A stretch of 64,000 bases of DNA from Piedraia hortae CBS 480.64 (taxonomy: Eukaryota): the NCBI GenBank assembly GCA_010093745.1, contig MU005976.1:1-64000 (forward strand). The letters run 5' to 3'. Shown piece after piece: positions 1-64,000 of this stretch (position 1 is its first letter; each line of letters opens with the position of its first letter). The notes below the pieces were generated by a model that saw only the letters and a program-made list of their open reading frames with translations, was not told where the DNA came from and did no database searches. A program made the position numbers and the translations under genes.

Positions 1-81
1 CGGAAAACTAGTTGACGCGTGAAGTCGAGAGCCGAGCGACGGTTACTAATAATGCGCGTAATATACCGCATATTCACAACA
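1..81 (+). mobile_element. Solo LTR family A (about 125 bp), copy 1, 5' end cut by the window edge
   Basis: Bases 1-81 are identical to the reverse complement of 40994-41074 and end in ...TATTCACAACA. Confidence 0.85.
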
Positions 82-169
82 CAAACGTCTTGGAGGCACA
101 AACTTTTTATTGATCGACGAACTTGCCTTCAAGGGGTTGAGAAGGAATATAACCGATGAGGTACGGCGA

Positions 170-585
170 AGGGAGGAAACCTTCATAGCATCCTGGATTT
201 CACGCCCCTTCCCCCTTCCGTGCACGCGGCGAGTTGAAAGTCCGAGCACCAAACCAGTCCATCAAGCCCCACCGAGCCGAATGTTCACGTGCGACTCCAT
301 TACGTCGAGCAAGCTCAGGAGTCCGACACAAACATTTGTTTGAAAATATTCCAAACTTTTCCTTTGACGTTCGACAAACTTGATCTCATCAAAGTGTGTC
401 TTCGATACGTAATGAGATATATAATAAGGTGAGGGAGGACACCTTTTTTAGACGAGCTTTCTGGATTTCTCCACCCCTCGTCCCTCTCGCGCGCCGCGGC
501 TTGAAAGTTCGAGCAACAATCAAGTTCATCAGTCCATCAGGCTTCGCCAAGCTCCGCCAGGCCGATTGTGCACGTCGACCTCCGA
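170..585. repeat. Degenerate tandem duplication (period about 260-290 bp)
   Basis: Blocks GGGAGGA..CTGGATTTC..CCCCT..CGCGGC..TTGAAAGT(C/T)CGAGCA..CAGTCCATCA..GCCGA..CACGT occur in the same order at about 170-297 and about 432-584. Confidence 0.55.
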
Positions 586-1028
586 GGAATGCGAACATAC
601 AGTCCGCCTAAAGCTAAATACCACTCGTCGAGGTTGAACGAGGGAATGGGATACATTTCGTGAGAGAGCGGGGCTGGGTCAGAGTATAGGATTTTGATTT
701 GGATTGGGAGTGGTTACGCTCCGCCTGCATTTTCACCCTTACAAGAAGGATAACTATTACCAAGAAATATGATTTCGAGACGACTCTTTTACACCTTTTG
801 TTGTGATGGCCCATGCACATCTCCGCCTCCGTTTATAACGGTTGGAAAGGTATTCGGTCCGCGTCGATGGCGCAAGCGACGCAATATTTGCATGTCGCCT
901 TGAGAAGCTTTAGTAAGGTTCTTTTGAAGACATGATCCCCCATAATGGCGTAGCTGTTCGGCATCAACGCAGAATCGGAGTTGCGTTTAGTTAGGTTGAA
1001 ATGCTGGCAGGTATCGCCCTATTGTATT

Positions 1029-1328
1029 TGTCAGAAGGTTGTGGCATCCGCCATGATCAGAACCTTAGATAGAAGTCGAAACTTCTCAGGGCCTTTACCT
1101 CTATAGAGGAAGTTTTCCCTGAGACGGGTCATTGTCTCATTGCTGCTTAAGGGCATGGTTCGCTGACGATGTCCTGGCGAATGCGGTTAGACTGAGGTAG
1201 TGTGGAGAAGGTTTCGAACCTCACCTCAGATATGGACATCTACATCCACCTAATGGTCAAATTTGAGTGCACACATTTGTCGTTGATATACGTTCCGCTT
1301 TAGTCCTCAGAGGTTTACCCCTCCGACA
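1029..1328 (+). mobile_element. Solo LTR family C (about 300 bp), copy 1
   Basis: Termini TGTCAGAAGG...CCTCCGACA; flanks GTATT/ATATT (5-bp TSD with one transition); homologous to 12338-12641, 17041-17345 and 50161-50462. Confidence 0.92.
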
Positions 1329-1427
1329 ATATTGCTGAAAGGCGCAGCCAAGTATGGATGCGACCTTCGAGACAGACGAATGATAATACCGTGTTATCCT
1401 GCTTCTCAAACGGAAGATAGGTGTTTC

Positions 1428-2020
1428 TGTGGCTTTTCGAAATGAATTCACGCACAACAGAGTTAGAATATCTCTATCATGACCTTCCGAGGGTCTACAG
1501 GGTATCGACAAAGTTGTGGTGTGAAACTGAGGTATTGTCTAAGGTACCTCTATCTTCTGTTGGCATGAAGTCTCGTTGCTATCAGTGTACGATGCCACTG
1601 CGCGACACCTCTTACACCAGCAGCTGCACCCTAGGTTTTGTCCTCACAGAGGTTTCCCTCAGGGTCATGTCGCATGCGACATGGTGAATGCGCCCTGCTA
1701 CTGTTTGAGGTGAGTCATGGAGTAAGACTGCATGCTGACAGTCTTACTGCATGTATGACCACTTGCTTATGGTCATACAATTGATGACTCTTCATACGAG
1801 GCTACGCACGGGCCTTCCAGCCCAGAATATATTCTCTGATGTTCCCTCGAAGATATACTTGTATTCACTCATAAAACACATCTCTACTTTCCATCCATCG
1901 TTCTCACTCATACATACTATCTGTCTTTTTCATCTTCTGCGGTCGAGCGGCTCCTCGCCGCTCGACAACCTTAGTTCTACATCACCTCTTCCAAGACATA
2001 CATTTCCTTGCGTGTACCGT
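1428..2020 (+). mobile_element. LTR-like repeat family E, interrupted by the family B copy at 1558-1932; 3' boundary uncertain
   Basis: TGTGGCTTTTCGAAATGAATTCACGCACAA...GTGAAACTGAGGTATT..TCTAAGGTA..CTATCT[B]..GTCGAGCGG..TTAGTTCTA..ATCACCTCTTCCAAGA aligns with the reverse complement of about 53720-53910. Confidence 0.7.
1558..1932 (+). mobile_element. Solo LTR family B (375 bp), copy 1
   Basis: Termini TGTTGGCATG...TTTCA; perfect TSD TCTTC (1553-1557 and 1933-1937); homologous to 13786-14154 and 49915-50963. Confidence 0.92.
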
Positions 2021-2412
2021 CGGCTGGTTCGCTTGCGCGCCAAGGAGTGGGCTCTTGACTGTCAGCTTGCGGGCGACATGCAAGACCGCTTTGGCGAAAC
2101 GAAGTGAAATTGCACCGAGGTTAAGTTGTGCAGCCATGGCTTGATGATGTTCCTTATTGCCAACGAACGTAATGGCAGGGGTATATAGAAGTGTAAGCCG
2201 ATCCACTATGAGGTGCGAGAAATGGGGAATCAGATGTGTGTGCCACACCCGCAATCAAAGAGCACCGAAAAGCACTTGTTTGACATCCCAGCATTTGCCC
2301 CCTACTTGTGCCTGATCGGAGCCGGTTAAGCCATCAGCATATCGACCTAGTTGATCCAGAAGGTGCAAGACATCGCTTAGACCTCAACCGGGCCCAGTAG
2401 CGGAGCTGTCGG

Positions 2413-2820
2413 TGTAGCGATAGGGCTCTCGTGGATGGGAGTGCGCAGCGGCCCGAACTAAGAGGACTAAGCGATAGACGGAAATCGACAACAGGGACGG
2501 GATAGATGCAGATGGATATGAGTCAATACCAGTATCGATATGACAGTGTGAATGACTATCTATATGAGGGGACGTTCAGAATAATAGTTCTGTACCGGTG
2601 GGCCGGTGACGCCACGTCGTACACTAGCAGGGCGCATTCGCCATTGTTATAATTGTGAGTAGATGTATATCAGTATGCATACAAGTCTCTACAGAAAACT
2701 AGTTGACGCGTCAAGTCGAGAGCCGAGAACCGATTACCAATAATGCGCGTAATATACCGCATATTCAAATCAGCCATGTCACATATGACATGATCCTGAG
2801 GGTAAAACTTTGTGAAGGAA
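2413..2820 (+). mobile_element. LTR family D, 3'-truncated, interrupted by family A copy 2
   Basis: Starts TGTAGCGAT and is colinear with about 50060-50635 (GTGCGCAGCG, GCGATAGACGGAA, TATGAGGGGACGT, GGTGGGCCGGTGACG, GTACACTAGCAGGGCGCATTC). Confidence 0.8.
2645..2772 (+). mobile_element. Solo LTR family A, copy 2, nested in family D
   Basis: TGTTATAATTGTGAG...TATTCAAATCA with perfect TSD GCCAT (2640-2644 and 2773-2777). Confidence 0.9.
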
Positions 2821-2899
2821 CAGCTCCCCATTTTCAGCTATCATTCCATCCACAAATGTGCCGGACCCCCTCGTTTCATACTCTACAATGGTCGCCTGT

Positions 2900-3290
2900 T
2901 CACGAATTCTGTTTCATTGAAACCATCATCCTGGTTTCTGATCTCCTACACGACTAACGCACTTTTCGTTGGCGGTATCGTCTTTCCATGTTCCACAATA
3001 CACGGCGACATTGAGCTTACTTCGAAGCTATAAACTCCTGATCAGCTAGTGTATCTTTATAGATTCACCCATAGCTATGCTGACCTGTAGACTTCAACGA
3101 TACTTGCTTGGAAAGCGATAGAGTGCTGGAGTACCTGGAAAGTGTTGTGCGAGGCCCTAACAAGCGGGCTTGCCAGCTACTAAGACGGTGGGTAGGTTCG
3201 TGATGTCAAGACAATAAAGGCTTGTTACTGTTCGAGCAATGAGGTAGAGATCCTGGACAGTCATGGCTTATGAATGATTGGGTGGGCAGA
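2900..3290 (+). mobile_element. Possible highly degenerate Ty1/copia protease-integrase remnant
   Basis: Frame fragments SSWFLISYTTN (cf. WILDSGAT), CLESDRVLEY (cf. LRSDNGGEY) and P*QAG (cf. PQQNG) occur in copia order just after LTR D. Many lesions. Confidence 0.3.
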
Positions 3291-3479
3291 CGGCCTACAG
3301 CTTAAAGGAGCGCGTTGGACATCCAAGAGGGAAGTCGCGCTTCAAACGATCGTTGCCACCGTCGCACTTTTTGGCTACGCCCACCTTATCCACGGCAATG
3401 GCTTGGGCGGTGAGATTGGCTTGACATCGGTATGCTGCTCCCTCAATAGAGGCTGTTGATTGAGGACCAAGGCCGCAGA

Positions 3480-4000
3480 AGGATCGATCTTGACTCTCCC
3501 AGAACCCCACATCTGAGACGCGCGCGACTTCTTTGAAAACACTCATAGACGAATAGCGATGGATGTGAAGAGAAGTTGGGACGAGGAGAAGAGTGTAGGC
3601 GAGTGATATCCCACTAATGGGAAGAGGAGGTTCGTCGGCAATGGTACTCCACAGTTTCCGCCCATGCAGTCCATAGCATTAAGATGCTGACGTCGAGGAA
3701 GACCTGTTTGGACGAGTTGGAGTAGCCAGACGATATCATGTTCGATCCAGACCCAACTGATTGCGTTCGAGACCAACCACATCCTGCTGGTCCGTGGAAC
3801 CTGCCACTTTCAAAGCAGACAAAGCGATGATGACCACTTCTAGTGCCGTTGTCCAAACATAAAGCTAACGGGCTGGGAGGTGTTATTTTTGCCGCCGGTA
3901 CGAGCTCGATGATACCACCCGAATCGACCGGGTAGGGAAGACCGTGGATATTCCATTCCACGGTGGTTCTTATATAATGCCTTTTGGCAGGCAAATTGTC
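3480..4000 (-). pseudogene. Possible degenerate GPR1/FUN34/YaaH (acetate transporter) family pseudogene
   Basis: KITPPSPLALC resembles the family motif K(I/F)ANPAPL(G/A)L and is followed by frameshifted hydrophobic segments (MWLVSN..., LFSSSQLLFTSIAI). Confidence 0.3.
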
Positions 4001-5469
4001 GATCCTGCCATCGGACAGCCTTTTTTGTCCCCTGGTCAGGAAAGCATCAATCGGGTTCCATTGCAATTCCCATTTTTGGCTGCCTCATTCACGACGCTTT
4101 ATAGCGTAGCAAATCCTCGCAATTGCCCGAGATTTCTCATCACTTATTGTGTCAACTTTGTCATGGTGTTGACAGGTGTACTGCTTATATTCGCAATAAA
4201 GTTGCGTCGAATCGCAATATGTCATCCGGCCCACCCATCTGGGCCAGACGACCCAGAGGTGGCTGCTCGTTCTCTCTGAAGTGGGGAACAAGGCAAAATT
4301 GCCTTGATTAACGTGTACCCTTACCTCCTTATAAAACGCCAGCTACGTTGCTGCCCTTGATATCCACAGTCCTTCGCGAGCCCATACACTTATATACATC
4401 CCATTGCAGGCGGCGCCATTTGTACCACCAGCCGCACGAAGAGTGATGGCTTGGAGGGAGGACTCATCTGCATCGTGTCGAAAGGATTAGGCTCTTCGCT
4501 GTGGCCGCTAAGCTGGCCCGCGAGACCTTCAAGAAAGCGTCAGCCACCGCCAGGCCGTCTCTGACTCGCACGAGTTAAACCCACCTTCAGGCCTTCCCGG
4601 AACACTCGTCGCTCGTAAGCGTTGCCGAAGTAATCCACAGAAGAATCAGTAGTGTGATTGTGCGAGGTCAAAAGGAGGGGAGATTAGACCATTTAATTTT
4701 CGTCACACACACGTTGAGCACAGACCATCCTGACAAGGCCAACCGCTTTCAGGCAGCGCCCAGGAGATCGTTTAGGGCCGTCCTCTTGCAGTCATCAATC
4801 AGAGAGAGCTGATGACAAAATGCCATCTTTGTGCTGATCCTAATATGCACGGAAATGTCGCGACTGTCATTGGCGTCGGCTTGGTGAGTCAACCCGCTTG
4901 TCACCAGAACAAGCACTGAGACAGCGAGTTGCCATCAAAACAGAGGTAGGCATTTGATTGGCGAAGCAATGAACTCATGACAATGGACAAATGAGGACGG
5001 AACCCCGGACAGTAATCGCCAAACAAGTCCGCAACTATAGAACAAAGGACTCTGCAACTTCCTGAGACTCTACCACCTCGTGAGAGAGTCATCAAAAACG
5101 GTAAGCCAAGCGTTATAGTCCGCCAGAGGCCCTTTCCAAATGGTAAAGACTAGGGCGCCACCGCTGAGATCGGCAAGAGCGCGAACGCAAAGTACTACGA
5201 CGTATGCGCACTGCAAGTGAGGCTCGTGAGGTCCGTCGGATTGTGAACAGCACGTTTCACGAGTATATTCCAATTACTCCTCATATGCACGCATACTCCT
5301 CAAGTCAAGAGACAGGTTCTGAGATCCCCAAGACCTCCCTACTCACATACGCAGCCATGTTCTTGAAGTTCATTAACGCACTCAAAGTACAAGCACAGTA
5401 CGCTCGGGCTCCCTTTGCTAAAAGCCGAGAAGAAAAACCTAGCATGAGCCGCTGCAAAAAACCAACAAC

Positions 5470-5930
5470 ATGTTAGCCTCACGCTCCAGTTTGTCCTCCC
5501 CGGGAGACCACATCGTTTACATCTGTGCGGGAGACGGCGTGCCGATTCCCATTTGTCGTCGCGTGGCCGAGCGAATCAGGTCCATGCGTAGAATGGGGAA
5601 CTATTTTGTGGAATCCGAAGGGCCCATTCTAATAGGCCGCAGGCCACGTGCTGTGCGCAATATTATCGAATGGTGTGAACACCACGAGCATGATGCCCTG
5701 CCAACGACTGATATCAATCACGGCAGGCTTCAGATCAGTCTATTAGAGTGGGATAAGGTTTTCTTCGCTGATTTGGATCTTTACGCATATTCGACGTGAT
5801 GAAAGAGGCTGAAGCCCGGGAAATCCAGGATCTATTGGATATGGCGTACAAGGTGGCGGCGGAAATGATCATGGAAAGGACGCCCGAGGGGCTTGAAGAA
5901 ATGTTTGGGGTTCATTGGTATGATTCATGA
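5470..5930 (+). pseudogene. Divergent SKP1-like (SCF adaptor) copy with a 1-nt frameshift near 5788
   Basis: Frame 1 reads DGVPIPICRRVAER..IIEWCEHHEHD..EWDKVFF; the shifted frame continues IFDVMKEAEAREIQDLLDMAYKVAAEMIMERTPEGLEEMFG..*. This matches Skp1 VIEWCEHH..EWDQKF..LFEIILAANYLDIK.LLD.GCKTVANMIKGKSPEEIR. Confidence 0.8.
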
Positions 5931-6794
5931 GATGACTACAGTCGTGTTGAGGAAAAGTGTGGGTCTACAAAGGGAGCGAAGCAGGGAGATATATGTTTTG
6001 AGGATGGGTGGGAGTCTACAGAGGGATTGGAACAGGAGTGCGTCCATGGCGAGAACGAGTGGAAGTATACAGCTGAAGCTGAGTACATCTGTAAGTGTTG
6101 TGAAGCGTTGAAGAATTTGCTCTAGGTATGTAAGATAAATAGGGATATGTCTGCTTTGCTGCCGACAAGGTCGGTTCTCATTTCCAGGCGTCTGATGCTG
6201 GTTTAAATCCTGGTCAATGGGCAATGCACCCAAATCAAAGGTACTGGGGTGCGTACTCTATGACATTGTCTAGGTGAATGAGGCTAGACATTGCTAGCGT
6301 CGGCGCACGCACCAGCGCCCCTCAGGTGGGGAACAGACGCAAACAAAAACATTTTTACCTTTTGTCGGAGTCAGTGCTGGCTCCTACTTGTGACTGCCAT
6401 GTCAGCATGGAGAAAAGAGCATAGCAACACAGACAGCAACGCAATTCCCACAACCGAAGGGAGGAGCGGGTGAGGAGATCGCTTACCCTGCACGCGTAGC
6501 GGTGGTGCAATCTATCTGGGATGATCGCATCTGGATAGCCACGATCGATGCGACCGTGACATCCCTACACGGTCATTACATCCACGTTCCCATATCGACC
6601 CTACATTGCCCTAGGCATGAAGTTTTGCCTCTGAGAAGGCTGTCACACTCAGAACAACAATCATCTTCCTGGATTGAGGCGAGGGGTCTGCGTCCGGCGA
6701 ATAATTTGCGTGGACGTGAAGACGCATGACCACTATGACTTGATACGAGACCTGACGCTTCACATGCTTCACTCTCACGACAATTTTGTAGTCA

Positions 6795-7760
6795 TGAAGT
6801 TCTTGACTCCGACATGACTGTCGCTCTTACAACAGATAGTATTTTTGTGGGCGGAGGCGATGGCACTGCATCCAGTGGACAAACTGCCGAGGCGTAATTC
6901 CGAACCAACACCAAGGCTTGGGACGAGCATCAAAGGTGTCTACCCTCCTCGTTCCACCTGATAAACTTCACAATGTACCCGGATAGCCATCGCGCCCGAG
7001 TTATTACAGCTTTATCGTCGGCTGTGAATGAGCACACCATCGAGAGTTTGACTGTCCTTGATGAAGTGAAAAGGCGTGCCACGTAACAACTGTTGAAGGA
7101 CGAATGGAGCAATCTTTAAGCATTCCGATGCATCATTGGAAAATTTTTCAGAAATCAACAACACCACAAGGACGACGTCGAGACTTCCATCCTGCAGGGA
7201 TAGGGAGAATTATGTTCAGAACGCCACTCACATAACATCGGATTTCCCGGAGAGGTAACCTTGAAAGGAGTTGCGATTAGAGGTGTGCCGCATGTCTACG
7301 TCAAGAAGGTACAGCCAATTTATGCGAATGATGGCCAACTCGCTAATGGCGTTGAACATAACGATAGTGAAGTCGGAGATCCGACCACTAAATTGTTTAG
7401 GGGCGTTACCGTCTTGGCCAAAACCGACACTGTGACAGTGAAGGTGCATATCCCAGATTACTCGCTCGGCATGACCTATATACAGTGCATGACTGCTGGA
7501 AGGCCTGCAACCAGCAATCAATTCGAGTGGAATACAAAAGCTACTAAGGATGTGCCGTGCGAAGTCCAGCACACATGTCGTTACAAGATTTACCCACACT
7601 ACCACGACTCCAAGGAACCGAAGAAGGATCTATTCGCGTGAAAGAGGTCGAGTATACAGGCCCGGCTGTACTGCTTCAAATCCTGGCGCCCAAAGATTCG
7701 CTTTACAGCACGGTTGTCAGTTCGGATGGAATAACGCTCTAGAAGAGAAGCTGTAAGAGG
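6795..7760 (+). pseudogene. Possible broken gene for a secreted protein, family unknown
   Basis: ATG at 6795 gives signal-peptide-like MKFLTPT*LSLLQQIVFLWAEAMAL with an internal TGA, followed by protein-like same-strand ORF pieces (7261-7641, 7557-7742). Confidence 0.3.
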
Positions 7761-8799
7761 CATTAAAATGACTCAGATGCCGCGGTGGCCGCATATTTGG
7801 CGCCCGGCCAGCCAGGGGTTGTAAGTGGCAAGATCAACACGAAGGAAAGGTAACTTTGCTGATAAGATCGGCGACACTCCGTCATTGCTCCTGACTGAAT
7901 GAGCATGTGACGGTTCCTTTGGTGCTGTAATGTTCTTCCCGATCGTTCGTGTCAATGGTGTAGACTTTGATGAAGCAACTTAAAGAATCGGCAGTCTGGC
8001 CAAGTTCCGCAACTTTCTGCGGCGGGGGGGAAGCCCCAAGAAAAGCGTTTCTCCACCTGTGTGGTATATCCTCCCAATGACACCCGGGAGCTGGATTTGG
8101 TCTTCGTGGTGCTTCATCATCAAAGTTAGAACCTCGAAGAGACTCTTCACCTCTTCACCGCTCCCTCCATCTCTCGTCCACCACCTCGCCCGGCCACAGT
8201 CCTGCTATCGCTCCTAGCAAAGAGAGCGTGGAATTGGGAGCGCGTCTGCAGCGCCAAAGGAACATCTCGCCTGTTGATCGCGGCTGCGTTAGCTTTCTAA
8301 AGGCATGCACGGCGGCGTCTTTCTCGCTTCAAGAAACACCAGGCCATTGGATCTGACCGTGATATAGTGGCGTGCTATTTCAACATTAAACACATGCCTT
8401 TTTTCACAAGCAGATCGTGTGTGAAGTCAGGAAAGGCCGATTTTTTGGCGATTGCGCGCATCTACTTTCCAAGAAACCCACGCTGTCGTGTGCACCGCAA
8501 GCCGTCCAGCCAGGTTTCTCGCCAATACCTAGTTGTGCCGCATTATCTAAGTGATGCAAGCACTGGCAAGCTTGTACCTCTATCAAACAAACATGCCTCA
8601 ACCAAGGCTTTGTCCGTCAGTTTGTAGTGACACTGAAGAAAAGACCCATCCAAATCAATTATTAATGCTTAGGCCACCTTATTCCAGTTTCATTGCTTCT
8701 TGTGGGCCCTCTTGTCCACGTCTCACATAGAAAAGTGTCGCGTCATGATTCCTGCAAGATGCCGAGGCACAATGCAAACCGTTAAAAAAGTCAAGCACA

Positions 8800-10430
8800 G
8801 GCCACTAAAATCCACATACCACTATATACGTTCTTTCCCGTGCATCAGATCCTACAGTTCGTATAGTGAAGTGCTCTTGCCGTGGTGGAATGGATCGTGA
8901 TTAGTATTAGGATGTGTACGAGGAAAAACCGTGGTCGCGGCCTTCAACGAGCTCCGCTATCCATCACACTTCGCTTTCTTAACTTCGCCATCATTCTGAA
9001 GGTGTGGCTCCGTAACGGAAAACGATATTTCCTCTCGACGAAAACCCAACGTTCATCCAGGCTGAAGTTGAGGCGCAAAATCTCGTCAACTCACGGGCAA
9101 CTGTCGCAGCAATCGGGACAGAGATTGGAGGACTCAGAACAGATGGCCCGGGAACTGTTGCACGTCTCACGTTTGTCGCAACAGTCACCGAGGAAAGCGA
9201 AAAAGAGGTCGCGTATGCCGAACCAGATGGAGCTGGAGAGGCCGGTGTCACCAAGGGGCGGGAAGGTTCAATCGCTCCATCTTCCAGATGGAATTCTCTT
9301 GGGCTTCGCACGGTTCCTGCGCGGTAATTAGGACCCCCTTCGTAGTTTTTGTCTCTTTCGGAGTGCCTGGTTCTTTCCGGACCGTGAATTCCTTTGGAAG
9401 CATGCCAGCTGCAACAGGCTAGCAAACGTATCGTAGTGTTCCTGGTAGCACCTTGCCTCTTTTGCGAGGTCGCTGCATGTGACATTCACCCCATCTGAGA
9501 AGGCGGTCATCAATACTGTAGTTTTCCGCGTGTGCGTTGCCTGCGCATCATTCCGTTCTGGGCCAACGGCGGTCCACTGGGTTTTCTTGTACTAGGCGAT
9601 GACTCTCCATGGTTCGCGGCATACCGAACAGGTTGAAGTCGTTGACGCTGGATGAGTATCTGAGTTCTTCACATCAAGCCCATGATCTCATGCTTGAGCT
9701 CGACGGTTTGCAGGAAGTCTTTATCGACTGGATCCCGCCTAATTATGGTATAATGGGCATATTCGACCAACTCATGTACTGGGGCAGGATGCGACACCTG
9801 TGTGCTTGTCCTTGGATACACCAGCTCCTGATAAAGAACGCTATTGACGCACTGAGCCCGCGGTCGTTTATGGAGCTTTGCAAAGTGACCGGTGGCGTCA
9901 AGGAACTGTCTGTGGATATCGTGAGGCCGTCGAGGCTCTTCTTTTAAGCTATTACAAGCGTGCAGTTAACAAAGAGGCTGGAGTTGACGATCCAGCGCAA
10001 TACGCAGGAAAGCGCACCCGTAGTTGACCGCAAAGCCGTCACATCTCTTGCAAAGTTGAGCGACTTGATGCAACTTGCTTTCCACAGAAAAAGTGGTGCA
10101 GGGTTCGTGTCGCTCCGGCCAAATGACTGTTACATTCTGTTAGAGAGCTTCCACAACTCAGACGTTTTAATTTTCTGGTGCCATGGATACCGAGTCCTTC
10201 TACTCGCTTAGACGGGATTGCCCCAAACTCCGCGACTGCCTGGTAAACGACATGGTGGACTTTACTTTCTTCGAAGACAGGAAGCTTTACATCTTTCCGA
10301 ACTGGGAGATGCTCAGCGTAGCGGTTATTGGGATTGAGGAAGTTGATCTTGAATCAGCTAGACCGTAGGCTTACCACATCTCGAGAATCATTGCTCTCAA
10401 GCTCACTTCTTTCCGTCTCATCCCGAATTG
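8800..10430 (+). pseudogene. Degenerate F-box/LRR-like (RNI-like) protein gene
   Basis: Consecutive same-strand ORF fragments with leucine-repeat character (NRLKSLTLDE, LELDGLQEVFID, DCPKLRDCLV, IFPNWEMLSV), broken by stops and frameshifts. The F-box motif itself is not clearly readable. Confidence 0.35.
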
Positions 10431-10949
10431 ATCTGGAGTTATCGTCAAGCTTGCTCTTAAGGCATATTCACAAAAGATAGTTTGGAGCGGTTTAAACTCT
10501 TGTATGCGCTACTGGACATATTCGACAGGACGAAAATCTTTGCAAAGGGGTTCATAGACCTTAAAAGTGGGGTAGAAAAAGAAAAGGGGCCAAAAAGTAC
10601 GTGTCTTATTCAGAAATGGGACCTTCTGGACCTCGGAACAAATACAGGAACGACGCATTACACTCAACCATTCACCTATGTGAAAAAATGTAAAAAAGAC
10701 GTGGACACTAAGAGAATTGAACTCTTGACCTTTCACATACACACAGATACTCATATGGTCACAAATGCGAAGCGAAAATCATACCCCTAGACCAAGTGCC
10801 CCATTCACGCTTATATGTTGGGGCGTCATTGATATCAATGTACAATCTATGGGATATTTCTTAAGCTAATGTCTTTCCATTGCCGCTGTGGGACCTGGGA
10901 AATCGAGCTGCAACATTGATGATTCATTGCATGCGGCTTTGAATCTACA

Positions 10950-12100
10950 TCAGCCGAGGGATGAAAATCATTCGCCTGCCTTGTATACGTAAATTTTAAC
11001 GAGAAGTCATTGCAGAGTATGACCTGCTCTCCAAGGTGATGAGAAAGCAGGCGTTAAATTTCGCATCAATCCTCCTGCGCACTTGCTGAGTGTCCAACAT
11101 CAGACCACTCTGCTCATGGCGCCCTTGAATAATGATGACACACGTATAATTCATGGAATACCAGACTGTGAGCAGTCCACACATTTGCACACAGACATTG
11201 TGTCCTCCTAGCAGCCTATTCCTGCCCCCAATCGCGATCGACACTTCGTTCAAGAAAGCCATTCAGCCACGCTTCACGGCTCTCCAGGAGCATGTAGCTA
11301 TGTTGCGAGATTTTCAGGGCAAACACGTGATGGGATCGCTGCCAGTAGCTAAACGTGCTGTTGTTGATCCCATCAGCTTTAAGCAAGCAGTTGCTCTCGC
11401 ATTTATGCGACCTTTATACCTCCCTTTCTACGCGGTGATCAGTGATGAAAACCAATCCCGTCTGGGGCATTGCCATCATGGAAGAACTTCAAGCCAGTCT
11501 CTCCACGGAAGTTTTAGGCGCTTGGGCGGGATAACCGAAACATTGAGAGCAGGCAAACAGGATAAGGGGAACTAGACGGCCGCCATGCTCAGACCCAGTC
11601 TGTGGTGAGCGAAGCATAATCTTCATGGCTCTCCAGAGCTTGCTAGGCCGCTGCGCAGTGGGAAGGGTGCCGCAAGCTCGCGTGGGTTGGGGCGACTTTC
11701 CACAGAAAGGTCTGCGATTGAGGCATAGGCGTGCATGCATCTCATCTAGCCGCCCTAAACCATGTTTACGATCACTGTGGACCAAATTGAACTGCTGCAG
11801 AGACATGTGAGAAGCAGGTCAAACGACCGCAAGTGTGTGAAGTCGGTAGGCTGGGAACAGCAAAAGGTATTTTTCACTGGCTTCGGTGCACTGCGTACGA
11901 ACTTGCAGTTCCTTCTACGTATCTCCCTGGGGGGTAGAGATACGGTATGCGGGCTTTGGACGAGCTCAGGAGGCCCGTGGTCGGGACCGCACCGAGAGCG
12001 GCACATGAAATACTCGCTTCCAGCCACCGCGGCTATAGTCTGCCCTATCGTGCAGGTTGCCACAGAGCGATCCACATGTGATGACCCACACCCCTTACCA
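10950..12100 (-). mobile_element. Degenerate MULE (Mutator-like) transposase remnant
   Basis: In minus-strand order: LVHSDRKHGL (cf. ISDRHKGL), STFSYWQRSHHVFAL (eroded SWIM, CxCxxWQ..PCxH) and CKCVDCSQSG..TC (C-terminal zinc knuckle). No TIRs identified. Confidence 0.45.
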
Positions 12101-12337
12101 TGGTTCAGGCACTTAATAATTTTCTCATGTAGCTCTAGATGCGCGTGTATACGAACAAACCTGCGAGGTGCCGCTGCGTATTAGAACCTGCCCCATCATT
12201 CAGGTAACAACTCAAGGCCCTCTGAATACGTATGTCTACACAAGCATAAGTACACTGAAGACCTTGAGGATGCCTCTATAGATGTGTATCTTTGCAGGCA
12301 GATTTTCAACAATTCCTGAAGTTTAAAGGTGGCGTTG

Positions 12338-12641
12338 TGTCTGAGAGGTGAACCTCTAAGGACTAAAGCGGAACGTAGATCAAAGACAAATGTGTGCACT
12401 CAAGTCTGACCCAAAGGTGAATGTAGATATCTATTTCCATGTGAGGTGAGGTTCAAAACCTTCTCCACACTACCTCAGTCTAACCGCATTCGCCAGGGCA
12501 ACGTTAGCGAACCATGCCCTTAAGCAGCAACGAGATAATGTCCTGTCTCAGGGAAAACTTCCTCCATAGAGGTATAGGCCCTGAGAAGTTTCGACTTCTA
12601 TCTAAGGTTCTGATCATGATGGGTGCCACATCCTTCTGATA
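12338..12641 (-). mobile_element. Solo LTR family C, copy 2 (inverted)
   Basis: Reverse complement of family C; perfect TSD CGTTG (12333-12337 and 12642-12646); terminal CA mutated to TA. Confidence 0.92.
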
Positions 12642-13189
12642 CGTTGCTACCACTTTTCACCGACCGACGAGATAGAATACTTCCATTTAAGCGCTTGCAC
12701 AATAAAAGAGAGTAATAGAAAAAGCAATCGTTAAGCAGCCGCTCAGGCTGCGAGTGTTGACGCATTTTGTCGTACGCTCCAATTTTCCACACTATCGGCG
12801 CAACATCGGCTCGGTTTTACCAGTAATTCTCATTGCAGGGGAATGAGAGATGTGATGGCTGAAAGCCTTTTGCCCTGCGTGCTAGACCTGCTAAGAGTGG
12901 GATCAGTATACTAAGGGCATAGCCTTCGTAGTAGCGTGGTTATGATGTTTGATTGAAGCGGAAAATGCAAAACCTAGCCGTTTAATTCGGGGCAATAGGC
13001 CGCGAAGGGCAACCGGCAGCCATATAGAGGCAATGGAAGCTATGACAGTTTCGTATGCATCCTTCACTGTCTGGACATTTACCTATGAGAGAAGCTCGAA
13101 GTCAATCATGCCCAGAAAGGATGTAAAAAGGCCTTGTGTTAGATGATTACCTCCAAAGGTTTCGCGAGTCCAATATTAAAAACATCTTC

Positions 13190-14297
13190 CGGTGTCCGCC
13201 GCGGTAGCCGCGCCGAAAGGCTGGAAGCCGCTCACCAGAAACCGCCTTGTCGGTGATGCGAGGGACATACTCACAGTTGGTATGGAAGGCAAGGTATCAT
13301 TCGGCGACTGCTAGCCCTCTACCAGCCGAATCTGGTGCCTCCGCGGCTACATCAACGCAGGCATGAAATACGAGTGCACACCCAAGGATTGCAAGCTCCG
13401 AGCCGAACAATGGGGCGACCGCCCCTTTGCGGAGCTAGTCGCCCACCTCAAACGGGGCACATTATATAGCATCGGCGTGCAGGTTATTTTGATGTCAAAC
13501 CGTGGCTATGGCATCAGCGCCTGCCGCAAGTTCTCCCTCGTCCAGCTTATTATTGAATATATCGGCAGAATCGTCACCGAAGACGAATGCCAGCGTCGAA
13601 GAATGCTGGAGGAATACCAGACGAGTTCCTCCCACTACTTCATGGAGTTTGGCCGCGGCCTCGTCATCAATGCCATGAGGAGTAACATGGCCTACTTCAA
13701 CAATCACTCTTGCACACTCAATGCCGTGGCGAAGAAGGTGACGGTCAACGGCCGTCCACGGCTGGGCATCTTCGCTGGGGACGACTGGAACAGATGGTAT
13801 GTGCGAATAAAGATGGATGGAGAGTAGAGGTGTGTATATACGAGTGAATACAATTGTATCTACGAGGAAACACCAGAGAATATATTCTGGGCCGGAAGGC
13901 CGGTGCGTAGTCTCGTATGAAGAGTCATCAATCGTATGACCGTAAGCAAGTGGACATACATGCAGTAAGACCGTCAGCACGCAGTCTTAGTCCATGACTC
14001 ACCTCAAACAGTAGCAGGGCGCATTCACCATGTCGCATGCGACATGACCCTGAGGGAAACCTCGGTGATGACAAAACCTAGGGTGCAGCTGCTAGTGTAA
14101 GAGGTGTCGCGCAGTGGCATCGTACACTAATAGCAACGGGACTTCATGCCAGCGACGACGGCGTCTTTCCCGGCCAAGACACCACTATAGACTATAACTA
14201 TATAATCTTCGGCGATGCACAACAGGTGTGTCATTGTGGTGCAGCCAACTGTCGTGGCTTCCTTGGCAAAAGGACAACTACGGCAAAACGGCCTTAG
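13190..14297 (+). pseudogene. ASH1/SET2-like histone lysine methyltransferase copy (AWS-SET-postSET) disrupted by solo LTR B
   Basis: PKGWKPLTRNRLVGDA, MKYECTPKDC, NRGYGI, IIEYIGRIVTEDECQRR, NNHSC, RLGIFAGDD[LTR]GVFPGQDTTIDYNY..QVCHCGAANCRGFLG*. The frame is restored on removing the LTR plus one TSD. There is also an upstream stop in the AWS region. Confidence 0.88.
13786..14154 (-). mobile_element. Solo LTR family B, copy 2 (inverted), inside the SET domain
   Basis: Reverse complement of 1558-1932; perfect TSD ACGAC (13781-13785 and 14155-14159). Confidence 0.92.
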
Positions 14298-14581
14298 CAG
14301 AAGCTGCAACCAATGCACAACTACTCGAGCGGGCTCAAAGGCCGGCAAGGAAGGTGAATTATTGAGGCGTACAAAGTGTCACGAGAGGGAGGTGAGTTGT
14401 GTACATAGCGTCGAGATACCTTGGCGTTTGATGGAATTTGAGTTTTTGGCCACAAACGCACTTTATCGTGATTGAATTATCAGAATGCACATATTAGGGC
14501 ACTCAGCCTGTGAGCTATGAACTCCCCCTTTGGCTACACACCCACCCACAGTACCATTTTACAGAGAAACACAGCTCGCCT

Positions 14582-14980
14582 CTACCAATAGTATCTTCCT
14601 CCATGCGGGTCGTATTCTTCAGAAGAACCTTGCTTGCACTTCTTGAGGACGTCATTTACCTCCTTGATATGGGGGTAAGGATTCCAAACGGGAGGCTCGT
14701 AGTTCTTGTTCTCGTTGTCCTCCTGCTGCTTCGCCAGTGCATACAGAGAAGTGATGCCCTTGTAAACGATTTCTTCCCCCCGGAGGAGGATCCTCCGGGC
14801 GAGTTGCCGCTGCCGTCGGCTTTATCGGTTGTGACTGCCTTGAAGGCTGAGCCTCCCTCGGGCTTGTAAGCGGAGGGTTTCGGCCCCTCGCCGGGCTTGG
14901 TGGTGTTGTTCTTTGAGAAGGGGTCGTTGGTCACCTCGCTGGCGCTTATAGGGACAAAGTTGTCGTTGTTGTTTTTACTG
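14582..14980 (-). pseudogene. YDPHGGxYYW small-protein family, copy 1 (frameshifted, no start codon seen)
   Basis: NNNDNFVPISASEVTNDPFSKNNTTKPG...SSG, then an extra base in the C6 run at 14776-14781, then EEIVYKGITSLYALAKQQEDNENKNYEPPVWNPYPHIKEVNDVLKKCKQGSSEEYDPHGGRYYW*. A (CAT)n tract lies where the ATG region should be. Confidence 0.8.
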
Positions 14981-15921
14981 ATGATGATGATGATGATGCA
15001 GTGGTTTGTGTTAGAGGATAAGTTCCGTTGGCCGAAAAAATTGATTGGGGGAAGCAACGTGAGAAAAGTGATACGGTATGGGGGTTGTCCACACGATTGA
15101 AAAGAATGCACTCATGGAAACCAATTTTGTTTTGAGATGACGGAAAATAACAACACGGCGCCGCACGATCTGCTCTATATCATAGGCATTCATAATTCCT
15201 GCAAATTTTTTACAAGAGATGCTGAAGAGCTGGAGAAGGAAAAATCTGAACGCCTCTTTCAGTAGCATTACATGAGTGGCCCCGAACGCAGTTCTCACGA
15301 CAAGACAGGCCCACAGTCACCAATCTTCCACCGCTCCCTCCCGGTGCATCGTTCGGCCAGAACACGATAATACTGTGTGCGTGCAGGAAAGGAAGCTACG
15401 TTGCCCAGAACTTTCTTCAGATACCGATATATTCTCTATCAAACAGAGGCTGTTACGGTAGGTTCAATAAGTCCCAACAATGAGGACAATCAGAACTGCT
15501 ATTTACTGGGAAGCTAGGATACTATAAACCAATCCAGAAGCGCCGTCCATACGCGTGTGGTAGCGAGCGTAGCTATGAATAACTAGCAGGGCGCGTCGGC
15601 GTATCAAATTCCCTGTGCGCTTAGGCGGCGCGGGTCGTCCCGCGCACACACATCCTCGCCGTAATAGAGACTGGGGAGCGGTACGCAAGAGCAGGCTTGC
15701 TGGGGGTTTGAACAAGGTCAAGCACCCGCTAAGGAGGCATCCAGACCGCAACTAGCCACTCAGCACTTCTATAAAACACTCAGCCCACGCACTCCCTCCG
15801 CCAACCATTGATAGAATAGTCAGGACACATTATCGAACATAAAACACAGCGATTCGTAAACTCCCTCTTCGATGCTACAGTCTACCCACCGCGTCATGCT
15901 ACAGACAAACCTATCTGGCGC

Positions 15922-16357
15922 CTACCAGTAGTATAACCCCCCGTGGGGGTCGTAATCTTTGCACTCGCCCTGTTTGCCCGCCTTCAGGGCATTGTTCACC
16001 TTCTTTACACGCGGAAACGGGTTCCAAATGGGTCGCTTATAATTGTCGGCCGGCTGGCCATGTTCTTTGTCTTCCTGTTTTTGGGCCAGTGCAATGCGGG
16101 ATGCAAAGCCTTCGTATATAATTTCTTCTCCGGAGGATGCATCGTCTTTTATGTCCGCATTATCATCGGCGTTGGGTTTGGATGTGGGGTCTATGTTAGC
16201 CTTGGTGTGGATAATCTGCGGTACATCTCCGGGCTTGATGGAGGTGTTGTCAGAGAACGAATTATTGGCCAGTTCGTTGGCCGCTGATACGGACGAAATT
16301 GTCATTGTTTTTGCCGTCGGAGGCAGCGGTAGGAGTGTTGAGAGTCATGGACACCAT
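15922..16357 (-). pseudogene. YDPHGGxYYW small-protein family, copy 2 (1-nt frameshift near 16282)
   Basis: MVSMTLNTPTAASDGKNNDNFVRIS, one extra G, then ANELANNSFSDNTSIKPG...SSGEEIIYEGFASRIALAQKQED...RPIWNPFPRVKKVNNALKAGKQGECKDYDPHGGLYYW*. An in-frame ATG at 16305 could still give a 127-aa product. Confidence 0.75.
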
Positions 16358-16594
16358 TGTTGTTGTTTTTGTTGTTGATATGGCAGTGGCTTGTGTTAGA
16401 GGGTAAGTTGTTGTGGCGGAAATAATGTCAGTGGAAAAGCTAGAGAGAGGGGGAACGTGGGCCGTATAAATTAGGTCCAGGTGGCCGCCCACATGATCTG
16501 GGAGCCCGCAGTTATAGCTAAATAGGTCAAAAGCTGGGCGAAGTGAATGAGGTCTGGAGGGTTGATCAGCTGGGCAGTTACGGGAAACACTGTT

Positions 16595-16713
16595 AGTTGG
16601 AGGATGTGTCACATGATGACCATGAACAACGTCCCCTGATGTATGCAGTATATATAACTATACAATTATTCACGTCTTAGTGTACTAACACCATCAGTTC
16701 GTTCCCTTTAACT
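16595..16713 (+). mobile_element. 119-bp element family F with AG...CT termini, copy 1
   Basis: AGTTGGAGG...CCTTTAACT; perfect 5-bp TSD CTGTT (16590-16594 and 16714-16718); colinear with 48945-49063. Confidence 0.85.
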
Positions 16714-17040
16714 CTGTTTGATTTGAGACGATGAACGAGAATATCACGGCAGAATACCGCACGGGCTACTTAATGAGCGCTTGTAACTCCAGTAAGTGAT
16801 GTCAATGGATTATACAAGATTAAATTCCTCATTTTGGCTTCCAGGAGCGATTTACTAGGTAAGTTGGACCCACAACAGCAAGGTTTGATTAAGATTCATC
16901 TGTGGTTTCTTGGCAAAAGAGCTTATTATCCAACGGCAATATACTTGGCCTCTACGACTAAGGATTGAGAGCAAGATTAAGCATCTTCTCCGACTTGAAG
17001 CGCTTTGCATATACACAAAGTTACTTCCACACAGACCTTT

Positions 17041-17345
17041 TGTCAAAAGGATGTGGCACCCACCATGACCAGAACTATAGATAGAAGTCGAAACTTCTCA
17101 GGGTTCTTACCTCTATAGAGGAAGTTTTCCCTGAGACGGGTCATTGTCTCGTTCATGCTTAAGGGCATGGTTCGCTGACGTTGTCCTGGCAAATGCGGTT
17201 AGACTGAGGTAGTGTGGGGGAGATTTCGAACCTTACCTCAGAGAGATGGACATCTACATCACACATTTTTCAGTGAAAGTTGAGTGGAAACTTTTGTCGT
17301 TGACATCCACTCCGCTCTAGTCCTCGGAGGTTCACCCCTCCGACA
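17041..17345 (+). mobile_element. Solo LTR family C, copy 3
   Basis: TGTCAAAAGG...CCTCCGACA; perfect TSD CCTTT. Confidence 0.93.
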
Positions 17346-18169
17346 CCTTTACATAACCCATACCGTTTTCTACTGCTCCCATCGAAGATGGAATATTGCC
17401 TGCTCATTGAACGGGGGAAAATGAATACCCTTCCCACAATTTACGCACGCGCCACAGCTGGCAGGAAAAATCCTTATAGCACCATATCACCCAGAATATC
17501 ACCGTGCATGATGATACCAGGCTACCCAGATGGTATGCTAAGCAAGCCATGATCCGCTGGAAATGGAATCGCCACAAACCTCAGCTTTGGCACCATATTC
17601 CCCAACCTCCCCCAACTCTTCGTTCTTCAAAACAACAACGGTCCTCCCATCCATGATATTGAACCCGCTCATTCGATCTGACACTTTCAATATCTAAACT
17701 TTAATGCTCTCAACAGCTTCAGGCTTGGAATGGGGGCCTCTTCATTTCGCCTTAATCTACAAGCCTGAGATGCATTTGTCGAATGCGTTTCAAGCAATGC
17801 ATGACCTCCGTAGATGTACGACTCTGCAGACAAACCCTCAACCTGACAGTCAATTAACATGGCGTTATGCTGTACAGAAAGACGACGTGTTCCAGAGCGA
17901 ATGACTTGATGACACCCAGAGTGCTGTCTGAACGACTATCGCTGAGGACGCGAGACTTTACGTACTCTTAACAATCAATGGGAAAGGTATATTGCTTGCG
18001 GCATATCTTGTGGACGTCGTGCACATACAACACAATACATACAGTGTTTTACTACCATCGATGCTAGTCCAACCAGTTTTACCTTGGCAAACAGTAAGCA
18101 TAACAAATGATTCATAGTCCAACTTCTATTCTACATCCTATGCAATTGCAGTCATATCTCTGTCAAAAA

Positions 18170-21100
18170 CTAAGTCCGCCTCCAAACGCCAAGCCAGCGA
18201 CGCTTTCCCGGCGACGAAGGCGAAGTGGGTGAGTTTGGCGGCGGAGCAGGACTATCCCTGTTTGGTGTCGTTTCCTTACTATTGGGGCCCGACTTGATGC
18301 CAACCTTTCCTGCCAACATTTCCATTCGAGCACGAGCAGGCGAACACTTGCCAGACGGAGGCGCGTCTGTTTCGCCATTAGGACTTGTCAACCTCGGTGA
18401 GTGTAAAGGTGATCGTGGACCAGATTCTCCGACATCAAAAGACTCCCGGCCAGTCTCTTCAGAAGGCGAAACGAGGCGCAGAGCTCGAGCTCTGTCAACA
18501 GGATGAGCGTGCGGAGACCTGGTTGGCGCCTCGCTAGAGACCATTCGGCTGTCTCGAGAACCGTCAAATAGTCCTGGGGCAGTCATCATGCCAGTATACT
18601 GAGCCACCGAGCTCATCGACCTGTATTCCAATTGAGGTCCAAAATTACCATAATTGTGGAACCCAGATCCGTGTGGGTACAAAGCAGAGTCAATACTGGT
18701 CATGCTGTTGAGACGTCCATCTCCCAAAGCGTCTCGGTCGGATGCAGCGTCGTTTTTCGAAGTGCCTTGGTCATGATAGCGACGAGCTTGGGCACTGAGA
18801 TCTTTGCTCTCTCCTTGGCCTTTGGTCGGTTCCTCTTGAGTCGCTTCAGCAGAAGTCAAACGCTTGGATATGGCGTTCTCGTGCTTCTTTCCCCAGGCGC
18901 CAAGGTTAGGAGTGATTTCATCAATGGAAGGGTCATCCGCTCTGGGGGACATTACAGCCATCTCGTTTGAAGGCGCGAGAATGGCCTGTTTCGCGGCATT
19001 AACTTGATCCTCCACAGTAATTTCAGACTGCCGTGAAGCCTTGGCATCGTCCCTCCCACTCGAGGTCTGAGTAGAACGTCTGTGCTGCTGTTCAGCGGAT
19101 TGAAAAAGACTGCTGGCCTGAGATCCCAGGACACTTCGGCCATGCGTTTGTACTTCTTTCAGCTTGACCAATGCCGCGCAATACCCCTTAATCCAGTGCC
19201 CGGATCGCTCCATGTCCGGCATCAACTGCATGAGCCCGCACTGAAAGCCTTCGAGATATTCCCGAGTTTTGTTTTGAGCAGTCGCTTGAGCCAGCTTGTG
19301 GCGATGAAACGACTCAATCGAAGAGGCCATGGACGGACCCAGTGGATTGGGTTGAGCTCCCGGTAGGATCCAGCCACGGCGTTTACTTTTGGGGCTCAAA
19401 TTATGCATCTCACGGTCAGGCGCCGAAGGAGCTCCGGACGCTTCCCTTTGAGGCACCGCCATCATAGGCTGTGGAGCAGAGACACCCAAGCCGCTAGCCT
19501 GTCTGCCAAGCGTCTGTCGAGAACTCTGAGACGCGATAGAGCGGCCACCAGCGCTACGATTAGCGTTGTCATGGGACTGTTCGTGATTTCCGGCCTCCAA
19601 AGGCTGTTGTTGCTGATAGTGCATATCATACCGGCGAATTGAATACTCCTGAGTATCGCGCGGGAAGAAATCCGCTGTTTGGAAGCTTGCGTTGCTAATG
19701 GCCGAATTCAACTTGATACTCTCTTGGCTGGCCCGTTTGGATTGAGAAGGGCTGACATCACGCTTGCTCGATGGTTCATCACCATTGGCAGGCTTGAGAG
19801 GGCTCGACGCACCAGTGTTGCGAGCTTCCTTCTTTGGAAGATAGACAGGGCTTTCGGGATTCAGAGCCGATTTGTGAACTTTAGAGTCAGGCGCCTTGAT
19901 GGGTATGGCATGGGATACATGACCTGCAGTGGGTGCCTTTTTCACAGTTGATGTTTGTGAATTGGCTAAATCAGCGTCTGTGGACTCAACTCCTGGAGCC
20001 GGTGCGCCGTAGTGCCCAGACCGAGGTAGAATGCCGGAGGCGTACATATCAGCCATTCCGTTTGGTGGAGGCGCAACCCATGGCTGTCCCATTGTGTCGT
20101 CAGCCACCGGTGGTGGAGCGTAGAAGGGCACATAGTAAGGGGGCGGTGCCATGTAAGGCGTAGCTGCCTGTACAAAGGGTGGCATGGCCGCATTGGGTGG
20201 GTTGACCGGCTGCCATGGTTGCTGAAAGGGGAGAACTCCATTCCGAGGTGGGGATGCGTTCGATGGGAGCCCGGCCGCCTGAGCCCACGTCGTCTGGCTC
20301 TTGTCCTTCAGGCTCTTTAAGGCCCTGCGGATACTGTCCATGCGGGTAACAAGCTCGCGGCGTTTGGTGTAAAGGGCATCTTTGGCGCTCTTGTTCATCG
20401 TGCGGCTGTGAATCGCCTCAGTCTTGTCAATCTCCTTCGATTCCGCCTCGAGTTTAGCATATTCCTGCTCAAGAGCCTTGATTTGAACGGATGGCGATGG
20501 CTCCAAGAGGTTTCCGTTGGGTGACTGTGAGCGTTGTTGATTGCCATTTGTCAAAGAGGCATTAGATGGGCCCGACTGCGTGATCTGGAGGTTTGGTGCG
20601 GGCAGGTACAGCCTGAGAGCACCGTCAACCTCCGTAAGAGGCATGATGGCACCACCAACAATCTGGCAAAGGCACCCATTGGTGTCTTGAGCAACGAATC
20701 CATTTTGCGTGGCCCTGGTCCATTGAGCCTTGCCCATGGGATGATTTGGAGCAAATTTGATGAGACCTCCATTGGCCTTGATGGCACTGTATCCATAGCG
20801 AGGATGGCAAAGGGGAGATTGTTCGCTGGGAACCACACGTCCTCCAGCAGTTACACGAACATGGGGAGGCGAACCGTGGGTTTGAACCAGAGATTCAATC
20901 TTTTTCCTTCGTAATGAAGGGGTTGGCGAGGGACGAAGGTTATCTGGTCCGGCCTGCACTGTTTGACCAGCCGGAACAAGATGGTCAACTGAATTCATCG
21001 GTTCTGGTGCCCGAAACAAAGACGATGGCGGACGACCTGAGCTCGCAGTCCTCATACCGCTGTTTTCCTTCCGAATACGCAAGGTGGATTGACGAGACTT

Positions 21101-21377
21101 GTTAGAGCGAGCAGCAAACGATCTTGCTCCACGTAGAACGTGTTCTGAAACGTCAGCATTAGGTCAGGGTCGGAGAGCAGGTATGTGTACCTTTGACAAT
21201 CTCCGCATCGTCACCGTCAAGTTCGTCGATGGTCTCGCTCAATCTGGGCTCTGACATCCTGCTCTTCAATTTTCGCAGCTCTTCGGCCGAATAAGTGCGT
21301 CGTGTTTGCATGTTTTTGCCGCCGACCGGACGACGGGGCATGTGGTTAGCGCTGGACTCAATGAGTGCTTCCAGCAT
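18170..21377 (-). CDS. Large low-complexity hypothetical protein (about 1050 aa), 2 exons, intron 21145-21190
   Basis: The 970-codon open frame joins in frame to the upstream exon (…AEIVK|EHVLRG…) through a 46-nt GT..AG intron with a CTAAT/CTGAC branch site. Contains a coiled-coil-like segment; no domain recognised. Confidence 0.8.
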
Positions 21378-21877
21378 CTTGAGGGATCAGAGCAAGTCTT
21401 TTGGGAGACCTGTGGTGGAGGGCAGTCGACAAAGGGTTGACGTCAAGTAAGGAAAAGGCGTGCTGTATCCAATGGGCAACTGATGAGAATTGCTTCGGAG
21501 GTCGAAGCAAGTGATGACAGTTCCGTCCGAGGTTGGAGATGGAGTAGTGAATCTGAGTACGAGGGATGAAGGCAGTGTGGACGAGAGAGAGAGGAGAAGT
21601 GATGGTCGAAGAGAAGTGGTGGAGAAGACAGAACGACAGACAAGATATAGTAAAAGAAGATGCGGGCCCACACTGGACACTAACAGGGGAAGTGCCGCTT
21701 GAGTGCATGAAGCAGGAGCGCCCGTTGCCTCGCTAAGCTTGATTAGCTGCTATCGATATGATAATCGAGTTAGCCACCTAGTCATCATAACCCCAGTCCA
21801 TCCACCAACGCCTGGCTAGCCATTAGTAATCCAACTATTGTAGGCAGTGCGATGAAAGCCACAGCAGTGCTACAATT

Positions 21878-22311
21878 CTACTTGTTCTTTGTTGGATTGA
21901 ACGAGAACTTCTTGCGCGTTCTGGCAATGCGTGAGCCATTCTTCTCCACGTCTGCATTCATTTCAACTTACTGCGCAAACTCTCCAAGCTTGTGCCCGAC
22001 CATTTGCTCCGTTATTCGCACATCCGTGTAAGTCTTCCCATTATGGACCTGGAAGATCAGGCCAACGAAGTTTGGCAGGATTGTGGCAGAACGGGCTTGC
22101 GTTTTGATGGGGGGAACACGTTCGCCGGGTCTAGGACGGATAATCGGCAGACTACAGCGTGTCAACGAGCTGTCGAAGCTCAGGCAGCTTGGCTATCTTA
22201 CGGCACGAGATTGGGGCCTGTGTACGTTCAGCAAAAGGATTTCCGGACTTTGAAAAACATTCACACACCTTTCCAGACTGATCGAGCAAGCAGCGGGCAT
22301 GTTGCCTTCAT
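21878..22311 (-). CDS. RSM19: Mitochondrial small-subunit ribosomal protein uS19m, 4 exons
   Basis: Spliced product [70 protein letters not shown], with S19 signatures. Confidence 0.93.
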
Positions 22312-22472
22312 TGTCGCTTCAGACACGATTGAAGCGGTGTCTAACGGTGATGGATGAGGTTGGCGAACTGCGGAGTTTCCATCCCCTTTGGGAAAGCGCA
22401 TGAGCCCCGCGTTGGCGCTAGGACAAACCAGGAAGTCTGGCTGCCAACGTCAAGTGACGGTGTGGTTGAATC

Positions 22473-24718
22473 ATGTCGTCTACAGACTTTACTGGTAAGT
22501 CGTCTATGCCTCTATTCGATAGAAGAACGGGAATCAATCTCTAGCAGACGCAGACACCATCAAGATATTAGTCTCAACCGATAACCATGTTGGATACAAC
22601 GAGCGCGACCCCATCCGAGGGGATGACAGTTGGAGATCGTTCCACGAAATCATGTGTCTGGCCACGGAACGCGACGTTGACATGGTGCTGCTTGCAGGAG
22701 ATCTTTTCCACGAAAACAAGCCCAGCCGGAAATCAATGTACCAGGTTATGAGAAGCTTACGGATGAACTGCTATGGCGACAAGCCCTGTGAACTGGAAAT
22801 GTTGAGTGACGGCAGTGAGCAGTTCCTGGGCACATTCAATCATGTCAATTATGAAGATCCCAATATCAACGTGTCCATTCCAGTCTTTTCCATTCATGGC
22901 AACCACGATGATCCGTCTGGCGAGGGTCATCTGGCCGCGCTCGACATTCTGGACATGTCAGGTCTTCTGAACTATTACGGTCGGACTCCGGAATCTGACA
23001 ACATTGTAGTAAAGCCGGTCCTGTTGCAAAAAGGCAAGACGAAGCTGGCCCTGTACGGAATGAGCAATGTTCGCGATGAACGGCTTTATCGCACGTTCAG
23101 GGAGAGAAATGTCAAGTTCTTCCGTCCTACAGCGCAGAAAGATGACTGGTTCAACATCCTGAGCGTGCATCAGAACCACCACGCGTACACCGAGACTGGA
23201 TACCTGCCAGAGACGCTGCTGCCTAGATTCATGGATCTGGTGATCTGGGGCCATGAGCACGAATGTCTGATTGATCCTGTCTTCAACTCTGAAATGGGTT
23301 TCCATGTCATACAGCCGGGCTCATCGGTTGCCACGTCGCTGGTGCAAGGCGAGACGGTCACAAAGTATGTGTCGCTTGTAAAGGTGCAGGGTAAGGCATT
23401 TGAAGCGGCGAAGATTCGCCTCAAGACTGTGCGGCCGTTTGTTATGAAGGAAATCGTGCTCCGTGATATACCCGACATGAACAAGGTCGCCTACGAAGAC
23501 GACAACAGGCCCAAGATTACCCGCTTTCTCATGGCTATTGTAGAAGAGCTCATCGAGAAGGCGAATGAACAGTGGCGAGAAGCGCGTGTTGAGGCAGGAG
23601 AAGACGAAAACGACGATGCCAGGCCACCTGCACCCATTATCCGACTCCGGGTGGAATACACACCACCGGAAGGCGGAAACTTCGATCCAGAGAACCCACA
23701 ACGGTTTTCTAACCGCTTTATTGGACGCGTGGCTAACGTGCATGATGTGGTCCAGTTCCACCGTAAGCGTCAGGCGCAAAGAGGCATCAACGGCAAGCCA
23801 GACTTGGTAGAGGACGGAGTCATGGCACAGCTGCAGACCGGTACCGTCAAGATCGAGAAGCTCGTCAGTGAGTTTCTCAAGGCGCAATCGCTCTCCATCT
23901 TACCGCAAAATAAATTTTCCGATGCCGTGAGCCAATTTGTTGACAAAGACGACAATAGAGCCATGTCCGAGTTTGTAGAAAGCAGTCTTGAAACCCAAGT
24001 CAAGCAGCTGATAGGAGAAGACGACGACGAAGATAGCGAAGTGGATGGAGACACAATGGCGGATTTGATGGGGGAAATCAAAGCCAAGCTGGAGGCGCAA
24101 TTTGCAAAGGGAGAGCGGAGGCAAGCAAGGCGTCAGGGAATGCGGAAGCCAAAGCCAGACTATTGGGATAGCGAAGTGGACGGACACTGGGAAGATGACC
24201 CCGGCTCGTACTTCCGAAATGAGGCCGGAGAGGTGGTGCACCAAGATGATGGTAGCGTCGATGCAACGCCTGCAGGACCTGCTCCAAAATCTCGACCTGC
24301 GCGGGCTCCACGCGGCAAGGCGGCAGGACGTGGGTCAGCCAGCACAAGGGCAAAAACCACAACGTCTCGAAGGCCGCAAAAGCAGAAGACTCCGGTTAGA
24401 GAAGAAGAAGATGAAGAAGATGTGGTGATGATTGACGACGATGATGACGACGTTGATGAGGAAGATAGCCCGCTATTTGTACAGCCAGCTCGCAAACAGC
24501 GAGGAAGGGCAACGACAAGAACGACACAAAGCCGCCGGGGCGGCATGCAGCAAAGCACTCTATCATTTGCAGCCAGCCAATCATCCACGACGAGCAGAAG
24601 GGGCGGCCGAACTGCGGCAAGTAGAAGATTGCAAGAGCCCAGCGACGATGAGATTAGCGATGACGACGCCTTTGAGCCGGCGCCTCCAACTACGAGGTCC
24701 CGAGCAACAAGACGATGA
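22473..24718 (+). CDS. MRE11: Double-strand break repair nuclease Mre11, intron about 22495-22547
   Basis: Phosphoesterase motifs TDNHVG, LAGDLFHENKPS, SIHGNHDDP, VHQNH, WGHEHEC, QPGSSVATSL; IRLRVEY, NPQRFSNRFIGRVAN. Confidence 0.98.
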
Positions 24719-24753
24719 GAAAATAGGAAAAATGTGGTCGTGTGAATTGTACA

Positions 24754-25410
24754 TTATCGGTAGAATTCGCTGCGTTTAACGTTGACACCGTATTCTCCCA
24801 CAGCCATGCCCAGGTCTTCCATGGTCAGCACGGTGCGGCCCTGACCTCCCGTGGGCGCTCCGCCGTAGCCCGCACGAGGCCCGCCCAGCGGCACATTCTT
24901 TGACGCTTCCTTCCTGCCCTTGCCGCCCTCTTCGCCGCCGCCAGCCGGTAGATTCATGCCAAAACCGGCCGCTCCTCCAAGGCCAGACAGGGGGTTGTTG
25001 GATGTGGTGTTGGTACTGCGTATGCGCGAGTACTGGTACGCATCAGCCGCAATGTCGGCGATGAACTTTTGCGTTGTAAGAGCGAGGAGGCGAGCGAGAC
25101 TACGATCAGTGGCCGGTGGGGGTGGGAGTCCAGCCATGGTGAGGTAGTGATCAACGACGGCATCGGGAATCAGCGGCGCGTAGTCATTCATCTTTGCTAG
25201 GAAGTCACGAAGGTTGGCATCTTGTTTCTGGGGGATGGGCACGTCTTCAAGAGTCGGCGCGTCTTTGGTCGCTTCTTGATGGCTGGGCGCCGAGTTGGGC
25301 GCCTTCATCTCCTCGTCAACCCCCTGATCAAACATGTTGGGATCATCAAGCGTATCTCCCGATCCCTGCGGCTGTGCGTCCTGCATTGGCGATCGTGGAA
25401 CGTCTGCCAT
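24754..25410 (-). CDS. TAF10: TFIID/SAGA subunit Taf10 (intronless; likely start MADVPR at 25410)
   Basis: [71 protein letters not shown]. Confidence 0.96.
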
Positions 25411-25909
25411 TCTTGCAGCGACCGCAAGCACGCTGCGAGGAACAAGTGAGGTGGAGGGAGACGCTAACGACGGAAATGTTCCGCTGAGGGGCAGCCGTTG
25501 GCAAAATTCCTCCACGTGGGCGGCCACAGCTTTCGAAATTCACTGCATGGACCATGAGATGCTGACACTCGACACTCCCCTATCCTTATCTCGCTCTCAC
25601 GCATAGTCGTGCCCTACAAGATCCAGCCTCACATCTCCTTTTTCTGGTCTGGCCCGACTCGTTGCTACCTATGGCCTCGCTCCTATCGGACTAGCATGAG
25701 TCGTGGTCAAGCGATTAGAGCTGGATCAAATACAAAATGGACTTGACCAGAAAGGAACTGAGCGAAATTCCATTAATTCCGGAGTACAAGGCACTTTAAC
25801 CGAAAACCTGAGGCTTGCCTATTTTCCTTTCTTCTCTACAGCTGGATCACATCCAAGCAACACTGTAAATTATTTAGGTACGCGATAGCAATCCTAATAT
25901 TGAAAGCAA

Positions 25910-26264
25910 GATGCCACTGTCGATGCCATAGGAGGGCGTCGGCGGGGAAGCCGTCAACTGGATGCTTGGGACCGTCAGCGCCTTCAATTCCCTCTTGGGC
26001 CTCTTGTTTGAGTTTCTTTCGCGTAAGCGAGAGAAGAAATCTAGGGCCGCTTTGGACCAGATTGCGGTCATGCTGGTCGCCATTGTCGCCACAGGGTGGA
26101 TCGACCAAGTGTCGACTAGCACCGACAAGGTCGGGGAGGCGATTGTGGCCGGCGTCAGAACGGCATTGGACACCTTGGCCGCTCGTCCACAGACCGAGCC
26201 AAGGAGGTTTCAGGCTCTGAGGTCGGGTTTTAGGACCACCTTGGGGCGTCTCAAGTGTTGTTGA
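25910..26264 (+). other. Short hydrophobic ORF immediately upstream of gag (possible element-borne ORF; an in-frame TAG follows ATG 25910, next ATG at 25962)
   Basis: 100-aa open frame with two hydrophobic stretches (AFNSLLGLLFEFL; IAVMLVAIVATGW) on the gag strand. No homology recognised. Confidence 0.3.
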
Positions 26265-26338
26265 GAAGTATCGCTGCCTGGGGTTCACAGAGCGAGAGCG
26301 TACTGTTGGCAAAGGTTTGTATTTCTGTTGATCATTGC

Positions 26339-27248
26339 ATGAGTTCTTCAGGTAGGCCGGCTCGACCTACCCATACGCCGCCGTCGGGACGACACCTCTC
26401 TTTGTCTCGTCACTCCACCCGAACACCAGTGGAGGAAAGAGTCGCCGCGGGATTCTGGCCCGATACCGGTCCACCAGACGAAGAGTATTCAGACTCAGAC
26501 GACGATCACCCCCCACTGGATACGCTCGGTCCGAAGATGGAGATTGACGAGAAGCCCCAGACGAGCTATGAAGTCAACGCGTCGGATGGGCAGACGTTCT
26601 CGGGGAAACCCGGCACGTTGTCCGGGTTCCTGACGCACGTGAAGTTGAAGGAACTCCTAGACAGTGATCTGGGTGAACGCCAGGATTAAATGCGCGTACA
26701 CGGCCAATCAGCTCCGGGGCTCGGCCCGGGAATGGTTCGTGCGTGCGCTGCCCGTGCGACCCCAGCTCCTGCAGCAGTGGAGCGTTCTGGAAGACGCTTT
26801 GGTAACCACGTTCGGCGAATCCGATGCAATCCGCCGGCAGCGTGATGAATACGCACTAGCTCACTTAAAGCAAACTTCGACCGTAACCCAGTTGGTGGCT
26901 CAATTGGAAGGCCTATGCGACACGCTGGGATGGGCCGAGGCAGCCAAACGCGGGTTGTTTGTCAATGCTCTTAAGGACCCGATACGCAAAGAAGTCCTAA
27001 AGGCGCCCCATGCGGGCTATGCCGAATTGAAGAGAATTGCGCAGACTGTCGAAGCTGCCCACGCATTGGTGGACGCCGGATCCACCGGAAGACGCACACG
27101 CCGTAGCAAGAAGTCAGGGAAACCCAAATGCCACCGTTGCCACAGACCGGGCCACGTACAGCGAGACTGCTACGCAAAGGCCACAGTGGAAGGCAAACCA
27201 ATCAACAGAAATACAAACCTTTGCCAACAGTACGCTCTCGCTCTGTGA
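26339..27248 (+). mobile_element. Ty3/gypsy-type gag (capsid plus CCHC nucleocapsid) with a 1-nt frameshift near 26686; no pol downstream
   Basis: TFSGKPGTLSGFL.., KCAYTANQLRGSAREW, LKQTSTVTQLVAQLEGL..LGW..LFVNALKDPIR and zinc knuckle CHRCHRPGHVQRDC. Confidence 0.85.
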
Positions 27249-28861
27249 ACCCTGCTACACCTCGCCCTGATAACAAAGACTGTACAAGGGAAAATCTTTT
27301 ATAGCAAGCACCCAAGGAGCATGATAAGAAGGACAATGGAGTAATGGAGTCGTATTTGATATTGTTTTGAACAAAGAAGCTACTTGGTATATGAGGTCGC
27401 TGATGAACAGCAGAGAATAATAATTCGAACAACTCAATCTTCAGAACGATTACGCTATGCACCAACTATCGTCCAACATCAAGCAATCTAGACTCGTTGG
27501 CAATGCCCGACACCTGTCAGGAGAGCGGCGCCAATCCGGTGAGGGACAAGACACCGAGATGGACGAGCTGCCGAGGCAAGAGGCCGTGAAACGGGGGCCC
27601 AGCGTGGCCTTCCTCCGCTTGTTTCGGCAATGATCGATGGTGTGATCAAGTTTCTGGCCGAACGTGACAGCTCACAGCAGCTGGCATCAGTGCTCCAGGA
27701 CTTCGCCAACGAACACCGGCGGGAGATGGCGGCAACTAAGGAGCTACTGGACAGGCCTGTGGGGGATACCTGCGTTACAGAAAATTATTGTTCGGCAATA
27801 CCCGGAGGGATATTTGGAGAGACATTGATTGGTAATGCCGGTGTTGTTTGTGGTTTGGCATCAGAGGTCTAGACGTTCGCCAGTCGCTCAGACCGGGTTG
27901 ATTTCTGGTTTTCTGCACTGTTCGTGTATTTAGTCTTGCCGTTTATACTGCCGGGCAGAGATTCGTTCGGCGTTCGTTGCTCGGTCCTTTGAGAATATCT
28001 ATCCTCTTGCCCGTCTACTTTGTCATTGGATCGTTCATCAATTCGGTTACAGTAATCCTCGCTCACACGAGAAAGAAGTTCCTGCTCCACCGACAGCTAT
28101 TTTGGTCAGTTAATGGGAATTCTTGCACGATTGTCCAACGTTTGCATAGACAACTCCGCCGACGTTCTCATTCTGATCGACTGAGCCTTGACGCCAATCT
28201 GAATTATTCCCTGGACCGCGACAGTTACAAATTCGAGCCGAGAAGAGATCGGCCAGCATGACAAATACTTTGCAGTTGGAAACTCAGTGCATATTAGAGA
28301 AGGATTGTAGATGCATGCTTAACTCCACCGGATCGCCAACCCTTTCTCCTGCTAAGCATCGGCCTCGGGTTGCCGTGTTGAGCCCCAGTACAGGATTCGG
28401 CTACCCGACATCGTACAAATAGAGATGTCGTTATTGAATATTGCTTTGTTAGCAACAACGATCAAGGTTGCATGATATCAGGTAGCTGTCGATTGAAGAA
28501 GTGAAGATTAGCTCAAGGGAGTAAGGTGTATGTGGGTGCTGATTCCAAAATACTGTGACCGGTAGGTCAGGCGAAAGATGGTTCTGAGGTCACGCCAGGA
28601 TGCAGGATGTCCGGGAGCGAGTCGGAAGACCATGCAATCTTGGCCATGCCCTACATGGCCTTCGTCTGGCCACGCAACCATAGACAAGGGGCCAACAACC
28701 TTGACGTCCAATAGTTTATGGACCAGAAACGCTTTGCCGAAGACAGAGCAGCTGTGGCAAAGTATAGGCTATAGACGATGACGAAAACCTGCATCAGGCT
28801 AGAGGGATCCGTTGCTATAAATCCGCCGTGCTGGCCCCTGATCAGCTTCATCCAAATCAAC

Positions 28862-29803
28862 ATGTCATCCAAAGGTCAACCTTTCATCAGCCTAATTCCA
28901 CCGCGACGGCAAGAAAAGAAGCCTCCATCGGCTTTCTTCGGCCAAGCCGCCCTCCACAACGTAATACAAACCACTCACTTCAAGTAGCTTAAACTAATAC
29001 AACCAAAGGTCTTGCGCGACCAATTCTCACTTGCAACATGGCTCTGCATGGGAGCGGTGCTGCAGGGCATACTCTACATGACCATCGGCAGACTATCGCT
29101 TCTACCAGCATGTTCCCTCCTCCTGTTTAAGACCCTGACCACAGCGGGCACATCTCTTTGCCTCCTCCGCAATCCATACATGGACCGAGTGATTCTCAAC
29201 AAGATCTCAACCCAGATCCCCGATGACCATGGCCAACAGGGCACCAAGCCCGCGAATGCAGAACTAGTAGTCTTCCTGATCGGAATCCAAGTCAACCATC
29301 CATTGGGAATCCTTGCCCCCGGCGTCAAGGCCACAGGCGACTACTTCGAGTCAATGACGCGCGACCTCGACGACAAAGCCGACGAATACGGCTTCATGGG
29401 CATGACAAGCTGGCTCAACGGCTCAGACCGGGAGTCGAAGAACATGCTTCTCAACGTCTGCTACTTCCGCTCCGTGGAAGGCCTGCACGAGTTCGCCCAT
29501 GATGCCCTCCACCGCAAAGGCTGGGATTTCTGGAACAAAATCTACAAAACCCATCCTCACATCACTCTGTACCACGAAATGTACCACGTCCCGCGCGGCA
29601 ATTACGAGAGCATCTTCATTAACTCCCGTCCGTCCCTCAGCGGCACAAACTTCACAAGCTATACAGACCCCAAGACAGGCGAGAAGATGTGGGCCAGTCC
29701 AGTGGTCGATGCAAGCAAAGGTCTCTTGCGCACGAGTGCGGGTCGCATGAGCCGCAGCGATGCCACTGAGAATGACAAATACGGTCCGGGATCTTATGCG
29801 TAG
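28862..29803 (+). CDS. DUF4188-family putative monooxygenase, intron 28961-29008
   Basis: LRDQFSLATWLCMGA, VVFLIGIQVNHPLG, YFRSVEGLHEFAH..HRKGWDFWN, HEMYHVPRGNYESIFIN; 48-nt GT..AG intron keeps the frame. Confidence 0.85.
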
Positions 29804-29898
29804 ATGGATGTAGAACCTAGAATATGCTCTCTGCCCTGTACATAGACGTCACAGTCGTCACTCGTTAATTCATCACTTGAGCCCCGCATTCACATGGC

Positions 29899-30780
29899 AT
29901 GTCGTCATCGACGACACCTCCTCCACCCTCCATCGAGGAAATGCACCCCAAACTCCCCCAACTAATAACCACAGCCCTCCTAATCCTCTATGCCTCCACC
30001 CGCAGAAAACTCACCCCAGCAGGGGCGGCGGCCGGCGGCATCTGTGCAGCGATCCACATCCTCGACCCCAGTCCCATACCCTTCGTCCTCCTCGTTACAT
30101 TCTTCCTCTCTGGAACGATAGTCACGCGTATTGGCCGCGAGGCGAAGAAGCAGATTACATCCCACCATATCACGAGCACGCCCTCGCCGAGGGTGGGCGA
30201 TGGGGAGAAGCGCTCCGCAACACAAGTCTTCTGCAACGCGGGCTTTGCGTGTCTGTTATCCCTGCTGCATGTGTGGGGAGGGTGGGATTTGCTGGTACTG
30301 GGGATCGTGGTTCATTATGCCGCTGTGGCGAGCGATACGTTCTCATCGGAGTTGGGGATTCTGGCTGTGCAGACGCCGGTGCTGATTACGAGTTTGAAGA
30401 GGGTGCCGAGGGGGACTAACGGGGGAGTTACATTGTTGGGACTGGGTTTCGGGGTTTTGGGGAGTGCGCTTATTGTGGGGGTCGCGGTTTTGGGGGAGGG
30501 GGGAAGGGTTGGGTTGGGAACGGGAGTTTATGTTATTCTCATGGGGGCGTTGGGGAGTGTGATTGATTCGGTTCTTGGGGCTACGGTGCAGAGTACGGCT
30601 GTTGATGAGAGAGGGAAGGTGATTGAAGGGTTTGGGGGCGTAACGGTACGGTTCGAGGGCGGGAAGACGTTGGGGAGGGATTTATTGTCCAACAATGGGG
30701 TTAACTTCGCGATGGCTGTTGCTACAAGTGTTTTTGCCATGACTGGAGCGTGGGCATTGGAACTGACATGGACTGCTTGA
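29899..30780 (+). CDS. DUF92/TMEM19-family integral membrane protein (start 29899 or 29941)
   Basis: RRKLTPAG, LLVTFFLSG, RSATQVFCN, SDTFSSELGIL, VPRGTNGGVTLLG, GSVIDSVLGATVQ, LSNNGVNF. Confidence 0.92.
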   Translation: MSSSTTPPPPSIEEMHPKLPQLITTALLILYASTRRKLTPAGAAAGGICAAIHILDPSPIPFVLLVTFFLSGTIVTRIGREAKKQITSHHITSTPSPRVGDGEKRSATQVFCNAGFACLLSLLHVWGGWDLLVLGIVVHYAAVASDTFSSELGILAVQTPVLITSLKRVPRGTNGGVTLLGLGFGVLGSALIVGVAVLGEGGRVGLGTGVYVILMGALGSVIDSVLGATVQSTAVDERGKVIEGFGGVTVRFEGGKTLGRDLLSNNGVNFAMAVATSVFAMTGAWALELTWTA

Positions 30781-31488
30781 TGAAATTCATGGTTCGCTAG
30801 CTACAGTACATAATTATGCTTCTTCAAGACCCAGGTCAAGTCCAAGAACTCGTTGAGAGATAGAAGGCTCGTCAGACGTCCATCACCGCCCGCCCGACCG
30901 AGCCGGCACGAAGCCAGACGCTAGGCCGAGCTGAGATCATCGCCGGCAATTGCACTTACCCGTAGGTCCGTCCAAGGCTGCAAGTGGCAGTCACCCTAAG
31001 GCGGCGCGGATCAGCTTATCACCCGAGTTGGAGTCAGTGGCTCTTGTAGAGAACACAGTAGCGGACGTTTACTATAGGAATGATTCCATGACTGGTATTT
31101 GGTCGGCAAGATAGTCGACGGTAGGCTCGGGTCCTTCTCACAGTAAAGTCGCTGAAGGAGAAGAAAAGAAGCAGCAGAAATTCTTTGAAAGATGTGTGCG
31201 GCGCACGGATCTTCGGGACGGGCCGCCCGAGATCAGATAGACCCCGCGGATATGAATCAGAGACGACACCAATCGCGTCATCTGTCGACAAATTTTATCG
31301 GGCTCTGGACCAATGAACGCTTTTGAATCCAAAGATGATTGGAGTTATTTGCCTTTTTCCGAAAGGCGGATGCTTCATTGGTACCAACTAAGACCAATTG
31401 GCTGTCTTCTTGAATCTAGAAACGATCATGAGGCCCAGGGGCTGAGCAAAACTACCGGCAAGCCTTAAACCGCCGTGTATGAAATGTC

Positions 31489-32823
31489 GTGTATGAATCG
31501 CTGTGGGGAAACTCCCAAAGTCTCCCTTTGATTGCCAAAGACTCCTGTTTGACGAACATTTCTTCTCGAGTATCCTCGGGGAAGACCGAACTTCCGATGA
31601 ATGCAAAGGGAGAAAAGCAAGTTGGCAGTGGCCAGAAGAAAGACACAGTTCCTGAGGAAGATGTCGATGGTGGGCGGCTTCGGACCATGGGCATCTACCC
31701 TGGACGCGATGATTTCGATTGGGGTGTTGTTAGGAGCCTTCTGAAGGCGAGGTTGTTGGCACCTTTCTGGTTCGGGTTCGGTGAAGACACTAAAGGCTGG
31801 ACAAACAATCAGATCTGCGACGCCATTCGTGAGCAAACATCTTTGGCCATAGTCCCATTCCCATCCAAGTCAGGAAGATCGGCAAATGCCCCAGTCGTAC
31901 CGCTGCCACAATGCCGTTTGGATCGCAGTCGTCCGTTGAAGAGACCGTTCTTTCTGCGCAGGTGGTTCAAGAGGCTTGTCTCGGTATTTAAACAAGAGAA
32001 ACCGCCGCAAGGTCGGATTCTCCCGATGTCCCGGGTTTCAATCTCCCCGCTTGAGACCCTGATCGCTCTTCGCCTTTACAAGGAGACTGTAGAATGCGAC
32101 ATTTGCTTCTACAATTACCCTCCTTTTCTGAACCAAACCAGTTGCTGTGGTAAGGCCATCTGCACCGAGTGCTTTGTACAATTGAAAAGATCTGAACCTC
32201 ATCACATTGCACCGGAGCAAGGACGTTCCGGCGGCCCTAGAGAGGTTGAACCTGATAACCTGGTGTCAGATCCAGCTGCGTGTCCTTATTGTTTGGCAGG
32301 TGAGTTTGGGGTCACCTACGATCCACCACCGTTCCGCCATGGCTTACCATACGAGGCCTCGCCGGTGCCTTTGCAGAACAAAGTGTCGTCGTCTGCATCG
32401 GGCAAACGAGCAAAAGCGATAGTCACGCCGGATATCGTGCATCCAGACTGGGAAGCAAAGTTGGAGAAGGCAAAGGAGGATGCCAGACGGCGGCTGGCTG
32501 AAGGCGAAGCACTCGAGGGAGATCAGGGCGATCAATTCAGGCTGTTGCATTTGCAAAATGAACGGGCACACAGCGAAAGCCACAGATCAATGAACCAACC
32601 TCTTACGGAGGATGAGATGTACTCTTTGACTGAGGAGAGGATGGTGGAAATCGCGACTCAACAGTCGCTGCTTGATGAGCATAAGCGGAATGAGAAGAGT
32701 CTGACGGAGAAATTGGAGCGAGTTGAGCTCGTCCAGCGGAATGCGGAGGGAAGCTTGACTATTGGGAATCAACTCAGCCACCGCCATTCGTTTCTAAGCG
32801 GTACACTAACCAGCGCCTGCTAA
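31489..32823 (+). CDS. SIP5: Sip5-like protein (Snf1/Reg1-interacting; RING-like zinc finger); start uncertain
   Basis: EDVDGGRL..GIY..DFDWGVVRSLLKARLLAPFW; ECDICFYNYPPFLNQTSCCGKAICTECFVQLKR; PAACPYC..EFGVTYDPPPFRHGL; TPDIVHPDWEAKL. Confidence 0.85.
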   Translation: MYESLWGNSQSLPLIAKDSCLTNISSRVSSGKTELPMNAKGEKQVGSGQKKDTVPEEDVDGGRLRTMGIYPGRDDFDWGVVRSLLKARLLAPFWFGFGEDTKGWTNNQICDAIREQTSLAIVPFPSKSGRSANAPVVPLPQCRLDRSRPLKRPFFLRRWFKRLVSVFKQEKPPQGRILPMSRVSISPLETLIALRLYKETVECDICFYNYPPFLNQTSCCGKAICTECFVQLKRSEPHHIAPEQGRSGGPREVEPDNLVSDPAACPYCLAGEFGVTYDPPPFRHGLPYEASPVPLQNKVSSSASGKRAKAIVTPDIVHPDWEAKLEKAKEDARRRLAEGEALEGDQGDQFRLLHLQNERAHSESHRSMNQPLTEDEMYSLTEERMVEIATQQSLLDEHKRNEKSLTEKLERVELVQRNAEGSLTIGNQLSHRHSFLSGTLTSAC

Positions 32824-32926
32824 TCTGCAGTGTTGCGATTACATCAAAGCGTCAGTTGGATAAAATGCTACATCAGGCATGTCTCATAAACCACCACAAC
32901 TCCATAAAAAGGAATGAACAGACCTT

Positions 32927-33559
32927 CTAGCCCAGACCAAACAAAACCAAGAGTAAAATGGCCACCAAGACGCCGATGGTCACCCAACTCCAGTTGCCCT
33001 TTCCCTTTCTCGCAACATCATCCAGCCGCCTTCTCGCTCTATCCAGTCTGCCCGTGTGTCGGTCAACTCCAGCCTCCAAGTCGTCCAGCAACGCATTGTG
33101 TTCGTCCAACTCGTTTCCAATCGCGATGCCCATCATGCGCTGTCTGCCCAGGCTCTGGCCCAGCACATCCAGCTGTTCGTCCTGCTCCTGTAGCATTTCT
33201 GAATTTCTCTCGTAGACCTGGACGTTGTTCATGTGCTGTGTTTCCGGCTGATCTGTGTAGCGCTCCTGTTCCTGTGACGCGAACAATTGCTTCCTCCGCT
33301 CGTCCTCGTCCTCATCCGGCAAATCCTTGAACGGCACAAAAATCAACTCTGGCCGCCTGCCATGGAACCTTTCATAGAGCTCCTCGTACGTCCTCTGCAG
33401 CTTAGCGTCTGGCTGGTCATCGAGTCCAATGCGGAGCTGTTCCAACGAGCGCTCAATCTCGCCGTCATGGTTTCCCTTGGCCTCTAGCTGCAGCAGTAGG
33501 TCCCTCTCGCGCTCTAGAAGAAAAAGCTTTATCCTATCAGCGATCAGCTGCAGCGACAT
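32927..33559 (-). CDS. SYN8: Qc-SNARE, syntaxin-8-like
   Basis: LQLIADRIKLFLLERER N-terminus, SNARE motif EQDEQLDVLGQSLGRQRMMGIAIGNELDEH..LLDDL, C-terminal TM anchor. Confidence 0.88.
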   Translation of the reverse strand: MSLQLIADRIKLFLLERERDLLLQLEAKGNHDGEIERSLEQLRIGLDDQPDAKLQRTYEELYERFHGRRPELIFVPFKDLPDEDEDERRKQLFASQEQERYTDQPETQHMNNVQVYERNSEMLQEQDEQLDVLGQSLGRQRMMGIAIGNELDEHNALLDDLEAGVDRHTGRLDRARRRLDDVARKGKGNWSWVTIGVLVAILLLVLFGLG

Positions 33560-33771
33560 GGTGACTGTTGTCGCCGTCTGCAGGCCCTCGGTAGAAGCGA
33601 CGTCACTGCGCTAGTTTCATTGGGCTCAGCCCCAACGCTAAGCTAAGCCCCGCAAAGCATCCACACTAAGCCCAACAAGGTAGCGATTCTGAACTCGGAT
33701 AAGGCAACCACACTAAACCCAAACAAGAAATCAGAACGACATCTGACACGTCGACGACATCTCGAAGTTCA

Positions 33772-34884
33772 ATGGACCGCTTCGGCCCACGGCGGCAACT
33801 GGAAGCCGCCAAATTCCTCAACCCGCCGGAGCGGCCATCAGTGGATCTGCGGCTACTAGAATACGCCGCGACGCCGGACGAAAACCTCGTTTGTCCCATC
33901 TGCCGCTCTCCCTTTATCGATCCCGTCGTCCTCACTGAGTGTGATCACTGCTTCTGTCGCGGTTGCATCCGTCGAGCGTGGGAGAATTCGTCTATCTACT
34001 CACCACTTGGCCCCCGCGGAAAGTGTCCGACGTGTCGAACCGAGGCCAAACTAGGCCCCAGAGCGCACAGCGGAGAGGGCAGAATCCTGGCCAACATCCT
34101 TGATGATTTACTTGTCTGCTGTCCAAGAAAGGACGAAGGCTGTGAAGTCGTCACCAAGAGGGGTCATGTGCAGGTCCACGTTGACCTATACTGCGGTTTT
34201 GAAAAGGTCGACTGCGTTGAATGTGGGCTCGAGGTGAGGAGAAGGGACGCTTCGCGCTGTGAGCATGTTGAGATCTGTTGTCTAACGTGTCGACAAACCA
34301 TGAATCTTGCCGAATTGGAATGGCATCTGGCGCGTTGTGGGAGTTCTGAACCAGAGGCAAAACTCTTGACCTGTCCCGGTGTTGCCCTCGGCTGTAACGG
34401 CCTAGGAGAAGGTCATGTTTCCGCTTGTTCCCTTGCCAAAGTCGCTCCCGCGCTGGAAACACAATCGGTTCGGTTGGAAGAGCATCAGCTCGCCCAAACC
34501 GTTCTCTGGCAGAGACTCCAAGTTCTCGAACGCGGTTATGGCAACCTGCGAGCTATCATGCATCTGGAGGAACCTCCCGAGCATTTCTCGCCCGAAGACG
34601 GTCCAACTCCACCTTATACTTCCCCAGTCCATCACCTGCTCTCCATGCACGAGGCGCTGAGGGAGGAGTTGGCTCGTGTCTCGGCGGCTTTGCACGAGCT
34701 AGATGGCCGCCACAGCATGCAAAACCTCAATGAGAATCTCCGAACTAGAGAGGAAGTCCGTGTTCTGGGAGCTCAGGTCGCCGGTCTCGCCAGACAAGTC
34801 CACTGGCTGACGGCGTGCCAGTGGCCGAAGCCCCTTCCTGGTATAAGACCAAATGTCGGCGACGACGGGAGGACGAAGCTATGA
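33772..34884 (+). CDS. C3HC4 RING plus TRAF-type zinc-finger protein (putative E3 ligase)
   Basis: CPICRSPF..ECDHCFCRGC..CPTCR; CP..GC..H..C TRAF-like fingers; C-terminal coiled coil. Confidence 0.88.
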   Translation: MDRFGPRRQLEAAKFLNPPERPSVDLRLLEYAATPDENLVCPICRSPFIDPVVLTECDHCFCRGCIRRAWENSSIYSPLGPRGKCPTCRTEAKLGPRAHSGEGRILANILDDLLVCCPRKDEGCEVVTKRGHVQVHVDLYCGFEKVDCVECGLEVRRRDASRCEHVEICCLTCRQTMNLAELEWHLARCGSSEPEAKLLTCPGVALGCNGLGEGHVSACSLAKVAPALETQSVRLEEHQLAQTVLWQRLQVLERGYGNLRAIMHLEEPPEHFSPEDGPTPPYTSPVHHLLSMHEALREELARVSAALHELDGRHSMQNLNENLRTREEVRVLGAQVAGLARQVHWLTACQWPKPLPGIRPNVGDDGRTKL

Positions 34885-35171
34885 GCTTTTTACTTGCAAT
34901 GTTTTACGATTCAATGCTATCATGTTGTCCAAGTGTGTATGGTTTGATTTTGATAGAAAATTGTCTTTTAATCCTCTTCGTATGCACAGATGGTGATCAA
35001 GGGGATCGCCTCTATAAGACCAACCCTCCTAAACCCCCCTCTGGAGATCAAAAGCCGTGAACGTTCTTGACGAGATGATGAGCCGGGAAGTCGGTCCTTG
35101 GAAGGGGGGTTGGACACGGCGGCAGCCATTCTAGGTCAGTCGTCTGATGTAATCGCATTGCCATGCGATTT

Positions 35172-35596
35172 ATTGTCTAGGTAGCCCCGGAAAGGACGAG
35201 TTTTTTCCCACGGGTCTTGTCATCGCCACAAGATAAAAACATGGGCGCAGCGAAGGCTGAGACTCAACAATCTTGTCTAGGTTGAAACGTTAGGTGGATC
35301 TGAAGCACATAGGTATTGAACGCTTTGGGACTTTTGATAATCTTTTGAATTGAGAAAAAAAAGTTTCGTGCTGGCGGGAAAGAAAATTTGGTATTATGCC
35401 GTTTTCCTAGCGGTGGGGTACATAGGATAAAGCACATATTTCTGTTTCCGAAGGAGAACGAAGCGGCATGATGCAGCCCCGCTATAGCGCATTTGACTGC
35501 TGTCGCATGAAAAAATTGCAGCTTCTTCGGGAATCTGGAAAAGTTCTTCCTATTAAGGGAGCAACCAAAGCCCATCCTCCCGGGCCTAGATAATCC
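35172..35596. repeat. Possible degenerate MITE-like element with imperfect inverted ends
   Basis: ATTGTCTAGGTAGCCCCGGAAAGGACGAGTTT at the left end versus the reverse complement of the right end, ATTATCTAGGCCCGGGAGGATGGGCTTT. AT-richer noncoding interior; no TSD; single copy. Confidence 0.3.
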
Positions 35597-35666
35597 CAAA
35601 TGCCATCCACAGCTCTTTACGACATACACGCATGAATAGGCTTACCAAACGTGCTTTCTGCCAATT

Positions 35667-38600
35667 CTAGTACGCGTCAGCTAACGGTGGATCATCTTTC
35701 CCCCACCACAGCAAACCCGGATCATCCAGGTCGTTTTCCAATTCATCGCCAGTATGCTCCTCTAGCCCAGAATATCCAACCCCCAAGCGAGGACGAAATC
35801 CTGATTTGCGGATCCAATCCTCGGGACAGCGACAATGTTGCTGAAGTTGTTCGACTTTGTCAAGCCACTCACGTTTGAATAATGTCACATAAAAGTGATT
35901 GAGATGTCGGAAGCGGATTACACCATTTCCCGCAGAAATGACTTCTTCCGCAGCGTATTGGTATGGCAGGCGGATAAGGTCACAGCCTTTGTATTGAATC
36001 CAGTCAGCTTCAGAGCTCCAAGGATGGTGGGTCAAAGGGTCGAGGAGTGGCTTTTCCATTGGAGTCTTTGGATACCGCGCTTTATACAGCTGCGTTTGTG
36101 GCTGTCCCTGGTCTGTTAAATTTTTGGGAGGGTTTCCAATTAGGGGCATTAGCTCAACAGGTTGGCCTATTGGCCAATACAGTTCGAAGCCCTGCGTTCC
36201 TGTCTCTACCCAGGTCCATACGGTTCTGTTCCAGTAGCCTGATATAATGGCCTTTCCTTGTGGTGAGAATCTGAGCATGGTGATGACTTTCAGTCCCAGT
36301 ATGATCAACTGCAACTTTCCAAACTCGGCGTCCCACACTCGCACGGCTTGGTCTGGCTTACCAAGCATGCACCTTGATACTGTTGCGATGGTGCGCCCGT
36401 CTGATGAAAACACATTATCCATGACTTTGAAGAACGGATCAGCGAATAGCTCAAGATACTGCTCGCATATTTCGACCGCATTGCCTCGCAAGGACACTGA
36501 CTTTTGGTTCCCACCTTTCGCGTCCCAAAGCCTCACATCGCCGGTAGCATCGCTTGATGCTACCGTGTCATCGACCGGTGAAACTGCGGCGGTGATTAGC
36601 TTCTCGACATGACCAGTGAAGATAGACATCTGTTCTCCTGATTTTGTGTTCCAAATTCTCACCGTGCAATCTTCAGAGCCCGACGCAATCATGTCGCCGT
36701 TCAAAGTGAATGCCAATGTACTTATTGTTGAAGTATGACCCTTCATAAGCGATATTTGTTTCCAGTTATGCGTGTCCCAGAGTCGCACGGAGGCATCATG
36801 CGAGCCCGTTGCCAGAAGTTGTCCATCAGGCGACATCTTGATAACTTTCACACTATCCGCGTGGCCCTCTAGCAATCTTCCTTCGGCTAGTAAGTTGCTC
36901 ATGTCGCGTACCTGCAAAGGTACCTCTTCCGTTCCAACAACCACGGTAGACTGATCGGGTAAAACTACCATGGCGGTAATTTCTGCCCCAATCATAGTGG
37001 TTTGGAAACGGGGTTCAATCCTTGCGTCCAAAACGCGCAGATCGCCGGCTTCGTTGCCCACCACCAGTTTTCTCCCACCAGACGACAATGCAAAAGCAGT
37101 GCAGCCATCAATGTCAATTTCAGAAGACACTTCCTCTTCGCCTGTCTCTGCGTTCAACAGGAAAAAGGGCTCGCAGATACCCGCCAAGGCCAATGTCTCG
37201 CCCTCTGGCGAAAAGGTGAATTGCAAGGCCGTATTCCCATCAAAAACCCATTCCTGTGACCAGGTTGACGTGTTCCACAAGCATATCGTGCCGCTCTCGC
37301 AGCCTGAAGCCAGCCGACTTCCATTTGGAGAGAATGCGAGACAGCTGATGTCGTCGGAATGTTCTTCCAAGCTTGCGACTTCATCTCCCGAGCTTGTAGA
37401 CCAGATTTTGACGGAGCAATCAGTCAGCGAGGATACCACTGTCCCACTATCTGGAGAGAACACTACTGGGGAGCCCGGACGTCTCTCTTTACTGATGTCG
37501 AGTTGTTTTGTTTTGGTCCTCAGATTGTGGAGTGTGATGACCCCCTGAGAGTCCACAGCGGCGAGTTGCGCGTCTGGTGAGATGCCACATATTTGACTTG
37601 AATCTTTCGATCTGTCGAATAGGACCTTCACCTCTTTGGTTAACATATTTATTATGAGTGCGCAGTCCAAGGAGCTCATACTCAGGTTTCGTCCATCGGG
37701 CAGAAATCTGAGCTCATGAATGTGGCTCCGACCATTTTTGACCCAGTAGAGCTCCGCGTCGGTATTCATATCGGTATCCCACAGACGCACGTTGCCGTTG
37801 TATAATCCTGCTGCTACTGTCTTATTGTCAGGCGATATGGCCACACAGGAAACACTATCACCATATCTTATTCTCTGTTGTAATGGGCCCCAATCATCAT
37901 GTCTAGAGAAGCACATATCCAGGTTTTGTTCAATCAAATGATTAAATCTAGCCCTGACAATGCTTTTTGATGGTGAACGAACTAGTGCAGCCAAATATGT
38001 TTGCAACGGGGTGGTGCTGACAAGATCCTGGAAGGCTGCGATCCAGCGGATTGCATCCTCTAGGAACGCTTTAAAGTCATGCGTTCGGTTGTCCTGCTGG
38101 ATCGTTAGCCACTATGGTATGTTGGAGCCATGTGCAGAGGGTAGCCTACCCAAACAGCATGCAGCCGCAGCTGGTTCACAATGCTAATTGCGTCCTTTAT
38201 TTTGCCAAGCCAGCTCATGCACTCTATCCAGTGGAGAAAGTGCCGCTTCAGAAACTCATCTACGTTCTCAAGCTCTATCAAGCCTGGATTGAGCTTGATC
38301 AAGTGGCTGCACCAGTTGCAAGCTGCATACCTGACTGCTTCCGAGATGTGCGAATCTATTTGATCACGGCTGATTCTTTTCCGCGATGTTCCGGGGCACA
38401 TTGGGCCGCATATTCCGCCTCCAACAACACCTTCGCTCAATCCATGCTGTAGAAAGCTACTACGGAGGAGCTCAAGACATCTTTCAAGCAGCACTCGATG
38501 CGTTTCTTTCTCATTGATCCGAAACTGAGCCTGGGCCTTGTCGTGGAGATTGACCAAACAATCCCGAAAAGAAAGATGGTATGTGGTGATTGGTTTGGAG

Positions 38601-40763
38601 TCCTCGATTGGCACCTGAATGACCGAATACAGCGGATCGAGGGCTTCTCTAACTTCAGCTGGCGAGCAGTCCAGTAACTCCGCAAGAGCTCGGAGAGAGA
38701 GCGGTTGGTTTAAGAGGATGAGCGGCTTGACGATGCTTTCAAACAGTGGCTCCCAGTGATAGTTCTTTTGGCCATCAGCATCAATGCTCGCATGCCTCAG
38801 TATGGGAAGGTACAATTGTTCCAATCGGGATGTCAAATTATCGGAGCGTTGAGTAAATAGATCCTGCAAACGTCCCTGGGGATTTGCAGTGTCAATGTAT
38901 CTGCAAATTGTTGATGCCACAATAAAAACTGGCTTGGACTGTTGTACCAATGCTTCAATATTTGTTTCACCAGGCCAGTCCTCCCCAAGGTTTGCAAGTC
39001 TCCGAACACTTGGACGGCCACGGATCTTGGCAAACTCTGCTATGAAAAACTTGCGCATGTCCTGTCCAATTGACATCTCTTGTGCATCATCCAAATCCAT
39101 GCGCGTACAAAGCGTGGAATCCATGGTATCGAATGTGTCTTCAATGATGCGATCCGGCCGACTCGTGACCAGAACCTGCAAATTGGTGGAATGTATTTTA
39201 ACCAAAGTGCCTAAAAGAGGCAAAAGCGTTTCAATCCCCTTGGCATCATCACACTCATCGAGTGAGTCAATCACAATGATAATACGCGTCCTGTTCACGC
39301 GACCTTGTGATATGGCTTCACAGGGAGCCTGCAGCAGGTACCGAAATTGGTAATCCATATTGGCCCCGGGAAGCTGCGAGTCCTCCCTGAGGGCATTTGC
39401 AATTCCTGTTGCCAGACTGGACATTGTATCAGCCAGTTGTCGGGCTACAGTGGGAACAAGATAAGCGATCCTTTCCAAATTTCCTCCGCCGCGTTTGAAG
39501 AAAAAGCTGGCGACTATGCATTTCTCGCCACCAACAATCTCCCCATCCAGCTTTCGTGCGACGGTACGAGCAATGGTAGTTTTTCCAGTCCCTGCTTTGC
39601 CTCTAAGCCAAAATATCTTGGGGTTGCCAAGACTGGCCGCCCATTGCACAATGTCCGCCAGAATATCAACACGTGTATCATTCAAACAGAAACTATCGCC
39701 CGCTTTGTATGTCGCCCCCCCAGCTACTTTTAGCTTTGAGAGGACCAATTCGAGGTTTACCAGATTAATCTTGTCTTCTACCTTCTTCACATCATCCTTG
39801 AGTTCATTTTCCAGTCCGCTGATTTGCTGTTGCAGTCCAATCCTCCACTCGCTCGTTTCGTCGTGGTCACAGTCGCGCAAGCGACCCTGCACTCTTTCAC
39901 AAAGCTTATCGCACCGTTGTTTGAATCCTGCAAAGTCGCTGTCACCCGCTAAAGCATTCCACAAGCGCTTGACAGAGCCCGTAGATTGTGCAAGAATGGC
40001 ACAAGCAGAGATGCGATAGATTTGGGCATAAAGCTCAACAATGTCTTCGCTCAATGTTTTGGACATTGGAGACGGCTTAAGCTTGCAGAACCAGTGATAG
40101 TAAACTCCCAAGAGTCGGCTGACATACAATACAGTGTCGAGTGCATCGACAAGTGCTTCTTGCTGTTCCTTATGTTTGGTGGCAATCTGGCGGTAGAGTA
40201 TCAGCTGAGGCATATGTATATAAGCGAATACTCCTTACCACGATGAGGGCATTTATTCCGGCCCAAACCCCTCCCAAGGTGGTGGACTGAATGCTTGCAA
40301 GGGCTTGCCCGGAGTCTTGGAAGCGGTCAAGCCTGATCAAGAAAAGCTGTGTCTTCTTAACCACAACATTTCGGTTATCCTCATAGAGTTTCTCAGTATA
40401 AAGAAGTGCTTTGGCTTTGTCCATTACAACGATCAAATCTTCGGTCCCATCGCTATCGTGGTCAAGTCTGGAGAGCAGCACGTTACATTCATCCTTGTTG
40501 AGCTTTTCGAGTGCTAGCTCCCTGAGGTGGCGCGGATTCCTGGCATCTTTGGGAGAGGACTGGACAGTCCGAGAAATCACCAACGCTGGACTTTCAGTTA
40601 CTTGGTTAGGTAGAGGAACAGGCAATAGATTCCCACTTCGCGAGGGGATCTGGCTGGGCTGCGAGGCATCCAATGACGGATCATCTTGCGCTGGATGCCG
40701 GCGGGAACGAATGGCCGACTTGGACCTTTTCAACCAACCACGAAAGGAACGTTCTTCTGGCAT
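35667..40763 (-). CDS. Fungal NLR-like NACHT-WD40 (NWD/HET-E-like STAND) protein, 3 exons (introns 40187-40238 and 38097-38149)
   Basis: P-loop GKAGTGKTT, ASFFFKRG, Walker B IIVIDSLDEC, VLVTSRP, HLSFRDCL, FLHWIECMS; repeated GH..V..SPDG..LASGS.D..VR.W WD40 units. Both introns are GT..AG and keep the frame. Confidence 0.93.
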
Positions 40764-40993
40764 TCCTAGAGTAAAATAGGTTCCTCACAGAACACAGCAT
40801 TAACATGAGGTCTTTTTCAGCCCTGCATGCAGGCTCAGCCACGAGGTTGTTGGCTGCATTGCAGTTGGTGCCGGGAAGAGGTTGGTAACCACACATGCAT
40901 CAAGAAATGCCATTTGAATTGACTACATATAACTTATGCCCTCGTGATATCTGTACATTAATATGTATCATCTGCGTGATGGTGTTGACGTTG

Positions 40994-41117
40994 TGTTGTG
41001 AATATGCGGTATATTACGCGCATTATTAGTAACCGTCGCTCGGCTCTCGACTTCACGCGTCAACTAGTTTTCCGTAGAGATTTGTATGCAGGTACACATC
41101 TGCTCACAATTATAATA
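40994..41117 (-). mobile_element. Solo LTR family A, copy 3 (124 bp), 230 bp upstream of the NLR start
   Basis: Perfect TSD CGTTG (40989-40993 and 41118-41122); 5' TG mutated to TA; identical to bases 1-81 over the shared part. Confidence 0.92.
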
Positions 41118-41442
41118 CGTTGCGATCAAGCGGTCTGACCGCAATATGACATCATACTGCGTTGACTCTGCGTCATCCATCGCATTCCACGAATAACTCC
41201 ACTTTGATCCAAAGTGAATATTAAGCGTAGCACCTTGGAAGCCACTGCGTTGGGGGCATTGCGGTTAGGGCGAGTGTCACGATCTGCGGAGGGATAGATT
41301 GAGGCAACGGCAACGAGATTGGATTCTGGATCGAAAGAACGACAAGGGCTGGTAAAAAATAAACAAGTTGAGAGAGGCGATGGAAGGATAAGCTGAGCAG
41401 CAGCTGAACTATATACGGGCGCGTCGTCATATGATAGTGGGA

Positions 41443-41469
41443 CAACAACAACAACAACAACAACAACAA
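41443..41469 (+). repeat. (CAA)9 microsatellite
   Basis: Read directly from the sequence. Confidence 0.95.
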
Positions 41470-42068
41470 GTAGTACTGACTTGATTGATCCTGGTGACGT
41501 TCGCATCGCGGGGTGAATCATCTCTCCGACGCGGACCTCCCTGCTTACTTTTTTCGAAAGTTTGGAGGGGTGTGTTAGAGCATATCCGTATCTTTGGAAT
41601 GTGACACCGGCTAAGGTTATTTCTCACCTCACACCAAGTTTCTTCACAGTTGTACATCGATGCCCAGACAGCTTTGGGGTCGTAACAATCTCCCATGATT
41701 GTTTCCGCTATCTCATGCATCTTGTGCTTTATGTCCTTCTATGTTGCCGAGTGCATTATGGTAGTCTGCGGGCTGTTTCATATTCTAGATCATATTCACA
41801 ACAGCGGTGGAACTGCCGAGGCGACTACCCACTCACCGTCAGTAAATAAATTCTCACAGATACCGTAAATTGACAAGGTTTAAAGTTATGTGAAGACAAG
41901 AAATATGTGCAAGAACATGATGTTTCAGCCTCGACCGAGACAGCCAAGTACACCAAAGGCATCATCGGCTATACAAAACACAAACAGGGATATCGCTCTG
42001 CCAAAAACACAACCATTCTGATAAGAACACCAAGCTCCTACCAACTCCCACCTCCCCATTATAAATGT

Positions 42069-43996
42069 CTACTTTCCCGCCGTCAAAGATGTGCTCGGCT
42101 GGAGGGTATGCGTATGATTAGGAGCCGAGACGATGGTGCCGTTTTCCTCCTGTCTACAAACAAGACTGTTTTGTACCCAAGGATCATGTAGAATTTCGTC
42201 CATGGTGGCTCGTGTTCGCGGATTGAGGTCCAGCATGCGGCTAATAATGGGTCTACTTTCTCGCGGAAGGAGGCGGAGCAACCGCATAGGTCCTTTGACT
42301 TGATCTGGCTTACTACTGCCTTGGTTGGCCGCGCTTAGGCTGTTAGTGCTCACTTTGCGCGAGTGATTGCCTTGGCTTTCCACATCCGTCACACTTGATG
42401 CCCGGGACGGTGGCAAACTTGGTGGATCGGGAGGGGCAGCGAAAAGGCGGAAGCTGTTGTCGCTCGAGCGCGGAGCCTTCCAAGGGAAGCGGCGCAATGT
42501 CATACAGCAGTAGATTATGGCAATGGACCATACATCGACAGCGCGGGGGTCGTATTTCATGCTGTCGTACACCTCTGGCGCAAGATATGGGTCGGACCCA
42601 ACGACGCCTGGCCCTGTTAGCCTGTCATTCTTACCTTGCACACCCATAACGCACCCGTAGCTGGAATAATCTCATTCTCCGCGCCTCCTATCCGGAAAAC
42701 GACAGCGCTACCAAAGTCAATGAGCTTCATGATGCCGCCGTCGTTGATGACTACGTTGTCCAACTTCAAGTCCCGGTGAGCCATTCCCAGTCGGTGTAGA
42801 TAGCAGACGCCGCTGAAAATTTGCATCGTCGCACACACCACTTCCTCTCTTGACATCTTGCCCGTCATAACCGTCGCAAAAAGATCATACGGTGCGTACT
42901 CCATCACCTCGTACCACTTGTCCTTTTCGTAGATTATGTCAATAGTTTCAATAATGTTCCCGTGGTGTAGCATCGATCCAATGCAGAATTCGGTTGTGAC
43001 CTTCTTGCTGTACTCTTTTTCACTTTCGTAGGAATGTCTATCCCGAAATTGCTTCACGGCAAACACTCTTCCGTCGCTTGTCCGCTTCATCAGCCGCACC
43101 GACCCGCCAGCCCCGGTACCCAACACTTTGCCGAATCTGCCATACTTTGACTCCAGACCATGGTCGTCCGCAAACGGCACGCTGGGCAGTGACGATTTGG
43201 AGACATCTCTTGAGTGGCCCTTATGTTTGCTGTCCCCAAATTTGAAGAAACGTTTGAGATTGGACTTTGAACTGTTCCGAGACGCCGGCTGGGAATCCTT
43301 ATCCGACAAGCTGCTGTGATCGGTCACTTTCCAGCCGAAAATGCTCGATCTCTTGTGCTCTGCGCCAATGCTGGCAACGCTAGACTGCCGGCTCTGGAGC
43401 ATGGGCACAACAGCAGCTGCCGAGGCGGGAATGTTGATTTCGGATTGGTTGATGGTCGTGAATCCTTGTCCTGGATCGCGATCACCAAATCGGTACTTGG
43501 ACAAGGTCGGCGCCAGCCTTGGTGTTCCCGGTCCCGAGCCGGTGTCTCTCGGGCTCCCCATTGGGCTAACATCGCGAGAGCCCGGCTGTGAGGATGGACC
43601 GATTGCGAAGTTCTTCATCAGGTGCTGCCTCTCTGCCGACTTTGTTCGCTGAGGGAATGTGTCCTGCCGGGGGCTGGGTCCTGCCCGTGATTTGTTACTC
43701 GTTTCGCTCACGTCTGCTGGGGCAAATGAGGCGGCAGCGGCTCTGGGCGAGCCTGGACCGGCTATCCTGGGCGTTGTGGACCCCGAGGCGACACGCGAGA
43801 CGGCCGCAGAACCGGGCAGAGACACGGGTTCAAAGGCCTGAAGCGGCAACGGCCGACTCTTAATATTACCCTGGAGCGCCGTTTTGAGCTGCTGCAGCTG
43901 CGCCTGCTCTTCGGCATCTCGCTGCCCGACATCTCTGGCCACTATTTCCTCATCATGGGGAGCAAATCGCACGCTGTGCTGGGCTGACGTGGCCAT
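42069..43996 (-). CDS. SAT4: HAL4/SAT4-family (NPR/HAL5) Ser/Thr protein kinase, intron 42608-42654
   Basis: [89 protein letters not shown]. Confidence 0.92.
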
Positions 43997-46147
43997 TTGC
44001 TGCGGGATTGCCTGGACGCCTGTACTATCTGGCACGCAGAAGACCACTGTCTACAGGCCCTGCACCTGCTCAGAAAGGTATTGCGCGAATACGGTGAAGG
44101 ACTACAAGTTTTCATGGTGGGGCGGGGTGGAGGGCGGAGAAATTATGAGGATTTAGCAGCTGAATATCCGCATTGGGAAGGCGGGGTGAGGTAATTAACG
44201 TCAGCGATGAGTCATCATCCCCCGTCTTCAACCGTGGCGCTCAACAGTTGGCCCCTGGTTTGTGACCAGCACACGCCACCGACATGTAAAAAATCTCTCC
44301 GCTGCATGGACACGCCTCGAAAAAGCACAGCCCCCAGTCACTCGGCGTGAGGCTGCGTACTCTACGGCCGTTGGCATTCCTGAACAAGAAAGCCCGACAG
44401 TTGTGTCGCAGTCGGTTGGGCCCTATTCAACGGGCGTTGAACCAGATCTCATGTCTTGCATTAATAAGTGGATACAGCGGCGAGGCGGTGCAACTGGGAC
44501 CTCCTGATTCTTGCAGTCTCCAGATTAATATACCCCACATCCATTTCATTGGACATGTGATGTGTCACCGACCTTCACTGATCACGACAAAGTCGTCTAT
44601 GAACGTAGTTCAATGAGAGGCTGCTCGCTCGGTGGATCTCCAGTCGGAACATAACGGAACTTGTTGAATTTATGCCGTTGGTGATCGTCTTCGAGTGTGG
44701 CTTCGCAAGCTTTGCATTTTGTATTTCCCCCAAGATTGGTTTCGAACTCCGCCGTCGTAGTTACAAAGCATCAGTTGCATGCGGCTCACCTTTAGTTGAT
44801 CTATCATCTCTTCCCCGCCCACACTTGCCAAGCATCAATCGCTTTGGGGAAACAGAGTTTCAGGCTACTAATGAAGCAGCTAGAGTATGTGGATACAATT
44901 GCCAAGCTCTTACCGTATCCAGTTTCTTGTCTCGAGCTCTCAATTCTCTCTCATCTGACGTGTTACTCCCCTGATGCTGTAAGGCTGTGTATCGCATGCC
45001 TGGAAATTGGGATACTGAAATTAGAAGGAGCTTCCTTCTGGTTCTAGCCGGCCTCTGAAATAAATAAAGGAACAGTCTTTTTTGACCTTGAATGGCGTGC
45101 ACCCAGTACAAATGAAATGTTTCTATATTGTACCTCGAGGCTGTCCGTTCATAGCCTTCGACGAATCATATAATTCGCCGGCGCCAAGCTAAAGATATGG
45201 CAAGAACACGGTTCTGGTGAGACAGCGTTCGGCTTATGTGTGGTATACGCTCAAGACTGACAACTGCAGCAGCTAAGCTGACATAGTCCTACAATGCGAT
45301 GAGGAGAATGTGTGAATCTTTATTCGCTGACGACGGCCACCTGTACACAACCGAAATCGATAGATTGCGACATCCATCTGCGACATCCATCTACCACTCA
45401 TGCGTTTCCAGAAGTGGCGAGGGACGAGAACATGATGACACAACTAAAACATTCGACATTAGTCATTGGTCAATTTCGACTTGAAGATTTCAACACCAAA
45501 TCACGTGCGGCCCCCCGGTCCACTTGGTTCGGGCCGCCAGTATCACACACTGAAAAGCTATCGTGCGAAAGTCAACGACTATCACTGCTGATATGCGTAA
45601 ATTCACAGAACTCGCGCAAAAAGCGAATCAAACTCGATGAATACCAAAGTTTACCGGAATGAATTGGATTATGTTCCGTCGAGTTGAAAATTCGACCGCC
45701 TTAGTTGTCGCATACCGTAGCTTTCACTTTTGTTGTGGTCAATCATGATCATGGTGGGTTTAGCTTGCAAGCATAACATTTCACAATAACTGCCCTCATG
45801 AAAAGATGATTTGTATTTGAGAAGTTAAGACTGAAGATATCTTATTCCTTTGAGGACAGTATTGTGGCATTGCACCTCACCGAATTCTAAACATGCATTA
45901 CTTTTCCAAGATGGCTTGCCTTGGATTAGTGATATGGAAAAAGCTAGTTGACATTACATTCAATGGATCGACCACAGGTACTGCAGGCTGTTCGCGGCCG
46001 CAGCATTGGTGCACAAACACTTTTGATGGCCTACAATCTCTCCGCCAGACAGATCAACAATTTTCAGGTGGTCAAGTGATGTATTTGGGGGTTGTGTACT
46101 GGTGTTGGCCACGGAAAAACGTTTGGAGAATAGTAACCATGCTAGTC

Positions 46148-47659
46148 CTAATTCTTATTACCGCGGCCACGAGCACTGCCACGTCCACGGCCGATAATAC
46201 CCCTTTGACGGACGGGAATTCTTAACGCCTGAGTGGTGGCATCATGCCGAGTGAGTGGCGTTCGGGCACGCTGAGGCAACGCGACAATCTCATGACTGCG
46301 CAGGCGTTGATGAGACTGGTGACCTGGATCCTCCCAAACTCCCGTTGTAAAAAAACGGGCTTCAGCGAGGAGGAGGGCATTGGCGTTCGATTTGCGCTTC
46401 TTCCTCGCGGGTTGGCCGCCTGGGCTGAGATCACTTCTTTGGGACTTTCGCTTGTTCGAAATGCCATCGATATCACCCGTTTTACCAGATTTCTTGGCGG
46501 ACGCCGGATCATTCTCCGCTCCGTCGCTAGACACACGGACATCGCTCAATTTGGTAGTAACTGTTTCCATATTGATAGGATATCCTCCCGAAACGGCATG
46601 GCCGATGGCATTGGGAAGTGTTTCCTGGCAATCATGCTTCGGATTAGATGACTGGACCTTGATGGAGTTAGCAGGTTCCTTGTTGCTAGAGACAATGCCA
46701 GTACAACCGATAGAAGTTTCGCCGTGGCCGGTACCCTTGTCATCGAGTGTTTTGGCGTCTTCGATCGCAGCTGCGTTGATCGTAGTCTTTTTTAAGGTCG
46801 TACCGGTAGACGTGTTGTCTTTAAGCCCAGTGTCCTTGGACGTAGTGTCATGAGAAGAGTTCTTCGGCGACTTGCCCTCATCAGGCACGCCGTTATTACC
46901 GGCATCCTGCCTACTGGAGCCCATACCAACATCCATTGTCATGTAATTGTCACCATTCTCATTTTGCGTAGCCTTCAAGCCATCAGTTCCCTCATCAACA
47001 CCACCATCGACATTATTGGCATCAAGCTGGTGAGTAACAAGTACATCATCGGCCTGCAAGCTTTCAATGCATTGTTCAGACGCTTCGACTTCGTCGTAAG
47101 TCTTGCCACTCTCAATCTCGTCATTTCCCTTAATAGCCGTATGTTCATGGCCCTTCGTGTCATCAGGAGCATAAGTATTATGGGCGTTCGCGCCAGTCCG
47201 GACACCAACAAAGACATGTTCACCTTCCGTAGGAACACAAGTATGTGTCTCGGCGGGTCCATTCTTGTCAGTCGTAGCACTGCCCTTCTCCACAACTTTC
47301 GAAGTATTCCGATTGGACACGTGATTTTGAAAAGCTGATAGCAGATAAGGGCCGACAGGCATGGAGGCAGGCAAACATAAATTAGCAGGCAGAGGCTGCG
47401 TCGGCGACTTCATCGCATTTTCGACGTTGGTAACAAGGTCTTTATCGGCCTGGGCAATCTTAGCAGCCGTGCCATCGTCGGCGCCCGTGCTGGCATGCTT
47501 AGGGGAAGAAGCAGAGGCTTGACCGTCCGAAAAAGCGCCATCAAAACCCCAGGTAGGGCTGCCTAAGAGGGTGGCCTGGGATTTGATTTCTTTGTGCACA
47601 GTGACGGGCGTGCCTGGCTCAGCCATGGCGTCCATGGTGAAAGAGGTAGGATAGGACAT
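46148..47659 (-). CDS. Hypothetical low-complexity (T/D/G/N-rich) protein, 503 aa, with a basic NLS-like C-terminus
   Basis: Long intact ORF preceded by a pyrimidine-rich leader; KRKSQR and RKKRKS clusters. No domain recognised. Confidence 0.65.
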   Translation of the reverse strand: MSYPTSFTMDAMAEPGTPVTVHKEIKSQATLLGSPTWGFDGAFSDGQASASSPKHASTGADDGTAAKIAQADKDLVTNVENAMKSPTQPLPANLCLPASMPVGPYLLSAFQNHVSNRNTSKVVEKGSATTDKNGPAETHTCVPTEGEHVFVGVRTGANAHNTYAPDDTKGHEHTAIKGNDEIESGKTYDEVEASEQCIESLQADDVLVTHQLDANNVDGGVDEGTDGLKATQNENGDNYMTMDVGMGSSRQDAGNNGVPDEGKSPKNSSHDTTSKDTGLKDNTSTGTTLKKTTINAAAIEDAKTLDDKGTGHGETSIGCTGIVSSNKEPANSIKVQSSNPKHDCQETLPNAIGHAVSGGYPINMETVTTKLSDVRVSSDGAENDPASAKKSGKTGDIDGISNKRKSQRSDLSPGGQPARKKRKSNANALLLAEARFFTTGVWEDPGHQSHQRLRSHEIVALPQRARTPLTRHDATTQALRIPVRQRGIIGRGRGSARGRGNKN

Positions 47660-48571
47660 GATAACGAAGGGAGTTTAATGAGTGTGTGTAATGAAAGGAG
47701 GGTGTGTGTAAAGAGAAAAATGGGAGGTGGGCGAGGCGGGAGGAGAAAAGACTGTGATGCAAATTTCTCTGAAAGGTGGAGACCCTGTGCGAGCAACGGC
47801 TTATACCGTAGGCCCGTTGGCACGTGATGCACCCTGTGTTTTGGGAATGTATCTATTTAGGTTGTTGGATAGACATAGGGATATGGTATAGGAGACCTGG
47901 GAGAAATTTTGAGACATTTCGGGGGTTTCGCTATCGATTTCTGATTGCATCGTGTTTGTTAGTAGACAGTGGCAGTTCCCGGCTTTGATGGGACAATGAC
48001 CCAAAAGCTAAGAGATAAGAATACACCTTGAACAAGGTGTACTGGATGATGGGATTGTTTATTATCTGGCTGATCTCTCCACAAAGGCTCTCTGTGTAGC
48101 CTGTGCTGCGTACCAAAAGGGCCAAACGCGTGTGTACTTACTTTATACTATCAAAACCACGTAAGCAGAATGTAGGATTGATTGTAAGAAAATTTGATAT
48201 GGCAAGCCTTAGTTCCTTCCAAACGGGGTTAATCAAGCAGATGGTCAGTAGCTCCATCCACAACCTCATCGAGAGGCCCAGAAGGGCAGTAGGCAAGAGG
48301 TATGAGTAGAGAGGAAGTTCCAGTTTCATACAGCTATGCATGGTTGTCTCTTTTGTAATCCCGAGATGAAAGACGTTTCCCGTAATTTATATTTACCAGA
48401 GAGTTCCAAATCGTGAAAGCATCGAAACAATGCGCTACTGATGTTAGCGGCTTCCCTGGTCATATGGACAACCACACAAACCTCTTTCGCCCGGCCCATC
48501 TTTTAACCTCCCTTTTATTCGCCCCTGATACTTATCCACTAACACAATCCACCGCAACATTGAAAACATCC

Positions 48572-48901
48572 ATGGCACCCATGTTTCTGTCCTCGTCTTC
48601 CGGCAGCAACAACTTTTTCCGGATGAGCACAAGCGAAATGGCAAACGACCCGTTCTCCAACAACACCGCCACCAAGCCTGGCGAAGAGTCTAATGTTTTC
48701 CACCCAACGTCCAGCGAAGGCTCAACCTTCAGGTCCGACACCGAAAATAGAACGCAAGCAAACGGTGACTCTCCATCTTTCGGTGAAGAAATTCAATACA
48801 ACCACCTGGTGTCCAGTATAGCTCTCGCGGCGGTCATGGCCAGGAAGGGCAGGAACGACGGAAACGCCTCGCCTGTGCGACCCAAGCGACGCAAGGTATA
48901 G
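48572..48901 (+). CDS. YDPHGGxYYW family, copy 3: intact 109-aa ORF with a different C-terminus
   Basis: MAPMFLSSSSGSNNFFRMSTSEMANDPFSNNTATKPGE...SFGEEIQY..SSIALA aligns with copies 1 and 2; the 5' flank (ACTTATCCACTAACACAATCCAC) is also homologous. Ends in PVRPKRRKV. Confidence 0.65.
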   Translation: MAPMFLSSSSGSNNFFRMSTSEMANDPFSNNTATKPGEESNVFHPTSSEGSTFRSDTENRTQANGDSPSFGEEIQYNHLVSSIALAAVMARKGRNDGNASPVRPKRRKV

Positions 48902-48944
48902 GAAGATATCGAGTCCCCTCAGCCACAGCCGCAGCCGCAGAACC

Positions 48945-49063
48945 AGTTGAAGGATGTGTCACGTGATGACCATGATCAACGTCCCCTCATATATGCAGTA
49001 TATACAACTATACCATTATTCGCGTCTTAGTGTACTCACACTACCAGTTCGGTCCCTTCAACT
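48945..49063 (+). mobile_element. 119-bp element family F, copy 2
   Basis: Perfect 9-bp inverted ends AGTTGAAGG...CCTTCAACT; flanks GAACC/GAGCC (5-bp TSD with one transition). Confidence 0.85.
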
Positions 49064-50059
49064 GAGCCGAAATCCGTATCCCCATGTCAAGAAGGTCGCT
49101 CCCGTGCGGTAGCTGAGTGGATTATGACCATCAGGAAAGCCGCGACTACTGATAGATTGGGTTTCAAGAGGTGCAGGTTGTTTTTGCCTGAAGGATGCTG
49201 CTGTAGGTAGAGATGTGGTGCTGGAGACGGACTCTATAGTTTGCTGCATATTATGTCGTTGGATGTGCCATAGTATCTGAGAGGCCAAGTGCTCCGTAGA
49301 CATTGAGTTATACTTGAAAGGGCATTTGAGCTACAACACAGTCGTAGACCCTATATCTACCTAAAGGGTATGCCAACTGATAACCAGTGGTCGGACAGAA
49401 CTCATCATTGATTGGAAGTTGATAAGTTATTTTACAACTGATGATAATGATGACTGTTCTTGTCAGAGGGGAAGGAAAGTACCCATATCTCAGTAGAGAG
49501 CAAAGTGAATATATCTAGATGAATGATGTTCTGCGAGGAAACACTCCTGACTATATACATGAGAGGACTTTGTCCTCAAATTCTTTCATTCCATAATCTC
49601 CTTTATTTGGAGACGTATCCCGTCTTAACAACCCTTTCGCAAGCGCCAGGCTTATAATCGCTGACGCGGTGCTGGCACCGTACTTGTTTCTGCATTAGTG
49701 GCAATGCTTGCGCAGTCTCAATCGCTGACGGCTACGAAGCTGGTAGTCCTGTATTCTACTCGTACAGTTACTGCCAATGTCGTCGGTGGCATGGGTATTT
49801 CCATCGATCCTGATGCTGCTAAGGTAGGGACAGGGCATGACAGCCAAGGTAATGGCGCTGGAGTAACAGTGGCAGTTGCAGGGACAGCGATAGGGCCAAG
49901 GTAAACCCAGAGACTGTTGGCATGAAGTCTCGTTGCTGTGAGTATACGATGCCACTACGCGACACCTCTTACACCAGCGGCTGTACCCTAGGTTTTGTCC
50001 TCACAGAGGTTTTCCTTAGGATCATGTCACATGCGACATGATGAATGCGCCCTGCTACT

Positions 50060-50727
50060 TGTAGAGATTTAGGCTCCCGTGGGTGAAAGTGCGCAGCGAC
50101 CCGTAGAGGACGGAGCGATAGACGGAATCAGGGACAGGACAGATGTAGATGTATATGAGTTGTCAGAAGGATGTGGCACCCACCATTACCAGAACTATAG
50201 ATAGAAGTCGAAACTTCTCAGGGTTTTTACCTCTATCGAGGAAGTTTTCCCTGAGACGGGTCATTGTCTCGTTCATGCTTAAGGGCATGGTTCGCTGACG
50301 TTGTCCTGGCAAATGCGGTTAGTCTGAGGTAGTGTGGGAGAGGTTTCGAACCTCACCTAGAGATAGACATCTACATTTCACCTTTTTCAGTAAAAGTTGA
50401 GTGAAAACTTTTGTCGTTGATATCCACTCCACTCTAGTCCTCGGAGGTTCACCCCTCCGACATGAGTCCATACCAGTGTCGATATGACAATGTGAATGAC
50501 TCTCTATCTCTATGAGGGGACGTCAGAATGAAAATTCTGTACAGGTGGGCCGGTGACGTCACGTCGTACACTAGCAGGGCGCATTCACCATGTCACATAT
50601 GACATGACCCTGAGGGAAAACCTCTGTGAGGGAAAAACCTAGGGTGCAGTTGGTAGTGTAGGAGGTATCGCTGGCTTGCTATGCAAGTGCCCCGCATACG
50701 CGCTAGCGGCGATGCTTAAATCCAGCA
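50060..50727 (+). mobile_element. LTR family D, nested in B and itself split by C
   Basis: TGTAGAGATT...TCCAGCA; homologous to 2413-2820; TSD degenerate, so the right boundary is uncertain by a few bases. Confidence 0.8.
50161..50462 (+). mobile_element. Solo LTR family C, copy 4, nested in D
   Basis: TGTCAGAAGG...CCTCCGACA; perfect TSD TGAGT; the empty site TATGAGTCAATACC is visible in the D copy near 2517-2530. Confidence 0.94.
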
Positions 50728-50963
50728 CTGTTTGAGGTGAGTCATGGACTAAGACTTCAAGCTGACGGTCTTACTGCATGTATGACCACTTGTTTACGGT
50801 CATACGATTGTTGACTCTTCATACGAGGCTACGCACGGGCCTTCCAGCCCAGAATATATTCTCTGATGTCCCCTCGTAGATACACTTGCATTCAATTTTA
50901 CACACATCTCTACTCTCCATCAATCGCTCTCATTCGCACATACCATCTGTTCATTCCTCACAA

Positions 50964-51100
50964 GAGCCCTACTTACACTATTTGAGTGCGACGTTTGCCT
51001 CTTTAACATGGGGGTAGGGATTTCAAATGGGAGGCTCATGGTTCTCGTTTTCTTTGTCCTCCTATTGCTTCGCCAACGCATACCTCGAAGCGACTGTGGC
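50964..51100 (-). pseudogene. YDPHGGxYYW family, copy 4: C-terminal fragment with four stops
   Basis: VASRYALAKQ*EDKENENHEPPI*NPYPHVKEANVALK*CK*GS, truncated by LTR B. Confidence 0.8.
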
Positions 51101-52399
51101 AACGTATATGGGTGGATATCGACATTTGATGGCAGTGTCGTCCCATTGGACAGCCCAAAACCCTGTAACAGGACGTCAAGCAATGCTGCATCTTCTACGT
51201 GTTAGCTTATTGCTACCACGCTAAAGCAGACCGCCACAACTTCGGCATTAGGGACGCGACGCGCTAGAAGATGGCGCAGGTAGGTTCAAAACGCGTCTCA
51301 TGGTGAACTTTCAGCACCTTATGCAGGTTTGGTTCCTTAGCGCGCGCTGCACCCTTAGCTTTTCCAGCACACATTCCTTCCATACTGCCACAGTCCAGTA
51401 TTTTCAGTCACGCCACAGTTTACTGGGGCAAAGTCCAAGATGCCTTGCGCCCGTTCTGGTCACTGCCATGAGTGGCCGCTGATTGCCGGGATGGTTTCAA
51501 CGGTCCAGCGGTGCGAGCGCTTCTGTGGGTACTGTGTGGGGGAAGGTGTAGTCAAAGAATGAAGCCGGGCCGCGTGAGTTCATTAAGGTCGTCCCGTCTT
51601 GAAATACTGACACTGTCTAGCATCCTGCGTCGCCATGTAGAAGATGTCTATATTCGCCCGCGATGGGAGAGGCACGCACCAGTCAATAATTTTCAACCCA
51701 CATTTGTATGCAATCGCCACAGATCATTAAGCAAACACTAACAGGTGCCTAGGAAGGAAGACGTGATTCCGGAAAAGTCGCCGAGAGGATTCTGCAAGGA
51801 CGGAATGCCTCGTAAGACGGCTAAATGCACCAAAAAACATATCGAAGGAAGAAGACGCGGGCCAAGATCCAGGGAGCCCAGCCACGAACAATCGAGCCCC
51901 TAATGGCTTCAGTCGCAATGGCCCATATAAAGGCACGTCTGCTTCGCACGGCTATCGGTACTTGCACCACCCGGCTCCCAATGGCAATGTCGGCGTTAAC
52001 ATCATTTCTCGCCAACTTGCTCCTGTGAATCTTAACAATAACGGAGCGATGCATCACGCGGCGTTCGGTGGCAACCAGGCCTTGTTGACTCCTCAAGTAA
52101 CACGGCGCCTGTTTATCAAAATCCCCACGGAGTTACGCAAGTTGTTGGTCACAGCACTACCCAGATCATGACCTATCAGCAGAACATCTTGAACACGATT
52201 ACCATTTCCCCTCAGGGCTCCAAGGGATTCGCATATTCTCTTCAAGCAGGACCGTCTGCATACGGCCCGCATGGAACTGGCCAGACGTTGATCCAACAGC
52301 AGAGCAACGGCGTTTTCCTGTCTTCCCATCCGAATATCAATTAAACCAACCCGGCCGGCCAGAAGGTCGACGTCATGGCTCCTCCCACGGGTATGGGTC

Positions 52400-53560
52400 T
52401 GACTGGCCTTTCGTCAAGTCAGGGCTCCTAAAAAGACGCTGGCAAAATGACACCCATAGGCAATCTCCTTCGTCACAACGGTGGTAGTGCTGTTTGATGC
52501 CTTGCATGGGGTTCATGAGATTTCGTGTCATGGATGGTAAGATTGTTGATTATTGTGCCAAGCCAATGAAGGTTTGCGGTTCTGTCTGTTAGGATCCCTT
52601 AGGTACAAAGAAAACGATTTTTGAGTTTTGTTGCTAATCAAGCAACTCTTATCCACCCTTGGGGACATACCGATGAGCTATGTACGCGTAGCGATCAAAG
52701 TACAGACGGCGAATTCGTCGAGAAACCGACTCTGTTCGATATAGCGGGCAAAGCAAGTGGCTCCTTTCGCCCCAAGAAGTTCGTCGACCTGCCCCACCCG
52801 TCGACTCCATCTGCCAGCACGGCTTGTGTGATTGTGAGGGCTAGTTTGCCTAAGCCTGCTGGGTGCTAGACGGTGGATAAGTACACAGGTACGCGAAAAT
52901 ATGGTTGATTGCGGCGTGGTGGGCAAAGCCCGTATTGCCGCCGCCAATCTTACGAGATGAAATACGGCGTATGAAACATCCGGCCTGGTAAAGCAAAGCA
53001 CGTTCAGGATCCTGCCGACCTTTTGCGGATATGATCTCTTACTAGCGGCTGTCACGTTGTCTTCAAAGGGTGCGAGGGTTCCGATAATGGTTGTGGTTAT
53101 ATTTGTCACCAAAAGAGGATGGGAACCTGGTATAGCCTCAACCGCCCTCCTTCCACTCCCTAATCATCGATGCTTCCAAGTGGTACCTATTCTGAGCGTA
53201 CCCCTCTCCCCGGGCATGAACGTTGATGTTTGTGGCGAACCAGCTCTAAGAAGGCTAGAGCGATGAACAACATCATCTCTCCTAGACGTCTTGGTAGTAA
53301 ACAAAGATCCTGTCTCTCGCGGCTCCTCTGAACCCTAGTCCCAGGCAGTTCCTTGTGGACAGAGACTCCCCAAAATGATTCGCTTTTGTGCCAGCAGAAA
53401 CAGAGCAGAAGGATAGGGCTAAGACCCTAGATGTTACCGAAGTGATTGCATTGTCGTCCTGGGCGATAGGTGTGGTCCCATTTAACGACATTCAGGAGAA
53501 AAATCTGGCCCCTCTGCATGAAAGGGCGTTCCGGTCCCTCTGAGTCCATAGCTTTACGCT
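52400..53560 (-). mobile_element. Degenerate Ty1/copia reverse transcriptase-RNase H remnant
   Basis: In minus-strand order: YGLRGTG (cf. LYGLKQSG), LGF....D, VYYQD (cf. YVDD), YPQKVGRILNVLCFTRPDVSYAV (cf. TRPDIAYAV), GRST, PDLTKG (cf. ADGLTKPL). Confidence 0.7.
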
Positions 53561-53629
53561 CCACTCATCACTTTCGGGGGCTAAGCCTCCGGTGGGAGAG
53601 GTGGAACGCATAATGTGTAGGGGTCCAGG

Positions 53630-53910
53630 TCACTCAACACTGACTGAGGTACACGTAGATGTCTATGTGTGTGTGTCGTGATGTGAGGTGAGGTGAAGTG
53701 CGGAACATCATGCCATGCTTGTATATCTTGGAAGAGGTGATTTATCATAGAACTAAGTTTCAAGAGCGGTTCCTCGCCGCTCGACTGCTGGAGATAGAAA
53801 TACCTTAGATAATACCTCAGTTTCACACCGCACCTTCATCGAGTCCCTGTAGAACGGCGATAAGAGGTAGTCGAACACTATTGTGCGTGAATTCACTTCG
53901 AAAAGCAACA
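53630..53910 (-). mobile_element. LTR-like family E, copy 2 (inverted); left boundary uncertain
   Basis: The reverse complement begins TGTTGCTTTTCGAAGTGAATTCACGCACAA and aligns with 1428-1557 plus 1938-2000, lacking the B insertion. Confidence 0.7.
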
Positions 53911-54780
53911 CGCTTACCCAGGTCTAAGCTGTAACCACCGAGACCACGTCACCGAGCACGCACAGAGCATGAACGGGACAGTGCCTCGTCCCTGCGAAAA
54001 CTCCTTACTGTGGAGGTAAAAATCCTGAGAAGTATCGGCCTCTATCTGAGCTCGCAGATGCAACCTGGCTGTATACTGCATGACAGGGTTTATCTTCTCA
54101 CAAGCATGAACTTGGTCTTGGCTGTGGCGGTCTTGGCATACAGCGGACCGTCCCGTGCCGCAACTAGGTAACGCCGTCGTGACGTTCATTGATACTCCCG
54201 ACCGGCCGGGGAGTCATGTGAACGACATGCGCTCAACGTCATCTCGCGGGATTCGATTTGCTGGCTAGATTGAAAGTGATCTGTAGACAGTGCCTAGACT
54301 AGCACGCCTCATGCCCTTCTGAGAGGCAGCGGGCGGCCGTATGCGGCCGCTTCCGTCCAGGCGTAAAAACTATTATCATCATCATCAACGTCCATTGATT
54401 CACTTCTTCTACAGCACATCTGGTACTCAAATGAGAATTTTATCAAGGGGTATTTACAATATGAAGGGCAATCTCCAAAAAGCCCTTTTGGTTTTGTCAC
54501 ATAGTATGGTGCAACTCCCCTACTCGATTCAAACACCCTTTATCGCCCATAACATCCCAACAAGACCACTAATCAAGAATCCCACAGTACAAAAGATGCC
54601 ACTAATAGCGCTAAATATTATGATCATGTTCATTGCATCGCACACGTAGAGATGAAAAAGATCATTCGAAAAGAAGGCATTTGACGGACTGCGGGCCTCT
54701 TCCGTTGGGCTTTGTAAGCTGTTATGTGTATGTATTCGCAGATCATGCACGGTTTGCAAAGTGTATGACACATTGACGAA

Positions 54781-55114
54781 TGTCACGACACGAGGCCAAG
54801 GACGAGGGGTCGAGGTCGAGGGATTGATGAGAGACAAGGGTGAGAGGCTCAAAGCAATGGGCTATGGACTAGAGGACTGCGTAGACCCTATGTAGACAGA
54901 GAACAACGCATGAAGAAGAGAAGAGAATAGTCAGTGCCGCCTGAGTATGTGCTGTAGAGTGGGGCCACTAGACTCAGGCCGTGGACGGACCGGGCCCCTC
55001 CGCATGACGTTGCCCTGAGTTCTGATAAAGGATGACTAATGATACTCTTGCCACCAGTAGCGCCAGGCTACTAGGCATGTCTCGCCATATCAGATTCGTA
55101 AATACTCTCACATA
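54781..55114. mobile_element. Candidate solo LTR family G (single copy)
   Basis: Starts TGTCACGAC, ends CACATA (possibly CA to TA), flanked by the 5-bp direct repeat ACGAA. No second copy in the window. Confidence 0.4.
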
Positions 55115-55313
55115 ACGAATGACAAATACGAACGGAAACGGGTCCGAAACGCGCTAAAATGTTTTATGAATTTTTTTTGCTCAATTGTGCGTATGCGATG
55201 TAACGAGTCTGCTCATGCTACTCAGCGCCACTTAAAGAAAAATCTTGTACTGTGGAATTTTTTATAAGTGGTCTTGTTGTGATATTATGGGCGAAAAAGA
55301 GTGCTTGGATCGA

Positions 55314-58052
55314 CTAGGTGAGCCGCACCATACCATTGCCAAACAAGAAGCTAGAAACCTCATCAATGGCTTCCTGGACATCCCCCGAGTTCAATTCTCG
55401 TTCTAACACGCTTTCGCGGTCCTTTTGGGTCGGAGGCACGATCGCGCCTCCAGCTGGAAGACTACGTCCCCGCACTGATGAATCACGATTAGATGTTTGA
55501 GCAACACTGCGACTGACGGATCGCTGGCTTACAACGACGCAATCATCTTCTTCGTTGTGATGGTCGTCTTTGACTTCGATGGTCGTTGCCTCTGCGGGTG
55601 AGAGGGTGGTTCGTGCACTCTGTTGCGGTTGCGGCTCCTGCGCAGGTTGCTGCGTCTGCTGCTGCTGTTGCGGCGACGGCGACGGCGACGTCTGATGTTG
55701 GGTTGGGGAATTTGTCGAATGTCTTGTTTGAACCAACGGCGAGCGGGTTGAGGATTGGTTAGCTGTGTACGGAGACCTGACAAACGTGTTCCGATTTCCG
55801 GACCATGGCGTCCACAAATTGTTCATCACCGCTTGCGTGCTTGGAAACACTGGTTGCGGAGTCATGGACGTCGAGGACATACGCTGGGGTCCTGGCGTTG
55901 AGGCTTGGGTTTGAAGGGGCTGGGAATATGTCGGCAGTCCTTTCGCGGGCGACGGCGATGGGAACATATCAATCTGCGCCTGGGCTAGCGCCGTTTGCGT
56001 TCCCGGCCATTGCGTCGCTACAGTCGCTGCCCCCACCAATTCTTGATTGGAGATGCTTCCCCTGTAAGTGGACGGTGCTCCTTGCGCTGTTATTTCCGAC
56101 CCGATACGTGTCACACCGTTCCTTGGAAGCATACCTGTTGCAGTAGGATGTGATGCGGGCGTTTGACTGCCAGGAAGGGGAACGTGAGACAACTTGCTGC
56201 GAGACCCATCATGGGATGAGGAGTATGGGTTTGGCCGGGGGTGCCCGACTGGAGGGGATGCTTGCGACTGCAGCGGCACACTGGTCGTAGGCGAGTGCAG
56301 CGTATTTGCTGGGAGACACGTGTCTGTCGTGAACGGGGATCGTGCTGATTGAGCGCTTGTCGTGTTAGAATGTGGTATGTGTCGTGCTTCGATGGGGTTG
56401 ATGTTTGGAGAAGATGTTTGTTGAGCATGCACAACATGGGTGGGAAGCATATGTGGAGATTGCCGTCGTTGAGCATCTCCCACAGGCGAGTTTGCCATGA
56501 CTGGAGACGAGTGGCCGTTAATTCCTGACGCTTGACTTGATGGTCTCGGAGGATGTTGACTTAGTTGATATATGGTGATCGACTGAAGTTGACGCATCAT
56601 GGGGTGCCCATTAGGTTGGATAGGTTGATAATTTGGGGGCCGATTCACTCGATGCGTTACTGACTGACGGGGCTGATGCGTCATGAATTGCCTCGGTTGA
56701 GCCATCCCAGGCTGCATGGCTTGATAAGTCGTGGGAGGATATATCACAGGCACGCGCATCGAGTACGGATTCTGCATCAGACTATCAGAACGGTAGCCGT
56801 TGGGATGTGCAGTTGCATGCTGTGAAGCTGTTTGCAATGGTGACGTTGATACAAAAGGATATATGCCTTGAGCCACCTGTGCGCCTACATGGGGCGTGGT
56901 TGTGGGCCGCTGTACTGGTGACTGTGAACTTACAACCTGCGTCCGAGCCGTGGGTGACACATTTGGTGAATTACCTGGCGCCGGGGGTCTTACCACATCG
57001 GGATTTTGCATATCAATATTTTGATGTTGAGCGAATAGAGTGCTGTGGTTGGAATGAGTGTCGACAGTATGCGGTCTTGATTTTGAGAGAATGGTTCTAG
57101 CATTTGGTAATCGCCTTCGGAATACAAAAGGACTAACTTCCCCATTATCGGGCGGTATGAATGTGTACGGTCCGCTGCTGTGGGTGCCATTAGATTGTTG
57201 CGCCACAGAGCGTGAGGGTGGGTAGGCTGCCTGGGATATAATAGCTGATTTGGACAAATTACTTGGCTCTGTCTGGTGATTCAGGTTCTGCGGAAATACG
57301 GGCTGCCGGTTTTGATGCTCCGATGGCACAACATTCGGACTGTCAGACGTGGGAAGAAGAAAGGGTTGGTGACGAATGGGAAGCAATGGATCGACTTTGG
57401 CATTGCTGGGGCTGCCTCCACGTTGATCTCCACCATCTACTAGTCGAGAAAGCTTCAAATGTTCAATGTGAGATGGTGAGGCCGATCCGGCCTGATTGCT
57501 GATATCTGTGCAGAAATTTTTTCCAACAACAGCCGCCGAATTCTTATTAACAGGCGAGTATGATTTATTGCGACTCATTTGGCCAAAAATTGAAGGATGC
57601 TGGTCCATGTGTAAGAGGTTCTTGCTATCGTTGCCCAAGTCAAGGGTAGCTTCCTTGGATTTTTGCTCAACAGAAATCGGTTTCAAGACTTTCATATCAT
57701 CCAAAGTCAACTCTGCCTTGGCTGGCTTTTGCGCCGGACGCAGCTTGTACGGTTTCCCATGAACTCTGCGCTTGTCCTGCTCAACTGTGAGCTTCAACGA
57801 AGTCGGCGACGGCCTGGCAGACGTTATTCTGAGCGGACTTCCGTGTAGAAATCCCTGCACAAGGCTCTCGACTCTTCGACGCTTTCGCGCGCGGTCGTCT
57901 GGAAAAAGCACATCTTCGGGGTCTGGCACAATGACTGGGGCCGAAAGAGGTGCGCAGTCGTCGAGGTTGACGTTGAGAAACTCGCGCGACTTCTGGAAAG
58001 CGGATGCGCTACTCCATTGGTACCCTCGAACCTTTTCGTTCTTCCTATTCAT
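55314..58052 (-). CDS. Hypothetical Q/P/S-rich protein, 912 aa
   Basis: Long intact ORF divergent from NUD1; N-terminal RARKRRRVESLVQGFLHGSPLRITSA block. No function recognised. Confidence 0.8.
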   Translation of the reverse strand: MNRKNEKVRGYQWSSASAFQKSREFLNVNLDDCAPLSAPVIVPDPEDVLFPDDRARKRRRVESLVQGFLHGSPLRITSARPSPTSLKLTVEQDKRRVHGKPYKLRPAQKPAKAELTLDDMKVLKPISVEQKSKEATLDLGNDSKNLLHMDQHPSIFGQMSRNKSYSPVNKNSAAVVGKNFCTDISNQAGSASPSHIEHLKLSRLVDGGDQRGGSPSNAKVDPLLPIRHQPFLLPTSDSPNVVPSEHQNRQPVFPQNLNHQTEPSNLSKSAIISQAAYPPSRSVAQQSNGTHSSGPYTFIPPDNGEVSPFVFRRRLPNARTILSKSRPHTVDTHSNHSTLFAQHQNIDMQNPDVVRPPAPGNSPNVSPTARTQVVSSQSPVQRPTTTPHVGAQVAQGIYPFVSTSPLQTASQHATAHPNGYRSDSLMQNPYSMRVPVIYPPTTYQAMQPGMAQPRQFMTHQPRQSVTHRVNRPPNYQPIQPNGHPMMRQLQSITIYQLSQHPPRPSSQASGINGHSSPVMANSPVGDAQRRQSPHMLPTHVVHAQQTSSPNINPIEARHIPHSNTTSAQSARSPFTTDTCLPANTLHSPTTSVPLQSQASPPVGHPRPNPYSSSHDGSRSKLSHVPLPGSQTPASHPTATGMLPRNGVTRIGSEITAQGAPSTYRGSISNQELVGAATVATQWPGTQTALAQAQIDMFPSPSPAKGLPTYSQPLQTQASTPGPQRMSSTSMTPQPVFPSTQAVMNNLWTPWSGNRNTFVRSPYTANQSSTRSPLVQTRHSTNSPTQHQTSPSPSPQQQQQTQQPAQEPQPQQSARTTLSPAEATTIEVKDDHHNEEDDCVVVSQRSVSRSVAQTSNRDSSVRGRSLPAGGAIVPPTQKDRESVLERELNSGDVQEAIDEVSSFLFGNGMVRLT

Positions 58053-58423
58053 TGGTTCCGTCCAACATCATGTGTTGCAACTTGCCACTCCGCTGGCGGC
58101 GTGGTAACGCTTAGTCATCCTCCAGAAACGGAGGGGGAGGTGCTGAGTCATCAAACGGGTAACCATGACGCTAACCATGACAGGCAGCGGGTAACCAAGG
58201 CACTAGCCACAACCCCACAAAACACTTGACGCGTCCCAAACAGCACCGAACGTCGCGCGACCGTTCGCATATGAGCGCGCCATTGCTACATGAGTTGCAG
58301 TTGTGTGTCAGCTAGCCATATTACGAGCTGAAGAAATCGCGCTGCCATTCACACAATTACGAAGTCAAACTATGCGCAATTAATACACTGTTCATCCTCA
58401 AGACATCATTTTGAGCAGCAACA

Positions 58424-61400
58424 ATGAGCACAAAGATCGCGCCCTGGCTGCAAGGCCTGGACGAAACATGGGACGTGCCAAACAATAATGCGGAAGATAT
58501 TGCCTCATCAGCATCTGGATCCCAGGACAATCATAAACCATGGCGGAGTGTGAGCGGCTCTCAGGATCCAACGTCTACCGTGCAAATGCAACGGAGCCCT
58601 CTAGCACCGCTGAGCAAAGCCAATGCAAACTCCATGGCCTATAGCAATGGAACCACTAGGATGGCAGGCCATCGTTCGGTTTCCTTTTCGTCAGGCCAGT
58701 CGGGCTGCGAATACGATACAGTGCAGCAGAGGCCAAAAAGCGCCTCCCCAACTAAGGCACAAGAAACTCTGGAGTGGAAAAGGCGGCTTGTACGAGGTGG
58801 TGTTGGATACAGTGACCAGACCGATCTCTTTGGGCCGTCTGGGCTGGAGAATCTCTTTGCAAGACCCAAAGGCCCAGAGAATGAGGCGCCAAAGCCTAAA
58901 AACCGAATGAATTGGTTGCAAAAATCGACAGATGTCCATTCTAATGCCCGGCCATTCTCCAGTGAGGTTGGGAATCACCAGCGAACTGACCAGGCTGAGC
59001 ATGGTTCGCAGAGAAATGACACTCTGTGCTCGAGTGAAGGCGATAACAGCGCCAGGAGTGATCCCTTCAACCTCCATGTAACTGACGTGGTTGAGAATAG
59101 CCCACAATCTGAGAAGACAGCCAGGCCCGACAAGGCCGATGAGAGAGGGGGCAGTCGTGTTGTTAGTGGCCAGACGGTGTTGGACCAAGAGGATTTCAGT
59201 CCTGTGTTTCTTTCCAAGCACACCTCAGTTGACGGCAGAATTGACTATGCTCCCATGGACTCGCACGCCATGAAGCAACTGGAGACGATGAGGATCCAGG
59301 TTCGGCACCCCAGCGATGATGAGAACATGCAACCGAATGTGGACTCTGAAGACTCTGCCATCATCAACAGCCAGCTGCTGAATGACACCGCAGCTATCGG
59401 TGCGGACTTTTCTCTTTCTGAGAACCTACCAATGGGCACGCCACCACTGTCCCGCCTGAATCCCAACGTTGAAATCACTCGCGGTGGCTACTCAAACATC
59501 GGGTCGTTTAAGAATCGATCACTGAGCCCTTCGCCAAGCAAGGACGACCTGTCACTGCCTCAAGAGACGTCACAGCTTCCATCTCGTCCACTTCCGTCCA
59601 CTCCTCTCCGCCCCGTAACCCCTAATCCGTCGAAATCAAGGTCTTCTGGTAGCCACTTGAAGCTATTTGCTGCTCATGATACTTTTACCAACAAACGATT
59701 ACTGAGACGCATGAGCCAGCTGGATCCTGATGGGAATCCCTACGCAGAGGAGCAACAGACCAGCGAAACCGACTCCGGTACCGTCCGGCAACATGTTACG
59801 CCCTTTGGCAGTGGCAGCTTGAATGGCCACACGTTTGACGCAGAGATCACCGTTACTGGCGCGTCCAACTCTTCGGGCGATCAGACACCTGGTTCGGATG
59901 TCCCCGTTCCTGGTAGTAAGGCTCCGATCAGATTCCGGGTTGAGAGTACGCCGTCTAACGATGAAGAGTCGGAGGTGAAGCGCAAGAAGCCTCCGCATGC
60001 AGCCCATTCTTCTTCGCACTCTAAAATTCATCATCCACGAGTGTCCGCTCTACAGCCTACGGTTGAAGACGCTTCTGACATGGATGCTTATCATCAGCGC
60101 GATGGCTGCAAGAGGCCGCCCACCTCACCATTCAAAGATCCTACTCCAAAAAGGCGTCGTACTTTACACGCTTCAGAGCTCGATGACGATATGTCAGAGG
60201 CCAACCGGTCGTATCATCAGCATCTGCACGAGCTGTCCACAAGCCGCGCTCGAAAAGAAGTACACCGTCATAAGCGTTCTGCACAGGCGTACCCTTCATC
60301 TCGCAGGCTTAGTCGTCCGCGCAATCCAACGCCTAGTCAGCGCCGCAGAGAACAGATTGAGGCAGAAATCATCGAGGCAACGGATGAGTTTGCAGCACGA
60401 GAGCCTAGGATGCTAGAGGCTGTTATGGACCAATTGGAGAGTTCAGCTGTGGACCCAGATGGGCCCAATACATTACAGCAGCAAGCTGAAGCAGTCGCAG
60501 CCGAAGTTGCCAACTTCACGTTTAGGATACAGAAGCCATCTGGCGAACACGGCAAGCGGAAGCCTTCGGTCACCACCCAAGACTTTCTCAACGAAGCCAT
60601 GATGGTCATGCAGCTCATCCGATCCAGAGCTCGTCCGCGCAGCAATCTGGGAAGCGTTGAGGAATCTGACGCAGAAGCCCTGACTTCGAGGATAGAAGAG
60701 TCTGCGCAGAATGGATCGTCGCTGCGCATCTCGAGGCCGCCATCACGCGAGGGCGGACACAGTGGTTGGAGGTCTGCAGCCAACTCGACCCCCAAAGACG
60801 CGAGAGTTGTTAGCCACTTGCGTAAATTCCAGGAAAACAACGACACGGAGTTCATTGCAGCATCCGTTGCCTCGCTGCGCATCGATGACGACCGGCACAG
60901 TGCTTTGATGATTAATGAACCAGCACAAATCACCGTCCGGCCTCCGTCAACTATCCCCGACGTCGACGATGAACAGACACGCCAATACTGTCACTCACAG
61001 CGGTCGCGGGCTAGTACCCTGCACACGTACAAGTCTTCCACTGGTCGGACTGTCAATACGTGTTCCACTCGGAAGACTGATCATGTTGGCACCCTTGCAC
61101 CAGAGGAAGTGGCACACTTGATTGGCAAAGAGGTCGGAGGCATGGTCTTTGACGATAGACAACAGCGTTGGATAAAGGCCAAAAGTGCACCCAAAAAATC
61201 CAAGTCAACCCACCTGGAACCTCCTAGCACCCTCACGAGCGATGATGATCCGTTTAGGGAGATCTCTGACTTGCGTGTGGATGCGCGTCAAGAGGCCGAC
61301 CATGTTGGGCAGTCGTCTTCGGGCACGACAATGAATTTCAGGCAGGTAACGTGGGATTCAAACATGCGGCATTCATCCAACGAGACTGTCATATCTAGAC

Positions 61401-63595
61401 CTTTGACCAGTCACAACACTCATCCTCCTCGTCGAGCCCAACACTCACACTCAAGCTCTGCGCCATCTCGATATCCCACCCCGGGATCCTTCCAAGACGG
61501 GAAGCCCACGTCATGGACGGAGGAAGAACTGTCCAAGATGGCTGAGAAGACCAAGGCGAAGCAGGAGCCTCTAGCATATGCCGCTGCACAGGCAACACTG
61601 GCTATGCAAAGGGAACGCGATGTGATACATGAAGAAACCGAGAACTCTGATGCGTCCCTTCCTGGGCCTCTTGATCATCATCCCGGAAACATTAGTGAAC
61701 AAGCATCTGGCGCGGCAGAGGTCGAAAGCGCTGTAGAAGACAGCGAGATTTCCATTCAACCTATACGGTCTTCAAGGCTTCGCAATACGCCCAAGAGAGT
61801 GTCCTCAACGACGAGGCGTGGCCGTCCCACCGTGTCTCTCCGGAAGCAGACGTTGACAAACCAGCTGACGAGCGACCTGGCCGAGCGTAGTGAGCTCTCC
61901 CTCATCGCAAGCCTTCCCGGTGAGAGAATGATGAGCGTTGCGGTCAGTGTTTCAAGACCTAGAACTACAACGGACCCCAGCAGGATTGCGGAAATTCCAT
62001 CTTCTCCATCAAAAATTGCTGGTCTGAGCACAACCTTCCCCTGGAGTGATCTCAATGATTTCACCATCAGCGAGGAAGACGAGGAACGCCCATCTGAGCG
62101 TGCTCTTGCAGCTAGGATCGCTCGACATACTGCAGCTGGGTCAAACGACCGCTATGCGCTTGCCGTCAAAGACCTTGTCAAAACACTGACCGATGTGCAA
62201 GAAAAAGAGCCGTACTGGGAGGATCTGAAGCAACTCGATCTTCACCACCGGTCTCTTTCGTCGCTTGTCGGACTTGAGGACTTCTGCCGACGTCTGGAGG
62301 AAATGGACGTTTCTCAAAACGACCTGACGCAGTTGGACGGTGCACCATCAAGCATCAGAATCCTCCGAGCATGTCACAATCGCCTGAGCAGTATAACACA
62401 CTGGGGGCAGTTGAGCAACCTGCAGTATCTTAACCTCTCCAACAACCTGCTAGACAGCCTGCACGGCCTCAGCCACCTGGTACATTTACGCGAGATCATA
62501 GCTGACGACAACCAAATCACCAGCATTGACGGCATCTTCGCACTCGATGGCCTGTTAAAACTCCGCCTGCGCCGCAACAAACTACAACGCATCGACTTTG
62601 GCACTTCTTATCTCAAACGTCTCACAGACCTCGACCTAAGCGACAACGACATCAGCATCGTCGAAAACATCGATCGCCTGGACGATCTCACAACCCTCCG
62701 CTTAGACGGGAACATGCTCCCAAGTGGCGTGCGCACATCACACTCCATGGCCAAACTCAAAACCCTCTCCCTCCGCGACAGCGGAGTCGAAACCCTCTCC
62801 GTGGGTGTCTTCCCAGGTCTCCAATCCCTTAACGTAGACGACAACCGTCTCCCCACCATAACCGAAATCTCCAACCTCCACCTAACTGTCCTCTCAATGC
62901 GTCGCCAGACCCTCCCTCAAGCCACCCCATTGTCAATCCTCTCCCAACCCCTCGACACCCGCATCCTAAACCTCTCCGGCAACGTCCTGCAAGCCCTAAA
63001 TTTCACCCACAGCTTCCTCGACCTCCGCACCCTCGAACTTGCAAGTGTGGGGCTACAATCCCTGCCCGAGGATTTCGGAATCTTAATGCCCAACCTTCGA
63101 ACTTTAAACCTCAACTTCAACAATCTAAGCGACATCCGTCCACTAGTCAATATCCAGAACTTGCAGACCCTCACCCTCTGCGGGAACAGGATCGATAGGC
63201 TCAGGAAATCAGCGGCGACGCTGTCTAAACTCCCAACGCTGAGGGAACTAGATATAAGGGATAATCCACTTACTAGGGGGTTTTATCCCCCCGTTATCAC
63301 GCAGCTTAGGGAGGGTTGTGTTGCGGTTGCTACATCCACGGAGGAGGTTGATGGGGATGGGGATGAGGGACGGTACTCCCTCCCCCCCGCATCCCAAACA
63401 GAGGATGTATCGCATATGGGCAAAAGCGACGATGAGACAAAATTGAGAAGACGGGTGTATGGGTTATTGGCCGCGCATAATTGTTCACATTTGGAGAGGT
63501 TGGATGGATTGCCGTTTGAGAGGGAGTTGGTTGGAGTTAGAGACGAGGTTTGGGAGAGGTTACTTGAGTTGGGGGTTGTGAGGAGGTCGAATTGA
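58424..63595 (+). CDS. NUD1: Septation-initiation/mitotic-exit scaffold with C-terminal leucine-rich repeats (Nud1/Cdc11/SepK-like), 1723 aa
   Basis: Long disordered N-terminus with EWKRRLV, DLFGPSGLENLF and LKLFAAHDTFTNKRLLRRMSQL, then EPYWEDL and more than 12 LxxLxLxxN repeats. Confidence 0.88.
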   Translation: MSTKIAPWLQGLDETWDVPNNNAEDIASSASGSQDNHKPWRSVSGSQDPTSTVQMQRSPLAPLSKANANSMAYSNGTTRMAGHRSVSFSSGQSGCEYDTVQQRPKSASPTKAQETLEWKRRLVRGGVGYSDQTDLFGPSGLENLFARPKGPENEAPKPKNRMNWLQKSTDVHSNARPFSSEVGNHQRTDQAEHGSQRNDTLCSSEGDNSARSDPFNLHVTDVVENSPQSEKTARPDKADERGGSRVVSGQTVLDQEDFSPVFLSKHTSVDGRIDYAPMDSHAMKQLETMRIQVRHPSDDENMQPNVDSEDSAIINSQLLNDTAAIGADFSLSENLPMGTPPLSRLNPNVEITRGGYSNIGSFKNRSLSPSPSKDDLSLPQETSQLPSRPLPSTPLRPVTPNPSKSRSSGSHLKLFAAHDTFTNKRLLRRMSQLDPDGNPYAEEQQTSETDSGTVRQHVTPFGSGSLNGHTFDAEITVTGASNSSGDQTPGSDVPVPGSKAPIRFRVESTPSNDEESEVKRKKPPHAAHSSSHSKIHHPRVSALQPTVEDASDMDAYHQRDGCKRPPTSPFKDPTPKRRRTLHASELDDDMSEANRSYHQHLHELSTSRARKEVHRHKRSAQAYPSSRRLSRPRNPTPSQRRREQIEAEIIEATDEFAAREPRMLEAVMDQLESSAVDPDGPNTLQQQAEAVAAEVANFTFRIQKPSGEHGKRKPSVTTQDFLNEAMMVMQLIRSRARPRSNLGSVEESDAEALTSRIEESAQNGSSLRISRPPSREGGHSGWRSAANSTPKDARVVSHLRKFQENNDTEFIAASVASLRIDDDRHSALMINEPAQITVRPPSTIPDVDDEQTRQYCHSQRSRASTLHTYKSSTGRTVNTCSTRKTDHVGTLAPEEVAHLIGKEVGGMVFDDRQQRWIKAKSAPKKSKSTHLEPPSTLTSDDDPFREISDLRVDARQEADHVGQSSSGTTMNFRQVTWDSNMRHSSNETVISRPLTSHNTHPPRRAQHSHSSSAPSRYPTPGSFQDGKPTSWTEEELSKMAEKTKAKQEPLAYAAAQATLAMQRERDVIHEETENSDASLPGPLDHHPGNISEQASGAAEVESAVEDSEISIQPIRSSRLRNTPKRVSSTTRRGRPTVSLRKQTLTNQLTSDLAERSELSLIASLPGERMMSVAVSVSRPRTTTDPSRIAEIPSSPSKIAGLSTTFPWSDLNDFTISEEDEERPSERALAARIARHTAAGSNDRYALAVKDLVKTLTDVQEKEPYWEDLKQLDLHHRSLSSLVGLEDFCRRLEEMDVSQNDLTQLDGAPSSIRILRACHNRLSSITHWGQLSNLQYLNLSNNLLDSLHGLSHLVHLREIIADDNQITSIDGIFALDGLLKLRLRRNKLQRIDFGTSYLKRLTDLDLSDNDISIVENIDRLDDLTTLRLDGNMLPSGVRTSHSMAKLKTLSLRDSGVETLSVGVFPGLQSLNVDDNRLPTITEISNLHLTVLSMRRQTLPQATPLSILSQPLDTRILNLSGNVLQALNFTHSFLDLRTLELASVGLQSLPEDFGILMPNLRTLNLNFNNLSDIRPLVNIQNLQTLTLCGNRIDRLRKSAATLSKLPTLRELDIRDNPLTRGFYPPVITQLREGCVAVATSTEEVDGDGDEGRYSLPPASQTEDVSHMGKSDDETKLRRRVYGLLAAHNCSHLERLDGLPFERELVGVRDEVWERLLELGVVRRSN

Positions 63596-64000
63596 CGTGG
63601 TCAGGAGGGGATGATAATGGGGAGTTTTGTTATGGATTGGCGTTGGGGCATACATAGGTGGGTGTTTTAATGATATTTCACTTTTTCGGTTGTCATGGAA
63701 TGTTAAGGGTTTCTCTGTAGATGGTCCGATGCTTTATACTGTAGAGGTGTCATGTGGCGTCGGCGGGATCGTGGTCTCATGGAATAGAACTTTTGGTTAA
63801 GGGCCTCCCCCCCTTTTGCCCGTCACATTAGTGGAATGTTGCGAGTCATTGAAAAGTCAACCCCTTATTTTCCTACCTAGCGTTACGAGAGAATCCTACA
63901 CAACCGCTTGAATTCCCACATGCGCCAAGCCCTTTTCCCCCTATTTATATTTTGACTCCATCAATTTCCACTACCTATTCTCCTTCAACTCAGCTCTATT

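Follow-up and report, generated by a model that had tools for sequence, protein, structure and literature searches.

Multigene families that evolve by birth and death provide a general concept with which diverged gene copies can be compared. Among more specific systems, hydrophilins are defined by two thresholds (Gly >6%, mean hydropathy < -1), wtf-type poison-antidote drivers are multi-pass membrane proteins, and the proteasome binders that carry a HbYX motif include Rpt5, Blm10/PA200 and PI31. The motif is described as a C-terminal hydrophobic-Tyr-X tripeptide (PMC10743564). Published work gives Piedraia hortae the fewest genes among 101 Dothideomycetes (PMC7082219).

In this fungus, we analyzed a stretch of 64,000 nucleotides of contig C20 (the window) for which a four-copy small-protein gene family had been predicted. 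The four homologous loci are present close to where they had been placed, but a fifth copy, a fragment, lies outside the window (G000:C20:164.5 kb), and all five loci (5/5) are on contig C20. Copies match each other in tblastn with E-values from 1e-24 to 3e-9 and reach profile scores of 77-200 bits, whereas nothing unrelated anywhere on the contig (287,431 bases) scores above 5 bits. No locus beyond these five was found by an exhaustive profile scan of the contig or by genome-wide searches elsewhere, which scored best candidates only, so that the number of loci outside C20 is a lower bound. The copies have N-terminal, middle and C-terminal blocks in common, and copies 1 and 2 end in the aromatic motif YDPHGGxYYW followed by a stop, both as the original prediction had it. 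None of copies 1-5 encodes a full-length protein. The coding remnants in the window and their leaders are:

14582..14991, minus strand: copy 1, coding remnant that retains the three conserved blocks and the aromatic end (tblastn, contig X1 record 3)
14992..15100, minus strand: upstream leader of copy 1, DNA resembling the leaders of copies 2 and 3 (no codon periodicity)
15922..16357, minus strand: copy 2, the most complete copy, 144 codons if read through (X1 record 5, X2 record 13)
16358..16500, minus strand: upstream leader of copy 2, pyrimidine-rich and then with an A-rich start context (DNA comparison)
48572..48901, plus strand: copy 3, open frame of 109 codons with N-terminal and middle blocks and a basic C-terminal stretch (tblastn, codon analysis)
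48902..48944, plus strand: copy 3 remnant beyond the first stop; contains a short hexamer repeat (sequence)
49064..49155, plus strand: decayed C-terminal block of copy 3 (shuffle test, nhmmer)
50953..51093, minus strand: copy 4, internal fragment of 46 codons (tblastn, profile)

The loci are probably five old duplicates on one contig, long held under purifying selection and now all broken or shortened, whose protein acted as a disordered intracellular binder via its C-terminal block. Because no copy encodes the full-length protein, the family is likely species-restricted and on its way out, that is, a taxonomically restricted gene family likely being lost. Like birth-and-death families, it consists of local duplicates with old divergence and several pseudogenes; here, however, there are no recent births and possibly no full-length survivor. 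The orphan genes of the filamentous ascomycete Pyronema confluens (PMC3778014) are alike in encoding a short protein, in having no homologue outside the genome and perhaps in a weak expression signal, whereas here five paralogues form a family under measurable constraint, none of them full-length. Since one genome of the lineage was searched, "orphan" and "lost" apply to this assembly only.

Relatives outside the genome were sought with single sequences or a 7-row profile, and none was found in protein, family, structure, viral or metagenome searches; the claim that the family belongs to no recognised one is supported. Pattern matches were confirmed in 0/104 and 0/106 cases in the metagenome scans and in 0/8 cases in the viral scan. 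Several candidates were set aside. P0003-P0005 owe their E-values (9e-6 to 5e-4) to four summed repeats in the low-complexity linker and are long repeat proteins of bacterial type; L018 and L019 have only an 8-residue seed in common with the query, and their E-values count 2 candidates; F1-ATPase (E 2.2) and SecE (E 0.057) are chance matches. Structure neighbours from the Atlas were disregarded, the underlying models having a pLDDT of 0.27-0.30. We met no account of the family in the literature, in searches that were not aimed at its motifs, and absence from print is not claimed.

The proposal that a protein of about 140 aa, its variable linker bordered by conserved blocks, was in the past held under purifying selection is supported. 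Our own GY94 fit gave an omega of 0.17 overall (kappa 2.9, p 2e-21 vs omega 1), with 0.07-0.15 across the blocks, 0.07 in the C-terminal block, which is the most constrained part, and 0.52 in the linker; the alignment was protein-guided and treated stops as missing data, so that omega is biased downward, in copy 4 more than in any other. Pairwise pN/pS lies between 0.21 and 0.80 in all pairs with enough codons (9/9). When DNA alone is aligned, third positions collect the most mismatches in 4/6 coding comparisons (p 3e-5 to 0.012) and in 0/4 flank comparisons; in the two coding comparisons that involve copy 3 the excess is not significant (p 0.15, 0.52). Between copies, synonymous divergence approaches saturation (pS 0.5-0.97), which means that there were no recent births, only losses, and the idea that the family is "turning over rapidly" is not supported. 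The original prediction had named dN/dS near 1 together with the lack of an intact copy as grounds against itself: dN/dS is not near 1, and an intact full-length copy was not found. The family may have arisen by local tandem or segmental duplication, with purifying selection acting over most of the history of the copies, which would have been lost when a lineage whose gene set is reduced no longer needed their function.

Copies 1 and 2 had each been credited with a single extra base. This is correct for copy 2, where the extra base at 16282 is the sole lesion in 144 codons, whereas the shift in copy 1 amounts to +2 (or -1) and sits among the six consecutive G at 14776-14781. One internal shift in each copy, in copy 1 within a homopolymer, is what would be expected if the frameshifts were assembly errors, or were bypassed by programmed frameshifting or hidden introns, and copies 1 and 2 were intact. 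We consider this scarcely credible. Contigs assembled independently from run X1, which may be the source run, show 0 differences and 0 gaps against both copies and reproduce both frameshifts. The extra base of copy 2 is present in contigs of two studies (X1, X2), possibly of one strain, and the X2 contig is unspliced across the lesion. Neither the site nor the direction of the shift is conserved: copy 2 has +1 near codon 25, whereas the +2/-1 shift of copy 1 lies about 50 codons further along. Copy 1 additionally lacks an in-frame ATG. Upstream of the ATGs, codon periodicity is absent in 3/3 leader comparisons, and the leader of copy 1 is therefore read as non-coding. An intron ending near the start, considered for a branch-point-like word in the leaders, was rejected, as no common splice acceptor or canonical donor was seen.

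Copy 3 had been taken to end at 48901; in fact its decayed C-terminal half runs to 49155, beyond a 119-bp insertion. This C-terminal block has a 17-nt deletion relative to copy 1 and two further stops, and its identity is supported by shuffling (0/500 shuffles matched the alignment score) and by nhmmer (E 4e-4). Counted from the ATG at 48464, the frame of copy 3 comprises 145 codons. Copy 4 is homologous, as predicted, but one of the 4 stop codons in its 46 codons falls inside the motif that it was said to share. Nested repeats cut its 3' end. Its 5' half was not found (93/100 shuffles scored as high), and the 3' end, which falls in a repeat, was judged doubtful (12/300 shuffles as high).

The open frames of copy 3 (109 codons) and copy 2 (127 codons) mean that one of them may still live. 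Copy 2 yields 31 codons from its first ATG and 127 codons from an out-of-phase ATG at 16305 (P0002), and both this frame and copy 3, which keeps the N-terminal half only, may still give shortened products. On their terminal branches, copies 2 and 3 reject an omega of 1 (0.12, p 0.018 vs 1, and 0.05, p 3e-5), so their death is either very recent or has not happened; the estimate for copy 1 (15.75), being unstable, was left out. In copy 3, the 4 later lesions all lie within 45 codons behind the first stop, against 109 open codons before it (p 0.007, post hoc), and its basic end resembles a nuclear localisation signal; its frame is possibly a live truncated gene. A 161-base contig of depth 3 covers the 5' part of copy 2 (n=1), from a run, X2, that is only guessed to be RNA. 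A family still alive, through a copy 3 that shed its C-terminal module and acquired a basic nuclear-targeting end, or through a copy 2 that is intact elsewhere or made from its 127-codon frame, nevertheless seems unlikely to us: copy 3 is without the most constrained block and lacks significant codon periodicity in DNA-only alignments, two out-of-frame ATGs precede the 127-codon start of copy 2 in a frame that overlaps it, and the extra base recurs in both studies, though perhaps from one strain.

The repeat-rich setting that had been noted for the copies is real. Short dispersed repeats make up 15-27% of the two islands holding copies vs 0.8% of the gene-dense middle; island-wide indices are outside the RIP range. 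The elements next to the copies are:

15461..15668, no strand assigned: short dispersed repeat separating copies 1 and 2
16595..16713, no strand assigned: 119-bp element, second occurrence, lying upstream of copy 2 (sequence match)
48945..49063, no strand assigned: 119-bp dispersed element, inserted in copy 3 (flanks, frame check)
49914..50951, no strand assigned: nested short dispersed repeats separating copies 3 and 4

The 119-bp element has short terminal inverted repeats, a 5-bp target duplication (one mismatch at copy 3) and at least 41 matches genome-wide. Given such islands, the copies could be imagined as what is left of a transposon's accessory ORF or of a virus that had integrated, which is highly improbable. 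True repeats here span dozens of contigs, whereas all copies are on one; their synonymous divergence is near saturation, no common termini were seen, none of 84 frames scanned had a Pfam match tying the copies to a transposon gene, and the viral searches gave no relative. Copy 5, moreover, is flanked by housekeeping-type genes. The mobile short repeats would have landed in and beside dead copies.

The encoded protein is hydrophilic throughout (GRAVY -0.7 to -1.25; 0-2 Cys). The short products of copies 2 and 3 are letter-for-letter identical to Atlas entries, which shows prediction only, and the Atlas models have a pLDDT of 0.27 and 0.30. Composition and these low-confidence models suggest a disordered protein, and the conservation pattern is consistent with action via short linear motifs; the intracellular protein may grip a partner through its conserved C-terminal block. 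Features of small secreted effectors were not seen in the translations, which have polar N-termini and 0-2 Cys. Unlike a wtf-type driver, the protein is strongly hydrophilic and no multi-pass membrane protein. With hydrophilins and fungal dehydrin-like proteins it shares small size, hydrophilicity and a Gly content of 6-10% in copies 1, 2 and 5, but it differs by strongly conserved aromatic/proline blocks, the absence of tandem repeat units and the lack of a Pfam match. Copies 1 and 5 pass both hydrophilin thresholds, copy 2 stands at -0.93 and 6.2%, and copies 3 and 4 do not pass.

The C-terminal end invites a further comparison. Like the HbYX binders, copies 1 and 2 carry a hydrophobic-Tyr-X tripeptide directly before the stop, in line with the published definition (PMC10743564). 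Traces of the same end are seen in copies 3 and 5, the strongest constraint falls on this block, and among 963 stop-ended frames with 60 or more codons in the examined DNA, just 7 share such an ending. The protein could then be a ligand of the 20S proteasome, similar to PI31 or Blm10, that docks in the alpha-ring pocket. We regard this as very unlikely, since the pattern comprises three residues and was picked after the sequence was seen, and Pfam and PDB searches revealed no resemblance in sequence or domains to PI31, Blm10 or Rpt subunits. Equally far-fetched is its extension to lineage-specific disordered 20S regulators, in which the HbYX end would dock the alpha ring, copy 2 would be functional and copy 3 would be a nuclear, tail-less competitor for an N-terminal partner. 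Should the tripeptide bind the proteasome, the outcome would be a novel means of tuning the 20S core, through a fungal HbYX mini-regulator that stands alone and has no relatives.

As a family probably being lost, the five copies offer a small, clear example of a whole orphan family vanishing in a fungus whose gene set has shrunk, which adds a case and not a concept; it would gain in importance if copy 2 were intact in wild isolates. The locus had also been put forward as a candidate "undescribed system", for which we see no sign of multiple parts: no gene accompanies the copies as a partner, and no copy is full-length. Rfam and tRNA scans of the window gave 0 matches. A neighbouring gene has its nearest named relative in Oleoguttula.

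Sequence comparison among the copies bore out the four homologous loci that the original prediction had placed in the window, and genome searches with five different query pieces found a fifth locus further along contig C20 (MU005976.1), whose first 64,000 bases make up the window. These searches, whose counts are lower bounds, found no family locus on contigs other than C20; the assembly comprises 16.9 Mb in 132 contigs. We then have the following copies:

14582–14991, minus strand: copy 1, with a +2/−1 frame offset within six G at 14776–14781 and no in-frame ATG
16357–15922, minus strand: copy 2, which carries one extra base at 16282 and whose ATG has A-rich surroundings
from 48572, plus strand: copy 3, whose open frame of 109 codons, or 145 from an upstream ATG, spans the N-terminal and middle blocks and stops at 48899
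50953–51093, minus strand: copy 4, an internal fragment of 46 codons with 4 stops
C20:164,502–164,875, minus strand: copy 5, with its 5′ end missing and several deletions that break the frame

The profile search proposed in the original prediction was run on C20 without filtering, at both the protein and the DNA level, over its full 287,431 bases, and recovered the five family loci and no others, with 5 bits as the top unrelated protein score. A transposon or viral origin of the family fits poorly, as true repeats here occur across many contigs and the family loci do not.

The protein had been assigned to no known family, and this held in protein, Pfam, PHROGs, NCBIfam, PDB, ESM Atlas, viral and metagenome searches. 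Among proteins of similar length, 1 of 10 candidates was confirmed and is the window's own product, while a profile search of longer proteins confirmed 0 of 7,999. Four matches were obtained among 1.84 billion representative proteins; one is the self match and the other three were rejected as spurious. No family in Pfam, PHROGs or NCBIfam passed the cut-off, PDB gave nothing below E 2, ESM Atlas gave no usable feature match, and viral and metagenome searches gave no credible locus. Short, fast-evolving orthologues in related fungi may have escaped; within this lineage, the six-frame search covered this one genome. The family is real but of a familiar kind. As context rather than evidence, the relevant passages on orphan genes of another filamentous ascomycete describe them as short and often upregulated in sexual development (PMC3778014).

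To measure selection, pN/pS between copies was computed with frame breaks and stops masked, and was below 1 in all 9 copy pairs (range 0.21–0.80). Identity between copies was highest at second codon positions, then first, then third, and DNA-only alignments showed a third-position excess in 4/6 coding comparisons versus 0/4 flank comparisons. A GY94 fit on a fixed tree gave an omega of 0.17 overall (p 2e-21 against omega 1), with 0.15 for the N-terminal block, 0.52 for the linker (p 0.053), 0.12 for the middle block and 0.07 for the C-terminal block. The dN/dS among copies, suggested earlier as a check, is thus well under 1, in agreement with the suggestion of past purifying selection on the protein. 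Synonymous sites between copies are near saturation, which points to old duplications. On the terminal branches, omega 1 was rejected for copies 2 and 3 and not for copies 1 and 5; the low value of copy 4 is an artefact from masking its stops. Together, the overall constraint and this terminal-branch pattern indicate that the family genes were functional through most of their history and were broken late.

The main rival, which we consider unlikely, is that copy 3, copy 2 or both survive as a truncated gene. Behind the stop of copy 3, the ancestral C-terminal half can be traced as far as 49155 (0/500 shuffles), in a remnant carrying a 119-bp insertion, a 17-nt deletion and two further stops. 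All 4 later lesions fall in the 45 codons past the first stop and none in the preceding 109 (p 0.007, post hoc), as a surviving gene would have it, but the open frame lacks the C-terminal block, the most conserved one. Copy 2 has just one lesion. It encodes 31 codons from its first ATG and 127 codons opened by an out-of-phase ATG at 16305; this long frame is identical to P0002, the sole database match to the family, but is overlapped and shadowed by an upstream frame.

A single extra base had been claimed for both copies 1 and 2, which is correct for copy 2 and not for copy 1. Programmed frameshifting, which would keep both copies readable, fails because the shifts differ in position and sign. 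Contigs from X1, a DNA sequencing run, matched both copies with 0 differences and 0 gaps; since X1 may be the source run of the assembly, this rules out a slip in the assembly better than it does a mutation particular to the strain. In X2, a run from a separate study that is RNA only by guess, a 161-base contig of depth 3 matched 16229–16389, including the extra base of copy 2.

Copy 4 differs from copy 1 by 4 stops versus 11 other amino-acid changes, more stops than expected (p 0.001–0.07, depending on the number of changes assigned to copy 4), and has T at 4/9 CpA sites versus 2/24 other C (p 0.03). Its stops possibly reflect one round of RIP leaked from adjoining repeats.

The family product has about 140 residues, is acidic and very hydrophilic, and contains 0–2 cysteines; no hydrophobic leader was found in the translated copies, and ESM Atlas models have very low confidence. 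A disordered intracellular protein that binds partners via linear motifs would be expected to have short constrained blocks set apart by a free linker, and the family protein was probably of this sort. The last three residues of the most constrained part, the C-terminal block, lie directly before the stop and form a hydrophobic-Tyr-X tripeptide, an ending found in 7/963 stop-ended frames of the DNA analysed. The passages of PMC10743564 on this pattern describe it as docking proteasome activators onto the 20S alpha ring. That the family tripeptide would dock on the 20S proteasome is highly improbable, the pattern having been picked after the fact.

The passages of PMC7082219 on Piedraia hortae present it as a member of the Capnodiales that colonises hair and has the lowest gene count among 101 Dothideomycetes. 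Fungal genes in the window are long and intron-poor, and include Mre11, TAF10, DUF92, SNARE, a RING protein, a NACHT-WD40 gene, a kinase and an LRR protein; for the DUF92 gene, the sole close relative with a name comes from Oleoguttula. The family sits within two gene-poor islands, at 1–18 kb and 47.7–55.3 kb, where short dispersed repeats account for 15% and 20% of the bases, respectively, and for 27% around copies 1 and 2, versus 0.8% between the islands (lower bounds, from the loci analysed). An NLR-like NACHT plus WD40 gene in three frames (35667–40784, minus strand) is located between the islands. A SET-domain fragment at 13315–13827 (Pfam E 2e-8) runs into a 367-bp dispersed repeat at 13785–14151 and looks like a decayed gene copy. 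One repeat occurs at both ends of C20 (window 1–89 and L017:9957–10000, at the far end) and at 40987–41117 (41 kb); the contig ends are thus repeat breaks, and the family could extend into an adjoining contig. A frame at L017:7638–8138, with no Pfam match, resembles a hAT-type transposase fragment.

Short repeats at 13785–14151, 15461–15668 and 17040–17348 have contig depths in the thousands in X1 and X2, unique DNA contigs in X1 having 13–16, and are of very high copy number; they also abound in X2, which is RNA only by guess. Two further elements were characterised:

48945–49063 and 16595–16713: 119-bp element with at least 41 matches across many contigs
26661–27248, plus strand: gag and zinc-knuckle frame of a retrotransposon, within 26281–27252

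The 119-bp element has terminal inverted repeats of about 11 bp and target duplications of 5 bp in most of the 14 copies for which flanks were available. It is either a MITE whose duplications are unusual in length or else a solo LTR that is very short. The gag frame is flanked by two perfect 52-bp inverted repeats, has relatives on contigs C12, C5, C35 and C25 (70–76% identical), and its 52-bp repeat is matched in both orientations on C35. It is odd for a gag gene to be enclosed by inverted repeats instead of direct ones.
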